Positions 1-64,000 of a DNA stretch of 64,000 nt are shown here, one piece after another (the first letter of the stretch is position 1; each line of letters starts with the position of its first letter). The translations under genes were made by a program, and so were the position numbers. The notes below the pieces were generated by a model. It saw only the letters and a list, made by a program, of their open reading frames with translations. It had not been told where the DNA came from and did not search any database. The stretch is from Cyanophora paradoxa CCMP329 (lineage: Eukaryota > Plantae > Glaucophyta), in contig QPMI01000255.1 of NCBI GenBank assembly GCA_004431415.1, positions 1 to 64,000 of the forward strand, given 5' to 3'.

Positions 1-77
1 ATAGGCCTACTGTGACAGCCGCGAGGGCGTCCGCGAGGCTTCGCCGTACTTAGTGCTCCGCAGGAGCACGGATCTTG

Positions 78-298
78 TCTCAAAACCAAAAACCGACGAT
101 CCTAATTCCTTTTTTAACCTTTTTTTCCACTCGAGATCCCCCCTACTAAATAATTTCCGTGTCGCACTCCCTCGAGGACGAATTATTAATTCTGCCTCGA
201 CACCGACGCGATTGCTCTAGACTACACAGCTGCCCGAACTCCCACACAGCCATTTTTACCGTCCTGGCTCCCCTAAGACGACCGCTCTCCCGTGGGCG
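78..298 (+). mobile_element. Unit A, 3'-truncated (5' 221 bp only)
   Basis: Identical by eye to 8233-8453; stops at CCCGTGGGCG where the next unit begins. Confidence 0.75.
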
Positions 299-362
299 TC
301 AGGCGAAGCCTCTTTCAGGCGAAGCCTCTTTCAGGCGAAGCCTCTTTCAGGCGAAGCCTCTT
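299..362 (+). repeat. Four tandem copies of the 16-mer TCAGGCGAAGCCTCTT (5' terminal hairpin motif)
   Basis: Exact copies at 299, 315, 331, 347; AGGC-GAA-GCCT hairpin; single copy at 5262-5277. Confidence 0.95.
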
Positions 363-949
363 TCTCAAACCCAAAAACCGACGATCTAAATTCCTTTTTT
401 AACCTTTTTTTCCACTCGAGATCCCCCCTGCTAAATAATTTCCGTGTCGCACTCCCTCGAGGCAGAATTATTAATTTTGCCTCGACACAGACGCGATTGC
501 TGCTAGTCACACAGCCACCCGAACCCCCACAGACCTCTCTAGAGCCAATTTTAGCGTCCTGGCTCCCTAAGACGACCGCTCTCCCGTGGGCGTCGCGCGA
601 ATATCGAATATTCCTCTGGATCAATTCCGGTTCTTAACCTCCGACAAATCCAGTCCGAGTCAGAAGGTGGGACCCGGTCCCGCCCGGTCCCGCGACAAAA
701 TCGCGCCAGGAACGCCCCAGAACGATACAGAATGACGCGCGAGGGCGAGCGCATCGCCGCAAACCCGATTTCGCGCGCCGTCGACGCTCCAGTGCGAAGA
801 GTCGGCCGAAAATTTGATCCGGCCGGTTCCGGCCGGTCCCGCGACGCGCGCAATCGATGCGTACGGGCGCGCATAGACATAGCAGCGCCTGCGCACCCCC
901 GAAATCCGCTTTTCGGAGCCGGAAGAGCGCAGGAAGGTACCCGACGGCA

Positions 950-1990
950 AAAATTCGATCCTAGACAGGCCCGGAGATCTTTCCGCGCGCCCGCGCCGCG
1001 GCGCATGCGCGGAACGATAGCATAAGCATTTGAGATGTAGAAGAAGCCTTCCGCACGGTCTCTAAATGCGCCGGGCCGCGAGGACCCAGCCGACCCCGGA
1101 AATTCGATCCTGGACGGACCTGCACAACTTTCCGCGCGCCCTCGCATCCTCACGCGAGCGCATCGCTACAATTTTCAGTTGACTCCTTTTTAAAGCTTTT
1201 CGCAAGCTCTGCAGGCGCGACAGGGCACGAGAACCCAGCCGACGCAAAAATTCGATCCTGGACATACCCGACGGCAAGAATTCGATCCTAGACAGGCCCG
1301 GAGATCTTTCCGCGCGCCCACGCCGCGGCGCATGCGCGGAACGATAGCATATGCATTTTAGATGTAGAAGAAGACTTCCGCACGGTCTCTAAATGCACCA
1401 GGCCGCGAGGACCCAGCCGACCCCGAAAATTCGATCCTGTACGGACCTGAACATCTTTCCGCACGCCCTCGCATTCTCGCGCATGCGCATCGCTACAATA
1501 TTCATTTGAGATTTTATCAAAGCCTTCCACAAGCTTCGAAGACGCGAAAGAGCACGAGAACCCAGCCGACGGCAAAAATTCGATCCTGCACGGACCCGGA
1601 CATCTTTCCGCGCGCCCACGCCGCGGCGCATGCGCGGAACAATAGCATAAGCATTTGAGATGTAGGCAAAGACTTCCGCACGCTTTGCGTATGCGCCGAG
1701 CCGCGAGGACCCAGCCGACCCCGAAAATTCGATCCTGTACGTATACGGACCTGCACAGCTTTCCGCGCGCCCTCGCATCCTCGCGCGTGCGCATCGCTAC
1801 AATAGTAATTTGAGATCTTTGTTAAGCTTTTCGCGAGCTCCGAGGACGCGACAGGGCGCGAGAATCCAGCCGACCCCGAAAATTCGATCCTGCATGGACC
1901 TGCACGTCTTTCCGCGCGCCCTCGCCTCCGCAGCCCCGCACATCGATGCTATATACATTCGATCGCGAGATTCTGTTTAAGCGATTCGCA
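950..1990. repeat. Internal ~150-bp satellite with alternating A/B monomers (also about 2890-3610, 4530-4950, 5865-7920, 8810-9810)
   Basis: Anchor AATTCGATCCT...CTTTCCGCGCGCCC recurs near 952, 1101, 1250, (1278), 1428, 1578, 1727, 1881. A monomers carry GCATTTGAGATGTAG; B monomers carry GCATCGCTACAAT. Confidence 0.9.
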
Positions 1991-2303
1991 AGCTCTGTGC
2001 ATGCGCCTGGCCGCGAGAACCTCGCCCCTCCCGGGCCTCCTTCCCAACAATATTATAATTAATCTCTTCTCAATCTGCTCCACCCTTTAGTTCCTCAGTA
2101 AATTAATATTCCTCTAGCCGGCCAGCGCTAGCTGGACTGGCCGTCAGCCAGCCAGCTTCCAGCCAGCTGCAGAAAGCTGTTCGCGATCGGCCAGGCCGCT
2201 GGCCAGTCGCTGAGTGCCCTATATATATAGGCCTACTGTAACAGCGGCGAGGGCGTCCGCGAGGCTTCGCCGTACTTAGTGCTCCGCAGGAGCACGGATC
2301 TTG

Positions 2304-3936
2304 TCTCAAACCCAAAAACCGCCGAGCGAAATTCCTTTTTTAACCTTTTTTTCCACTCAAGATCCCCCCTGCTAAATAATTTCCGTGTCACACTCCCTCG
2401 AGGCAGAATTATTAATTCTGCCTCGACACGGACGCGATTAATGGACATTACACAGTTGCCCGAACCCCCACAGACCCCTCTAGATCCATTTTTAGCGTCC
2501 TGGCTCCCCTAAGACGACCGCTCGCCCGTGGGCGTCGCGCGAAATCGAATTTCCCTCTGGATCAATTCCGGTACTTAACCTCCGACAAATGCAGTCCGAG
2601 TCAGAAGGTGGGACCCGGTCCCGCCCGGTCCCGCGACGAAATCGCGCCAGAGAGACCCCAGAACGATACAGAATGCCGCGCGAGGGCGAGCGCATCGCCG
2701 CAAGCTCGATTTCAAGCGCCGTCGGCGCTCCAGTGCGAACAGTCGGCCGAAATTTGATCCGGCCGGTTCCGCCCGGTCCCCCGACGCGCGCAATGCATGC
2801 CTACGGGCGCGCATAGACATAGCAGCGCCTGCGCACCCCCGAAATCCGCTTTTCGGAGCCGGAAGAGCGCAGGAAGGTACCCGACGGCAAAAATTCGATC
2901 CTAGACAGGCCCGGAGATCTTTCCGCGCGCCCACGCCGCGGCGCATGCGCGGAGCAATAGTATAAACATTTGAGATGTAGAAGAAGCCTTCCGCACGGTC
3001 TCTAAATGCGCCGGGCCGCGAGGACCCAGCCGACCCCGGAAATTCGATCCTGGACGGACCTGCACAACTTTCCGCGCGCCCTCGCATCCTCACGCGAGCG
3101 CTTCGCTACAATTTTCAGTTGACTCCTTTTTAAAGCTTTTCGCAAGGTCTGCAGGCGCGACACGGCACGAGAACCCAGCCGACGCAAAAATTCGATCCTG
3201 GACATACCCGACGGCAAAAATTCGATCCTAGACAGGCCCGGAGATCTTTCCGCGCGCCACGCCGCGGCGCATGCGCGGAACGATAGCATAAGCATTTGAG
3301 ATGTAGAAGAAGCCTTCCGCACGGTCTCTAAATGCACCAGGCCGCGAGGACCCACCCGACCCCGGAAATTCGATCCTCGACGGACCTGCACAACTTTCCG
3401 CGCGCCCTCGCATCCTCACGCGAGCGCATCGCTACAATTTTCAGTTGACTCCTTTTTAAAGCTTTTCGCAAGCTCTGCAGGCGCGACAGGGCACGAGAAC
3501 CAGCCGACGCAAAAATTCGATCCTGGCCACGCCTGCACATCTTTCCGCACGCGCTCGCCTCCGCAGCCCGCACATCGATCCTATATGCATTCGAGATTCT
3601 GTTTAAGCGATTCGCAAGCTCTGTGCATGCGCCTGGCCGCGAGAACCTTGCCCCTCCCGGGCCTCCCTCTCAACAATATTATATATAATTCATCTCCTCT
3701 AATCTCAACCTGCTCCGGCCTCCCTTTATTTCCTCAGTACATTAATATTCCTCTAGTTATATTCCTCTAGCCGGCCAGCGGTAGCTGGACTGGCCGTCAG
3801 CCGGCCAGCTTCCAACCAGAAAGCTGTTCGCGATCGGCCAGGCCGCTGGCCAGTGCCCTATAGGCCTACTGTGACAGCCGCGAGGGCGTCCGCGAGGCTT
3901 CGCCGTACTTAGTGCTCCGCAGGAGCACGGATCTTG
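2304..3936 (+). mobile_element. Unit C of Helitron-like array (~1.6 kb)
   Basis: TCTCAAACCC start, hairpin plus CTTG end; sequence variant distinct from B. Confidence 0.75.
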
Positions 3937-5261
3937 TCTCAAACCCAAAAACGAACGGGTCCAAATTCCTTTTTTAACCTTTTTTTCCACTCGAGATCCC
4001 CCCTGCTAAATAATTTCCGTGTCGCGACTCCTCGAGGACGAATTATTAATTCTGCCTCGACACGGACGCGATTGCCGCAAATAACACACCTACTCTAACC
4101 CCCACAGACCTCTCTAGATCCATTTTTAGCGTCCTGGCTCCCCTAAGACGACCGCTCTCCCGTGCACGTCGCGCGAATATCGAATTTCCCTCTGGATCGA
4201 TTCCGGTACTTCACCTCCGACAAATGCAGTCCGAGTCACTGAGTCAGAAGGTGGGACCCGGTCCCGCCCGGTCCCGCGACGAAATCGCGCCAGAGACGCC
4301 CCAGAACGATACAGAATGACGGGCGAGGGCGAGCGCATCGCCGCAAGCTCGATTTCGGGCGCCCTCGACGCTGCAGTCCGAACAGTGGGCCGAAATTTGA
4401 TCCTCCCGGTTCCGGCCGGTCCCGCGATGCGCGCAATCGATGCGTACTGGCGCGTATAGACATAGCAGGGCCTGCGCGCCCCCGAAATCCGCTTTTCGGA
4501 GCCGGAACAGCGCAGGAAGGTACCCGACGGCAAAAATTCGATCCCACACGGGCCCGGACATCTTTCCGCGCGCCCACGCCGCGGCGCACGCGCGGAACGA
4601 TAGCATAAGCATTTAAGATGTAGAAGAAGACTTCCGCACGGTCTCTAAATGCACCAGGCCACGAGGACCCAGCCGACCCCGAAAATTCGATCCTTCACGG
4701 ACCTGCACGTCTTTCCGCGCGCCCTCGCATCCTCACGCACGGGCATCGCTACAATATTCATCAGAGATGTTTTAAAATTTTAAAGCCTTTCGCAAGCTCT
4801 GCGGACGCAACAGGGCGCGGCAATCCAGCCGACGCAAAAATTCGATCCTGGCCACGCCTGCACATCTTTCCGCGCGCCCTCGCCTCCGCAGCCCTACACA
4901 TCGATGCTATATGCATTCGAATTCGAGATTCTGTTTAAGCGATTCGCGAGATCTGTGCATGCGCCTGGCCGCGAGAACCTCCCCCCTCCCGGGCCTCCCA
5001 ACAATATTATATAATTAATCTCCTCTCAATCTGCTCCACCCTTTATTTCCTCAGTACATTAATATTCCTCTAGCCGGCCAGCGCTAGCTGGACTGGCCGT
5101 CAGCCAGCCAGCTTCCAGCCAGAAAGCTGTTCGCGATCGGCCAGGCCGCTGGCCAGCCTGCAGCTGGCAGTCGGTGAGTGCCCTGTAGGCCTACTGTGAC
5201 AGCCGCGAGGGCGTCCGCGAGGCTTCGCCGTACTTAGTGCTCCGCAGGAGCACGGATCTTG
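3937..5261 (+). mobile_element. Unit D of Helitron-like array (~1.3 kb, most diverged, fewest internal monomers)
   Basis: Same termini; many substitutions relative to B and C. Confidence 0.75.
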
Positions 5262-8232
5262 TCAGGCGAAGCCTCTTTCTCAAACCCAAAAACCGACGAT
5301 CTAAATTCCTTTTTTAACCTTTTTTTCCACTCGAGATCCCCCCTGCTAAATAATTTCCGTGTCGCACTCCCTCGAGGCAGAATTATTAATTTTGCCTCGA
5401 CACAGACGCGATTGCTGCTAGTCACACAGCCACCCGAACCCCCACAGACCTCTCTAGAGCCAATTTTAGCGTCCTGGCTCCCCTAAGACGACCGCTCTCC
5501 CGTGGGCGTCGCGCGAATATCGAATATTCCTCTGGATCAATTCCGGTTCTTAACCTCCGACAAATCCAGTCCGAGTCAGAAGGTGGGACCCGGTCCCGCC
5601 CGGTCCCGCGACAAAATCGCGCCAGGAACGCCCCAGAACGATACAGAATGACGCGCGAGGGCGAGCGCATCGCCGCAAACCCGATTTCGCGCGCCGTCGA
5701 CGCTCCAGTGCGAAGAGTCGGCCGAAAATTTGATCCGGCCGGTTCCGGCCGGTCCCGCGACGCGCGCAATCGATGCGTACGGGCGCGCATAGACATAGCA
5801 GCGCCTGCGCACCCCCGAAATCCGCTTTTCGGAGCCGGAAGAGCGCAGGAAGGTACCCGACGGCAAAAATTCGATCCTAGACAGGCCCGGAGATCTTTCC
5901 GCGCGCCCGCGCCGCGGCGCATGCGCGGAACGATAGCATAAGCATTTGAGATGTAGAAGAAGCCTTCCGCACGGTCTCTAAATGCGCCGGGCCGCGAGGA
6001 CCCAGCCGACCCCGGAAATTCGATCCTGGACGGACCTGCACAACTTTCCGCGCGCCCTCGCATCCTCACGCGAGCGCATCGCTACAATTTTCAGTTGACT
6101 CCTTTTTAAAGCTTTTCGCAAGCTCTGCAGGCGCGACAGGGCACGAGAACCCAGCCGACGCAAAAATTCGATCCTGGACATACCCGACGGCAAGAATTCG
6201 ATCCTAGACAGGCCCGGAGATCTTTCCGCGCGCCCACGCCGCGGCGCATGCGCGGAACGATAGCATATGCATTTTAGATGTAGAAGAAGACTTCCGCACG
6301 GTCTCTAAATGCACCAGGCCGCGAGGACCCAGCCGACCCCGAAAATTCGATCCTGTACGGACCTGAACATCTTTCCGCACGCCCTCGCATTCTCGCGCAT
6401 GCGCATCGCTACAATATTCATTTGAGATTTTATCAAAGCCTTCCACAAGCTTCGAAGACGCGAAAGAGCACGAGAACCCAGCCGACGGCAAAAATTCGAT
6501 CCTGCACGGACCCGGACATCTTTCCGCGCGCCCACGCCGCGGCGCATGCGCGGAACAATAGCATAAGCATTTGAGATGTAGGCAAAGACTTCCGCACGCT
6601 TTGCGTATGCGCCGAGCCGCGAGGACCCAGCCGACCCCGAAAATTCGATCCTGTACGTATACGGACCTGCACAGCTTTCCGCGCGCCCTCGCATCCTCGC
6701 GCGTGCGCATCGCTACAATAGTAATTTGAGATCTTTGTTAAGCTTTTCGCGAGCTCCGAGGACGCGACAGGGCGCGAGAATCCAGCCGACCCCGAAAATT
6801 CGATCCTGCATGGACCTGCACGTCTTTCCGCGCGCCCTCGCCTCCGCAGCCCCGCACATCGATGCTATATACATTCGATCGCGAGATTCTGTCGACAGGC
6901 CCGGAGATCTTTCCGCGCGCCCGCGCCGCGGCGCATGCGCGGAACGATAGCATAAGCATTTGAGATGTAGAAGAAGCCTTCCGCACGGTCTCTAAATGCG
7001 CCGGGCCGCGAGGACCCAGCCGACCCCGGAAATTCGATCCTGGACGGACCTGCACAACTTTCCGCGCGCCCTCGCATCCTCACGCGAGCGCATCGCTACA
7101 ATTTTCAGTTGACTCCTTTTTAAAGCTTTTCGCAAGCTCTGCAGGCGCGACAGGGCACGAGAACCCAGCCGACGCAAAAATTCGATCCTGGACATACCGA
7201 CGGCAAGAATTCGATCCTAGACAGGCCCGGAGATCTTTCCGCGCGCCCACGCCGCGGCGCATGCGCGGAACGATAGCATATGCATTTTAGATGTAGAAGA
7301 AGACTTCCGCACGGTCTCTAAATGCACCAGGCCGCGAGGACCCAGCCGACCCCGAAAATTCGATCCTGTACGGACCTGAACATCTTTCCGCACGCCCTCG
7401 CATTCTCGCGCATGCGCATCGCTACAATATTCATTTGAGATTTTATCAAAGCCTTCCACAAGCTTCGAAGACGCGAAAGAGCACGAGAACCCAGCCGACG
7501 GCAAAAATTCGATCCTGCACGGACCCGGACATCTTTCCGCGCGCCCACGCCGCGGCGCATGCGCGGAACAATAGCATAAGCATTTGAGATGTAGGCAAAG
7601 ACTTCCGCACGCTTTGCGTATGCGCCGAGCCGCGAGGACCCAGCCGACCCCGAAAATTCGATCCTGTACGTATACGGACCTGCACAGCTTTCCGCGCGCC
7701 CTCGCATCCTCGCGCGTGCGCATCGCTACAATAGTAATTTGAGATCTTTGTTAAGCTTTTCGCGAGCTCCGAGGACGCGACAGGGCGCGAGAATCCAGCC
7801 GACCCCGAAAATTCGATCCTGCATGGACCTGCACGTCTTTCCGCGCGCCCTCGCCTCCGCAGCCCCGCACATCGATGCTATATACATTCGATCGCGAGAT
7901 TCTGTTTAAGCGATTCGCAAGCTCTGTGCATGCGCCTGGCCGCGAGAACCTCGCCCCTCCCGGGCCTCCTTCCCAACAATATTATAATTAATCTCTTCTC
8001 AATCTGCTCCACCCTTTAGTTCCTCAGTAAATTAATATTCCTCTAGCCGGCCAGCGCTAGCTGGACTGGCCGTCAGCCAGCCAGCTTCCAGCCAGCTGCA
8101 GAAAGCTGTTCGCGATCGGCCAGGCCGCTGGCCAGTCGCTGAGTGCCCTATATATATAGGCCTACTGTAACAGCGGCGAGGGCGTCCGCGAGGCTTCGCC
8201 GTACTTAGTGCTCCGCAGGAGCACGGATCTTG
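5262..8232 (+). mobile_element. Unit E (~3.0 kb): near-copy of unit B plus a ~1.0-kb internal duplication
   Basis: One 16-mer at 5262; identical ORF translations at 1288/6204/7217 and 1389/6305/7318; duplication junction near 6893. Confidence 0.8.
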
Positions 8233-11003
8233 TCTCAAAACCAAAAACCGACGATCCTAATTCCTTTTTTAACCTTTTTTTCCACTCGAGATCCCCCCTA
8301 CTAAATAATTTCCGTGTCGCACTCCCTCGAGGACGAATTATTAATTCTGCCTCGACACCGACGCGATTGCTCTAGACTACACAGCTGCCCGAACTCCCAC
8401 ACAGCCATTTTTACCGTCCTGGCTCCCCTAAGACGACCGCTCTCCCGTGGGCGTCGCGCGAATATCGAATTTTCCTCTGGATCAATTCCGATACTTAACC
8501 TCCGACAAACGCAGTCCGAGTCAGAAGGTGGGACCCGGTCCCGCCCGGTCCCGCGACAAAATCGCGCCAGGGACGCCCCAGAACGATACAGAATGACGCG
8601 CGAGGGCGAGCGCATCGCCGCAAACTCGATTTCGCGCGCCGTCGACGCTCCAGTGCGAAGAGTCGGCCGAAAATTTGATCCGGCCGGTTCCGGCCGGTCC
8701 CGCGACGCGCGCAATCGATGCGTACGGGCGCGCATAGACATAGCAGCGCCTGCGCACCCCCGAAATCCGCTTTTCGGAGCCGGAAGAGCGCAGGAAGGTA
8801 CCCGACGGCAAAAATTCGATCCTAGACAGGCCCGGAGATCTTTCCGCGCGCCCACGCCGCGGCGCATGCGCGGAACGATAGCATAAGCATTTGAGATGTA
8901 GAAGAAGCCTTCCGCACGGTCTCTAAATGCGCCGGGCCGCGAGGACCCAGCCGACCCCGGAAATTCGATCCTGGACGGACCTGCACAACTTTCCGCGCGC
9001 CCTCGCATCCTCACGCGAGCGCATCGCTACAATTTTCAGTTGACTCCTTTTTAAAGCTTTTCGCAAGCTCTGCAGGCGCGACAGGGCACGAGAACCCAGC
9101 CGACGCAAAAATTCGATCCTGGACAGGCCCGGGCATCTTTCCGCGCGCCAACGCCGCGGCGCATGCGCGGAACAATAGCATAAGCATTTGAGATGTAGAA
9201 GAAGAGTTCCGCACGCTTTACAGATGCGCCGGACCGCGGGGACCCAGCCGACCCCGAAAATTCGATCCTTCACGGACCTGCACGTCTTTCCGCGCGCCCT
9301 CGCATCCTCACGCGAGCGCATCGCTACAATATTCATTTGAGATTTTATCAAAGCCTTCCACAAGCTTCGAAGACGCGAAAGAGCACGAGAACCCAGCCGA
9401 TAGCAAAGTCTCGATCCTGCACGGGCCCGGACATCTTTCCGCGCGCCCACGCCGCGGTGCATGCGCGGAACAATAGCATAAGCATTTGAGATGTAGAAGA
9501 AGCTTTCCGCACGCTTTACAGATGCGCCGGGCCGCGGGGACCCAGCCGACCCCGAAAATTCGATCCTTCACGGACCTGCACATCTTTCCGCGCGCCCTCG
9601 CATACTCGCGCATGCGCATCGCTACAATACTCATTTGAGATCTTTTTAAAGCTTTCCGCAACCTCTGTGGGCGCGACAGGGCACAAGAACGCAGCCGACG
9701 CAAAAATTCGATCCTGAACGGGCCTGCACAGCTTTCCGCGCGCCCTCGCCTCCGCAGCCCTCCACATTGATGCTTTATGCATTCGAGATTCTGTTTAAGC
9801 GATTCGCGAGCTCTAGATCTGCGCATGCGCCTAGGCCTGCAGCTGGCTGCGAGAACATCGCCCCTCCCGGGCCTCCCCCCCAACAATATATTAATATTAA
9901 ATTAATCTCCTCTCAATCTGCTCCACCAGTTGTTTTGCCGTCACCTCCATCAGATGCTTCATCGATGTTAGTTAGGAGCACTGGCCCCCTCCACCTTCCA
10001 GTTCCTCGTGTATTCCATGCCTTCCCTGTACCTTTGATTCCGTTCCCTTTGTCGTTAGCTCTGCCTCTTCCTCCTCCATCTCTCACTGTTAGCCCTCAGG
10101 CAGTTCCGCCTCTTTATCTTCAGCGACCGTCAGACCGTATAGTTTTTGGCAGCGAGTATTTTGTGTATGGTGACGTTCCTCGTGTGTACCCTTCTCTCTC
10201 TTCTACTTCGCTATATTTGCCTCTCCCGCCTGGTTCAGCCCCATCGTCTGCCTTCCCTGTCACTACTGGCTTGCGTTTCGCCCCTCCTCTTATACTGCCG
10301 ATTCCGAGTCTGCACCCGAGCTCTGCCCCTTTCCTCGTGTCGTCCCCAGTTCCTCAGATTAGTCTTCAGCCGTCCATTGTTTTACCAACTCTACAATCTC
10401 GATTCCGTTTAGACACTCCGCCAGCTTCGACTTTCCCCTCTAGTGGTGTCCTACGTTTCGCCTCTCCTACTGTTCTACCGCCTTTGCCTCCTGCGACTAC
10501 GTCTTCTAGTTCTGCTGTTAGCTCTGTCTTGTCGTCTTCGTCTAGATCTTCGTCTTCGACTGTAGTTCCTCGTGCTCGTTCTCCTTATTTGCTGCGTCCC
10601 CGTGCTCCTCGTCGTTCTAGTGTGACTAGTACTTCTGCATCGACGCCCTTGAGCTCTTCTACTCCTTCTCCTCGTGCTCGTTCTCCTTATCTTTTGCGTT
10701 CTTCTGATCGTGTCCCTTCTCGTGATCCCTCTTGATTCTGTATATATTTTGTGCTAGTTTACTGTATCTTTGATTTGTGATTGCTTTGTTGTCTTTAATA
10801 TCACTACCTACGGGGGGTTCGCCCCACCGTAGTCTCTCAAAAAAAAAATGCTCCACCAGTTAAAAGCAAGCGTTACCGGTCCAACTCATCCCCTAATTAA
10901 TTATAGCTGGGCGGGGCTGCAGCTGGCCGCGCCTGCTGTGACAGCCGCGAGGGCGTCCGCGAGGCTTCGCCGTACTTAGTGCTCCGCAGGAGCACGGATC
11001 TTG
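8233..11003 (+). mobile_element. Unit F (terminal unit), interrupted by a retroposed insert
   Basis: Same termini; ends GGATCTTG|TAACG at 11003. Confidence 0.75.
9932..10848 (+). mobile_element. 5'-truncated retroposed element (non-LTR type) with poly(A) tail and 13-bp TSD
   Basis: TGCTCCACCAGTT at 9919-9931 and 10849-10861; A10 at 10839-10848; stem-loop CTACGG-GGGG-TTCG-CCCC-A-CCGTAG at 10808-10832; Pro/Ser-rich open frame to TGA at 10735; C/T-rich composition unlike the flanks. Confidence 0.85.
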
Positions 11004-11205
11004 TAACGACATAATTTGGGAGCGTCATAATTCCTGGGCGCTATACAAAATTACCGCGCTCCATACAAAATGATACAATTTGATACAAACCTCGAATTTC
11101 ATAGCGACATAATTTGGGAGCGTCATATTTCACGCACGGGAGACGTCGGGAGTCCAGGTTTTATAAACGACATCACAGATGGCGTCATATTTAAGTGTTA
11201 CACGG
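11004..11205. mobile_element. Right arm of a Tc1/mariner-type MITE (orphan TIR) with three subterminal repeats
   Basis: Ends GTGTTACACGG|TA (reverse complement TA|CCGTGTAACAC, 10/11 match to the TIR at 12767); CGACATAATTTGGGAGCGTCATA at 11007 and 11106, degenerate copy at 11168. Confidence 0.55.
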
Positions 11206-12766
11206 TACTGTGACTATATAGCTAGTATTAGGGTTGGCCGCTTGAAATTTCAAGCCATTGAAATTGCATTGAAATTGAAATTTCAATTTCAGTTTCAATG
11301 CCGCCCGTTGAAATTGCATTGAAATAGAATATAAATTTAATAAAATATATTGAATTTATTTGTTTTTGCTCCCTCAGCTTCCCCTTCCCAGCCCCTCCGG
11401 CCTTCCCAGGAGCCCTCCCAGTCCGTAAAGAGACTCACAGAGTGAGAGTGAAGCCGATAAGAGACAATTAAGAGTGATGCATGTATAATAGCCTAGTGAA
11501 TAATACTACTATGATAGCCTAGTATGCATGTGATGCCGCGGCCCGCGGAGCGCGCAACCGTTTGAACGTCGCGCCGCGGCCGAATTGGAGCTACTAACTT
11601 AGTACTAAGTAGCCTACTACAGTAGTACTACTAGGCTACTAGGCTAGGAGTAGGAGCTAGGCGGCCTAGGCAGGCTAGGCGGCTAGGCCCCCTCCTAATT
11701 TGAGAATGCATCGATATCTCAAATCTATAATACAAATTACATGCAAATTTACTTTCTATTATATGGAAGTATTTCTATATATGCGAAATGCGTTATTGTG
11801 TTCATTCATTATATACTCGTTATTAATGTGCTTGGGGCCCCGGACTCGCGATCCCGGTCTGCAAGCTAGATCTCGGCAATCTCTGAGGGTTCGTCTGATC
11901 TGAGGATTCGTCTTGAAAACAATCGACTAGCCAATCAGATACAGCTCACAGCATCGTCGACGATATCGATCGCGACTCCGCGAGTGTGGGCACGTGACAC
12001 TATCTGAATGCCGTCATCTATGATTACTCAGTGTAATACTCACTAAACGTAACATGCGCATGCCATGAATCGCCGGCCCATGATGCGAGCGCTACCGGCA
12101 GCCGCTGAGCCTACCGCCGCCTACCGGTACTGGCCCACTACTGGGTCCGGTAGGCTGTAGCATGCGCATGTGCGCATCGATATCGATATCGATATCTGGC
12201 AAGCAGTCACGTGCACGTGCACGACGCCGGCGGTCCGACGGTTATTATTTTCGTCGGTTAATCGACATCCCGCATGATCCCGGGCCTCGATTCCGGCGGG
12301 CGATCGCGATCGCGAGCAGTGGCCGAGCACCGTGTGACCGCTGCGCACTGCGGCATGCGGCGCTGCCCCAGTGGGCCGTGGCACACGGTGGCAGCCCCAC
12401 TACTAAGTAGCCTAGTAGGGCACTGGACGGCGGCCAAGCCGGCTAGCTAGCCGGCCAATTTGGGCGGGGGGCGCCTGGGCTATAGCTAGCCTAGTAGGCG
12501 GCCGAATCCCTGGCTAAGGCTGGCTTGCCACTCAGCAGCCACTGTTGCCAGGCTGCAATGCCAGCCAAGGGGTTTTGCCGGCTTTCCATGACTGCCTTCC
12601 AAGTCATCAACTTGGCAAGCCCCCTGCTCGCAATCGAGCCAGCGAACGACGATTTGGTGAAGTAAGCGCGAGCTGCACCAAGCCACTGGGGCCAGACCAA
12701 GCCGCGCTGGCGACTCAGTGACTGTAACGGTAGGCTGCACAGCCTGCACCGTCCCTGCCCGTCATA

Positions 12767-13024
12767 CCGTATAACACAATATTAATGCGCTCAATATTAA
12801 TGCGTTTTTGGACCCAGACCCCTAGTACGGCTAATAATGCGCCCCCAAATTAATGCGTTTTTACGCTTCGTTGGCTGCATTAGGGGGGTACTGAGGTCTA
12901 CTGACACCAGTTTCTTAGCAATCTGTTATTAATGCGCCCCCAAATTAATGCGTTTTGACGGCAGAAAACGCATTAAATTGGGGGCGCATTAATATTATGC
13001 GCGCACTAATATTCTGTTATACGG
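12767..13024. mobile_element. 258-bp MITE, Tc1/mariner-like, TA target duplication
   Basis: TA|CCGTATAACACAATATTAATGCGC ... GCGCACTAATATTCTGTTATACGG|TA (24-bp TIR, 2 mismatches); internal ATTAATGCG(CCCCCAA) repeats in both orientations. Confidence 0.85.
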
Positions 13025-13087
13025 TATATTATTGTGTTTTACGGACCGAATTACGGTAGGTAGGCACCGGCCCGGGTACCGTCCCTG

Positions 13088-13560
13088 CACGGCCTGCAGG
13101 CTGCCAGCCTGCAGCCTGCAGCCTCACTGCCAGAGTCACTGGCAGTGCTGGCACGGCCTGCCGCAGTGCAGGCTCAGCGGCTGCAGCTGCAGCCTGCAGC
13201 CTGCGGCGCCTGCGCATGCAGGCTGCAGCCTGCAGGCTGCAGCTGCGGCCTGGCCCAGGCTGGCTGCCGCAGTGCAGGCTCAGCGGCTTCGAATTCCGAA
13301 GTTCAGCCTGCAGCCTGCAGCTGCCAGTGCAGCCTGCTGGCAGGCTGCTGGCAGGCTGTGGCAGCCTAGCTGCTGCCTGCAGGCTGCAGCCTGCGAAACA
13401 GTGCGATTCTGTGCGAATGCAGAGCTAGCCCGGCCTGCAGCCTGCAGTCTGCATGATGAGCCTGCCAGGCTGCATCCGATGATCATGGCATGCGCCGGCG
13501 CGCAGCCGGCGCCGCGGCGCAGCCGCGCAGGCGGCAGGCCTGCACTGCCGCAGTACTAGT
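13088..13560. repeat. CTGCAG/GCCTGCA-rich low-complexity tract
   Basis: Dense CTGCAG, GGCTGC and GCAGCC motifs; ORFs here are low-complexity artefacts. Confidence 0.7.
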
Positions 13561-14610
13561 GCGGCGGCCCGGGCCGCCCGGCGGCTGGGAAGCGGCGATT
13601 CAGCGCCACTACTAGCCCACTACCAGGTAGGCTCAGCGGACAGCGGGTGACAGCGGCTACCGGTAGCCCCGTTAACGTTACTTGGCCGTCCGACTCGGAC
13701 TCACGGCCCGGGAGTCACGGGTGGATCATCGATCATCCGATGCGATCGGATACTAGTACTAGGCCTCCCGAAGTCCCGGGATTGCCGCAGTGCACTCAGT
13801 GACTGCGGCAGCCTGAGTGGACTGTGCACGTGCACGTGGCCCAGCCGCCCAGTGGATTCTGGCCCAGTGGCCGGGGCCCATAACTTGGGCCATAAGTCCA
13901 TCGCCCGGGCCGCCGGGCCCAACCGCGCGCCCAGGAATCCCCAGGATTCGCCCTCACGAGTCACGAGTCAGGGCCTTCGCCTGGTACGGTCACGGCGGTA
14001 CGTACACAGGTTCCAGCGGCATCCAGCCACTGCCAGGCTGCAGCTGGTGGCCCACTGGCCCCGCGCGCGTCGCAGCGCGCAGACTGCATGAGAGTCGATC
14101 GCAACCGCTGAACGTCCATCGTCGCCGCGCCGAGTCGCAGATGGCAAAGGCCGCGCCGTAGGCCCGTAGCTTAGCGCCGTACAGACAGATCTAGCCTAGC
14201 AGAGCAGCTGCAGTTCAAAGAGCAGCCGCAACCCCCCGCGCGATCGACGCGCGCTTGCCAAGTTGAAAGCCGAAGTTAGGAAGGAAAGCAGATATATAGC
14301 CAGCCATATAGACCATCAGATACACCCGCGCGAGTTTACAGGCCACGAACCGTGCCGGTCCAGCTGCAGCATGAGCGCGGATACGGTCGGTAGATATAGA
14401 CAGGCGAATGCCGCATGCGCAGAAGCCCTAGGACAGCGCCGGGCCCTCCTATATGTACGAGCGGCCGGTACAAGTGTGCATGCGGCGCCGACGGTGGTTG
14501 CATATGCATATGCATGTAAGCCTTCGAGTTCGAAGGCACAACCGCATCGCTTCAATGTCTCTCACTTGCGCGGAACAAGTATCCTCTCGGCTGCAGCGCT
14601 TGCACTGGCC

Positions 14611-17600
14611 ATGGTGTTGGCCATGGCTGTTATCGCCGCGGGACAGTCTCCCACGCCAAGCCCGTCGGCCATACCGACCCTCAGCGCGACCAGCACGCCG
14701 CAGTACTTTGACGACGGAAGCGGCCCCGCCGACTACGCCCCAGACACCCACCTCTCCTGGTGCGAGGCGGGCTTGCGCGACGCTCGAGGCTCGCATCTCT
14801 AGCCTTAAGCTTAAGACCGTTGAGCCAATCAATGATGTGTAGCTGTCCGTCTCTAAGATCAAGTCCGAGTTCTTGCATACCCAGCTGCAGCATTACAAAT
14901 CACAGAGCTAGCTAACGCCGCCCCCTTCCTCTGTGCCGCAGGCTCATTGTCGCCCCCGAGGGCCAGGTGGTCGTCCTCGAGTTCACCGGCTTCGACACGG
15001 ATGATTTCGACTACGTCCAGGTGCAGATGGGAATCATTTATATTTAGAGCCCCGCGTTGCAACGTCCGCGCTTGAATCAACTTCGAATGCAGGGTTACGA
15101 TGGCAACAGCACATCTGCGCCGCAGCTCTTTATCGAATTAAGCGGGCAGCCTGCCATGCCCGTTTCCTACATTTCATCGGGCAACACAATTCTCGTCAGA
15201 TTCGACTCCGACAGTAGCAATCAACGTCAGGGGTTCAACGCCACGTATACGGCCGGTAAGACCTCTCAAAACCATTGCGCTGCGGCTGCTTCAACAATAT
15301 AAATCAATTTGATTTGATTTTGACATCGTCACACACGTCGTCTCGGCAGTCGTGCAATTCGAACTCAATGCGACGACGACACCGCAGCAGTTCGACGACG
15401 GCAGCGGTGCAGGCGAATATGCTCCAAACACACACGTAACCTGGTTCGCTGTGCTTTTGACGCATCGATCAGGCTGTCGCTAGCGCGCGCTGTAGGCGTT
15501 TGCGTACATGTATACAACTCGCATGCTGAATATAATCATAGACAACTCATCTAATCTTCCTCTGCTTTCTCGCAGGCTCGTCAGAGGCCCGGTGGACTAC
15601 TGGATTCTCCTCCAGTTCACCAGCTTCGACACAGAGTCGGGGCAGGACTACGTCCGGGTATGCCTCTCAATTTCTAGATCTTGCCTGAGCAACCTTGATC
15701 AGCGCTGGCGCTGTGCGGCCTTTGCTTCGCATCAACTGAGAGCCGACGTTCAATGCAGGGCTACGACGGGAGACACCTCACTTCACGGCAGCTCTTCGCC
15801 TTGAGCGGGCAGCCGAGCGTGCCCTTCGCCTTCGCCTCGTCCAGCAGGGCGATGCGCGTCACGTTCGACTCCGGACCCTCGGTCCAGATGCAGGGCTTTA
15901 ACGCATCGTACACCGCCGGTAGGCTCTTCCTGACTTCCCTTGCATTCGCGGCGCGCTTGCATCGCGCTCACCGGCTCCTGCAGTTCTGTACGGGGCCCAG
16001 GCGTCTTACAATTCGCTCAATGCGACGAGCATGCCGCAGTACTTCGATGACGGGAGCGGACCGTCCAGCTACGACCCATATGCCTCCCGCTCCTGGTGCG
16101 CGAGCGGGATCCCTCCGTACGAGTACTGGCGAGGCCTGCAGCAATGTTGATGCGAACAACTGACGCCGCCCTTTCCCCCGCCCCGGCTCAGGCTCATCAC
16201 CGCTCCCGAGGGTCACGTCGTCCGCATCCAGTTCTTGCATTTTGACACATATTCGGATTCCTTCAACACCGATTACGTAAGAGTGCGTTCTTGCTATTGT
16301 GATCGAGGATCCCAGATCAGCCGCGTGCTGCGCTCTCGAACGATAAACATTCTATACAGGGCTACGATGGGAGCAGCACGGCCGCAGCGCAACTTTTCCA
16401 GCTAAGCGGAAAGCCCGACTTGCTCTCCCTCACCATCAGCGCAACGACGGGAAACACGATGCTTGTCACGTTCGAACCTTCCTCGGATAGTTTCGGATTA
16501 CAAGGCTTTCTGGCTTCGTATTCTGCCGGTAGACACCCCGCCTCCCGCTCGTTTTGTGACTGCGCCAAATGTCATCTCGCAGTACCAATCGCGACAAGTC
16601 CTAGCGCATCAGCAAGCCCGAGCCCGTCGCCCACCCCGAGCCCGTTGCCCATCTCGGCCCTCAGCGCGACGAGCACGCCTCAGTACTTCGACGACGGAAG
16701 CGGCCCCGCCGACTACGCCTCAGACACCCACGTCTCCTGGTGCGTGACAATCTTGCGCGACGCTCGCATCTCATGATGATGGGTTAATGTTAACTATTTG
16801 CCCGTCTCGTACGCGTCCGCCACAGGCTCATCACGGCCCCCGAGGGCCAGAGTGTGCGCATCATCTTCGCCGAGTTCAGCACTGACTACTACGACTTTGT
16901 GCGGGTGCGCCTGGGGGCCCTGTACATGTGGCTAGGGCTGCCATGCGCGCTGCGCCTTCACATTCGGGCGCCATCGGGTCTGCGCTGCGGCTGATCGCGA
17001 GGCTCGCTGCAGGGCTTCGACGGTACCACCACCTCTGCGCCCGTGCTCTTCCAGTTGTACGGGCAGCCATCTTTGCCCCTCCGCTACCGCTCAACGGAAA
17101 ACGCGATGCTCGTCACGTTCGACTCCTCCGCAATCCCATATGGAAGTTTTTCGAGGCAGGGCTTCAACGCCTCGTACTTCGCAGGTAGCTATATATAGCT
17201 GTAGGATCTTTTCCCTGCACCCCGCTTCTGCGTTCATTTCTCACTATTGTTTCCGTAGAGTTTGCGAAATTCACCCTCACTGCAACGAGCACGCCTCAAT
17301 ACTTTGGCGACGGGAGCGGCCCCGCCAACTACGCCCCAGACACCCACCTCTCGTGGTGTGAGGCGGGCTTGCGCGAAGCTCGTATTTCTATGATATCAAT
17401 GCGTATACGTAACTGTCCTTCTCGTCTGCTACAGGCTCATCATTGCCCCGGAGGGCCACATCGTGCGCATCATGCTCACCCAGTTTGTCACTTCCTACCA
17501 AGACAACGTACGAGTGCGCCATGCTGCTCGGACTGCCACGCTGCCCTTACAGACGCCACCGTGCCTGCGCTCCGGCTGATCGTGAGGCCCGCTGCAGGGC

Positions 17601-20600
17601 TATGATGGTAACACCACCGCTGCAACGCTGCTCTTTGAGGTAGCCGGGGAGCTGTATGACGGGCCCTACGGCTACCGTTCGACGGGAAGAGTGATGCTCG
17701 TCACGTTCGATACCGTCATATTTTCAGTTGGGAGTCAGGGCTTCAACGTGTCGTACACCGCTGGTAGCTATAGGCTCTTGTCGCTGCACCCAGCCGCTGC
17801 GTTCATGATCAATTCTCACTACGATTCTGCAGAGCTCGCAAGTGCTCCGCCGATCGCCCTCGCTGCGACGAGCACTCCGCAATACTTCGAGGACGGAAGT
17901 GGCGCGGGCGCCTACGCTCCAGCGATTCGTGATTCCTGGTGCGCGCCGGAATTGCTTGGCACTGGCCGTGGTTGAGCAGTAGAGAGAGTATTTTATCTTG
18001 CAGCTCATGCCTCCCCCCTCCCACGTGTGGCAGGCTTATCACCGCTCCCGAGGGCCAGGTAGTCGTCATTCAGTTTGTCAGCTTTGACACGGAAGCGGGT
18101 AACTATGCATACGAGTCGCACTATGTGCGGGTGCGTTCAGAGAATTGAGCTCCCACCTTGCGATTTCCATTTGTATTGCATGCGCAGCGAACTTACATTG
18201 AATATTAATACAGGGTTACGACGGCAACAGCACCTCTGCGCAGCAGCTATTCGAGCTGGCTGGGCAGTTGGAGCTGCGCGTGCCTTTCTCCTATGTGTCG
18301 ACGGGAGGGAGCATGCTCGTCACATTCGACACCACCCACAAAAACTATTACCAACGGCAAGGGTTCAGCGCCTCTTACGTTTCCGGTAAGTGCCCTCTTT
18401 ATTATAACCGCTATGCAGCTGCTTTTCTCTCTTTAATCGAATCCATCCTCAGCGCTTTACAATGCGGTGGCGCGTACGCTCAACGCCACGAGCACGCCTC
18501 AGTACTTCGACGACGGGAGCGGCGCGGCCAACTACGCCCCGAACACCCACATCTCCTGGTGCGGCGCAAGACCGGCTCTGCTTCCGCCTGCGACTCTCTC
18601 TGTTTGCGATCGCGCGCGACGCCGTGACCGGCCCGCGGCCACCGAGCTCGCGATTGCATGGGACTAACGGAATTTTGCCTCCAGGTTCATCAGTGCACCT
18701 TTTGGACAGTTCGTTCGGGTGCAGTTCAACAGCTTTGACACGGAGCTGGCTTTGGACTTCGTCCGAGTGCGCTTCTTGCGATTCCGCTGCACGCCGGGGG
18801 CTGGTCGATGACGTTCGTGCATTTGCAGGGCTACGACGGGAGCAGCGCCAACGATGCACAAAGAATCTTTGCCTTGAGCGGGCAGCCGGCCGTGCCTTTC
18901 ACCTACGCCTCGTCAGGCAGCTCGATGCTTGTTACGTTCGACTCTGGCTCTGCGGTTCAGAGGCAAGGCTTCAACGTCTCCTACACCGCCGGTAGGCCCA
19001 GCTACCCCCTATACCATATAGCTGGTTGCTCCACGATCCAGGCTCTGCTCACCGTCTCACGGATGTTTAATCTCAGTGGTCTCCAGCGGGCCAGTGCCGA
19101 CATACACTTTCGATGCCACGAGCACGCCGCAGTTTTTCGACGACGGCAGCGGCCCGGCTAATTACCTGCCATACACTCGCAACTCCTGGTGCGCGTTCGC
19201 ACTTGCAAATCGAGCGAAGTAGCTGCGGGAGCATTATCTATAGCTGCTATGAAAACGCCGCTTAAATAATGCACGCGTGCATGATTTAATTTCGACTCCG
19301 TTTCGACGCATGCAGGCTCATCACGGCCCCACCGGGCCAGATCGTCCGCCTCGTGTTCTACGAATTTGAAACAGAACCTTCTTACGACGAAGTGCGGGTG
19401 CGGATTTGTATCTGTGTTATATTTACTGCGCTACTCTGCCTCAAACCATGCTTATCAATGAAAACAGTGGTACGACGGGAGCAGTGCCGCAGCACCGGTT
19501 CTTTTTTATCAGGCTGGTACCCCGTGGGTGCCTTTCGGCTACGTTTCGACAGGCAGCGCGATGTTTGTCACATTCCAGACGAACTCCTACAATCAGGGAA
19601 AAGGCTTCAACGCCTCGTACTCTGCCGGTAAGCTTCGCCCTGCTTCAGCGTGCACGTCGGACCCTGCCCGTTCCTTCGCTTCACACGTTAATCCCTCATG
19701 CACAGAGCTCTCAACCGCGCCTCCAACGATCGCTCTCTCTGCAACGAGCACGCCGCAGTACTTTGACGACGGGAGCGGCGCGGCCAACTACGCTCCTGTG
19801 ACTCGCGCTTCCTGGTGCGCGACGCAGTCGCTCGCGATTGGCACTGCAGCTGGCGATTCCGCCTGCACATGCATGCAGAGATAGTTTGAAACGAATTACG
19901 CACATTACGAATTGCAACTAGTACTAACGCCGCCCCCTCCCCTGTGCGGCAGGCTCATCACCGCTCCCGAGGGCCAGGTCGTCGTTCTCCGGTTCATTGA
20001 CTTCGAACTGGAACCGAGCTACTATGCTTTTGAATCGGACTACGTGCGGGTACGTCGACGCCTGCAGTTGGGAATCAAACCTCCCCTGACCTGGTGATAT
20101 CAACGTTTGCTGCTTTAACTCCAACTGCAATGCAGGGCTTCGATGGCAACAGCACCTCCGCACAGCAACTTTTTAATTTGAACGAGATGGACGGAAAGAT
20201 ACTGCAGCCGCTTTTGCCCTTCTCTTACTTCTCGACGGGGAACACAATGCTCGTCACATTTGAATCCGGCAACTTCGTCCAAGGGCCCGGCTTCAATGCC
20301 TCGTACACTTCCGGTACGTGATTTCAACTTAATTCGAAGCTGCTTTATTCAACTGATTGTGCGCATGATCATGAATCCCTTTCAGCGCTTTACAGTGCGC
20401 TGCTGACGCGTACCCTGATCGCGACGGACACGCTCCAGTACTTCGACGACGGGAGCGGTGCGGCCAACTACGCTCCTCACACCCACATCTCCTGGTGCGG
20501 CTTATGCCAAGCCCCGCACACTCGTATACGTCGCTGCCTGTACATGTGGCTCGCGATCGCTCGGCTCGCCTTCACGACCGGCTCGCGGCCGCTGAGCTTG

Positions 20601-23600
20601 CAATTGCTTGCGTCGAGCTAACGGCGGCCTGCCTGCGCCTTTTGCAGGCTCGTCACCGCCCCCGAGGGCCAGGTCGTTCGGCTGCAATTCATCAGCTTCG
20701 ACACGGAGCTGGCAGCCGACTTTGTTCGGGTACGCTCCTTGCCATTCCGGTCCGCTGCACGCCGGCGCCTGGCCGATGGCGTGCATGCAGGGCTACGACG
20801 GGAGCAGCGCCAATGCGCAGAGGCTCTTTTCTGTAAGCGGGCAGCCGGCCGTGCCTTTTACCTATGTCTCGACGGGGAGAACGATGCTTGTTACGTTCAG
20901 CTCCGGCTTCGCGGCTTCAAAGCAAGGCTTCAATGTCTCCTACACCGCCGGTAGGCCCAGCGGCCCCTTACATCACATAGCCGGTTGCTTCACGATCCCG
21001 GCTCTGCTCACCGTCTCACGAATATTGCATCTCAGTAGTCTCCAGCGGGCCAGTACCGACATACACTTTCAATGCAACGAGCACGCCGCAGTTCTTCGAC
21101 GACGGCAGCGGCCCGGCCGACTATGAAGCATCAACTAGCAATACCTGGTGCAATCGAGCATCGGCCATGGCTTCGCAGGCTGTGGCACCTCCAGCTGATT
21201 TTTGATTTTCCTGCAGGCTCATAACCGCGCCAGAAGGCCAAATTGTCGTCATCCAGTTTATCAGCTTTGACACAGAAGCCTCAAACGATTATGTCCGGGT
21301 GCGGAGCTTTCCAGCACCGCATCTGCACCCCCAAGAGGAAATCGTAGAGAATATTTTCATAATGCTGCATCTAAAACAAGCCACGTACGGCAGGGCTACG
21401 ACGGTTCCAGCACTGCTGCAACACAGCTTTTCGAAAGTAGCGGACAACGGACGGCGCCCTTCGCTTTCTTTTCGACGGGAAGAACGATACTCGTTACATT
21501 CTCGTCCAACGCAGTCGTCCAAAAGCCAGGGTTCAGCGCCTCTTACACTGCCGGTGGGCGGCACTTGCCCCGCAACTGTTTCATTGTGTTGACTTGCCTT
21601 CGCCCTGTCTCACCATTACCTTGATCAGCGCTCTACAGTGCCGTGGAGCGCACCCTCAGTGCAACAAGCACGCTTCAGTACTTTGATGACGGGAGCGGTG
21701 CGGATGAATACACAACCAACACACACATATCCTGGTGCGCAGCGCACGTTTCGCTTTATGCATGATTTTCATCTTTTTGGATTCGAACTACTTCTTCGGG
21801 TTTCCAACAGGCTCATCTCGGCCCCGAGCAACCACTGGATTCTGTTGCAGTTCACCAGCTTTGACACAGAATCGGGGCAAGACTACGTCCGGGTGCGCCC
21901 TTCATTCCAAACCTGATGCTCCTTGCACACTGTCCCTCCATGAGTCGCATCGACTGAAAGTCCGGCAGGGCTACGATGGAAACAGCATCGCCGCACGGCA
22001 GCTCTTTGCCGTGAGCGGGCAGCCGAGCGCACCCTTCGCCTTCGCCTCGTCGGGCGGCTCGATGCGGATCACGTTCGACTCCGGGCCCTCAGTTCAGATG
22101 CAGGGCTTCAATGTCTCGTACACCGCCGGTAGGCTCTTTCATGTTTACCATCCCTTGCAAATGCGACGCGCTCGCACCGCGCTCACCGGCTCTTCCAGTT
22201 CTGTACGGGGCCCAGGAGTCTTACAATTTGCTCAATGCAACGAGCACGCCGCAGTACTTCGATGACGGGAGCGGACCGTTCAGTTACTCGTCATATACCT
22301 CCCGATCGTGGTGCGCATTCGAGATCCCTCTGCAATAACGAGGCCTGCAATCATATCGATGATATGGCTGACGCCGTCCTTCCCCCCGCTCCGTCGCAGG
22401 CTCATTACCGCCCCCGAGGGTCATGTCGTCCGCATCCAGTTCTTATATTTCGAAACAAAGTCGGATATATACTCTGAAGATTACGTCAAAGTGCGTTTCA
22501 GCCTTGTCATCGGGAATCAGCCCCGTACGCGTGCTGCGCTCTTGATCTGAATCTGAAACTCGCCATGCAGGGCCACGACGGGGACAGCACGGCTGGAGCG
22601 CAACTTTTCCGGTTGAGCGCAAGGCCAGACGTGCTCTCTCTTAGCAGCAGCGCATCAACGAGCAACAAGATGCTGGTCACTTTCAATTCCGGCACGTCCT
22701 ACGTTCACAACCCCTCCGACGGCACGCAATTTCAGGGCTTTTTGGCTGCGTACTCGGCAGGTATACTTCTCCCCGCTTGATTTGCGACTTTGGCCGATAT
22801 CGGTTTTAAATCGCAGTTCCGACTTCCCTTGGCGCGTCACGAAGCCCGAGCCCGTCGCCCAGCCCGAGCCCGTCGTCCGCCCCGAGCCCGTCGGCCATCT
22901 CGGCCCTCAGCGCGACGAGCACGCCTCAGTACTTCGACGACGGAAGCGGCCCCGCCGACTACGCCCCAGACACCCACGTCTCCTGGTGCGTGGCGAGCTT
23001 GCGTGGCGCTTGCATCTCTAGCCTTAAGACCGCTGGGCCAATCAATGATGTGTAGCTGTCCGTCTATAAGACTGACTGGAGTGCTTGTACACCCCGAAGT
23101 ATAAATCGCAGCTCGAGCTCACGCCGCCGCCTCCTCTGCGCGGCAGGCTCATCGTCGCCCCCGAGGGCCAGGTGGTCGTTCTCGAGTTCACCGGCTTCAA
23201 AACCGAGTCTGATTTTGATTACGTGCGGGTGCGTCGGGAACTTACAAACCCAGGGTGCGATGTCCACGCATGTAGCTTGTGATTAAATCAAGTGCAGGGC
23301 TACGACGGCAACAGCTCCGTCGCGCAGCAGCTCTTCGACTTGAGCGGGGAACCTTCCATGCCCGTTTCTTACACCTCGACAGGCAACACAATGCTCGTCA
23401 CGTTCGACTCCGACAGCAGCATTCAGCTTCAGGGGTTCAACGCCACGTACACAGCGGGTACGGCGTTTCAAACTCAGTGAAGCGATTATAATTAGATCAA
23501 CATTTTGTCATTGACGTTGTCGTGGCAGTCGTGCCGGTCGTGCAGTTTGAATTCAACGCGACGAGCACGCCTCAATACTTCGACGACGGAAGCGGCCCCG

Positions 23601-26600
23601 CCGACTACGCATCAGACACTCACATCTCCTGGTGCGTGGCGAGCTTGCGTGGCGCTTGCATCTCTAGCCTTAAGACCGCTGGGCCAATCAATGATGTGTA
23701 GCTGTCCGTCTATAAGACTGATTGGAGTGCTTGTACACCCCGAAGTATAAATCGCAGCTCGAGCTCACGCCGCCGCCTCCTCTGCGCGGCAGGCTCATCG
23801 TCGCCCCCGAGGGCCAGGTGGTCGTTCTCGAGTTCACCGGCTTCAAAACAGAGTCTGATCTTGATTACGTGCGGGTGCGTCGGGAACTTACAAACCCAGG
23901 GTGCGATGTCCACGCATGTAGCTTGTGATTAAATCAAGTGCAGGGCTACGACGGCAACAGCTCCGTCGCGCAGCAGCTCTTCGACTTGAGCGGGGAACCT
24001 TCCATGCCCGTTTCTTACACCTCGACAGGCAACACAATGCTCGTCACGTTCGACTCCGACAGCAGCATTCAGCTTCAGGGGTTCAACGCCACGTACACAG
24101 CGGGTACGGCGTTTCAAACTCAGTGAAGCGATTATAATTAGATCAACATTTTGTCATTGACGTTGTCGTGGCAGTCGTGCCGGTCGTGCAGTTTGAATTC
24201 AACGCGACGAGCACGCCTCAATACTTCGACGACGGAAGTGGCCCCGCCGACTACGCCCCACACATGGACATCTCCTGGTGCAAAGCGGGATATTGGCCTA
24301 GCTAGGCGATATCATTGCGATATCATAGGACTAGCTGACGTTCGAGATAACCGGCGCCTGCATCACCAATTCTTTTTGCGGCAGGCTTATAACCGCGCCG
24401 GAAGGCCAGGTCGTTCTACTTCAGTTCACTAGTTTTGATACAGAATTTCCGTCCGATGAAGTCCGGGTGCGAAGCTTGCCAGCCCCGCGCAGCCCGTTTG
24501 GAATCTTCTCCGCCCTTCACTTAACTCGTTTCCATGAATTTAAAGCTGCTTCTAAAATGGAACCATGCAGGGCTACGACGGCAACAGCACTGCTGCAACA
24601 CCACTTTTCGGGCTGCGCGGGCAGCTGACTGGACCCTTCGCTTTCTTTTCAACGGGAAGCGCAATGCTCGTCAAATTTGCATCCAACTCGGCTGTACAGA
24701 AGCCAGGTTTTAACGCTTCATACACTGCTGGTAGGCGGCACTCACCGCCGCTGCCCCCGCGTTAATCTGTCTGCGCTCTCTCTCACGCCCTCCGTCTCTC
24801 AGCGCTCTACACTGACGTTGCGCGCACTCTAAATGCAACTAGCATGCCTCAGCAATTTGACGACGGCAGCGACGTTGGGGCATACGCGCCAAACAGACAC
24901 ATCTCCTGGTGCGACGTGCACGCGTCGCGTTAGATGGCGCGTCACAGCGGCTCGCCACTGCTGCCAAGCTTTCTATAAGCTTGCTGCGCATATGCATATG
25001 CATGCTGCTGAGCGTGTCTCACCTTCCTCGGGTTTATCATAGGTTCATCTCGGCCCCGGCCAACCACTGGGTTCTCCTCCAGTTCACCAGCTTCGACACG
25101 GAGTCGGGGCAGGACTACGTCCGGGTGCGCCCGTCATTCCGATCCTGGAGCCCCTTGCCCTCCGTCCCGCCATGAATCGCATCGACTGAGAGTCATTCCG
25201 GGCCTCATTACGGGTGCGCCCGGAGCGACCTTGACCGAACGTCGATGCAGGGCTATGATGGAATGCGGAGCTACGACGGGAGCAGCAATGCTGCGCGGCA
25301 GCTTTTTGCCTTGAGCGGGCAGCCGAGCGCGCCCTTGGCCTTCGCCTCGTCGGGCGGCTCGATGCTCGTCACGTTCGACTCCGGACCCTCGGTTCAGATG
25401 CAGGGCTTCAACGTCTCGTACACCGCCGGTAGGCTGTTTCCTGATCGATGCATGACTTCCTTTGCAACTGCGGCGCGCTCGCACCGCACTAGTACTCACC
25501 AGCGCATTCAGTTATGTACGGCGTCCAGGGGTCTTCCAACTTCCTCACCGCAACGAGCACGCCGCAGTACTTCGATGACGGGAGCGGACCGTCCAGTTAC
25601 ACAAGCTCGGGATATATGTCCACGACCACCTCATGGTGCGCATGCGTGATAGCTCGCACGCGCGAGGGCTGACGCCGCACTTTGCCCCGTGCGGGATCCC
25701 TCCGAACGAATACTGGCGAGGCCTGCGACCATATGTATTGATGCAATAGACTGACGTTGCCCTTTCCCCCGCTCCGTTGCAGGCTCATCACCGCCCCCGA
25801 GGGTCATGTCGTCAGCATCCAGTTCTTGCATTTTGACACGGAGTCGGGTTACTACAGCGACTATGTCACAGTGCGTTCTGCTCGAACGCATCGTGATCGG
25901 GGAACACGGATAGCCCCGTGTTGCGCTCTTCAGCGCTGAACTATCCACACAGGGTTACGACGGGGACAGCACATCGGCAGCGCAACTGTTCCAGCTGAGC
26001 GGAAAGCCGGACTTGGTCTCTCTTCACATCAACGCATCGACAAGCAACAAGATGTTTGTCACGTTCGATCCTGGGTACCTCACTTATGGTCAATTCCAAG
26101 GCTTTCTGGCCGCGTATTCTGCCGGTACTTTCCTTCCCTCTGCCCGCTCTAGATCTTATATAATTACCTCATCGATAACCCCTCCCCCATTATTTTTCGC
26201 GCCGTGCGACCGACACTTACGTCACAGTCTCGATAAATCCGAGCCCATCGCCAGAACCAAGCCCGTTGCTCAGCCCGAGCCCGTCTCCAAGCCCGAGCCC
26301 TTCACCCAGCCCGAGCCCGTCGCCCACCCCAAGCCCGTCGCCTCGCCCGTCCCTCGGCGCGACGAGCACGCCGCAATACTTCGACGATGGGAGCGGGGCT
26401 GCCGACTACGCCCCAGGACTTCAAATCTCCTGGTGCGAGGCAGGCTTGCACGGCGCTGATATCGATTTGTAACTGTCATTCTCGCCTGCTACAGGCTCAT
26501 TACGGCCCCGGAGGGCCAGGTTGTTCGCATCAAATTTGTCGACTTTTCCACCGACTCCTACGACTATGTTCGAGTGCGCCTTGCGGCTCGGGGTTCCTGC

Positions 26601-29600
26601 GCACGATGCCCCTTCAATCCGTCACCGACAGTTGCCTGCGCATACGCATGCGCTTCGACTGATCGCGGGGTCCGCTGCAGGGCTATGATGGTACAACCAC
26701 TGCTGCGGCCGAGCTCTTTGGGATATATGGGCAGGCGTATGGCATGCCCGTAGGCTACCGGTCCACAGGAAGCGCGATGCTCGTCACGTTCGAAACCGGA
26801 TACCCATATTATTCGTATCCAAGGAGAGGCTTCAACGCCTCGTACTCTGCCGGTAGGCTCTTATCGCTGCTTTCAGTCCTTTCGAATTCGCATCTCACCA
26901 TGATTTCTCGGCAGTCATGCCGGTCGTGCAATCCTTACTCAGTGCAACGAGCACGCCGCAGTACTTCGATGATGGCAGCGGTGCAGACAACTATGAACCA
27001 GTCACCCGCGCCTCCTGGTGTGTTATCGTTCGATAGTCTCGGCCATGCTATAGCTGTTTCAGGCCATGGCGCCTAATTATAAATGTGCCTTTATTACGCA
27101 GGCTCATAACCGCACCGGAAGGCCAAATCGTTGTCCTCCAGTTCGTCAGCTTCGACACAGATTGGGACGATCATGTCCGGGTGCGGAGCTTGCATCTGCC
27201 TGCCCGCACTCCCCCTAGGCCTCGAGAATCGTTGGCGGCCTTCCGACTGCAAAATTTCAAAACATTCTGGCGGCCTAAAGCCAAGTTTCGATTATATCCA
27301 CGTCGACGGCGTCGAGGGCCTGAGGTTCCATATGCTTGCAGGGGTACGACGGCAACAGCACTGCTGCAACACAAATCTTTGTGGCAAGCCGGAAGCGAAC
27401 TGCGCCCTTTGCTTTCTTTTCGACGGGGAACACAATGCTCGTTACATTCGAATCAAGTACCTTCGACCAACGACCGGGGTTCAACGCCTCTTACAGTTCC
27501 GGTATGCATATCATTTTACTCCTGCCGCTGTGCGACTGCTTCCTTTGACTGACTGTGTAATCGAATCCATTCTCAGCACTCTACAGCGCGGTGGCGCGTA
27601 CCCTAAACGCGACGGGCGCGCTCCAGTACTTCGACGACGGGAGTGGCGCGGCCAACTACGCTCCTCACACTCACATCTCCTGGTGCGGTGCAAAACCGAC
27701 CCTGAGTTTGCGATCGCGTCGGATACAGCTAGCTAGCCTGCTAACGCCGTCCTACCTGCGCCCGTTTGCAGGCTCATCACCGCCCCCGAGGGCCAGGTCG
27801 TCCGGCTGCAGTTCGCCAGCTTCGACACGGAGCTGGCGTCCGACTATGTCCGAGTGCGTTTCTTGCGATTCCGCTGCACGCCGGGGGCTGGTCGATGACG
27901 TTCGTGCATTTGCAGGGCTACGACGGGAGCAGCGCCAATGACGTGCAGAGGATCTTCGCCTTGAGCGGGCAGCCGGTCGTGCCTTTCACCTACGTCTCGC
28001 TGGGTAGCTCGATGCTCGTTACATTCGACTCCGGACCCTCGGTTCAGATGCAGGGCTTCAATGTCTCGTACACCGCCGGTAGGCCATGAATTCGTGATCC
28101 CTACATCGTTTAGCCAGCTGCTCTACGATTTTTCATTGTCTCACGGCCGCGGATTTTGCATCTCAGTTGTCTACAGCGGGCCAGTGCCGACGTATACTTT
28201 CGATGCGACGGGCACAGCGCAGTTTTTCGAAGATGGCAGCGGCCCGGCCAATTACGAACTGCGCGCTAGCACATCCTGGTGCCATAGGGTTATATGCATG
28301 CCATTGCAGGCTATGCGCAAGAATGTTTAAGTTTTCCGCAGGCTCATAACCGCGCCAGAAGGTCAAATCGTCGTCCTCCAGTTTGTCAGCTTCGACACAG
28401 AGCAATCAAACGATTACATCCGGGTAAGGAGCTTGGAAATCTTTGCCGCCCTCAAACAGCCTCTATAAAGCTGCTTCTAAAATGGAACAATGCAGGGCTA
28501 CGATGGCAACAGCACTGCTGCAACTCAGCTCTTCGCCCTAAGCGGACAGCCGACTGTGCCCTTCTCTTCGATTACGACGGGGCGCACAATGCTCGTCACG
28601 TTCTCGGCCAGCGCGCCCTTCCAGAGGCAAGGCTTCAACGCCTCCTATACTGCTGGTAGGCATTTTTGCTGCGACTGTTTCCTTTCTTTAGTTGACCTGG
28701 TGCTCTGTCTCACGCCCTCCGTCTCTCAGCGCTCTACACTGACGTTGCGCGCACCCTTGCTGCAACGAGCACGCCTCAGCAGTTTGATGACGGCAGCGGT
28801 GTGGGAATATACGCCCCGAACACGCACAAGTCCTGGTGGGTGTCGTATCCAATTATGGAACATGTAAAGGTACACTATTTCTAACATTCTCCGTGTTAAC
28901 GTTCTTGCATGCGCAGGCACATTACAGCCCCGGCGGGTCACTGGATTCTCCTCCAGTTCACCAGCTTCGACACGGAGTCGGGCCAAGACTACGTCCGGGT
29001 GCGCGCCAGTGTCGTGGGGCCTTCGCATTGCTCCGACTGAATCGATGTCGATGCAGGGCTACGACGGGAGCAGCACCGCTGCGCCACAGCTTTTCACCTT
29101 AAGCGGGCAGCCGGTCCTGCCTTCCTATGCCTCGACGGACAACTCGACGCGCGTCACGTTCGACTCCGGACCCTCGGTCCAGATGCAGGGCTTCAGCGCG
29201 TCGTACACCGCCGGTAGGCTCTTCCCAGACTTCCCTTGCAAGTGCTGCGCGCTTGCATCGCACTCACCGGCTCCTTCAGTTCTGTACGGCACCCAGTCGT
29301 CTTACAATTTGCTCAATGCGACGAGCACGCTGCAGTTTTTCGATGACGGGAGCGGTCCGGCCAGTTATGGCCCAGCGTACACCTCTACCTCGTGGTGCGC
29401 GTGCGGGATCGCCCCGCACTGGCGACGCCTGCAACCTGCCCGATTACTGAAGCCGCCCTTCCCCCACTTTGTTACAGGCTCATCACCGCCCCCGAGGGGC
29501 ATGTTGTCCGCATACAGTTCCTAAAATTCGACACAGAATCGGGATCCTATTCTGAAGACTACGTCACAGTGCGTTCTGCTCGAACGCATCGTGATCTGGG

Positions 29601-32600
29601 AACACGGATAGCCCCGTGTTGCGCTCTTGAACGCTGAACTATCCACACAGGGTTACGACGGGGACAGCACATCGGCAGCGCAACTGTTCCAGCTGAGCGG
29701 AAAGCCGGACTTGGTCTCTCTTCACAACGCATCGACAAGCAACAAGATGCTTGTCACGTTCGATCCTGGGTACTTCACTTATGGTCAATTCCAAGGCTTC
29801 CTGGCTGCATATTCTGCCGGTAGTTTCCTTCCTCCGCGCCCTCCACGCGCTCTTACCGCTCTTACCCTCATCCCCTTCCCCATTCGTTTTTGCGACTGCG
29901 ACCGACATTTTCGTCACAGTATCGATAAATCCGAGCCCATCCATATCGCCAAGCCCGAGCCCGTCGCACAGCCCAAGCCCGTCACCCACCCCGAGCCCGT
30001 CGCCCATCTCGGCCCTCAGCGCGACGAGCACGCCTCAGTACTTCGACGACGGAAGCGGCCCCGCAGACTACGCCCTAGGCACCCACGTCTCCTGGTGCGA
30101 GTCGGCTTGCGCGACGCCCGTGTCTCCGATCCAGTTCTGGATCCAGCTGATGATATTGATGTGTTAATATTGTCCGCTACAGGCTCATCACAGCCCCGGA
30201 GGGCCAGGTTGTGCGCATCATATTCACCGAGTTCGTCACTGACTCGAGCGACTACGTTCGAGTGCGCGCATGCGTCCTCCGGAAACCACCCCGGGAGGGT
30301 GGGGGTGGGGGGGGTGGGGGGTGGGGGGGGATGAGGGGCGGGGAGCGGGGGCCCGGCGGGGAGCCAGAGGGTACGCGGCACCGTGATGTTGAAGGGGTAG
30401 TCGACGAGGGTAGGGGGGGGGGGGGGGGAGGGGGGGGCCCGATTTGATTCCGGGGCGCCACCGGGCCTGCACTGCGACAAGAACTGATCGCGGGGCCCAC
30501 TGCAGGGCTACGACGGCACCACCACCGCTGTGACTCAGCTCTTCCAGGTATCTGGGCAGCCGGAGAACTTGCCCTACGGCTACCGCTCAACGGGAAGCGC
30601 GCTGCTCATCACGTTCGACTCCTCCGCATCCCCGTATGGGATGTACCCGAGGCAGGGCTTCAACGCCTCGTACACTTCCCGTAGGCTCCTACTACAGTCT
30701 TCTCTTTTGATTACCGTCACCAACTAGTACTCAACTTGCAGTTTTCTTGAGTCCTCCGGCAATCGCCCTTTCTGCAACGAGCACGCTGCAGTACTTCGAC
30801 GATGGCAGCGGCGCGGCCGACTACGATCCACTCACATTCATTTCGTGGTTCGTGACGTGTGCAGGCGCTCGCTATGGGGATGGATTGCAGCTCACGCCAC
30901 CCTCCTTCCCCGTGCGGCAGGCTCATCACCGCCCCCGAGGGCCAGGTCGTTGTCTTCCAGTTCTCTAGCTTCAATACGAGTGGAAACGACTATGTGCAAG
31001 TGCGTTGTGGGACTCGAGCTCCCATCTTGTGATATACACCTCGGTGACTCAATCTCAAATACAGGGCTACGACGGCAATACCACCGACGCACGTCTGATT
31101 TTCCAGTGGAGCGCGACGCCAACCATACCCTACACTTATTCCTCGACGGGAAACACAATGCTCGTTACGTTCACCACCGACAGCAGCGATCAACGCCCGG
31201 GGTTCAACGCCACGTACACAGCGGGTACGATCGCATCGAATTTCAAAATTCGATCATTGACGTCGACGTTCTGCAGTCTTGCGAGTTGCCCTAAGTGCAA
31301 CCTACACGCCTCAGTACTTTGACGACGGCAGCGTCGCAAGCGAAGATGCCCAGAATACACATGTTTTCTGGTGCGCAGCTCACGTGTTGCGATCGGTTTA
31401 GGCGTCGGTTTGGAGCAGCTCACCACAGCCTGCCTAGCCTAGTTGCTCCACAGCGGCTCGCTGCTGCTGTGCATATGCATATGCATGCTGCTGAGCGTGT
31501 CTCACCTTCCTCGGGTTTCTCGCAGGGCCATCTCAGCCCCGGCCAACCACTGGGTTCTCCTCCAGTTCACCAGCTTCGACACAGAGTCAGGGCAAGACTA
31601 CGTGCGGGTGCGCCCCTTATTCCGAGCATGAACCCTCTTGTCCGCGCCGGCGCCGTAAGGCCTTCGCATCGCTTCGACTGAGATCTAGAGTCGACGTCGA
31701 TGCAGGGCTACGATGGGAGCTTCCTGCCTGCGCAGCAGCTCTTCGCCTTAAGCGGGAAGCCGAGCATGCCCCTGGCCTTCGCCTCGTCAGGCAACAATGG
31801 CAACGCATTGCTCGTCACGTTCGACTCCGGACCCTCGGTTCAAATGCAGGGCTTTAACGCGTCGTACACCGCCGGTAGGTTGTCTCCTAATTATAACTTC
31901 CTTTACGGCTGCTGCATGCTTGCATCGCGCTCACCGGCTCTTTCAGTTATGTACGGCACCCAGGCGTCTTACAATTCGCTCATTGCAACGAGCACGCTGC
32001 AGTTCTTCGATGACGGGAGCGGAACTTCCTTTTACAACCCATTTGCCTCCCGCTCGTGGTGCGCGTGAGGGATCGTTCTGCACTGGCGAGGCCTTCCGCA
32101 GTACCCCTGCAGCTGCCCGATGGCCTTCCGCGTGCGGGATCCGTCCGAAGGCTGATGCCGCGGTCCCCGTGCCCCATCGCAGGCTCATCACGGCTCCCGA
32201 GGGCCATGTCGTCCGCCTTCAGTTCTTGAATTTCGACACAGGATCGGGATACTTCAACGATTACGTCAGAGTGCGTTTTCGACGTTGTGATGAAAGGTCG
32301 GCCTCTCGGCGCTTCAGGCTGAAAAATCCATGCTGCAGGGCTATGACGGGAACAGCACTGCTGCAGCGCAACTGTTCCAGTTGGCCGGAAAGCCAGAATT
32401 ACTTTCTCTCAACATCAACGCATCGACGGGCAACACGATGCTTGTCATGTTCGAACCCTTCTCGTCCGGGTTTTCCGGTTTCCAGGGCTTCCTGGCTGCG
32501 TATTCTGCAGGTAGTGTCCTCTCCCCAGCTATATCTAGCGCTCATTAATATTTTGGGATTGCGGTCGATTTAAACTCGCAGTGTCGACATCCCCTGGCGT

Positions 32601-35600
32601 GGCTTCAAGCCCGACCCCGTCGCCCAGTCCGAGCCCGTCTCCAAGCTCGAGACCGTCGCCCACCCCAAGCCCGTCGCCCAGCACCACGCCCTCCCTCCTT
32701 CCAAATCCGACCCCCAGCCCCAGCCCATCGCCATCGCCCAGCCCGAGCCCGTCCCCCCTGCCGTTGGCGGCGAGCGTGACGCCCTCTGCCTCGCCGAGCC
32801 CGACGCGGACGCCGACGCCGAGCCCCTCGCGGACGCCGAGCCCGAGCCCGACGCGAACGCCGAGCCCGAGTCCCTCGGCGACGCCCTCCGCGTCCCCGAC
32901 GCCCTCCCCGACGCCCTCCCCCACGCCCTTCCTCGAGCCCTGCGCCGTCGCCCAGGAGCTCGAGGCCGGCGTCGGCGTCGGGCCTGCCCTGCAGCTCAAC
33001 GGCACGACGCGCGGCAGGAAGGACTTCCTGCCGGCCACCTTCTCCAACAACCCCAGCGGCGAGGCCTGGTTCAGCTTCACGCCGAAAAGCGCAGGGTTCG
33101 CACAGACATTTGCCATAAATTTATTGCGTGCACGTGGAAGCCGCGTGCATGTGGATATATGAGCGCCTTTCGCGCAGGGAGGTGGACGTGATCATCTCTA
33201 CGTGCTCCCCTCTAACGGAGTTCGACACGATTCTCTGGATTCTCCCCGCGTCAATATGCCCTGTCGGGCGAGCTACGAGCAAAAATGTGCCTACAGTCGG
33301 CTTCAATGGTACAAATTCGTGCTTTTGTGGCGGTCGATCGCGATGTGCTCATTGATGGTTTTCTGCAGACGATGCTACCGTCGCCGAATGCCCACTGAAC
33401 GGGGGCGGGGGCCGAATGTCGGCACTCAAGACGCGTGTGTCAGGGAACGGAACCCGATACTTCATTGTCGTGGAAGGCGCGTCGCTGCCTTACGATTGCT
33501 TGGCGTTCTCTTCTCAGAATAAGCGCAGGGTTTTACAAGGAGGAGGGAACGTTCGGGCTGACGCTGCAACTCAGCGAGCCACCCGCGCCCGCGACCCCCT
33601 CCCCGACCCCCACGCCGCTGCCGGCCCCGAACAGCACTTTCGTTCCGTGTTCCACGTCGACCTCGGTGGGGGCACAGGCTTCGATTCTCGGGTCCACATC
33701 GACGGCGTACATAGGGAGCAACAGCAGTGCAGAGGCCTGGTTCAACTTTTTCGCGCCGTCCAGCGGGTGCGGCACTCTTGCAATTGCTCAAATATTTCGC
33801 CCGGTGCCTTTCGGCTTTGACATTAATATTTCGAATCATCTATGTGAGCAGTGTCTTCTTCCTGTCGACCTGCTCGCCGGAAACGAACTTCAACACTTCC
33901 ATCTGGCTGCTGGACGCGAGGACATGCCCGATCGCTGACTTCTCGGCCGGCTCGATCGTCCGAAAGAGCGGTGCAATGTGCAAACGTGCGGCTCGCCCCC
34001 GTATGCTCAGCGGCCTTGCAGAGGGTGTCGACCAAGAGGCTCCGGAGTGCAACGCCGCAACCTCGCCGCTCGCCGCAACGCTGGTCGTAGAAGTGGCCGC
34101 TCAGACGCAGTACTACATCATGGTCAAATGTGCGCCGATCGCATTTGCAATTGCAACATTCCGCCTTTCCCCCGGCCCGGCGCGTAGCGGGTGCTGACGG
34201 AGAGGGCAGCGCGCGGGGATGGAGGTGGCGCTTTCAGGTTGACAGTGTCCCTCACCAGCGCCACGTTTTCGCCGCTCCTTCTGCCTACGAGCACACTCAC
34301 CTCGAGCGAGGGCGCGGTGACGGCGCTGGCCTGGAGCACGAGCGCGCGGCTCTTCGCGACGGGCCACAGCAACGGGGTGGTCGTCATCTGGAGCGCCACC
34401 AGCGGCGTCGCCCGGAACCGGATCGCGGCCCACTCTAGGGCGATCGCCAGCCTCGCCTTCTCCCCAGACGACGCGCTGTTCGCCTCGGCGAGCGCGGACG
34501 GGCGCATCCGAGTCTGGTTTGTCTCCTCGCTGACGCGGGTGGACGAGTACGGCGAGCATGCCGGCGGGGTCACGGCCCTCGTCCTCACCAAGCGCTTCAT
34601 TGCCTCGAGCAGCGAGGACGGCCGCCTCGTGATCCGCACCGTCGCCAACAAGAAGGTCACCTGGGACCGCAAGAAGGCCCACGGGGGCGCCCCCGTGCGG
34701 GACATCTCCGTCTCGCTGGACGGCGCCCTGCTCGCGTCGGGCGGCGAGGACGGCCTCGTGTGGCTCTTCTACCTGCGCTCCGCCCGCTCCCTCGCCCTCT
34801 CAGCCTTCTCCCGGCCCGTCTCCAAAGTCGAGCTCTCTGCAGACGGCCGCCTGCTTGCGGCGGCGGCCGCTAGCTCCAGCGGGTCGGATTACGCGGCCGC
34901 CTGCTTTGACGAGGTGGTCAAAGTATGGAGGGTCGAGAGCCTTGCGCTCGCCTACTCCCTCTCGGGGCACTGCGGGCGGCTTGCCGCAATAGCTTTCAGC
35001 CCCGACAGTCACTACCTGCTGACGTCGTCCCGCGACGGACTGCTGCGAACCTTCGACGCCGAGACAGGCGCCCTGCTGCGGGTTCGGGCGGAGTCGTCCT
35101 CCTTCCCTCCGCTGGGCGCCACGACAGTCTCTCCGGACGGCCTGCAGGCATTGGCAGTCTCGGGATTGGACAGGCACCGACTGCAGCTTTTCGATCTGAC
35201 CAACACCGTTGAGGTCAATGTCACCCAAGGCCAAATCCTGCCTTTCTCTAGTTTCGGTGCGTCTCGAACATTAATCCTCTGCGCTCCGTGGTCACACGTC
35301 TGCGGTCCCCCAGAGATGTTCGACACGTCCTCGCTCATGGCTAGTCTGACAAGCGCGCCGACGATCCTGGACGTGTCCGCCACCAACCCGCGCATCTCGT
35401 TCCCGAGCCAGCAGGGCGGCTTCGCAACGTCATGGGTGCTCCGCGCGCCCAAGGGGTCGGCGGTCGCAGTCAACTTCACCACCTTCTCGACGGCTTCTAC
35501 CGCAAGCGTTTCCGTGCGTCCATTAGGCAACTCTCGTGCCCTTTAGAATATCTCACTCCACGAACGTGCAGGTGTTTGAAGGGACGGACCGGTCGGGGGT

Positions 35601-38600
35601 GCTGCTGCTGCGGTACAGCGGCAACCTCGCGGGGATCATCGCGCAGGTCGGCAGCTCGGAGATATTCAGCGGATTCCGCGCCAGCGCCCTCTTCGTCGCG
35701 TACGACGCGCCGGCCGCCCTGGCCGGCATGGCAACTGGCTTCCAGGCTGACGCCCTGTTCGGTGCGCTGTGTTGATTCCGCGCATTGCGCATGCATTTCA
35801 GAACTACAGCTTTGCACTTAAGCCTAAAGCTTGCAATTGTCTAATTTTCGCTCGCCATTCATTTTGCACTCGTCTGATACCGATGTTCGCTCGCCATTCT
35901 CCGCAGTTCCTGTAACCCTTCTGCAAGTGACGGACGAGATTACAAATCACACCTGCGAGCGCGACACGCAGTCCTCCGGATCAGCACTGTTGCGCGCTTG
36001 GTGCGTTCGATCTCGGTCCACCGCTCGCAGTTTCAACTGCTTTGTCTGACGAGCCTCCCCATAAATATGCATCCAGGGCCTTCCAAGCCACACTTGGCCA
36101 ACGCTTCCGGATAGACTTCACGCGAATAGACCTCGCGCAGGATGGATACATCCGGGTTCGATTTGCCTGCTTTCTCGCTCTGGCTTTCGACGCAAGCTCA
36201 GCCGAGCGCAGGTCTTCGACGGGGAGCGGGCGCAGCAGCGGACCCTGCGAAGGAACCTCCTCCCGGACGCAGCGAGCGCCCTCCCGAACTCCGTGTCGAG
36301 CTTCGGGAGCGTGATGCTGGTGCTCCTGCGCGCCCCCCACGCGAACGCCACCGCTTCCTTCGACGTGGACGCCGTCCAAGGTGAGCTGACGGCCCTTGGA
36401 ATTCGCGGATCGCAACTTGGCTCTGAATCGCGATCGGCGCGTGCGCAGTGTCGGACGTAAACCTCGAGTTCGAGCTGGGGCCCAACAAAACGCTCGTCTC
36501 CGTCCGCCACTCCATCGGGGGCTCCTCCCTCACCTCCGCGAGCTGGTGCGATCGCAAATCCCGCGCCTCCATTCCACTCGCGCAATCTGCGTGGCCTGAT
36601 CGAGGGGCGGCGCTCGCGGGTCCAAGGCTTTTCAGGGTCTCGGACAACACGAGCCTGGTGGAGCTCAAGATCGCGAACTTCTTCTCGTCCGCAAAAATCG
36701 TCCTCTCGGTCGGCACACGCACACGGTTGCCGTCTTTGCGGCGCTCCGCTGCGTCGCTCAATTCGGCTGCGGCCGCAGATCTTCAGCGGGGTGGACTCGA
36801 CGGGCAGCCTTCTCCTCAGCTTCAGCGGAACGTACAGCCAGCTCGTCGCCCAGTACGGATCCGCGGCGTTCCGGACCCCGAGATTGAGCCCCATGTACGT
36901 CAAATTCCAGGACGAAGGCGCAGCGCAAGACAGCCTTGCCGAAACATCTCTTTTCGACGGCTTCGCTCAATATGGTGCCTGAGGCTGCGCATGCCTACGT
37001 TTTCCGCTGGTGATTGTATATTAAGTGTGGCTTACGATCGTCTTCCGCGAACAGTGACGAGCATCGAGGTCCCGGTTAACCAAAGCGCTATAAATCTTGA
37101 GGACGGCTATGAGACGCCGTACCCGGCTGGAGTCAGCCGTACTTGGTAAGCGTCAATTGAATCGGCATCTCAATCTATATCGAACACGGTATACGTATCA
37201 AATTCGGTAGTCTGAACCGAGGCCCGTGTCCGCAGGGAACTTGTCACATCACCTGGATGGCAGATAGTTCTTCGGTTCTCAGACATCTCAACTCTCCTAA
37301 GCAAGGATACTCTCGAAGTGAGCAGCCATGCATACAATTGCTTTCGCGCACTATAGAATTTCTCATTACAACTTGGTTCTATCCTTTACATTCGTGTATA
37401 TGTCTTGAGTATCAATGTCATGCTCTCAAACGCCCCCCCGCCCTCCCCTCTCCTCCCCAGCATCCCTCTCGCTACTTTCATATCATCGAGGCTTAGCCAC
37501 TTAGTGTCTGATTTGCTGCGGCAGGTGCTCGACGAGCGCGGCCTCCTCCTGCAGGCGACCGGGGACAAGCAGCTCCAGAACCTTGCCTTCGCCCACGGCG
37601 ACAGCAACGCGGCCTTCACCGCCGGCGTCGCCTCCAGAGGCGGCCGGCTGTTTGTCAAGCTGCGGGCCGATCGCGACCCTGGCACTTCCGCGGCCGGCTC
37701 CTCGCGCGGCGGCTTTGCCGCCACAGCGCTCGCCAGGCCCCGAGACCTGACCACCGACCGGAACGGGGCCTTCATAGAGATCTGGAACTACCCTTCGCTG
37801 TTCGAGGAACTGTGGTGAGCTCGATTGCCGGCTCGGGCGCGGGCGGCCGCTCCCAAAGGAAGCGCCCGGTTCATCGTTCTTGTTCCTGCGCAGGAGCGTG
37901 CGGGCCGACGAGGGCCAGGAGCTCGTGCTGCACGTCTCCAGCGCCTCCCTCAAGAACGAGGGCGACCTCCTTCGGGTGCGCGCAGCGTGACCCCGCCATC
38001 CGCGAAGGACGCTGCGATTGAGTTGCGCTCAATGGCTCATTCGTCTTGCGCCAGATCTTCGAAGGGAGTGAGCGCGTGCAGGAGCGCGTGCTTCAGACCC
38101 GCGGCAAGAACGAAGACACGCGGACGATCTCGATCAGACCGCAGCACGGGCAGAGTACTAGTGCAGCCACCGTGCATTTCGCCGCGGGCTCCAAGGGTGG
38201 GTTCCGCGGGCCGGATGAGCCCCTATGGGGATTCCGCGTCTTTGCCTTTGCAAGCCCCGCGGATGCTCTCTGCCCCACGAGGATTCTAGAAGCGTCTCCA
38301 AACATCCAGCGACTGACTTTTTCTGCCGCTTCTGTCGGCGCGGGATGCTCCCCCAAATGGTATGCGCACGTCTTTCTCTCGCCGCGCGCGTGCCCTAAGT
38401 TTGCGGCGAACAGGTTTATCGATGGCGCACAGTCCTGGTGGCGGACCCGATTCAACCTGAGTCTCACGCTTGCTTCCTCAAATCCGGCAGTCGGTTTGAA
38501 GGTGATTTTCGAGTTCGGACTGCTGCGCGCGCCCGATCGATTCGCTGTCAGCGGTACTTCTGCGTCTGAATCTGATCGCAGATTGAGAAAGCGGGATCGG

Positions 38601-41600
38601 TGGCGGCCGCGACGACCCTCGTCCACGCGCAACCGACGTCCATCGACCTCTCCGACGCCGAAACGGGCATCCCTCCCATCGTGTCAGTCACCTGCAGCGC
38701 GTTGCCGTGTCCGAGCTTCGAGCTGCAGTACTCCGTCGAGCGTGCGTCTCGATATTCGCAGCTACCACTATCTCTGCAGCGCGCATAACGGCGAGTCTGC
38801 AGCTTTCCCTGGATTTGCAACCGCCGAGTCTACGATTTCTGTTAGTGAGAACGGCAATCCAATCACTCTCCAGCCTCCCTCGATTAACGTCAACGACACC
38901 CGCGGCCGCTATCTCTCCGGACTCTACAAGCACTGGTGTGTCTCACTTTGTGCTCACGATTCATCCAACCGTGACGAGCGTCTCAGGATCATTCAATCGC
39001 CTCTGGGGACGCGTGTCTCGGCGCGCCTGCGGATCCGAACGAGCTTCGGGCGGGACAAGGTCAAGGTCTACGGCTCGAAGAGGATCGAGGGCGGGGCGCT
39101 GCTTCTGGAGACGAGCGGCGCCTTCGACGACGAAGTCGCCGTCGCCTCCGCCACGGACGTCATGTGCATCGTCCTCGAGGCGCGCGGCGAGGGCTTTTTC
39201 GCTGCCGACGTGCTCGCCGGTGCGGCAGACCCCGCCTGGCCCCATTGAAGATGGCCTTGGCGCCCCTCATCCCAGCGTCGTCTGTGCAGAGCGCGGCCGG
39301 GCATTGCAGTCAGACCGCGCCTCCTTCAACAACACGTTCTCGAGCTCCAATGCAACCTCCTGGTGCGCCGCCTTGTTGTGAAATAATTTCTTTTTCTCTC
39401 CTGCACCTTGATTTCATCATAACTCCGACTTCCTATGCCAATCCAGGCTTATTTCCGCCATGCCGCGCGAGCGGATCGAGCTCTCGACGACGACCAGCGC
39501 GGGCTGGACGCGCGTAAAGGTTGGAGCCGCTTGCGTCCACGCCGTGCAGCCACGCGGCCGGACACGGGGTGGTCGCGCGCGCAGGTGTTCGACGGGCCCA
39601 CGCGAGAGTTCCGCATGCTCTACGACGCCCTCTCCGAGAACAGCAGCCCCGAGACGAGCTCGGCCGTCAGCTCCGGCGGCCAGATGCTGATCGATTTCGA
39701 GACGGGAGGCGGCCAGGTCGCTGCTGCGTATAGAATGGGTGCGTCGCAGCACTTTTTCCATGGCTTGTCGCGATCGCGATATTGTTAGAGCAGCGGAAGA
39801 GGTCCATCACTTCACTGATCATGATGTGCTTATGTGCTTATTTTACGCAGTCTCTCTCATGGAAGAAGCTGTTGAGGCCATCGATGCCAGTGGTCGAGGG
39901 GTCCTCTCGTTCGAAATCTCCGCCGCCTTCTTCAACGCGAATGCATCGATGTCGCAAGCGTGGTGCGCCGCGTTGAGTCACTAATCAGCGATTCCACGGC
40001 GAGCAGACCGGCCCGCGGTTGCGAACGCAGGCTCCTGCAGTCTGCACCAGGAATGGTGTCGTTTTTGCATTTTGAAGAAGCGCATCTTGAAGCGAATGAA
40101 ACGCTCATGGTGCGCCTTGGGTCGATCACGAAATGTATTTTGAATTCAATCACGATGCTAATGAACTCCTATCTCTAGGTGTTCGATGACTCGTGGGCAA
40201 ATCCAACCAAGCAGCAACAAGTGATTCGCGGCGAAGTTTCGAGCGACTCTGTGTCGGTCCAAGGCTCCGGGAGCGACCTGTACGTCCTTTTCATAGGAAC
40301 TTCCAGCAGCTCTCTGGGCCTCAAATTCAAGGCCCTCTACCGCTCAGGTGAGTTGCACACTATTTCCCGAACTAAACATTGCAATTGTCCGTCGACGTCG
40401 CGCGGAAATTGAACTAAGTCGTTGGCAGTCGACCGGGCCGCGCTGGAGTCGGTGCAGACATTCGCCGTTGCTCTAGACAGCATCCCCTCGGGCCAGTATT
40501 TCTGGGTCGGTCAGGAGAGGCACTGCGACGGGCGAGAGCTCGCAATCAAGGATTGGTGAGCGCGACCATTGACGCCAGGACACGCCCCGCCGCGTGCATT
40601 TCGCGCCTTGTTCGTGAACTCTCTCGCCTCGTTAGGTCCTTCTCCGCCCGAGGCGGCCCGATAGTCCTTGAGCTCCGAGAGGTGTCTCTGTCGCCGGGGT
40701 CCTCGCTCAAGGTCACTCGAACCCGCGAGACGCCTGTCGCGCGTCTCGGACCGCGCGTGCACGTGACGCGCGGCATCTGCAGGTCTACGACACATCGAAC
40801 CCCCTGGATCCCGTGGAGCTGGGGCGCTTCGAGCTGCAGGGGGTCCAGCGGGGCAGCTCCGTTGCCGTCACGTCGCCCTCCTCGAGGCTGCGCGTGGCCC
40901 TGCAGTGCGGGGTGGGGTCGCGCACGGGCAACTTCACCGCCGCCGCCCGCTCGAGTGCGACCCAGTACTAGTCGCTCCGCAGCTCGGCGCACATTTACTG
41001 AAGCGACACATCGCGCGCGTGCGCGCAGCGTCCGGGGCCGCCATCATCCTTCACGCGGACCTCGCACGCATGGAGGCCGATTTCGGCGACGTCTCCCAAA
41101 TCGCGAGGCAGTACGTCGAGGACGACGAGTCGTGCATGGTCTCCGGTGCGCCCTGCCTCCGCATGCTCACGTGTGCCCGGACGCGTCGCGGTTCCGCGCT
41201 TTGACGCGCCAAGCAGCGCCGCGTCGGTCGATGCTCGGCGCTGCGGGGCTCCACGGATTCGACGTGAAGGCCGCCGTGCCGGGCGCGTTCCTCGTCGTCC
41301 CGGTGCGCCTCGCCTTCTGGGCCACCTCGCGGGACGCGTCCGATGGGGGGCCGTGCACGTGCACGTGCAGCTGGGCGGGCTGCTGCAGGCGCGCGACCTG
41401 GGAGCGCCCTTCTACTTCAAGGCCTCCCTCTCCCTGACGACGCCGGCCGAGAGCGCCGCCCAGGCCCTCTCCACCGTCAGCGTCAGCCTCGGCAACGTCC
41501 CCCGCTCCCTCTGCGAGGAGGGCGCCCAGGCCTCCCTCCAGCAGCTCCGCTCCTTCTTCTCCACCGACACCGGCCACCTCACGGTCCGCCCCGGGCCGGC

Positions 41601-44600
41601 CCGCCGCCCGCTCGCGCCGACGGGCCTGGGCGGGCGGCAGGGGGTCTCCGTCGCTCTGCGGCTCGACGGCAAAGCCCCTGCCGCCCCGCTGGCCCTCAGC
41701 CTGCGCCCCGCAGTGCTGGCCTTCGACGGGCGGCGGAACGGGGACAGCTTCTTCCCGGCGGTCATCGAGGCGCCCCCGAACCTCACCGACGCGACCTCAC
41801 GCACGGGTCACTGGCGCCTGCACGTCTCGTACCTGCCCCGGCTGGCGGCCTCTGGCGACGCCTCAAAAGCGGCCGCCGAGCTCTCGTTCTACACCGAGCG
41901 CAACCAGCAGTCGACCGCCCTCCTGAGCCGGTGAGGCGCTCGAGCCCTTCGAGCTTTGATTCCGCGCGGCCGGTGCTCACTGTTGCTGCCTGCACCTGCG
42001 ACAGGCGGGTGGTGCAGCACAACTTCGCAACCGTCCACGCGAACCTCGCACTCATCATCGGCGCACGCTCCCTCGTGTGCAGTTCCCCGCCACCTCGCGG
42101 CGTCTACTTATGTGCGCACAGTCTCCCGTGCGAGTGGAAGAGATCGCCGTCCTTCGCGCTGGAACCATCATTGCGGTCACTCGCAACTCGGGCCCCTTGT
42201 CAGGCGGCAATGTCGTCACCATTTCAGGGGAATTCCTCGGCGTGGAGGCCGAGCCTTCCGATGTGTACCGGGTCGACCTCTGTGGCGTTCCTGTCGATGC
42301 GATCGTTCGTCCCGCCCCGCCCGCCGTCGCTTGCGATTGCAGGCCAGTGACAACGGGGGCGGGCGGCGCAGCTGCACAGCTCGAGCTCGCAGGTCGTCGT
42401 GCGAGTCGGGGACGCGCGGCGGGCAGCGCTCTCGCAGCTGACGGGGGAGGTCATCGTCTACTCGCGGCTCCTCTTCAGAACCACCAGCATGCCGGAGGCG
42501 TACACGTACCTGCCCCGTGCGCGACGCTTTCGTTCCGATTCCCCAGAGCGCACCGGGCTGCATGCGTGACCCTCACTGCAGCTGGGTCAATCGATTCCGT
42601 GGATCCCGCCTCGGGGCCGTACCACGGCGGAAACCGAGGTCCTTCACATTCAGATGGAAATGAATCCCTGAACCCTCTGACACGTACATTGACGTCGCCC
42701 GCAGTTACAATCAAAGGCAGGTTTTTCGCGGAGAACTGGGATTCCATCTCGGCCGTCACATTCGGCGACTTCGTCGCCGAAATCCTCTATGAATTCGCGC
42801 CCAGCGATCGCCTGGTGGTCGTGCGGGCCCCGCCGGCGAATGCGACGTTTGACGCGACCGTCCCGGTCTCCGTCCGCTCCGCCTCGCGCGGCTCCACCGA
42901 CGTCCTTGCGTGCACCAGCTGCCTCTACAGATACAATCCAGGTGCAGAGGGCGCCGACCTGATGGCGGGACGGGCCCCCTAACGCCGCGCGCGCAGCGTG
43001 CCGAGTGACGGGGGCGGCGCCCAGCAACGGGCGGCTCTCGGGGGGCACCTCCGTGACGCTCCAGGGAGAGTTCTACGCCGGCACCGCCGCCTCGGACGCC
43101 GACCTGACCCTCGCCGGCGTCCCCGTCGCCAGCCTCGCCGGCCTCAACTTCGAGAGCCCGAGCACTCCCGTCAGCTCCCTCGTCGTCGTCACGCGACCCG
43201 CCCCCAACCCGCAGGACGGGAGCATCAACGCCACCTTCGCGAGCCACGGCGTCTGCCTCAAGGGGCCCGGCGCCGTCTGGACCTACAACCCGGAGCCCGT
43301 CCTCGCGTCCATCACGCCGGACCACGGGTCGCGGCACGAGGAGACGGCACGGGCTGTGATCAGGGGCGAGAACCTGGCGGCGGGCGCCGGCGACCTGGAG
43401 CTGGTGCGGCTGGTCTGTGAGGACGGCTCGGTGGTCGCCGGGGCCCCGCTCTCCGTGAACCTCACCCACGTGGAGGTCGCCTTCCCGCCACTGGCGAGCC
43501 GTGCGCAGACCTCGCGCAGCGCCACCGACTGCTCGCTGGAGATGCGCTCCACCAGCCGCGGCCGCGGCGAGCTGCCGCGCGCGTTCCGCTACCACGCCTC
43601 GCCCGGCCTCTACGGCTCGCGGCTGCTGGAGGCGGGGGCGGAGGGGAGGGCGACCACCGTCCAGCTCTCCCTCGTCGACGTCGACCTCGACACCGCCATC
43701 ATCACCGTCTGCGGCCTCCCCTGCGTTTTCTCCGACCGAGGCCTCCCCATCGACCTGCGGAACGGGTCGGTACAAGTCACCGCCGACGTGTTGGGGTGCG
43801 CGTGTGCATGCGCCTGATTTCCGAGCTTGTTTTGCGTTGGGATGACGCTCGGGGTCGCAGCCTTCCCTCGGGTCTGGCGCTGAATTTCGCCTCCACCTTC
43901 GTTGCAATCCAGAGCCAGGCCGTGCCCTTCTGCTCCGTCCGCTTCATCTCCCCTTCCTCCGCAGCTCTGGACGGCGGCGCTCCCACGCAGCTCACCATCG
44001 CGTACGCGTCCAGCCTTGCTAGCGCGACGGCAATTGTGTCGCGCGTCTTTCTCGCGGGCGTCGAGGCGACCGTGAAGCCCCACGACCCCGGCGCCTCGGC
44101 CATCGGGGTGCTGGTCGGGAAATCGGATCGCACGCTCTCCTCTGACGCGTCCGGTCCCGTCCTTGCTATGCTGGGGAGCGGCCAGTGGTGCTCCCGCGCG
44201 CCCTTCAACGCCGATTTCGCGTACCGCGGGAAGGGCTCCCTGCTCCGCATCCTCCCCATCCACGGTCCCAACGCGGGCGGCGTGCGCGCGCGTCGCGCTT
44301 GCTGATTGCGAGATCTAGCTATATATAGAGCGAGCTCAAGAATATCCAGCTTGATTTGTTTCTGCCTGCGCAGTTCCCTGTGACGATCGTTGGATGTGAC
44401 ATGGCCGAAGGCGCCAGCGACGTCGAATCTGTTCAGTTCCAGTGCAAGGGCGAGGCTGCAGCTGGCGGGGCGGCGCCCCCACCGTACAACGTCACTTTCG
44501 GCTCTTCCGACTACACCTGGCGGGATGTCTGGACGGCCGAGGAGACGGCCGCAGTCGCATCTGTCAACGCGACTTGCGGGACGGCTGTTCGGAAAGTTCT

Positions 44601-47600
44601 CGCAATCAAGGCTGTCCCAACCGCCACCCTCTCTGCTTTCACGGAATGCAGCGTGGAAGTGAAGTCCTACGTGCGCGGCCGCATTGTCTCAACGGAACCG
44701 TTTAAGTATCACGCAAGTGCGCGGATGCCGCTGCAGGCCGTTGACGCAAATTCGTCCGTTGACGCAAATTCCTCCGCAGTCGCCCGACTGACACAAGAGC
44801 CCAGTCTTATGAAGGGATACCTCGACGGGGGGACGATTATCACCCTCACCGGGACTGACTTGATCTTAACCGCGGGGACTCAGGCGACTGCACTTGTGGC
44901 CGGCATCTCAGCGAAGATCGTTTTGCGCACTGTTCTGAGCGAGGTGCGCGGAGAAATGCAGGTGGTCCTGAACACAAGCCGGTCCGTTTGCGATATCAAT
45001 TGCACTAGCGCTGCGAGCTCCTTCCTTCACGTTCTTGCGCTCGTTGATCGGCGACTTAGGGTTGATGAAGCTACGCTGGACCTGTCTTCTAGCGCAAATG
45101 GAGTAACGGGCCCAATCGTCCTTTCGTCCGGAGGCAGATCCTTCTCCAGTTCGGGCAACTTCACGTATCGGGTGCCCTGCGTATCCGTACGTCTCCTTCG
45201 ATTCGGGACGCTCACGGCGTGACGCCAGGGGATCTACCGGGCGCGGCCGTCCCTCATGGCGCTGGACAGCAAGGACCGGCAGCTGACGGTCTCGGGGATC
45301 GACCTCCTCTCCGACGGCCTCACCAGCGACGCCCGCCGCCCCCGCGTCTGGGTCGCCGGCCTCGAGGTCCCCGTCCAGATCGACGACAGCCTCGGCCTCG
45401 AGCGCGCCGCCCTCCGCGCCACCCTCCCCAACGCGACCGCCCTCTACAGCGCCGGCATCGACACCGGCCCCGCCGAGATTGTCGTGCAGCTCGCCCGCGA
45501 CGGCGCTCAGCTCACGACACGGCGCCAGCGAGCCCTCCAGTTCGTGGGCATCAAGAGTGTCACGCCGGACGTCGGCTCGACGGAGGGCGGCGAGACGCTC
45601 ACCGTCACCGGCAACTACATCACACCCTCCGCAGACCCCGCAAGCTACGTCGTGAGCCTCGTCAGCGCCGACGGGAGCGCGACGCTACCATTGACCGTCG
45701 CGGAAGTGCGCACCAACTCCTCGAGCATTGTCGTCCTCGTCCCCCGCGCCTCGGAGACGGCCTCGGTGCGGGTCCCCTCCGGACTCTACGACCTTGCCAT
45801 CTCCGCCCGGACGGCGGCCGGCGAGGCCGCCTCGGACTTCAGCAGGCCATCCCTCTTCACGATGTTCGGCATCGACCGCGTCGCCCCCGAGTGGGGCCCC
45901 CTCGATGGCGGCACGCCCCTGACCCTCACCGGGCGCTGGCCCGCAGGCCCTCTCACCTGCTCCGTCAAGGGCGTCCCGGCTGCCCTGGACGCGGTGGCCT
46001 CCGGCGTTCCCCTCGCCTCGGGGACCGTCGTTGCAGCGGCGGCGGGAGCGGTCGTCATCAGAACAGGGAGCGCCCGGGCGGCGAATGTGGCGACCGGATA
46101 CGGGACGGTCAGCTGCCGTGCAGCTGCGGGAACAATGAGCGTATCCTCCCACTTCACATCGTTCATGTACACCGGAGTGCATGACATTCAGCCGAAGTCC
46201 GTCCCCCTCTCGGATGTAAAAACGGTGCGCTGGCCCTGGAATTCAATTCTATCGAGTTCCAGTCAATTTTCCAAGCAAACACTGGAGCTCACTACGAATT
46301 CGTCGCAGGTCACACTTTTCGGAGCGCGGCTCTTCTCATACGACCAGACGGAGGCCCCGCGCGTGACAGTGACCATGGACGGAGATCCGCAGCGCTCTTT
46401 GCAGCTGGGATCCGGTGGAACTTCAAAAGCCCTGCTCTTGTCCAATACATCCGCCAGCGGTGTCCATGTGAGTCGCTGCTGCCGATCGCGAGTCCTTTGA
46501 TAGGAAGCGGCCTGTGATTGATTTACCACAGGAACTTTATGTGACGATTCCGGACACGTCTTCCCTCGGAACTGGCTTCCTCACTTTCACAATAGACAGC
46601 GCGCTGTTTGGTGTGACGCACGACAGCCCGGCAATTGAAGCTGAAGTCTGGGGAATAGATCGAGTCTCACCCTCGGAAGGTGCGTTAAAATTCGCTGCTC
46701 GATATCGATGTCACGATCGTGCACCAAAACACATGCACAAATGCATCCGCTTTCAGGCTCAGTGCGCGGCGGCGACCGCGTGACCCTCGTTGGGAGAAAC
46801 ATGCTCCTTGGCTCCGTGGCCGCTCAGCTCCACTCGTTCTTGATCGGGGGCCTGCCAGCGACACTCGCATCCGACATACAGATAGCTGCCAGTGGCGTCC
46901 AGCGCATTGTGGTCGTCACTGCGTCATCGTGCGACAACCTCCAGTCGGACAGATCGTCGGGTGGCTTGGTGGCCGTGCAAATCGCTTCCGGCGCGTCCGG
47001 GTCGCGGCTGAAGCGGGACCGAATGTTCACCTACTTCGGGCGCTGCCCGTCAGCGAGCAGCACGGACGGGCAGGAACCCGACGCAGGGTTAACGGAGTAC
47101 GATGATGGGCACACCTTCGTGTTCACATTGGCCCTCCCGTTCGAGAAGGCGCTTGCCGACCGGACGCAGTACATTGAGCTGCTGCTGCAGCGGGTAGCGC
47201 AGGCGCTCGGGGTGGCGCGGGGCGACGTCCGCGTCTCGCTGCTGGTAAAGGGGTCCACGAAGTTCCTCGTGCAGGCGACCAGCGCCGCCGCGCGCGCAAG
47301 CATCGACGCCGCCTTCCAGGTGCGGCCCTCTCTTCGCCTTCGACGTTTCCAAGTGCCCACTCTCCTCGCGCTCGTAGGAGCTGGCCTCGAGCGCGTCTGG
47401 CAGCCTCGCTCCTGCCATGAACATCGAAGTCGACGGCTACGGGCTGACTGCGGCGCCGGTTGCCGTCAGCGGCACAGCCGTGTTGCCGACGCGCTGGGCG
47501 TGCGGCGAAAATTACGCCGCCGGCGACGGCTGCGACTGCGGCTGCGGCGTCTTCGATCCCGACTGCGCCTCAGAGCCGGGTGTCTCCAATAATGACATCG

Positions 47601-50600
47601 TCTGCTCGGCGGGTGGCTCGCGGTGCGCGAATGCGTCTCCGAATTCGACCTGCCGGTCGGCACCGGTATTAATATTGATGTCGCATCTTGGCGCAGGTAT
47701 TCAGCCTATTCCCGAAGCAACGGCGCGGAGCTCGCGGGGCCCTGCACGTACTGCCCGATTGTGCCTCCGGATGCTCGGTCCCGCACGCAGGCCGCAGCCG
47801 ACAGCCGAGCGCACCGATACGTTTGGTACTCGCCACTGCGCTGCTCTTCGGAGACCGACAGTTGCTACGGGGGGGACGACATGGTCAACGACGGCTCCTT
47901 CCTGCGGCCCTTCGAGAGCGTCGCGCGGGCGCTCGAGGGGCTCGCGGCCAACGCGACGGTCCACCTTCTCCCCGGCAGGCACAGGTGGACGGCGTGCGAC
48001 GAGGGCTTCTGGGCGCACGTCAGCGACGGTGGGCGCGCCCTCGACCTCGAGATCGCCTCCCTCAGCGGCGCCTCCTTCACAATCGTGGAGGTCGAGCGCG
48101 GCTGCGGCTTCCTTAGCGTCGCCTTCTCTCACCCTGACAGCCGCCTGAGAATCTCCGGCTTGCGCTTCTCGGGTGGAGGAGGCGCTCCCCTCCTGCAACT
48201 CTCCCTGGCGGACGGGGCGCGAGCCACAATTGACGGATCTGTCTTCGACGGGTCCTCCTTCAGAGCCGAGCCGGCATCCATGAGTGCACAAGCCGTCATA
48301 ACCCTCGACGGCGGTGCACTCTTCAACGTGTCCAACACCGTGTTCAGAAGCTTCACTGCGGCAGCCACAAGCAGCGTAGTTGCCGTCACCCGTGTCAGGA
48401 CGCTGCTGCTTGACGGCATAACGTTCATCAAAAACGCTCTGCGGGGCCCAGGTGTGGCTCTGTCGGCGTCAACCGTCGGCAGCCTCGTTATTCGCAGGAG
48501 CACCTTTGCCGACAATACGGCAAACTCGTGCGTGCAACCCGACCCGTTGCATCTATCGCGTCTGACTCGAAAAACACGCAAAGAACTTCGGGAGGGGCGA
48601 TTCTCGCAAGCGTTGTCTCGGCAGAGGTCGCCGACAGCAGTTTTATGCGAAACGTGGCCGGAGCTGGCACCTTGTCGGAAGAAGCTGCAGCTGGGCAATC
48701 GCTCCTGGAAGGCGGCGCAGCGCTTGCTTTGATTCTTCGGGCGCGGGAAGCAAAGGTGCTGCGTTATCCGTATTTTATTCAAAGAGCCTGCCCGAGCTTT
48801 CACTCGCAGGCGACGCTGCGGAATTGCTCTTTCTCAGATAACCGCGCCTCGAGCGAGATGGTGGCCGCGCCCGCAGCAGGAGGCGCCGTCGGCGTCCGCG
48901 ACACAACTAACTCCGTCCCGTCTACAAGCACGGTACTCATTGAATCTTGCACTTTCTCGAACAACAAGGTTCGCCAAAGCCCGCCCATGGATATCGATCG
49001 TCAACGATTGCGCTTGCGATGTATGATATCGGTCCCCATGAAACAGGCTCCGCGGATCGGTGGCGCCATGGCAATCGCTGATGTCGGAAACGCAACTGTC
49101 GTCGACTCTGTATTTAACGGAAACAGCGGCGAATGGTGCCCCTGCGGAGACGGCGCGTCTGGCGGTGGCTCCTCGAGATTCGAGTTTGGAGGCGGGGCTG
49201 TGTACGTCGGTGGACGCGCATCCGGCAGGAGGCTCGCCGTCATCAACTCCATCTTCGCAAACAATTCGGACACGGGCTGCAGCGCCCTGGCTGCAGGCAG
49301 CGAGCAGTTTGGCGGTGGCGCCATTCTCGCCAAGCAGCTCGCCGCGCTCGTCGTTCGGGGAACGGCTTTCGCGGCCAATCGCGCGAGCGGTGCAGGAGGG
49401 GCGATCCTCCTGGCCGGCTCCTCGTCCGACGGGGGCGACCCGCTCACCGTCGACATCGAGTGGAGCCGATTCGAAAACTGCACCTCAGCGCAGAGCGGGG
49501 GGGCCCTGCTCGTCCCGGACTACGCCAGCCAGCTCTCGCTCGTTGCGTCGTCCTTCGAGCGCTGCTCGAGCCTCGTGGAAGGCGGAGCCGTCTCCTCGAA
49601 GGCCACCACGACATCGGTGGACGCGTGCACGTTCCTCCGCTGCGGTGCGGAGGGGCGCACGCTTGGGGCGTCTCTTTACATCGAGCACCGCTCCTCGTCG
49701 AGGCTGCGGGCGAGCACTTTCATTGGGGGGAGGGGCCGCCAAGGCGGTGCGATCTACTTTGCGGCCGGCGACCTTGCGGCGGCGGTGCCTCTTGCCGCCG
49801 AGGGGGCGTCTGGGACGTGCAGCCCAAGCTCGCAGCCGGCGGCGGCGAGCTCCGCGCGCGAGTCTTCAGCGGGCGCTGTGACCCTCGAGGACCTGACGTT
49901 GACGGACTCTAGAACGACGGACTACGGCGGGGCCCTTGTCCTCGAAGGGCTGCTCCAGCTGCAGGCCAGCAACGTGCGAATATCTCATGCAGCGAGCGGG
50001 ACGAAGGGCGGGGCGGTGTACGTCGACTCGGAGAGCACGTCCAACGATGTCCTCTTCCGGGACTCGAGCTTCAGCGAGTGCTCGGCCTTCACCGGCGGCT
50101 GCGTCTTCGTCGCCAACTCCGAGGCGCTCCGCTTCGAGAACGTGACCCTCGCCGGCGGCCAGTCGCAGGAGAACGGGGGCGGCCTCGCCATGGACGACGG
50201 GTCGGCCACCTGCCACCGCTGCCTCTTCCGGGACTGCCAGGCGGAGAGCGGGGGCGCCGTGTACGTCACCGGATTCGCCTCCTTCGAGATGGCCAACTCC
50301 ACGGCCCTCTCGTCCACCGCTCGTCAGGACGGTGCGCAGCCGCCGCCGTCGGTTCGCTAACTTGCAATAGCACCTCTGACCGCCTCGTCGCGCAGGGGGT
50401 GCGATCGTGGCAAACGGGCAAGCGACGCTGCGGTTGACGAAGTCGCTCATTTCCGGGGCCCAGGCGGTCAGCGGACGGGGCGGCGGCCTCTTCTGCACCA
50501 AGCAGTCGCGCTGCTTGCTCCAGAACTCTTTAGTGGCCGAATCTGTGGCGAAGAGCGGCGGCTGCGTGGCAGTGCATGCGACCGGCTCGATCTCGTTCGT

Positions 50601-53600
50601 GCACGGCCTGATGTCGGGGTGCCGCTCGGAGCTCCAGGGCGGGTGCGTCAACGCGCAGGGCGAGCCGCTCTCGGGGCACACGCACCTTCGCCTCGAGGGC
50701 TCCAACGTGACGGGCTGCGTGGCTGGGATCGCCGGCGGCGGCGTCGCGTCCAGCGAGCGCGCCGTCGTTCGCGTCGCACAGTGCTCTTTTGTAGAGAACG
50801 TCGCCGGCCAGGCCGCTCTGGCCGGCAGCACCGGCGGAGGAGAAACCCAGGTCGGCGACGCGGGGGCCCTGCATGCCGCTGGGCAGTCTCTCGTCGCGGT
50901 CTCTTCGACGGTGTTCGTTGGCAATACCGCGCGGCGACGCGGCGGCGCTCTCGCGACCGATGCCTACGCCACAGTATCCGTTAACGGATCGACTTTCAAG
51001 TACAACCGAGCAGGTACTTTTAATATAAATATTTATGAGAGTGGAGAGACCAGCGTTGTCGCACGACTCGGCAAACATCGGCCAAGCTGAGCTTGCGCAG
51101 GGGATGGAGGCGTTCTGCACTCGTCGGGCGCCTTCGTCGAGCTTCGGCTCTGCACGGGGGCGCACAACTTCGCATCGCGGGGCGGGGCCGTGTTCGCGTC
51201 CAGGGGGAACCTCACCCTGGACTCGACGACCCTGGAGGAGAACGTCGCGGGCCAGCACGGCGGCGGCCTCTTCGTGGAGCCACAGGCGTGCGACGCCCTG
51301 ACGCTGCGCGACGCCGCCCTGCTGCGCAACAACGCGCACGAGGGCGGCGGCGGCGTCTTCTACAGCGCGCGCGACCTCTCCACCTGCGGCCTCTTCTCGC
51401 CCGAGGCGTGCAGGCAGTACTCCGAGAACACGGCCGGCTACGGCGCGGCGTGCGCCGCGCCGCCTCGGCGCATCGTCCCGACGCTCTTGACGGAGCCGAT
51501 CGGGGTGGCGAGCGCCAAGCCCCTCCTGATACAGGTGATGATGGAGGATGCGTACGGGTGCGCAATTGCACCCCCTCCCCCGTCGGCGCCCCATATATAT
51601 GCGCGCTCTGATGCGCGCCCCGCCAGCCAAACCGTCACAGATTCCGGGCCCCTAGCCCAGGTGTCCGCTGTTTCCGGTAGCTTGAGCTTCGTGTCGGGTG
51701 CGCGAGCTGCACTTCCGTCCCAAAATTGTATTGATCGCGGTCGCGGCTGAGCACGGCGAGCGCAGGGACGACGGTCAACGCGACGTCCAAGGGCGTGGCG
51801 CTGCTCTCTGACGTACGGCTTACAGACATGCCGGGGGGCGCCTACAACGTCTCTGTCTCCGTGGCCGACCGGCAGCTCGAGCCGGTCCTCCTCAGCGTCT
51901 TCCTCCGCAAGTGCATTCCGGGCGAGATCCATGACAGGGTCGCCCGTATCTGCTCCGAATGGTACGTATACGTATACGGAATTGCAGTAACTGATCTACT
52001 GTTTAAACTCGCTGAATTGTTCGTCGATCTGCAGCGGCCCGAACTTCTTCAGCCTGAATCCCGACGACGCGTCCTGCAACAGATGTGTTGAGGGCGCGGT
52101 CTGCGAGGGAGGGGCGGTCATCTACGCCAAACCGTGCGCTGTTCGATTTCATCAACATCGCTGCTCGCTGCCCGCACGGCTTCTGACACGCGCTGGCAGT
52201 GGCTGGTTCCAGAGCGAGTACGACCCCTCCATGTTCATCGAGTGCCCGAACGGCGAAGAGAGTTGCCTGGGCGGAAAGCCGCAGGAGCTCTTGCAGCAAA
52301 CACCGACGCTAGCAACTGAGTGCGGGAGCGACGCATCGGGGGCGGCAAACAGCTCTTCAAACTCGACGGCGTGCATACGACGGCGCAGGCTCTCCGGGGC
52401 GACCGCTGTGGCCGGCGGCGCTCAGCTCGAGGTCCCAGCGCCGGCGTTCCGGACGGCGTGCCAGTCGGGCTACCGCGGACCGCTCTGCGGCTCGTGCGGG
52501 ACGGGCTTCGGGAGGGCCGGCGAGTTCGCCTGCTCCAAGTGCCAGTCTGCCGCCATGTCCGCCGTCATCGGCATCTCCGCTGCCATCGCCTTCCTCTTCT
52601 TCGCCGGGTCAGTCCTTCCCGCGGCATTTGTCGTGCACCTTGGGAACAATTTCGCGCACGCACGCGTTTTTGGGACTTTCCGGCAAATTTAGGACACTTT
52701 CTCAAAACTCTGGGGGACATTGTCAACCGCATTTGCGTGCCTAGAAATTATGATATTAATCTCGGGTGCATTCGAGCGATTTTGCGCTGTTTAAGGGCAC
52801 TTTCGCGCAAGTCTGAGGCATTTCGCGCTAATTCGGGACACTTTCGCGCACATATCGTGCACTTTTGCACTTCAGTGCAAGCATAAAGCGCTTTCACAGG
52901 ATTCACGGCTGCCGGGGCGCCACTGACTGGCGGGGCAGGTACATCACGTGGACGACGATCCTGGACGCGAGCAACAAGGACGAGGAGGAGAAGCGAGGCC
53001 TCTTCCTGCAGATCCTCCTGGAGTTCCTCCAGCTGACGACCCTCACGAAGCGGCTCTCCGTCCGCTGGCCATCCGTCCTCAACGGCCTCTTCGAGTCGGA
53101 AGAGGCGATGGTGCGCCCACCACAGCGTTGACGCCGACCATGCGCATCTCTCGAACGCAAACGAGCGCCTTCGAATTCGATCCGGCCGTGACCGTCGGGG
53201 GCGTGCAGGTGAGCCCGACAGAGCAGGTCGTGAACCTGGACTGCCTCCTGGGGCTCAGCCGCAACGACCAGTCCCGCCCCATCCGCACCATCTACATCAA
53301 ACTCTTGTCCGCAGCAGCCCTCGCTTGCATGCCACGCTGCCCCGCGCGCGTGACAGCTAACCGGCGCTTGTAACTGCAGGTTCTACCTCCTGCTCCCGCT
53401 CGCTTCCTTCCGTGCGTTTCGCGAGAATTCGCAGCTTTGTCGACTCTCGGGTGCTCATAGAACTCCGTCTCTCGCAGTGATCCCGGTGTTGCTTGCGATC
53501 CTCGTGCCCCTTATGCACATCATGGCACAGCACGCGCGGCGGTGGGTGACGGCCCTGCTCCATCTCCTGCGGCTGAAGCGCGCGGCGAGCAACGATCACC

Positions 53601-54518
53601 GCAAGCTGGCGCTGCGCGGGACCCACTCGTCTTCGGCGATGATGCTGGACAAGCTCTCCGGGATGAAGATCTACAGCGCGCAGTGGTGGGCCGGCACCAA
53701 GCACATCTACGTCGTCGGCTGCATCGTCCTCATCTTCTTCTTCCAGGTGCACTAGTACTGACGGAATATGACTTCGGCGCATCGAGTCTATTCTAATTTC
53801 GAGTCCGTTCACCGCTGACGCTTCGATGCGTCCGCAACGCAGCCGATGGTCATCGCACGCCTCACCTCCTTCTTTGGTGCTCACGCAACCCGAAGCGGCC
53901 CCTGGCCACGCACATGGCGCATGCTCACGTGCGCTCACGCACAGGCTGCGTGAACATCGGCGGGGGCGTCTGGGTGTTAGCACAGGACTCGAGCATCGAC
54001 TGCTCCTCCGCCGAGTACCGCACCTGGATCTTCGGCGTCAACGTGCCCCTCCTCATGTGCGCCCCGTCTGCCGCCTCTGAAATCCCTCCGGGCGCTGCCC
54101 GCTGATCGCGAGCGCTGCGGGGCAGCTTCTACGGGCTGGGCATCCCGGCCGGGTTCGCCCTCTTCCTCTACCGGTACCGGGAGCGCATCCGGAACGACAG
54201 CGACGGCGACTTCCGCCTCTTCTTCTCCTTCCTCTACCGCGTCCGCCGCGCCCGCCCTCGAACCCCGCCGCAATGATTTCAGAGCGCGCGCCTCACGCGC
54301 CCCGCCCGCGAAACAGGGCTACGATCGGGAGCACTTCTACTTTGCGTTCGTTCCCCCCCCCCCCCCCCCCCCCCCACTTCCGCCTCTTCTTCTCCTTCCT
54401 CTACCGCGTCCGCCGCGCCCGCCCTCGAACCCCGCCGCAATGATTTCAGAGCGCGCGCCTCACGCGCCCCGCCCGCGAAACAGGGCTACGATCGGGAGCA
54501 CTTCTACTTTGCGTTCGT

Positions 54519-54567
<49 letters not shown>

Positions 54568-56448
54568 ACACACACCCTTCCTCCCCTCCTCCCGCCCGCC
54601 CCGCCCCGCCCCGCCCTTGCGTTGACTTTTAACGTCTGTACAGCTTCGTCTCTATGGTTCAAAAGACGGCCCTCGCCGTCTGCATGGCCGTTTTCAGCGA
54701 TCGGTGCGCCGGGCTCGATCGGCTGCGTTTGGGCAGGCCGACGTTGACGGCGCGCGCAGACCCCTGATTCAGGCCCTAATGGGCGCTTTCATTATCTTCA
54801 TAGGCAAGTGCTAGCGGAGCGCCCGCCGGCCTTATACGCAGCGCGCGCTGAGCGGCGGCTTCCGCGCACTGCGGCATGCGCAGGCATCGTGCTCCACATT
54901 CAGTTGAAGCCGCGCTCAAGCCGGCGGATGTCCGCGATCGAGGTGGCGTGCCAGATCGGCGTCCTCACCACCATCTGGCTGTGCGTCGACCTCCGCCCAC
55001 CCGTTTCGTCGTGACGCAAGCGGGCACCGCAGGGGTATCTTCCTCTTCCCGGACGCGGAGCTGAACGAGGACCAGAAGAGCCTGATCGCCGCCGTCGGGC
55101 TCATCTTCAACGTCTCCCTCGTCGCCATCCTGTGTCTCCTCTACCTCTTCGGCGAGGAGCGGGTCCGCCCGCTCCGCTTCCCCGCCCCATGGGGCGAAGG
55201 GTCGCCTGATCTTGAAGAGCTCCGTCTGGGCCGCAGGTGTTCGACAAGATGCGGACAGTCATGCCCTGGATGCGGAATATCCGCGCCCGCACCGTCATGG
55301 TGCGCCGCGCCCCGAAGGACGCCGACGCCGACGCGGATGGTGCGGCGGAGGGCTCGGAGGTCCCGCGGGGGCCCTCGCCGCGGCCGGGCAGCCTCGTGCA
55401 CGTGACGAGCCTGGACGGGGCGGAGCCCGAGCTCGAGCCGCCGCTCTCGGAGCCCGTGTACCGCGAGCTCGCGCCCGGCCCCGGCGACGACGTCGACCGT
55501 GAGAGCGCGAGCGCGGCGGGAGCCGGCCAGCGGGCACGCAGTCGCGGGAGGGACTACGGCGTCGATTCCGACGAGGAGCGCAAAGAGCGTGGCCTGGTCC
55601 TCGCGAAGGGGCCGATGGCGAGCCCGAGCCTGACGGGGACGGCGGGGCCGAGCCCGCTCCTCGCGGGCCTCCGGGGGCCCCCGCTGGAGGGCGGCGAGCG
55701 GGCAGCGGAGGAGCGGGCGCCCTCGGCCAGCGCCCGGCCCCCGAGCGTCACCGCGCCCGACCTCTTCCAGCTGGACGCCCGCCCGCGCCCGGACGGCGAG
55801 CTCGATCGCGAGCCCGGGGCCTCTGACGCCGCCCCCGAACCCGGCCATGAAAGCGGCAGCCCGTCCCTTGTCCGCGACGTCAGCCCCGAGCCGCCGCTTG
55901 TCAGCGTGGTCGACCCCGGGCAGCTGCGCAGGCAACGACGATCGGCGAGCGCGCCCATGATAATGGTCGAGCCAATGCTGCCGAACCAGCCGATCTCAAC
56001 CCGGCTCGACTTCGAGATGCTCCGCGTGGACGGGATGCTCCGCGTGGCGGGGGGCAACCCCGTCACCAGCGTCCATGCCGAATTCGACGGCGACCCGTCA
56101 TCGCTAGATCCGTTGATGCGGGTGGTGTCGCCGTCGCTGTCGGGGCGCAGGATCATCCTCCCGCCCCTGCAGACGGCGTCAGCGATCGCCCCTGTCGACG
56201 ATCCTTTCGGAGGGCGCTTCACGAGCAGCCCTCGGCCCCTCGGCTCAGACTTGGACGTGCTTCTCAGGCCGAGCTCGCGTGCGGCCGCTGGCGCCACCCA
56301 GCGCTCGCGGCCGCCGTCGACGTCGGCGTCGCCTGCCCCCGACCACGACGCCTCCGCCCCTGGCGTCGGCCGCGGTGGGGACGTCGACGGGGCGGCGCAG
56401 CGCGAGGATGGCGATCCTACCGTCAATTGCAAAATCGATGTTGTGTAA
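14611..56448 (+). CDS. Giant multi-exon cell-surface receptor/adhesin: CUB x28, PPC-like x2, WD40, CUB-like x~10, IPT/TIG x~13, SEA-like, beta-helix, Cys-rich, multi-TM, Pro-rich tail
   Basis: Unbroken chain of short + strand exons with GT..AG introns; phases matched at the junctions I checked; hydrophobic leader [21 protein letters not shown]; many N-x-S/T sequons; terminal exon 55237-56448 ends in TAA. Start codon uncertain (14371, 14555 or 14611). Single-gene status is inferred because no intergenic gap or second leader is visible. Confidence 0.7.
14640..32510 (+). CDS. Array of 28 cysteine-free CUB domains, three exons each (part of the giant gene)
   Basis: Repeated [27 protein letters not shown] | LIxAPEGQVVxLxFxxFDTExxxDYVR | [53 protein letters not shown] fits the CUB pattern (Y..W.I.AP.G..I.L.F..F..E..DY...DG..S..L.V.F.SD..GF.A.Y). 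Counted 28 GYDG-type exons from ~15092 to ~32339. Confidence 0.92.
22911..24240 (+). repeat. Near-identical 646-bp tandem duplication of a whole CUB module including introns (modules 14 and 15)
   Basis: Identical translations at 23292/23938 and 23279/23925 (offset 646); introns match apart from a few substitutions. Confidence 0.92.
32581..32935 (+). CDS. Long (SP/TP)n stalk; shorter PS linkers near 16610, 22840, 26240, 29930
   Basis: [25 protein letters not shown]...PTRTPSPS in ORF 32581..33162. Confidence 0.88.
32936..34260 (+). CDS. Two PPC-like beta-sandwich domains
   Basis: Twice: GxT...EAWFxF...xSTCSPxTxFxTxxWxL...C...YxIxV...GxFxLT, which resembles bacterial pre-peptidase C-terminal-like modules. 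Confidence 0.55.
34260..35210 (+). CDS. WD40 beta-propeller (about 7 blades) in one long exon
   Basis: [91 protein letters not shown]. Confidence 0.9.
35315..40970 (+). CDS. About 10 diverged CUB-like domains
   Basis: Recurrent ...W | (xx)xPxG..hxhxF.. | VFDG/VFEG/IFEG ... GFxA pattern, mostly with the intron inside the Trp codon, e.g. [35 protein letters not shown]. Confidence 0.65.
42120..47040 (+). CDS. About 13 IPT/TIG domains
   Basis: [83 protein letters not shown]|[12 protein letters not shown], often ending FxY/YxY. Confidence 0.85.
47100..47620 (+). CDS. SEA-like domain followed by a small Cys-rich motif
   Basis: [30 protein letters not shown]; [24 protein letters not shown]. Confidence 0.5.
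47860..51460 (+). CDS. Right-handed beta-helix with Pmp-like GGA(I/L/V) and FxxN repeats
   Basis: Cap [21 protein letters not shown], then many units such as [57 protein letters not shown]. Confidence 0.88.
51905..55152 (+). CDS. Cys-rich juxtamembrane region and ~9-TM membrane domain (type seen in protist beta-helix multi-TM receptors)
   Basis: [28 protein letters not shown]; [21 protein letters not shown]; [13 protein letters not shown]; NLDCLL; LAQDSSIDC; YGLGIPAGF; FSFLYRGY..FYF..VQK; IQLKP. Confidence 0.8.
54209..54575 (+). repeat. 167-bp direct duplication ending in poly(C), followed by (CA)n
   Basis: ACTTCCGCCTCTTC...TTTGCGTTCGTT-Cn starts at 54209 and again at 54376. Confidence 0.9.
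55237..56448 (+). CDS. Terminal exon: ~400-aa Pro/Ser/acidic disordered cytoplasmic tail
   Basis: ORF 55237..56448 after a CGCAG acceptor; ends CKIDVV-TAA; AT-richer 3' flank follows. Confidence 0.8.
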   Translation: MFDKMRTVMPWMRNIRARTVMVRRAPKDADADADGAAEGSEVPRGPSPRPGSLVHVTSLDGAEPELEPPLSEPVYRELAPGPGDDVDRESASAAGAGQRARSRGRDYGVDSDEERKERGLVLAKGPMASPSLTGTAGPSPLLAGLRGPPLEGGERAAEERAPSASARPPSVTAPDLFQLDARPRPDGELDREPGASDAAPEPGHESGSPSLVRDVSPEPPLVSVVDPGQLRRQRRSASAPMIMVEPMLPNQPISTRLDFEMLRVDGMLRVAGGNPVTSVHAEFDGDPSSLDPLMRVVSPSLSGRRIILPPLQTASAIAPVDDPFGGRFTSSPRPLGSDLDVLLRPSSRAAAGATQRSRPPSTSASPAPDHDASAPGVGRGGDVDGAAQREDGDPTVNCKIDVV

Positions 56449-57881
56449 CGCGTGTAAATTTAGCGTCGCGGCGAAGCATTCGGACCACCGTGGCATCCGA
56501 TTTTGCATAGGGCTTTCTAGGTTGCTAGGCTTTTCGCACGTTCATGTCACAGTGTACACGTAGGAATTTCGAAAAAAACTACTGTAGAATTTCGAGCTCG
56601 TAGCACCTTTTTGGGTTCCTGCTGCAAAATATATACTATGCGCATGCCATGATATCGATGATCGTTAGAACGTTGGAGCACGTGCGTATGCATCATGGCA
56701 TGGCCTCGCAGCTTCTCTTTTAACGAATTTAGATCGATCTTCTGATGAAAGATAGTAATGCGTAAATGATTTGTAGTTTCGATTCCGCCAAGTGTAAGTC
56801 GCTTTTACAGTATACGTATGCGTTCTTGTGCATGTCTAGGGAATCGTAGGCAAAGAAATGTGTAACGTAGTGTGTTGCCATGTGTAGTAGGCAAAAGTAG
56901 GCAAAGCGTTATATGTTGCTATGTATACACATGCGCAGTGCAAATTAAGTGTTCGAAATTATTGAAGCGCCAATTGCAGCGCTAGTCGACGTCTTGATTA
57001 AAGCCATATTGCATGATAAATTGAAGACATGATTCAAGCTGAGTGCCGAATCTGAAAGGGAGCAGCCAAACCAATTGCAATTCCAAAACTGAAGCTTTTG
57101 AGGGGAATGAGAATTCAAATGCCCCCTGCAGTGGGAAAGAAGTACGCGAAAGAGGATATCCAGTGCAAGAAGCCCAATATTTATGGGAATAACCAATGCA
57201 AAGGAATCGAAAGACTAATGTGAACAATAAAGAAGGACCGGAAATCAATTCGAAAGGAGGCTAAAAAATTCGAATTTGAAACACCAGGGCGCCTCATCAC
57301 CCTCAGCCTCACCCTCACCCTCAGGGCGCCTCATTCATGATCACGATTGGAATATTTGGGTCTCATGACGTCGGCGTCGACTGTTTCGAATTCACTCGCG
57401 TGCAATCACTCTCAGAGTCTAGATCTGATCACGTTGAGCTCGAGCCGGAGCCTGGACTGCGTGCGTTCTGGATAGGGCGCCGTGTCTGTCGTCTCGTCGC
57501 CGCGGCCGTACGCGCGATGGCCAGAGGGTTGGCATTGAGGAGGGCCGGGCCGGGTTCACGGTAGGTCTGACACCCCTTGTTTATAGCCGATCGCGAGTAT
57601 ACGTAGCTGCGCGGTACTTCTAGATCTGCCCTAGCGCTAGCGGCCATCATGGCACAGGCGTCGCTCCTGCCGGGCTGCGGAGCCGACGACGCTCTAGATC
57701 TGGCCCCAGCAAATTCGAATGGCGAACTTGCAATATTAATGCGCCTATTTGACAGAACGCACTAACTGAATGCAAACTAACTGAATACAAACTCGCATTC
57801 AATGCAGTGCGCAGCTGCGGCCTGCGCTACGCGACGGGGCGCTGGCTGGTGCTCGGGCGAGAGCTCGGGGGGCCTACTAAA

Positions 57882-60800
57882 CTAGTATGCCATGAAGTCG
57901 AGGGCCTCCTCGTTGGGGTCCTCGAGGGGCGAGTAGGAGACGACGGAGGCGGCGAGCTCGAGCGCGCGCCGCCGCGCCGCCGAGCCGGCCCGCACCGACG
58001 GCCGCCGCCCCGTTCCCGAGGGCGGCCGCCCCGCGTCCGGCGGCCCCGCGACGGTGAAGCTCTCGGGCCAGTGGGAGAGGGGGCGGCCCTCCTGCGTGAC
58101 CCGGATCTGGTAGTCGCCGGGGGCGCTGGGGCGGAAGAGGCAGACGAGCGTGCCGTCCCCGGGGCGGAGCCACGAGACGGGGAGGCGGGAGCCGTCGGCC
58201 AGCGAGTCGACGGCGACCTCGAAGGGGCCCCCGCCCCCGCCCCCGCCCTCGGCGGCGCCCTCGCCGGCGGCGTCGAACTCGGCGTGGGAGGAGAGGAAGG
58301 CGAGGCGGCACTCGGTCCCCGGCGCCATCGCAGGCCGCACCGTCGTCTCGCACAGCACCCGCGTCCCCTCCCCCGCTCCCCCCGCTCCCGCCGCGCCGCC
58401 GCCCCCGCGCTGCTCGCCCGCCGGCCCCGCCGGCACGCCACCTCCGCCGCGCCGGCGAGCGAGGAGAAGAGCGGCCCCGGGGCCCCTCGACCGCAGCCTG
58501 CGGGGCCTCGCCGGCGGCGCAACCCGCGGCGCCGAGCGGCTCGAGCTCGGGCGGCGCGCCCCGAGCAGCAGCGGCTCCGGGGCGCCCGGCGGGGGCGGGC
58601 GGCGAGGGGGCGGGGCGGCGTGCGGGGCCGGCTCGGGGTCCGTGGCGGTGTACTCGAGGGACAGGCGGGGAGGGCGCCCCCTGGAGGGCCACGGCGAGGG
58701 CGTAGCGCCCCGGCGCCGCCGGCGTGAAGCGCACGAGGGCCTCCCCGGGGCACCGCCGGGGAGGACGGCGGCGGGGAGCGTGGGCCGCCGGGGGCCGTGG
58801 CGGAGGCGGCGAGGAGCGCCGCCGCCTCCTCCGCCGGCGGCGCGTTGCCGAAGGCGTCGGCGAGGCGCACGCGCGCCTCCACGGGCCGCCCCGCCGGGCC
58901 CGCCGCCGGCCCCGCCAGCTGCACCTTCGCCTGCTCCGCGCTCACCTCCGCTGCCGCCGCCTCAGCGCGCAGGGCGCCGGCCGGGGCGCGGGGCAGGGCG
59001 GCGGACCCGGGACGACGGTGAGGGAGAGGGGCACGGGGCAGGGCTCGCGGCCGGCGACGCGGAGGAGAAGGCGTAGGGCCCGCCGGCCCGCCGCGGAGTG
59101 AAGCTCGCCGCGTACGACCCTGCGCCCCCGCCCCGCCCCGTCGCTCCCCGCCCCGGGGACGGGAGGGCGGGGCGGGGCGGACCGTGGCCGCGGTCGCGGA
59201 TGGCGACGGGGAGGGTGTCGCCGGCGGGCCCCACGCAGCGGAGGGCGAAGAGGGCGGCGTCGCCGCCGGCGCGGCGCAGGTTCCCGTGCGCGTCCACCGC
59301 CGTGAAGAGCAGCGCGCACTCCGTCCCCGCCACCAGCTGCCCGCTCCGCCCCGGCCCGTGGAAGCAGCGCCCCGGCTCCGGCGGCCCGGCTGCACTTCCA
59401 CGCCGGCCTCCAGCGGCGGCAGCGGCCCGGCGGGGCCCCCACGCCGGCGCGAGGGGCACGGGGCGGGCGGGCGGGCGGGGAGGCGGAGGGAGGCGGTGTA
59501 GGAGCCGGCGACGGTGGGGCGGAACTCGGCGAGGAGCGCCCCCGGCCGCGTTGGGTGCGGCCCGAGGGCCCCGGGCACCGTGATCACCGCCTCGGGGGCC
59601 CCGGGGCGCGCCGCCGCCGCGCGGAGCTCGGGAGCGAGGGTGCGCGCGTCCACCGACGCCCCCGCGTTGCCGAACTCGTCCCGCGGCACAAGCGCCACCC
59701 GGCACGCACTGCGTCCCCGCGTCAGCGCCGCCGAGCAGGAGGGGGGAGGGGGGGGGGGGGGAGGGGGCAGGGCTGCTCGCCCGCCGGCGGTGCAGTGGGG
59801 CGTCTCGAGCTCGAGGCGGGAGGTGAGGGGTGCGCGGGGCCCGGGGCGACCCGTAGGGGAAGGGCGATCCCGGGAGGGGCTGTCCGGCGAGGGCGAGGTG
59901 GACGCGGTAGCCGCCGGCGCGCCGCAGGCGGAGGGTCGCCACGAGGGCGCCCCGCCGGCCGGCGCGGGGGCGACCTCCGCCGGCAGCGTCTCCCCGCCGG
60001 CGGCATCGGCCTCGGCCCACGCCTCGAGCACCGGTCCGACGGGGGCGGCAGGGCCCCCGCCTGCGCCGCCAGCACGACGGTCGCCCGCCACGCCGCCCCG
60101 GCCCGCACCTCCGCCGGAGGCCGCCCCGCCAGCTCCCCGCCCGCCGGCCCGGCCCCGTCGCGCCCGCCTGGGCGCCGGCGTCGGCACAGCTTCGGGGTCC
60201 CTCGAGTAGCTCGACTCGTCGGCCTCCGTTCCGCTCCCGCCAGTCTCCGATGCCGCCGCCGCCTTGAGCGCCGCGGCGGCCTCCTCGCCAGGGTCCTCGG
60301 CGGGAGCGGGAGGGGGCGGCGGGCGAGGGCCTGGGCGGGGCCTGGACGGGGCCGGGAGGGCGCGCCAGCGGAGGGGCGTGCCGGGAGGGCGCCCCCGCGA
60401 CGGCGACGCGGAGCTCGTACTCGCCCGCGGCGGCGGCGGCGGCCCCGCGGTAGACGCCCTCCCCGGCCTCCTCCAGCCGGCCCAGCGCCACCTCGCCCCG
60501 CCGCCGGCGCCCACGGGCCGGCGGCGAGGGCGAAGCGGGCCGCGTCGGCGCCCTGGGGGCGGAGGAAGCCGTTGCAGTCGCGGGCGACGATGACGAAGGA
60601 GAAGGGGGCGCCGGCGGGGAGGGGCCCCGCGCGCTCCGCGGCGACGCTGCAGCGGGCCGCCTCCAGCGGGCCGCTCTCCTCCCCGCACTGCGTCCCCGGC
60701 GCCGCATCCGCCTCCTCTTGCGCCCCTTGCGCCTCCTCCTCCTCGACCCCCCCCCTCTCCAGCAGCTCCTCCACAGCCTCCTCCTCTCTCTCCGCCCTCC

Positions 60801-63800
60801 CCTCCCCGGCCTCCGCCCCTGTCTCCCCGGCCTCCGCCCTCGCCTCGGCGAGGGCCGCGGAGGCCGGGGAGCTCTGCCGGCTCCTAGCAACGGCCGGCGG
60901 CGCCTCTTGCGCCTCCGGGGCCGGCGTGGCCGGTGCGGAGCTGGCTGCAGGGTAGGAGGCGGCGGCGGGGGGAGTCGAGGGCGAGGATGCGCCGTGGGGG
61001 CTCGTGGAGGGGGAGCGAGCGGGCGTGGGGGATGGCTCTGGGGAAATTTCGGGGGAGGAGCGGGGGCGGGGCGTGGGGGTGGACGGGGCGGGGTGGAGGC
61101 GGGGGCAAGACCGGGGCGTGGACGGGGAGCTGGAGCGGGGAGCCGCGGACGTGGAGCGGGGCGCCGCCGGCGGCCGGCACGACGCGCGCCTCGGCCGCGT
61201 ACGCGCCGGGGAGCGTCGGGAGGAGCTCGACGAGGGCGTAGCCGGCGGGCCCCTCGACGACGGCGACGGCGGGGGGCGGGAGGGCTCGAGGCCGCCCGGG
61301 GCGAGGACGGAGGCGAAGAGGGCGGGTGGCGCGGCGAGACGGCGTTCCCGAAGGCGTCCGCCAGCTCCACCCGCAGCCGCGCCGGGCGCCCCACCTCCAG
61401 CGGGCCGGCGGTCTCCACCCGCAGGCAGCTCCGCGCGGGGTCCGGCGCCCCGGGCTCGACCGCCCACACGAGGGTCGGGGGCCCAGCGGGGCCCCACTCG
61501 CGCCCCGCGGGGAGGGCCCCCTCGGGGCCGGCACCGCCTCTCCGGCGAGGCGGAGGCGGAGGGCGTAGAGGCCGGCGGCGGCGGGGGCGAAGGCGAGGCG
61601 GAGGGCGGCGGGCCGGCGGGCGGAGCTCGACGGGGAGGGGCGCCGCGGGGGCCCCTCGAGGGCCTCCAGCGCCGCCTCGACGCCCCCCGCGGGGCCCCGC
61701 CTCGTTCCCGAACGCGTCCCGGCACCGGAGCTCCACCCCGGCCTCCTCGCCGGCCCCCGACGCCGCCGGCCCGCGAGCCGCACCCGGCACGCAGCCGCGT
61801 GGGCCGGGGCGGGAGCACGGTCCAGCGCAGGGCTCGCCGGGATCGCCCGCCCGTCCGCGAACACCTCGACCTCGTACTCCCCGCCGCCTCCAGGGGCGTG
61901 CAGCACTCGTACGCCCCCTCCTCACCGTCCGCCGCCGCCGCGAAGCTCAGCGCCCGCGCCCGCCCTCGGGCCCGCGCGCCACGGCGTAGAGGCCGTCGGC
62001 GTCGGATGCGCCCTGCCGCCCCGTGAGCAGCCGGGGGAGGAGGAGCGCGGCGGGGGCGGGGCGGGCGGGTCGCACGGAGCGGAGGGCGCCGGAGTGGTCG
62101 CGCGCGGCGACGCGGATGCGGGCGGGGCGCCGGCGACGGAGCGCGCCGGCTCCAGGGCCGCCGCCCCGAGCGCTCCGCCGAGAGCACCGCTGCGCCGGAT
62201 CGGCGGGGCGAGGCGGGGCGGGGCGGGGCGGGGCGGGGCCGGGCGGGGGGCGGACCGGGGACGGCGCTCCAGAGGAAGGGGCTCCCCTGGACGTCCTCGC
62301 CGGCGAGGGTGACGCGGCCGAGTAGTCGCCAAGCGGCCCCGCGGCGACCCGCAGGGCGTAGCGCCCGGGCCGGCGGCGGCGAGGGCGAACTCGGGGCGAG
62401 CCCCGCGGGGCCCCGCACCTCGAAGGAGAGCGCCTCGAGTCCTCCCGCCCCGCCCGCCCGTTCCCGAAGCGGTCCCTGGCCCCGCCCCCGCTCAGCAGCA
62501 GCGGCGGCGACAGCGGCCGGCGCCGGCAGAGCGGGCGAGCGCACCGGGTGGCGAGGAGGAGCTCGAAGGGCTCCCCCGCGGGGACGCGCACCGCCCCGCC
62601 GGCGCTCTCCAGCGCGCTCCCCGCGGCGCTCAAGGGCCCCGGGGCGACGGAGAGGGGGAAGAGGCGGCGGGCGACGAGCTGCCCGTCGAGGTCGGCCATC
62701 ACCTCGTACGCCCCCGCCGCCTCCGTCCGGAAGGCCGCCGTCCAGACGCCCCCGGCGTGCGCCAGGCTCCGCATCAGCACGGGCCGCACGTGCACCCGCT
62801 CGCCCGTCTGGCGCCCCCTCAGCCGCGCCGGGGCGGGGCGGGGCGGGGCGGGCCTCGGGCGGGGGCGGCGGAGCGGATGCGGACGCGGAGGCGGCCCTCG
62901 ACGGCCTCGATCGGGTTCAGGTTCCCCAGCGCCTGCCCCGCCCCGCCCGCCTCACGCCCGCCCCGCCCGCCCCCGGCGCCCCGCGGCCGGGCCGGCGCAC
63001 GTCCCGGAGCTCGATGTGGAAGGCGGCGCTCTCGCCGGCCACCGCCGCCAGCGCCGCGCCCTCCGCCACCGTGCACCGCCCCGCCGCGATGGGCGCTGCG
63101 GCGGCCTCAGGGGCGGCGGGGGCGGCGGGGCGGCGGGGGCGGCCAGGGAGGACGGCGAGCTCGAAGGGGGAGCCGGCGACGTGCGCCCCGTTGACGGCGA
63201 CGTGCAGCAGGTACTCCCCCGTCCGCCGCGCCTCGTACTCCACCAGCTGCGCGCCCCGGGGCCCCTGCTCGCGACCCCGGGGGAGCGGGGCGGAGCGGCG
63301 GGCGCACGTAGGAGCCGTCCCGCGTCGGTGCAGCGGCAGGCGACGTGCACCCCCGCGGGGCCTCTCCCGCCTCGAAGCGGACCTTCGCGGGGGCGGCTCG
63401 GCGGGGCGGCTCGGCGGGGCGGGACGGGGCGGGGCGGGCGGGGGACCTCGACGAGGTCGCCGCCGGAGGGGACCTCCTCGCCCATCTCGTCCCGCGCCCG
63501 CACCACGAAGCAAGTCCCCGCCCCGCCTCCGCCCGACCCGTCCCGCCCCGACCGCCACGCTCCGCGCCCCGACACCCGCGCTGCGCCCCGCCCCCCGCTC
63601 GCCGCCCCGCCCCCCGCTCGCCGCCCCGCGAGGTCGGAGGGCGGCGGGGCACGGACCGAGGGTGACGAGGCGGCGGCGTGGCCGTAGCGCGGGGGCGGCG
63701 CCGGCCCGCCCAGCGTCACCTCCCGCCACAGCAACGCCTCTACCGCGCCCTCAGCGGCGCCGGGCGGGGCGGCCGGCGGGCGGGCGGGGCGCGCCACGGG

Positions 63801-64000
63801 CGGTGTCGGCGACCCAGAGGTCGGCGAGCCAAGGCCCGCGGGGGTCGCCACCCAGCCCCGACGAGCAGCAGCGCGCCGCGCGAGGCGGCCAGCGAGTGGC
63901 CCTCGCGCGGGCACGGCCCGCGAGGGCCCCCGCGCAGCAGGCGGGAGCGCCAGGCGGCCGTGTCGAGCACCCAGGTGTCGGCGGTGAGGACGTTGACGAG
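57882..64000 (-). CDS. 3' part of a Kelch-repeat plus multi-filamin (about 11-12 repeats) protein gene; many apparent frameshifts
   Basis: Filamin motifs across frames: FVVRARDEMGEEVPSGGD, GEYLLHVAVNGAHVAGSPFELAVLPG, VELADAFGN, FTAVDAHGNLRRAGGD, DGTLVCLFRPSAPGDYQIRV. Kelch-like PCPREGHSLAA, PRYGHAAA and DTWVLDT at 63670-64000. 5' end is outside the window; exact 3' end uncertain. Confidence 0.75.

Follow-up and report, generated by a model that had tools for sequence, protein, structure and literature searches.

A stretch of about 42 kb on the forward strand of the window (the 64,000 nt of contig QPMI01000255.1 of the glaucophyte alga Cyanophora paradoxa CCMP329 analysed here) raises two questions: does it encode one protein, and what kind of receptor would this protein be? 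A first-pass annotation had proposed a giant mosaic receptor with a multi-pass membrane base, encoded by one + strand exon chain. We rebuilt a single + strand in-frame chain from an ATG at 14611 to a stop at 56448. It comprises 159 exons with a coding sequence of 27,405 nt (9,134 aa) and no internal stop. The 158 introns are short; 150 have GT and eight GC donors, and all acceptors are AG. The proposed chain is therefore borne out at the sequence level, with an architecture essentially as claimed, and the interval 14611-56448 appears to be one very large gene for a predicted cell-surface protein of ~9,100 residues. Its features, all on the + strand, are as follows, with the evidence in brackets.

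14611-14676, +: putative start codon, short hydrophobic signal-like segment and first Pro/Ser linker (frame reading before module 1)
14611-32510, +: array of 28 Cys-free CUB modules, 84 exons, 3,441 aa (local exon HMMs, splice sites, phases, Pfam CUB)
32582-32930, +: long Pro/Ser/Thr stalk, ~117 aa, 83% P+S+T (sequence, composition)
32931-34260, +: two related four-Cys modules, ~125-150 aa each (sequence reading, curated exons)
34210-35256, +: exon that completes the second Cys module with its last strand and contains a WD40 domain at ~34290-35250 (Pfam, ORF)
35314-40954, +: nine diverged CUB-like modules, a to i (relaxed exon-chain run, translations, array profile)
41029-42040, +: ectodomain stretch of ~260 aa without Pfam match (exon-chain model only)
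42048-46989, +: IPT/TIG array (Pfam TIG, locally iterated profile)
47060-47440, +: alpha/beta segment, first annotated as SEA-like (language-model lead only)
47495-47560, +: Cys motif, LNR-like by eye (sequence)
47797-51400, +: right-handed beta-helix, ~1,000 aa, PMP-type repeats (Pfam, motif count, tblastn)
51400-52550, +: Ig-like segment and Cys-rich neck (weak Pfam DUF7631, library search)
52555-55162, +: membrane region, 14 short exons (hand-curated exons, family profile)
54209-54542, +: perfect 167-bp tandem duplication (TRF 100% identity, sequence)
55237-56448, +: terminal exon with a 403-aa low-complexity charged tail and the stop (exon-chain model, translation)

The CUB array and the middle ectodomain

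With local exon HMMs, the array at 14677-32512 resolves into exactly 28 tandem modules, each with three exons (E1, E2, and E3). Splice sites and phases are uniform throughout the array: phase 2 after E1, 0 after E2, and 1 after E3. The 84 exons, each 26-65 codons long, were placed by homology and not selected for the absence of stops. Joined, they form 10,324 nt without stop or frameshift. GC3 alone did not separate the frames in the array. Intron read-through was considered and rejected, as every same-frame E1-E2 or E2-E3 read-through contains a stop. To our knowledge, this CUB array is among the longest known.

The identity of these modules as CUB domains can be predicted firmly because the exon profiles match solved CUB structures, among them those of cubilin, neuropilin, PCPE, and MASP. 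Ten of ten E3 exons match positions 62-110 of the 110 of Pfam PF00431 (E 4e-6 to 0.04), three of them above its 21.4-bit cut-off. A profile built from 27 E3 exons finds cubilin at E 3.6e-12, and all 27 of its matches among solved structures are CUB chains. The corresponding profile from 27 E2 exons covers the N-terminal half of the CUB fold (strands W.I.AP.G..I.L.F..FDLE); it finds PCPE-1 at E 1.7e-7, and 13 of its 14 matches are CUB proteins, with MASP-1, MASP-2, MASP-3, C1r, and ADGRG6 also matched. When the ten longest ORFs between 14 and 30 kb were compared with Pfam, none matched because these lie mostly in wrong frames, the true exons being so short.

Not one cysteine occurs in the 3,441 residues of the array, so that the four cysteines (two disulfides) of a CUB domain are missing throughout. 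Two of the usual cysteine positions are occupied by serine (..SW.., LSG). Known CUB domains can be devoid of one Cys pair; the absence of both is unusual. The calcium site may be partly preserved: FDTE of the array aligns with FDLE, which supplies the calcium-site Glu, and the Asp of DYVR is nearly invariant across modules. In the alignment to cubilin, the third calcium-site Asp (F-x-S/T-D) is found in modules 1, 14, 15, and 26 only. By sequence reading, the Glu/Asp/Asp pattern is kept in modules 14 and 15 and perhaps in module 1.

Downstream, at 35314-40954, most of the nine diverged modules follow the E1/E2/E3 plan with a Trp retained at the start of E2, and five of the nine keep the 2-0-1 phases outright. 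Four of them matched the array profile at E values from 5e-9 to 1e-4, and three more did so marginally; Pfam recognized no CUB domain in the ORFs tested from this interval, and the iterated array exon profiles did not recruit the diverged modules. The first-pass count of about 38 CUB or CUB-like domains is thereby brought to 37, 28 regular and nine diverged.

Three other elements accompany the CUB modules. The Pro/Ser stalks that had been predicted are present before modules 1, 4, 14, 19, and 25 and at 32582-32930, where the stalk shares an exon with the start of the next domain. The two four-Cys modules share the motifs AWF.F, STCS, W.L, YYI.V, and G.F.L.V; their curated exons lie at 33178-33308, 33369-33476, 33529-33766, 33852-33970, and 34022-34129. 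Pfam found nothing on the exon pieces of these modules, which look PPC-like by eye. The WD40 propeller is confirmed by Pfam, as the ORF at 34188-35543 matches PF00400 at E 2.4e-32 in four repeat stretches and also many whole-propeller families, at E values down to 1.7e-35. The presence of a WD40 propeller inside an ectodomain is unusual.

The IPT array, the beta-helix and the membrane base

Pfam PF01833 detects four to five sites at 42048-46989, with two units passing the cut-off (38.5 and 38.8 bits against 20.9) and three scoring more weakly. An iterated local profile identified nine IPT units in this interval, leaving space for about four more. The array would comprise about 9-13 units, against the ~13 first proposed. 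The segment at 47060-47440 could not be confirmed as SEA-like: Pfam returned no SEA match there, the language-model lead scored 0.81, and a single-sequence AF2 model of exon 46759-47319 reached a pLDDT of 42, too poor to search. Similarly, Pfam made no LNR call on the Cys motif at 47495-47560. The beta-helix body is well supported, with 59.3 bits for Pfam Beta_helix, a weak Chlam_PMP match, and 24 GG[AGC]x motifs. A search with a 648-aa beta-helix ORF, which covered proteins of 356-1,134 aa and so says nothing about longer relatives, gave no homologue at E 1e-5.

A library search gave 43 matches, centred on a Cys motif and the first membrane helix. The best-matched stretch is this motif, C..GY.G.LC..C...YGR....C.KC, directly before the helix. 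The proteins matched come from Caulerpa, Ostreobium, Euplotes, and metagenomes, and include Caulerpa lentillifera g3760-g3785, Ostreobium quekettii CAD7699384.1, and Euplotes crassus CAI2372838.1. They carry Beta_helix, Chlam_PMP, LNR, and PF06011 domains. The exon pieces of the membrane region match them colinearly, and family members locate the beta-helix by tblastn. Across phyla, certain Cys, Trp, Pro, and Glu residues of the membrane module are invariant, and the membrane fold of a homologue is found again in many eukaryote clusters, whose ectodomains vary. By homology, the protein from the beta-helix onward is a member of an uncharacterized eukaryotic family that combines a conserved Cys-knot and multi-pass module with interchangeable ectodomains. 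The idea that proteins combining a beta-helix, a Cys-rich region, and several membrane helices occur in protists was thus well founded, the C-terminal third being one case of this kind.

In the neck we read C.RC.EGA.C.GG ... CSKC; homologues carry DUF7630 at this position. The family profile led us to two missed exons of the membrane region, and, once joined locally, this region matches positions 2-390 of the 444 of the profile with 204.8 bits. A Cys-rich segment, about nine membrane helices, and a tail had been expected; we found eight hydrophobic segments and one amphipathic helix, hence eight to nine membrane helices, followed by the 403-aa tail, on which Pfam found no match. With eight spans this tail would be extracellular; a ninth, formed by the amphipathic helix, would make it cytoplasmic.

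The description of this base as channel-like gains a concrete but indirect basis from some homologues. Among 13 tested against PF06011 ("TRP", the family of the fungal Flc/Pkd2 putative stretch-activated calcium channels; cut-off 28.5 bits), P0011 (34.2 bits) and P0016 (32.2 bits) pass, P0030 (22.1 bits) falls below, and ten have no match. Pfam found no PF06011 match on the membrane-region exon pieces of the window taken singly. The homologue membrane model aligns with an atlas cluster that bears the name TRP (TM 0.55/0.75). Foldseek of this model against solved structures gave no match at E <0.05, and the best Z of VIA, 8.0, is within noise for helical bundles.

Continuity and integrity of the gene

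Our exon-chain finder is a simple one that always returns some chain and always bridges gaps. Calibrated on the CUB array, it recovered 81 of the 84 exons exactly, and it provides the exon model at 38.1-38.6, 41-42.7, and 48.5-48.8 kb. Upstream of the putative ATG at 14611 the frame is open to 14200, with a further in-frame Met near 14350. At the other end, the 403-codon last exon closes on the stop first annotated at 56448.

At the doubtful joints, continuity of a single chain is supported by several observations. The donor of module 28 is in phase 1 like the other E3 donors, and the next exon is a Pro/Ser exon resembling the internal linkers. In the uninterrupted 452-codon ORF at 34188-35543, the WD40 domain is preceded by the end of a Cys module and followed by the start of a CUB-like module. 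The region from 35.3 to 41 kb is occupied by modules with the exon plan of the array. Finally, the joint 47319/47378 is a 58-nt intron with donor GTGCGG in phase 0.

The same joints bear on the possibility that two or more genes, for example one for a secreted CUB-array protein and another for an IPT/beta-helix membrane protein, were wrongly chained. The relatives of the C-terminal third are indeed much shorter, and P0011 begins with four true LNR domains where the window has its LNR-like motif. Moreover, RNA runs show no joints, and a finder that bridges every gap would join neighbors in any case. Nevertheless, no inter-exon gap exceeds 294 nt, and neither a hydrophobic signal-like segment nor an in-frame stop precedes the LNR-like motif, whose exon is tied to the preceding one by the canonical 58-nt intron. 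The WD40 ORF physically links two domain types, and the middle consists of periodic CUB-like modules. We regard a chain of separate genes as quite unlikely and keep the single gene.

Expression data were sought in 17 same-species runs labelled "RNA?", a label that is a guess; they contain next to no sampled words of 40001-50000. Three of the 17, compared with 50501-56500, gave chance pieces of 18-21 nt only and no RNA contig. Conversely, 98% of the words sampled at 40-50 kb occur in a DNA run of 2012. The 167-bp duplication flanks poly-C and (CA)n tracts and copies a 29-nt exon together with intron sequence upstream of that exon; splicing of either copy yields an identical protein. The DNA contigs of run X1 are broken at 54318-54629.

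Could the gene be silent or decaying, or could a misassembled repeat array account for part of the locus? The missing RNA contigs would agree with this, as would modules 14 and 15, which are nearly identical, introns included, and the perfect duplication at the DNA-contig break. However, the 84 homology-placed exons run through 3,441 codons without stop or frameshift, and median dN/dS is 0.34 over 253 module pairs, exons being better conserved than introns in most paralogous module pairs. The membrane base retains the conserved family residues, and the run of 2012 argues for the assembly at 40-50 kb. Silence or artefact is very unlikely, and an intact single gene is retained below. Even if silent, it would be a clear case of giant-gene growth by tandem module duplication.

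Possible role and comparison with known receptors

We lean slightly toward a single giant surface receptor whose ectodomain would be coupled to a mechanosensitive membrane module. Its most likely role would be that of a very long adhesion or contact sensor. The ectodomain could project hundreds of nanometres from the cell, and the CUB loops might bind surfaces or macromolecules multivalently, with only a few modules likely to retain canonical calcium-site residues. Binding or pulling at the ectodomain would be transmitted to the membrane module, a putative mechanosensitive element that is probably cation-conducting. The protein would then be an algal counterpart of fibrocystin/polycystin-type sensors in logic, not in ancestry. 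A more detailed version, a glaucophyte contact or mechano-receptor of 9,100 residues in which a disulfide-free rod of 37 CUB modules with diversified loops stands before an IPT and beta-helix lever gating an Flc/Pkd2-type cation module, is unlikely as a whole.

The same giant protein might instead be a passive structural adhesin or coat fibre, its base an anchor without signal or ion flux, and this we judge possible but not probable. Structural surface glycoproteins typically have Pro/Ser stalks and long rods of tandem domains; in addition, no solved channel matches the homologue membrane fold, and the link to PF06011 is weak. Conversely, a conserved module of eight to nine helices with invariant positions across phyla is more than an anchor needs, the 403-aa tail suggests intracellular partners, and the related Pkd2 of fission yeast, when reconstituted, is calcium-permeable upon membrane stretch (PMC9727806).

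Receptor architectures with CUB, IPT, and beta-helix domains are mostly discussed as animal inventions, and modules flanked by phase-1 introns are a pattern known from the exon shuffling of animal extracellular modules. Here, a glaucophyte alga carries a very long, Cys-free CUB array whose modules are flanked by phase-1 introns. If the more detailed version of the sensor reading is true, animal fibrocystin/polycystin sensors would have an independently assembled algal counterpart, and long CUB arrays made of phase-1-flanked modules would not be an animal invention. The widespread but little-studied Cys-knot and multi-pass module gains a very large, analysable ectodomain, and its weak tie to the Flc/Pkd2 putative mechanosensitive channels suggests what the whole family might do.

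The full combination of CUB rod, propeller, IPT array, beta-helix, and multi-pass base was found nowhere else. In the literature, no paper links Cyanophora with CUB domains, and the sole match for Cyanophora and fibrocystin looks unrelated by title. Cubilin and fibrocystin, the two animal proteins named at the outset, are fair analogies, and the protein belongs to neither family. Like cubilin, which has 27 CUB domains and is the best solved match of the E3 profile, it has a very long tandem CUB array. The CUB domains of cubilin have disulfides and calcium sites, and cubilin also has EGF repeats and is not known to span the membrane. In contrast, the array described here is without cysteine, and few of its modules show the Glu/Asp/Asp pattern. 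With fibrocystin (PKHD1) and PKHD1L1 it shares a giant ectodomain and the order of an IPT/TIG array before a parallel beta-helix near the membrane. G8 and PA14 domains occur in fibrocystin, which crosses the membrane once and ends in a short tail, whereas here the base is multi-pass and the beta-helix PMP-type; no G8 match was obtained on the ORFs covering 47.4-50.4 kb. Polycystin-1 and the CUB-bearing adhesion GPCRs such as ADGRG6, whose CUB domain is among the array-profile matches, similarly combine a long adhesive ectodomain with a multi-pass base for signalling. GAIN/GPS, REJ, PLAT, and 7TM/11TM family signatures were absent from the pieces scanned.

The proteins of the Caulerpa, Ostreobium, and Euplotes family are true homologues of the last third, with the same beta-helix, Cys-rich neck, and colinear membrane region. 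They measure 1,400-2,850 aa, and the protein described here is three to six times longer, with 37 CUB modules, the WD40 domain, and the IPT array in front. CUB, WD40, and TIG domains were not found in the four full-length family members scanned. The ectodomain of fungal Pkd2 and Flc proteins is a small ML-like lipid-binding domain. The membrane regions of three homologues match PF06011, the family of fission-yeast Pkd2 and budding-yeast Flc1-3, two of them above the cut-off; this similarity reaches the protein described here indirectly, via these homologues. The homologue membrane fold differs from that of canonical TRP channels. In Pkd2, a signal peptide precedes an extracellular domain, which is followed by a central membrane domain with several helices and a tail in the cytoplasm (PMC6727746); the predicted protein has the same order, from its signal-like segment to its tail.

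Exon model of a probable giant gene and its surroundings

The window DNA is eukaryotic, with short introns, and GC-rich (57–83% GC) except at 10–12 kb (48% GC). The composite model of the giant gene comprises 159 exons totaling 27,405 nt and encodes 9,134 aa with zero internal stops. Its 158 introns are 51–294 nt long (median 78.5), with 150 GT and 8 GC donors. Downstream of the array of CUB modules, exons were chained by a simple Viterbi finder that scores codon usage and short splice matrices and penalizes introns. Applied to the array, its training set, it recovered 81 of the 84 exons exactly, a calibration and no independent test. Started at the donor of module 28, the chain reached the stop at 56448, the same end as in the first-pass annotation. 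Because the finder misses short exons, weak places were curated by hand. Queries to search and structure tools were single exons or ORFs; spliced joins were compared only in local scripts. Read from the sequence, the model is one in-frame chain with the following content, and it probably represents one gene encoding this protein.

Features of the probable giant gene (composite model)
14611–56448, +, in-frame exon chain, putative start ATG to stop
14677–32512, +, CUB array, 28 regular modules of three exons (E1, E2, E3)
End of E1, +, TG/GTGCG donor, phase 2, Trp codon split
End of E2, +, CGG/GTGCG donor, phase 0
End of E3, +, G/GTAGG donor, phase 1
35314–40954, +, nine diverged CUB-like modules (a–i)
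52555–55162, +, multi-pass membrane base
55237–56448, +, 403-aa terminal exon (tail)
33477, 38529, 39497, 42061, 47723, 48741, 52656, 54804, +, GC-donor introns (8 of 158)

The GC donors (GCGCGG, GCACGC, GCAAGT, and similar) all lie outside the CUB array. Those at 52656 and 54804 are backed by the homologue family profile, and several of the others are located at weak points of the exon model.

Only three runs, from 2012 and evidently DNA, contain the stretch. Seventeen same-species runs recorded as "RNA?" (a guessed type) contain next to none of its sampled words, and three of these, compared with 50501–56500, gave only chance pieces of 18–21 nt.

On the flanks, the tandem repeats at positions 1–10000 are nested (149, 297, and 327 bp) and show a strong C-over-G skew; Pfam gave no match for ORF 9650–10732. 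GC content is about 83% in the region 58000–64000, where both strands carry very long ORFs. As ORF 58965–61925 (− strand) matches the Filamin/ABP280 repeat (28.8 bits, just over the Pfam cut-off of 26.9), this may be the site of a − strand gene containing Ig-like repeats.

The CUB array

When the open stretches of the + strand were compared all against all, every 100-nt bin at 14.6–32.6 kb had about 25–60 partners, and almost nothing downstream had any. From a single seed module, three local exon profiles were built, and these located exactly 28 ordered E1-E2-E3 triplets. Splice junctions are uniform, with (C/T)AG acceptors, and the 83 introns (52–244 nt) are all GT-AG (83 of 83 GT donors). 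Every same-frame intron read-through has stops. With four corrections by hand, joining the 84 exons gives 10,324 nt and no stop (3,441 aa). Each whole module is phase 1 at both ends, an arrangement familiar from exon shuffling of extracellular modules in animals ("1-1 module") and present here in an alga. Since phase-1 introns flank every module in 14611–32510, skipping or duplication of a whole module preserves the reading frame.

Identity between modules ranges from 43% to 90% (median 55%). The median dN/dS is 0.34 (253 pairs), and exons are clearly better conserved than introns in most paralogous pairs; sequence comparison indicates coding constraint on the array. The neighboring modules 14 and 15 (23298–24105) are 98–100% identical over E2, E3, and both introns, a sign of gene conversion or a very recent duplication, or else of collapse or expansion in the assembly.

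Long ORFs, tried first for domain identity, gave no matches because the real exons are short. With Pfam CUB, all ten E3 exons tested matched positions 62–110 of 110, and three of them exceeded the curated threshold. The profile of 27 E3 exons gave 27 matches among solved chains, all CUB proteins: cubilin first (E 3.6e-12), then neuropilin-2, PCPE-1, ADGRG6, MASP-1/2/3, TSG-6, and C1r. The profile of 27 E2 exons matches the N-terminal half of CUB domains (PCPE-1, 1.7e-7; also MAp19/MASP-2, MASP-1/3, C1r, and ADGRG6). As these profiles match the C- and N-terminal halves, respectively, both halves of the module are assigned to CUB. In a departure from CUB domains, the array contains no cysteine at all, Ser occupying the positions of two of the usual Cys. 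The calcium site is known from CUBs of C1s, MASP, and cubilin. Of its residues, the array commonly carries the Glu (FDTE); the first Asp (DYVR) is nearly invariant, and the third Asp, by alignment to cubilin, is retained only in modules 1, 14, 15, and 26.

From module 28 to the beta-helix

The Pro/Ser exon after module 28 resembles the internal linkers and continues unbroken into a 4-Cys module, which is followed by a second, related one. Three elements succeed one another in the single 452-codon ORF 34188–35543: the second Cys module's last strand (comparable to GTFGLTLQL in the first module), a WD40 propeller (Pfam E 2e-32), and the opening part of a CUB-like module. Because these flanking parts share one continuous ORF with it, the propeller lies inside the chain, and a nested gene was ruled out.

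Weakly bridged at first look, 35.3–41 kb resolves into modules a–i, whose second exon begins with Trp. The 2-0-1 phases are fully kept in five of the nine (b, c, d, h, i). Against the array profile, four modules score E 5e-9 to 1e-4, and three more are marginal. We call them CUB-like since Pfam recognized none of the ORFs tested there. The long series proposed in the first-pass annotation stands, with 37 modules in place of about 38.

Pfam matches IPT/TIG in four to five places (two above cut-off), and a locally iterated profile detected nine units at 42048–46989; the roughly 13 first proposed would require the gaps to hold about four more. The joint 47319/47378 is a 58-nt phase 0 intron (GTGCGG...TAG), and the exon downstream has no signal-like start ahead of its Cys motif. 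The beta-helix (about 47.8–51.4 kb) matches Pfam Beta_helix at 59 bits and Chlam_PMP weakly, with 24 GG[AGC]x motifs. Pfam agrees with the WD40, IPT, and beta-helix content initially read.

The membrane base and a possible sensor

Searched against the full library with HMMER, ORF 51991–52689 has 43 matches (E < 1e-3), centered on a Cys motif (...CSKC) and the first membrane helix. The homologues, 1,400–2,850 aa long, belong to Caulerpa lentillifera (a series of gene models, g3760–g3785), Ostreobium quekettii, Euplotes crassus, and metagenomes, and carry Beta_helix and Chlam_PMP domains, one having four N-terminal LNR domains. The C-terminal third evidently belongs to this family, which bears out the occurrence in protists, noted in the first-pass annotation, of proteins combining beta-helix, Cys-rich, and multi-TM parts. 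The exons match colinearly a profile built from 13 homologue membrane regions. This profile also exposed a 15-residue hole in the model, which led to exon 54760–54803 (GCAAGT donor), and confirmed exon 54884–54980. Joined locally with both exons, the region scores 204.8 bits (profile positions 2–390 of 444). It has eight hydrophobic segments plus an amphipathic helix, against the roughly nine TM segments first counted. Only if all nine span the membrane would the tail be cytoplasmic.

Near the Cys-rich neck, introns 51558–51626, 52134–52199, and 52320–52388 are in frame and stop-free, and ORFs 51091–51747 and 51991–52689 read through them; their retention would insert residues and not truncate the protein. 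Intron 52656–52938 (283 nt, after the first membrane helix) is AT-richer, contains several copies of a CACTTTCGCGCA-like motif, and could represent the insertion of a small repeat. Within the part of the gene that encodes the membrane region, a perfect tandem duplication of 167 bp (54209–54542) adjoins poly-C (runs of 23 and 34 C) and (CA)n tracts. This is exactly where short-read DNA contigs break; a DNA run covers 50501–56500 except around 54318–54629. The duplication could be an artefact of assembly, and either copy yields an identical protein.

The AlphaFold model of the membrane region of one homologue (P0016) is confident (pLDDT 80.9, pTM 0.81). No convincing solved counterpart was found: all Foldseek E values were at least 0.08, and the best VIA Z, 8.0, is noise level for helical bundles. 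Many predicted eukaryotic clusters match it (TM 0.70–0.89), from Chlorophyta, Cnidaria, Ciliophora, Porifera, and Haptophyta, with Ephrin_rec_like, LRR, Chlam_PMP, or TIR ectodomains. Because the predicted fold recurs with such varied ectodomains, the membrane base is a widespread cassette.

The protein would sit at the cell surface with its ectodomain outside, where the CUB rod could bind multivalently and transmit binding to a mechanosensitive or ion-conducting membrane base. Such a channel-coupled mechanism is tentative and somewhat less likely than not; the combined statement, a single gene for a giant surface protein with a sensor coupled to the membrane base, is on balance slightly favored.

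The protein resembles both cubilin and fibrocystin in layout, as seen in the first-pass annotation, but belongs to neither family. The only studied relatives of the cassette are the fungal Flc/Pkd2 proteins: PF06011 "TRP", their Pfam family, matches the membrane region of three homologues (34.2, 32.2, and 22.1 bits; cut-off 28.5). Besides a signal peptide and a cytoplasmic tail, Pkd2 has an extracellular and a central membrane domain (PMC6727746), and reconstituted Pkd2 becomes calcium-permeable upon membrane stretch (PMC9727806).

Follow-up and report, generated by a model that had tools for sequence, protein, structure and literature searches.

A lineage-specific array of 28 cysteine-free CUB domains in the glaucophyte Cyanophora paradoxa and the evolution of its ligand-end loops

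Introduction

What is a string of 28 CUB-like modules doing in a glaucophyte alga, and what has shaped its variable loops? Arrays of CUB domains, such as those of cubilin, the complement proteases and the neuropilins, are commonly treated as an animal invention, and a literature search combining CUB with Cyanophora or glaucophyte found nothing. The locus lies in the first 64,000 nucleotides of contig QPMI01000255.1 of Cyanophora paradoxa CCMP329 (the window). A sequence-only reading of it had proposed an antibody-like repertoire in one chain, in which Tyr/Ser-rich loops on a near-constant CUB framework diversify under selection. We consider here the gene, the fold, the loops and the history of the modules in order to judge that proposal.

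Gene organization

Positions 14597–32510 of the forward strand form a single eukaryotic gene segment of 84 exons, every one of which is GT..AG. The spliced exons give 10347 nt, or 3448 codons, with zero stops and a product of 3448 amino acids. The count of 28 tandem modules in this segment is exact; each is of about 115 residues and is built from three exons with intron phases 2-0-1. The module borders are all phase 1, so that the reading frame is kept on duplication. The median intron of 81 nt agrees with the published genome mean of 86 bp (PMC6704402) and was counted in favour of the splice model. Among RNA-labelled runs, 0.00 of the sampled words matched the locus, and only four runs from the same 2012 sample, with library type unrecorded, contain it. 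Four RNA-labelled contig sets compared with positions 14400–20400 placed contigs only on a low-complexity (SP)n stretch (16613–16651), and the splice model therefore rests on sequence logic together with partial agreement with the Augustus model.

The public gene model for the locus (P0001; EukProt Cyanophora_paradoxa tig00001071_g6793.t1, 1085 aa) includes modules M12, M14, M15 and M21 with splice junctions identical to ours. Set against the 84-exon array it is truncated, mis-spliced and fragmentary, and the annotation should be corrected to at least 3448 aa, probably much longer.

The modules fall into seven subtypes (a–g) arranged in a higher-order repeat with a recurring block d-e-f-g-b-c, all on the forward strand. 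A hydrophobic N-terminal segment (14566–14643), marked by a Kyte–Doolittle window of 1.75 and by the start of the public model at the Met of MAVIAAG, stands before the first (SP)n linker and is probably a signal peptide or signal anchor. Module M1 (subtype a; 14597–15255), with a Ser/Pro linker before it, comprises exons 14597–14759, 14942–15020 and 15093–15255; M2 (subtype b) and M3 (subtype c) follow at 15350–16528 with three exons apiece. Each later block is opened by an (SP)n linker. The block M4–M13 (16583–22760; d d e f g e f g b c) includes long Tyr-containing loops in M4, M6, M9 and M13, and in M14–M18 (22817–26124; a a g b c) the pair M14/M15 is a very recent 646 bp tandem duplicate with introns 99–100% identical. 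The longest linker, with a tandem repeat at 26239–26342, opens M19–M24 (26228–29819; d e f g b c), and M25–M28 (29920–32510; d e b c) complete the array.

A further Ser/Pro/Thr-rich linker exon extends over approximately 32580–32960 of the forward strand (stop-free frame 32539–33159; repeats 32794–32902). It is in the phase expected following M28 and shows that the gene runs past 32510 into non-CUB domains; Pfam searches with the downstream ORFs at 32.5–34 kb and 35.5–37 kb returned no significant family. The array carries 46 N-x-S/T sequons, which with the hydrophobic segment and the (SP)n linkers point to an extracellular location. The linkers themselves are probably extended and glycosylated.

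The CUB scaffold

Pfam, solved-structure matches and an AlphaFold model agree with the earlier assignment of the scaffold as a CUB domain. Exon C of M1 alone matched Pfam CUB (PF00431) with 25.1 bits (gathering threshold 21.4) over profile positions 63–110, and P0001 matched with E = 1.1e-104 over eight stretches, the best spanning positions 5–110 of 110. The best solved-structure match by sequence was cubilin (3KQ4; E = 1e-19). The AlphaFold2 model of M15 has nine strands and a pLDDT of 95.9; queries for these comparisons were single exons or sub-ranges of P0001 with intact modules, and no module of subtype c or e was folded. A Foldseek search of the PDB with the M15 model gave 77 matches with E <= 1e-3, and all of the 50 listed are CUB domains, the top match being neuropilin-2 CUB1 (6gh8; TM 0.88, rmsd 1.7). 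Spliced modules were compared with our own scripts, and related proteins were gathered by exhaustive profile search.

Four conserved cysteines forming two disulfides (C1–C2 and C3–C4) are a typical, not a universal, feature of CUB domains. All 28 modules have none; the 160 related proteins have a median of 2.2 cysteines per domain, and just one other has zero. This does not bar membership of the family, since CUB2 of ADAMTS13 is also without one disulfide (PMC8051872). The CUB fold, as this array demonstrates, can persist without any disulfide, and the array offers a possible scaffold for protein engineering.

Variation in the loops

The loop strings quoted in the sequence-only reading were all located in a module-by-module table. 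Loop 1 (FDT..DYV; alignment columns 93–101) has 3–9 residues and loop 2 (TF..GF; columns 161–179) 9–17, and these are indeed the most length-variable segments and exceed the rest in variability. The ratio of loop to core entropy is 2.0, against 1.1–1.5 in ten other CUB arrays, and L9, 9–17 residues long here, has an invariant length of 9 in almost every one of them. Neither bacterial nor mollusc CUB arrays reach the degree of loop variation found here.

The quoted strings are nevertheless a selection, and are not typical of the array: 15 of the 28 modules have minimal loop lengths, as in bacterial CUBs. Loop 2 reads DSGPSVQMQ in six modules (M2, M12, M17, M21, M23 and M27), and loop 1 is ESGQ in five of those six (M2, M12, M17, M23 and M27). 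Rather than being individually hypervariable, as an antibody-like chain would imply, the loops follow the seven subtypes of the higher-order repeat. Neither is the framework near-constant, with a mean core identity of 0.61 between subtypes (0.48–0.75) and 0.74 within them, and several non-loop positions above 2 bits. Strong conservation marks the DGSG..Y loop and the E/D positions in the module alignment.

As to composition, serine is about twofold enriched in both loops as had been proposed, but tyrosine is raised in loop 1 only (11.7% versus 5.9%, p = 0.013, the modules not being independent; 5.3% in loop 2) and Tyr, Phe and Trp together are not enriched. Tyr-rich loops are confined to the 13 modules of subtypes c, d and e.

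The gathering of variable sites at one face holds when judged from strand order (loop parity): variation and indels are polarized to the ligand/Ca2+ end, where the loops average 1.57 bits against 0.90 at the opposite end and have a summed length range of 24 residues against 4. By strand order the loop differences map to L3, L5, L7 and L9, the Ca2+/ligand end in solved CUB domains. A conserved scaffold with variable loops is, however, the default for the odd-numbered loops of CUB domains and does not on its own argue for immune-like selection.

The calcium site

In the Ca2+-binding subfamily of CUB domains the metal is coordinated by a Tyr in L3, a Glu at the start of L5, an Asp at the end of L5 and an Asp at the start of L9 (Gaboriaud et al., 2011, as cited in PMC8051872). 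The L3 Tyr and the first Asp, at the end of L5, are each kept in 27 of the 28 modules, and the L5 Glu in 18, with Asp instead in five more. On alignment to cubilin 3KQ4 the L9 position (F+3) has Asp only in M1, M14, M15 and M26 and Gly in 13 modules; in the majority an acidic residue (Asp or Glu) stands at F+1 instead. The two loops match L5 and L9, the carriers of the Ca2+/ligand site in solved CUB domains, as the proposal of a Glu/Asp/Asp site assumed (3KQ4 alignment; PMC8051872), but a general triad is not supported, its third Asp being present in 4/28. Classical Ca2+-dependent binding is expected, from these residues, in only a minority of modules, and with so few third acidic ligands cubilin-type binding may not apply to most of them.

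Selection on the loops

Three outcomes had been named beforehand as speaking against the repertoire proposal. Two were largely what we found, namely a loop dN/dS at or below 1 and no aromatic enrichment; the third, a scatter of variable sites, was not. Loop omega is 0.47 by NG86 over 12 independent sister pairs, below neutral (p = 0.003), and 0.55 under the GY codon model in IQ-TREE (loop 1, 0.82; loop 2, 0.48), although dN/dS among paralogues is a weak test given the short loops, their uncertain alignment and partly saturated synonymous sites. Core omega lies at 0.21–0.25 by NG86 and the GY codon model, a sign of purifying selection. The nonsynonymous to synonymous odds ratio of loops versus core is 2.1 (p = 5e-5). 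The subtypes differ: in b the loops have pN = 0 at pS = 0.46 (five modules), in c–g loop omega nears neutrality, and d is the only subtype at about 1.1, which is not significant, with a few pairs above 1. Diversifying selection is therefore not borne out, omega being nowhere significantly greater than 1; episodic positive selection at a few sites may have occurred. Synonymous divergence within subtypes is 0.3–0.6, which points to old divergence and not to ongoing turnover.

Near-neutral loops would also suit an array that is mainly structural, a glycosylated spacer or matrix fibre in which CUB domains serve as rigid beads and the loops drift without a binding role. Loop pN of about 0.29, close to intron divergence, is in keeping with such drift, as are the incomplete Ca2+ triad of most modules and the (SP)n linkers, which resemble those of wall or matrix glycoproteins. 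We nevertheless regard this as unlikely. The subtype b loops are protein-identical across five modules despite a synonymous difference of 46%, which argues for a specific function of the loop surface; the subtype order has been held through block duplications, and the conservation of the DGSG..Y loop and of the E/D positions tells against free drift.

Improbable, too, is the proposal that the loops are under positive selection as an antibody-like repertoire for prey, pathogens or self/non-self. The likeness to antibody CDRs, VLRs, Dscam and FREPs consists of a conserved beta-sandwich with variation of loop sequence and length at one end, here the ligand-binding end, and of Tyr, Ser and Gly in some loops, above all the insertions of subtypes c, d and e. 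The loop/core contrast and the range of L9 lengths, both beyond those of the comparator arrays, and the omega of subtype d with its few pairs above 1 would fit as well. Unlike those systems, however, the Cyanophora loops have a pooled omega significantly below neutral, are subtype-wide (loop 2 identical in six modules), show no enrichment of aromatic residues overall or of Tyr in loop 2, and diverged long ago by the synonymous measure, and no somatic or allelic mechanism of diversification was seen in them.

A decaying or never-expressed repeat, whether pseudogene or annotation artefact, would account for the lack of RNA contigs on exons in the four sets and for the fragmentary public model, but is rejected as highly improbable on the absence of stops in 3448 codons across 84 canonically spliced exons and on a core omega of about 0.2 at that synonymous divergence.

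Origin of the array and its relatives

Introns of modules of the same subtype can be aligned (70–98%). In the domain tree (a short domain, modest support, uncertain root) the 28 modules group together in a single clade (SH-aLRT 99), with CUB domains of Gloeochaete as its sister group (support 91). On the tree and the intron alignments, the array arose inside the glaucophytes, through repeated copying, within one gene, of a module made of three exons. This module first diverged into subtypes a–g; multi-module blocks, recurrently d-e-f-g-b-c, were then copied along with their introns, with Ser/Pro-rich linkers setting the blocks apart. Loop differences are mainly old subtype divergence combined with weaker constraint, in which subtypes a, b and f retained short loops (b invariant, a little changed) and c, d and e gained longer Tyr/Ser/Gly-containing insertions that evolve nearly neutrally.

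The sister sequences are those of Gloeochaete wittrockiana (EP00276_P024250, our P0099) and a glaucophyte MMETSP entry (P0144), which have the ..SW-LI-x-AP.. motif and the tandem arrangement in common with Cyanophora. They differ in keeping their cysteines and in having about ten domains, and were found as transcriptome ORFs only. Outside the glaucophytes, the best per-domain profile scores (75–87 bits) belong to T9SS-secreted CUB arrays of Bacteroidota (for example P0002 and P0010, metagenomic, with Por_Secre_tail). These share the motifs F-x-DGSG-x-x-Y and FDTE-xxx-D-x-V-x-V-YDG, with a short L5 that has lost the second disulfide pair's place, and MLV-x-F ahead of an L9 of nine residues. Unlike the Cyanophora array they keep the first disulfide pair, have a fixed L9 length and a loop/core entropy ratio of about 1.4, carry a T9SS sorting tail and PKD/BACON domains, and lack introns and (SP)n linkers alike; bar one stray domain, they fall outside the Cyanophora clade of the domain tree. 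Recent horizontal transfer from Bacteroidota was considered because the top non-self matches are bacterial, and was rejected on the domain tree, in which the modules sit with CUBs of glaucophytes and beside those of animals.

Cubilin, an animal multi-ligand endocytic receptor, consists of an N-terminal region, eight EGF repeats and then 27 CUB domains. Both proteins have an uninterrupted string of some 27–28 CUB domains in one chain, and in both the individual domains bear different L5 and L9 loops and can so provide distinct sites for binding. Cubilin binds its ligands through the Ca2+ loops (PMC8051872). The Cyanophora protein is not an orthologue: its modules group by themselves, away from animal CUBs, and have no cysteine where cubilin-like arrays average 2–3 or more per domain. 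Most modules have an L5 shorter by four residues, few keep the canonical third Asp, as noted above, and (SP)n linkers split the array into blocks. No EGF repeats were seen upstream of the array, which begins right after the hydrophobic segment and linker. Core identity is 63% among Cyanophora modules and about 33% in cubilin-like arrays.

Functional implications

On balance we favour, with some confidence, the reading that the locus forms the N-terminal portion of a single gene that is intact and kept by selection. Its product would be an extracellular array of 28 cysteine-free CUB domains, specific to this lineage and offering multiple binding sites in the manner of cubilin. A cubilin-like mode of action is the most likely: as a surface or matrix protein it would display a fixed, germline-encoded string of several differing binding sites.

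A bolder version concerns the 13 modules of subtypes c, d and e. Their long Tyr/Ser/Gly-containing L5 and L9 loops, set on a CUB scaffold free of disulfides, could give this free-living alga a germline-encoded set of separate sites for recognizing particles, microbes or mates, to which alternative skipping of entire phase-1 modules could add combinatorial variety. We think this doubtful; if true, a multi-specific recognition array would have been invented independently outside the animals.

The modules also constitute a dated series of paralogues in which one scaffold bears ligand-end loops that are either strictly conserved or freely evolving, and are thus useful for the study of loop diversification. 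A glaucophyte alga has a CUB array of cubilin length that grew independently through duplication within one gene; relatives of the array occur in a second glaucophyte and, judged by profile score, among Bacteroidota.

Organization of the CUB-array gene

The window is eukaryotic in character, with short GT..AG introns throughout, and scanning the three forward frames for motifs reveals a three-part unit that occurs 28 times between 14.6 and 32.5 kb. In each of these modules (M1–M28) exon A finishes with SW and ends in phase 2, exon B carries loop 1 followed by DYVR and ends in phase 0, and exon C reads GYDG....LF.LSG.P......STG..MLVTF, loop 2 and GFNASYTA and ends in phase 1, giving a 2-0-1 phase pattern. 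The 84 joined exons (14597..32510, forward strand) comprise 10347 nt, or 3448 codons with zero stops; every one of the 84 donors is GT and every one of the 84 acceptors AG. Across the array, 83 introns range from 52 to 244 nt in length with a median of 81 nt, in agreement with the mean intron of 86 bp for Cyanophora paradoxa (PMC6704402). The RNA-labelled sequence sets checked against the locus gave no RNA evidence for the gene.

A profile (A1) of 27 distinct exon-C translations was searched against 1.84 billion representative proteins. The best match, with 632 bits, was EukProt EP00741 Cyanophora_paradoxa P007021 (gene tig00001071_g6793.t1; here P0001), which is 1085 residues long, begins with MAVIAAG and spans 14597–28078. 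P0001 reads plainly as a truncated, exon-skipping and mis-spliced model of the same gene. M12, M14, M15 and M21 are intact in it, with junctions identical to those that we predict; many other modules are skipped or fused, and its end is a read-through into the intron that follows M21. We predict a true product of at least 3448 residues, compared with 1085 in the public model. The genome paper notes that its own Augustus models need manual curation (PMC6704402).

The gene does not end at 32510: a long Ser/Pro/Thr linker comes next, in the phase expected after M28. Also on the forward strand, within 32539–56445, are a WD40 propeller ORF (34191–35543), further CUB-like pieces (about 35.4–36.3 kb), IPT/TIG domains near 42.7 and 45.5 kb, a right-handed beta-helix (about 49.9–50.3 kb), an unassigned domain (..EAWF.F.P..) that occurs twice, and a TM-like segment (about 55.07–55.15 kb) with a low-complexity tail after it. 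The linker and the WD40, CUB-like, TIG, beta-helix and TM-like parts may form one giant gene with the array. Just upstream of the TM-like segment a 167-bp unit is perfectly (100%) duplicated in tandem (54209–54542). Elsewhere in the window, positions 1–11000 hold dense tandem arrays with periods of 149 bp and about 327 bp, the GC content falls to 48% at 10–12 kb, and it is extreme (82–83%) at 58000–64000, a stretch that includes a 19-bp CCGCCCC-type repeat (63543–63629).

Subtypes and duplication history

The module tree resolves seven subtypes: a (M1, 14, 15), b (M2, 12, 17, 23, 27), c (M3, 13, 18, 24, 28), d (M4, 5, 19, 25), e (M6, 9, 20, 26), f (M7, 10, 21) and g (M8, 11, 16, 22). Their order, abc / ddefgefgbc / aagbc / defgbc / debc, with an (SP)n linker at each slash, is a higher-order repeat. 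Since the introns of same-subtype modules can still be aligned (70–98% identity), multi-module blocks were duplicated whole as DNA. M14 and M15 (22985–24277) form a 646-bp tandem duplication that its sequence marks as very recent: the three introns are equal in length (161/69/71 nt) and 99–100% identical, and the coding regions differ at few sites (pS 0.06). Intron 2 is 96% identical between M18 and M24 (25871–25952 and 29569–29650) and 98% identical between M7 and M21 (18767–18828 and 27854–27915), far more alike than are synonymous positions in the adjacent exons (pS 0.3–0.4), which points to local gene conversion or a constrained intron element.

CUB fold and relatives

We assign the 28 modules to the CUB domain from both sequence and predicted structure. 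Exon C of M1 by itself clears the Pfam CUB threshold, P0001 matches Pfam CUB with E = 1e-104, and M15 matches cubilin CUB5–8 (3KQ4) with E = 1e-19. The AlphaFold2 model of M15, made from a 36-row alignment (A2), has nine strands and a pLDDT of 95.9; it superposes on neuropilin-2 CUB1 with a TM score of 0.88, and also on TSG-6, PCPE-1, MASP and cubilin. M4, a module with a long loop 2, likewise gives a confident model (pLDDT 92.6), in which the inserted loop is coil of lower confidence (about 77). The models of M15 and M4 represent subtypes a and d. None of the 28 modules contains a cysteine, whereas the median in related CUB arrays is about 2 per domain. Exon C of M17 starts with a six-residue internal duplication (25251–25271), found likewise in P0001, and the L7 loop of M9 carries a six-residue insertion (NEMDGKIL).

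In an unrooted tree of 87 domains, each of them short, all 28 modules form a single clade (SH-aLRT 99). Its sister (support 91) unites CUBs from P0099, a protein of the glaucophyte Gloeochaete wittrockiana, with those from the MMETSP protein P0144; the next branch is that of animal CUBs, and the Bacteroidota arrays lie outside. By profile score, the highest-ranking matches outside the glaucophytes are instead Bacteroidota T9SS cargo proteins, whose CUBs resemble the Cyanophora modules in having the motif F-x-DGSG..Y, a short L5 with no disulfide and an L9 of nine residues. Because the Bacteroidota CUBs have a short L5 and a nine-residue L9, we take short loops to be ancestral and the long Tyr/Ser ones to be derived insertions. 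Such cargo proteins (P0002, P0010, P0011 and many others) carry 8–15 tandem CUBs with PKD or BACON domains; they are abundant in metagenomes and have the FDTE-xxx-D motif in common with the glaucophyte modules. A single-disulfide, 'bacterial-type' CUB thus seems widespread.

Variable loops and selection

Loop 1 (FDT-E...D-YV) aligns to L5 of cubilin and loop 2 (TF...GF) to L9, and in solved CUBs these two loops contain the acidic residues that coordinate Ca2+ as well as the ligand site (PMC8051872). In most Cyanophora modules L5 is four residues shorter than in animal CUBs. The Tyr and first Asp of the Ca2+ site are each present in 27 of the 28 modules and the Glu in 18. Where the canonical L9 Asp would align, only four modules (M1, M14, M15 and M26) have Asp and 13 have Gly; in most modules an acidic residue lies two positions before this site instead.

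The sequence-only reading had proposed that Tyr/Ser-rich variable loops on a conserved CUB scaffold constitute an antibody-like repertoire under diversifying selection. The loop strings that it quoted all occur in the modules, and variation is indeed polarized towards the ligand end. The ligand-end loops (L3, L5, L7 and L9) have a mean entropy of 1.57 bits and a summed length range of 24 residues, against 0.90 bits and 4 residues for the four opposite-end loops, the ends being assigned from strand order in the model and not from coordinates; the strands average 1.22 bits. The ratio of loop to core entropy is 2.0, compared with 1.1–1.5 in four Bacteroidota and six animal arrays (five mollusc and one bird), and L9 varies from 9 to 17 residues, compared with a constant 9 in nearly all of these comparators. 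The description as Tyr/Ser-rich holds in part. Ser is enriched about twofold in both loops alike, which is ordinary for surface loops, and Tyr is enriched in loop 1 (11.7% versus 5.9%) but not in loop 2; Tyr, Phe and Trp taken together are not enriched in loop 1 and are depleted in loop 2. Long Tyr-containing loops are confined to subtypes c, d and e.

Values of dN/dS (omega) were obtained with NG86 on 12 independent sister pairs and with the GY+F3X4+G4 codon model in IQ-TREE. They are, respectively, 0.25 and 0.21 for the core, 0.47 (below neutral, p = 0.003) and 0.55 for both loops, 0.32 and 0.82 for loop 1, and 0.56 and 0.48 for loop 2, all from paralogues within one strain, with loops that are short and hard to align and synonymous sites that are partly saturated. 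The nonsynonymous-to-synonymous odds ratio of loops versus core is 2.1 (p = 5e-5). At the protein level the loops therefore change at about twice the rate of the core, yet no faster than neutral, and diversifying selection is not borne out; even in subtype d, the loop omega of 1.1 is not significant. In subtype b the loops have pN = 0 while pS = 0.46.

Nor does the array appear antibody-like, given its higher-order repeat of seven subtypes, the limited Tyr enrichment and a canonical Ca2+ site that is incomplete in most modules. The loops follow subtype: two loops from one subtype have an identity of 0.53, and two from different subtypes 0.27. For example, DSGPSVQMQ is common to six modules, and all five modules of subtype b have ESGQ as well.

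Proposed function

The core omega of about 0.2 implies that the gene is maintained. A hydrophobic segment lies directly 5' of M1 and the array contains 46 N-x-S/T sequons, several of which occupy conserved sites; together with the (SP)n linkers, these features suggest that the product is extracellular and probably glycosylated. The perfect conservation of the subtype b loops across five old copies argues that this loop surface, at least, is functional. By analogy, the product would be a fixed string of CUB domains presenting several different binding sites. Cubilin provides the closest working analogy, a likeness in mechanism and not orthology, and we infer a cubilin-like multi-site binding function.
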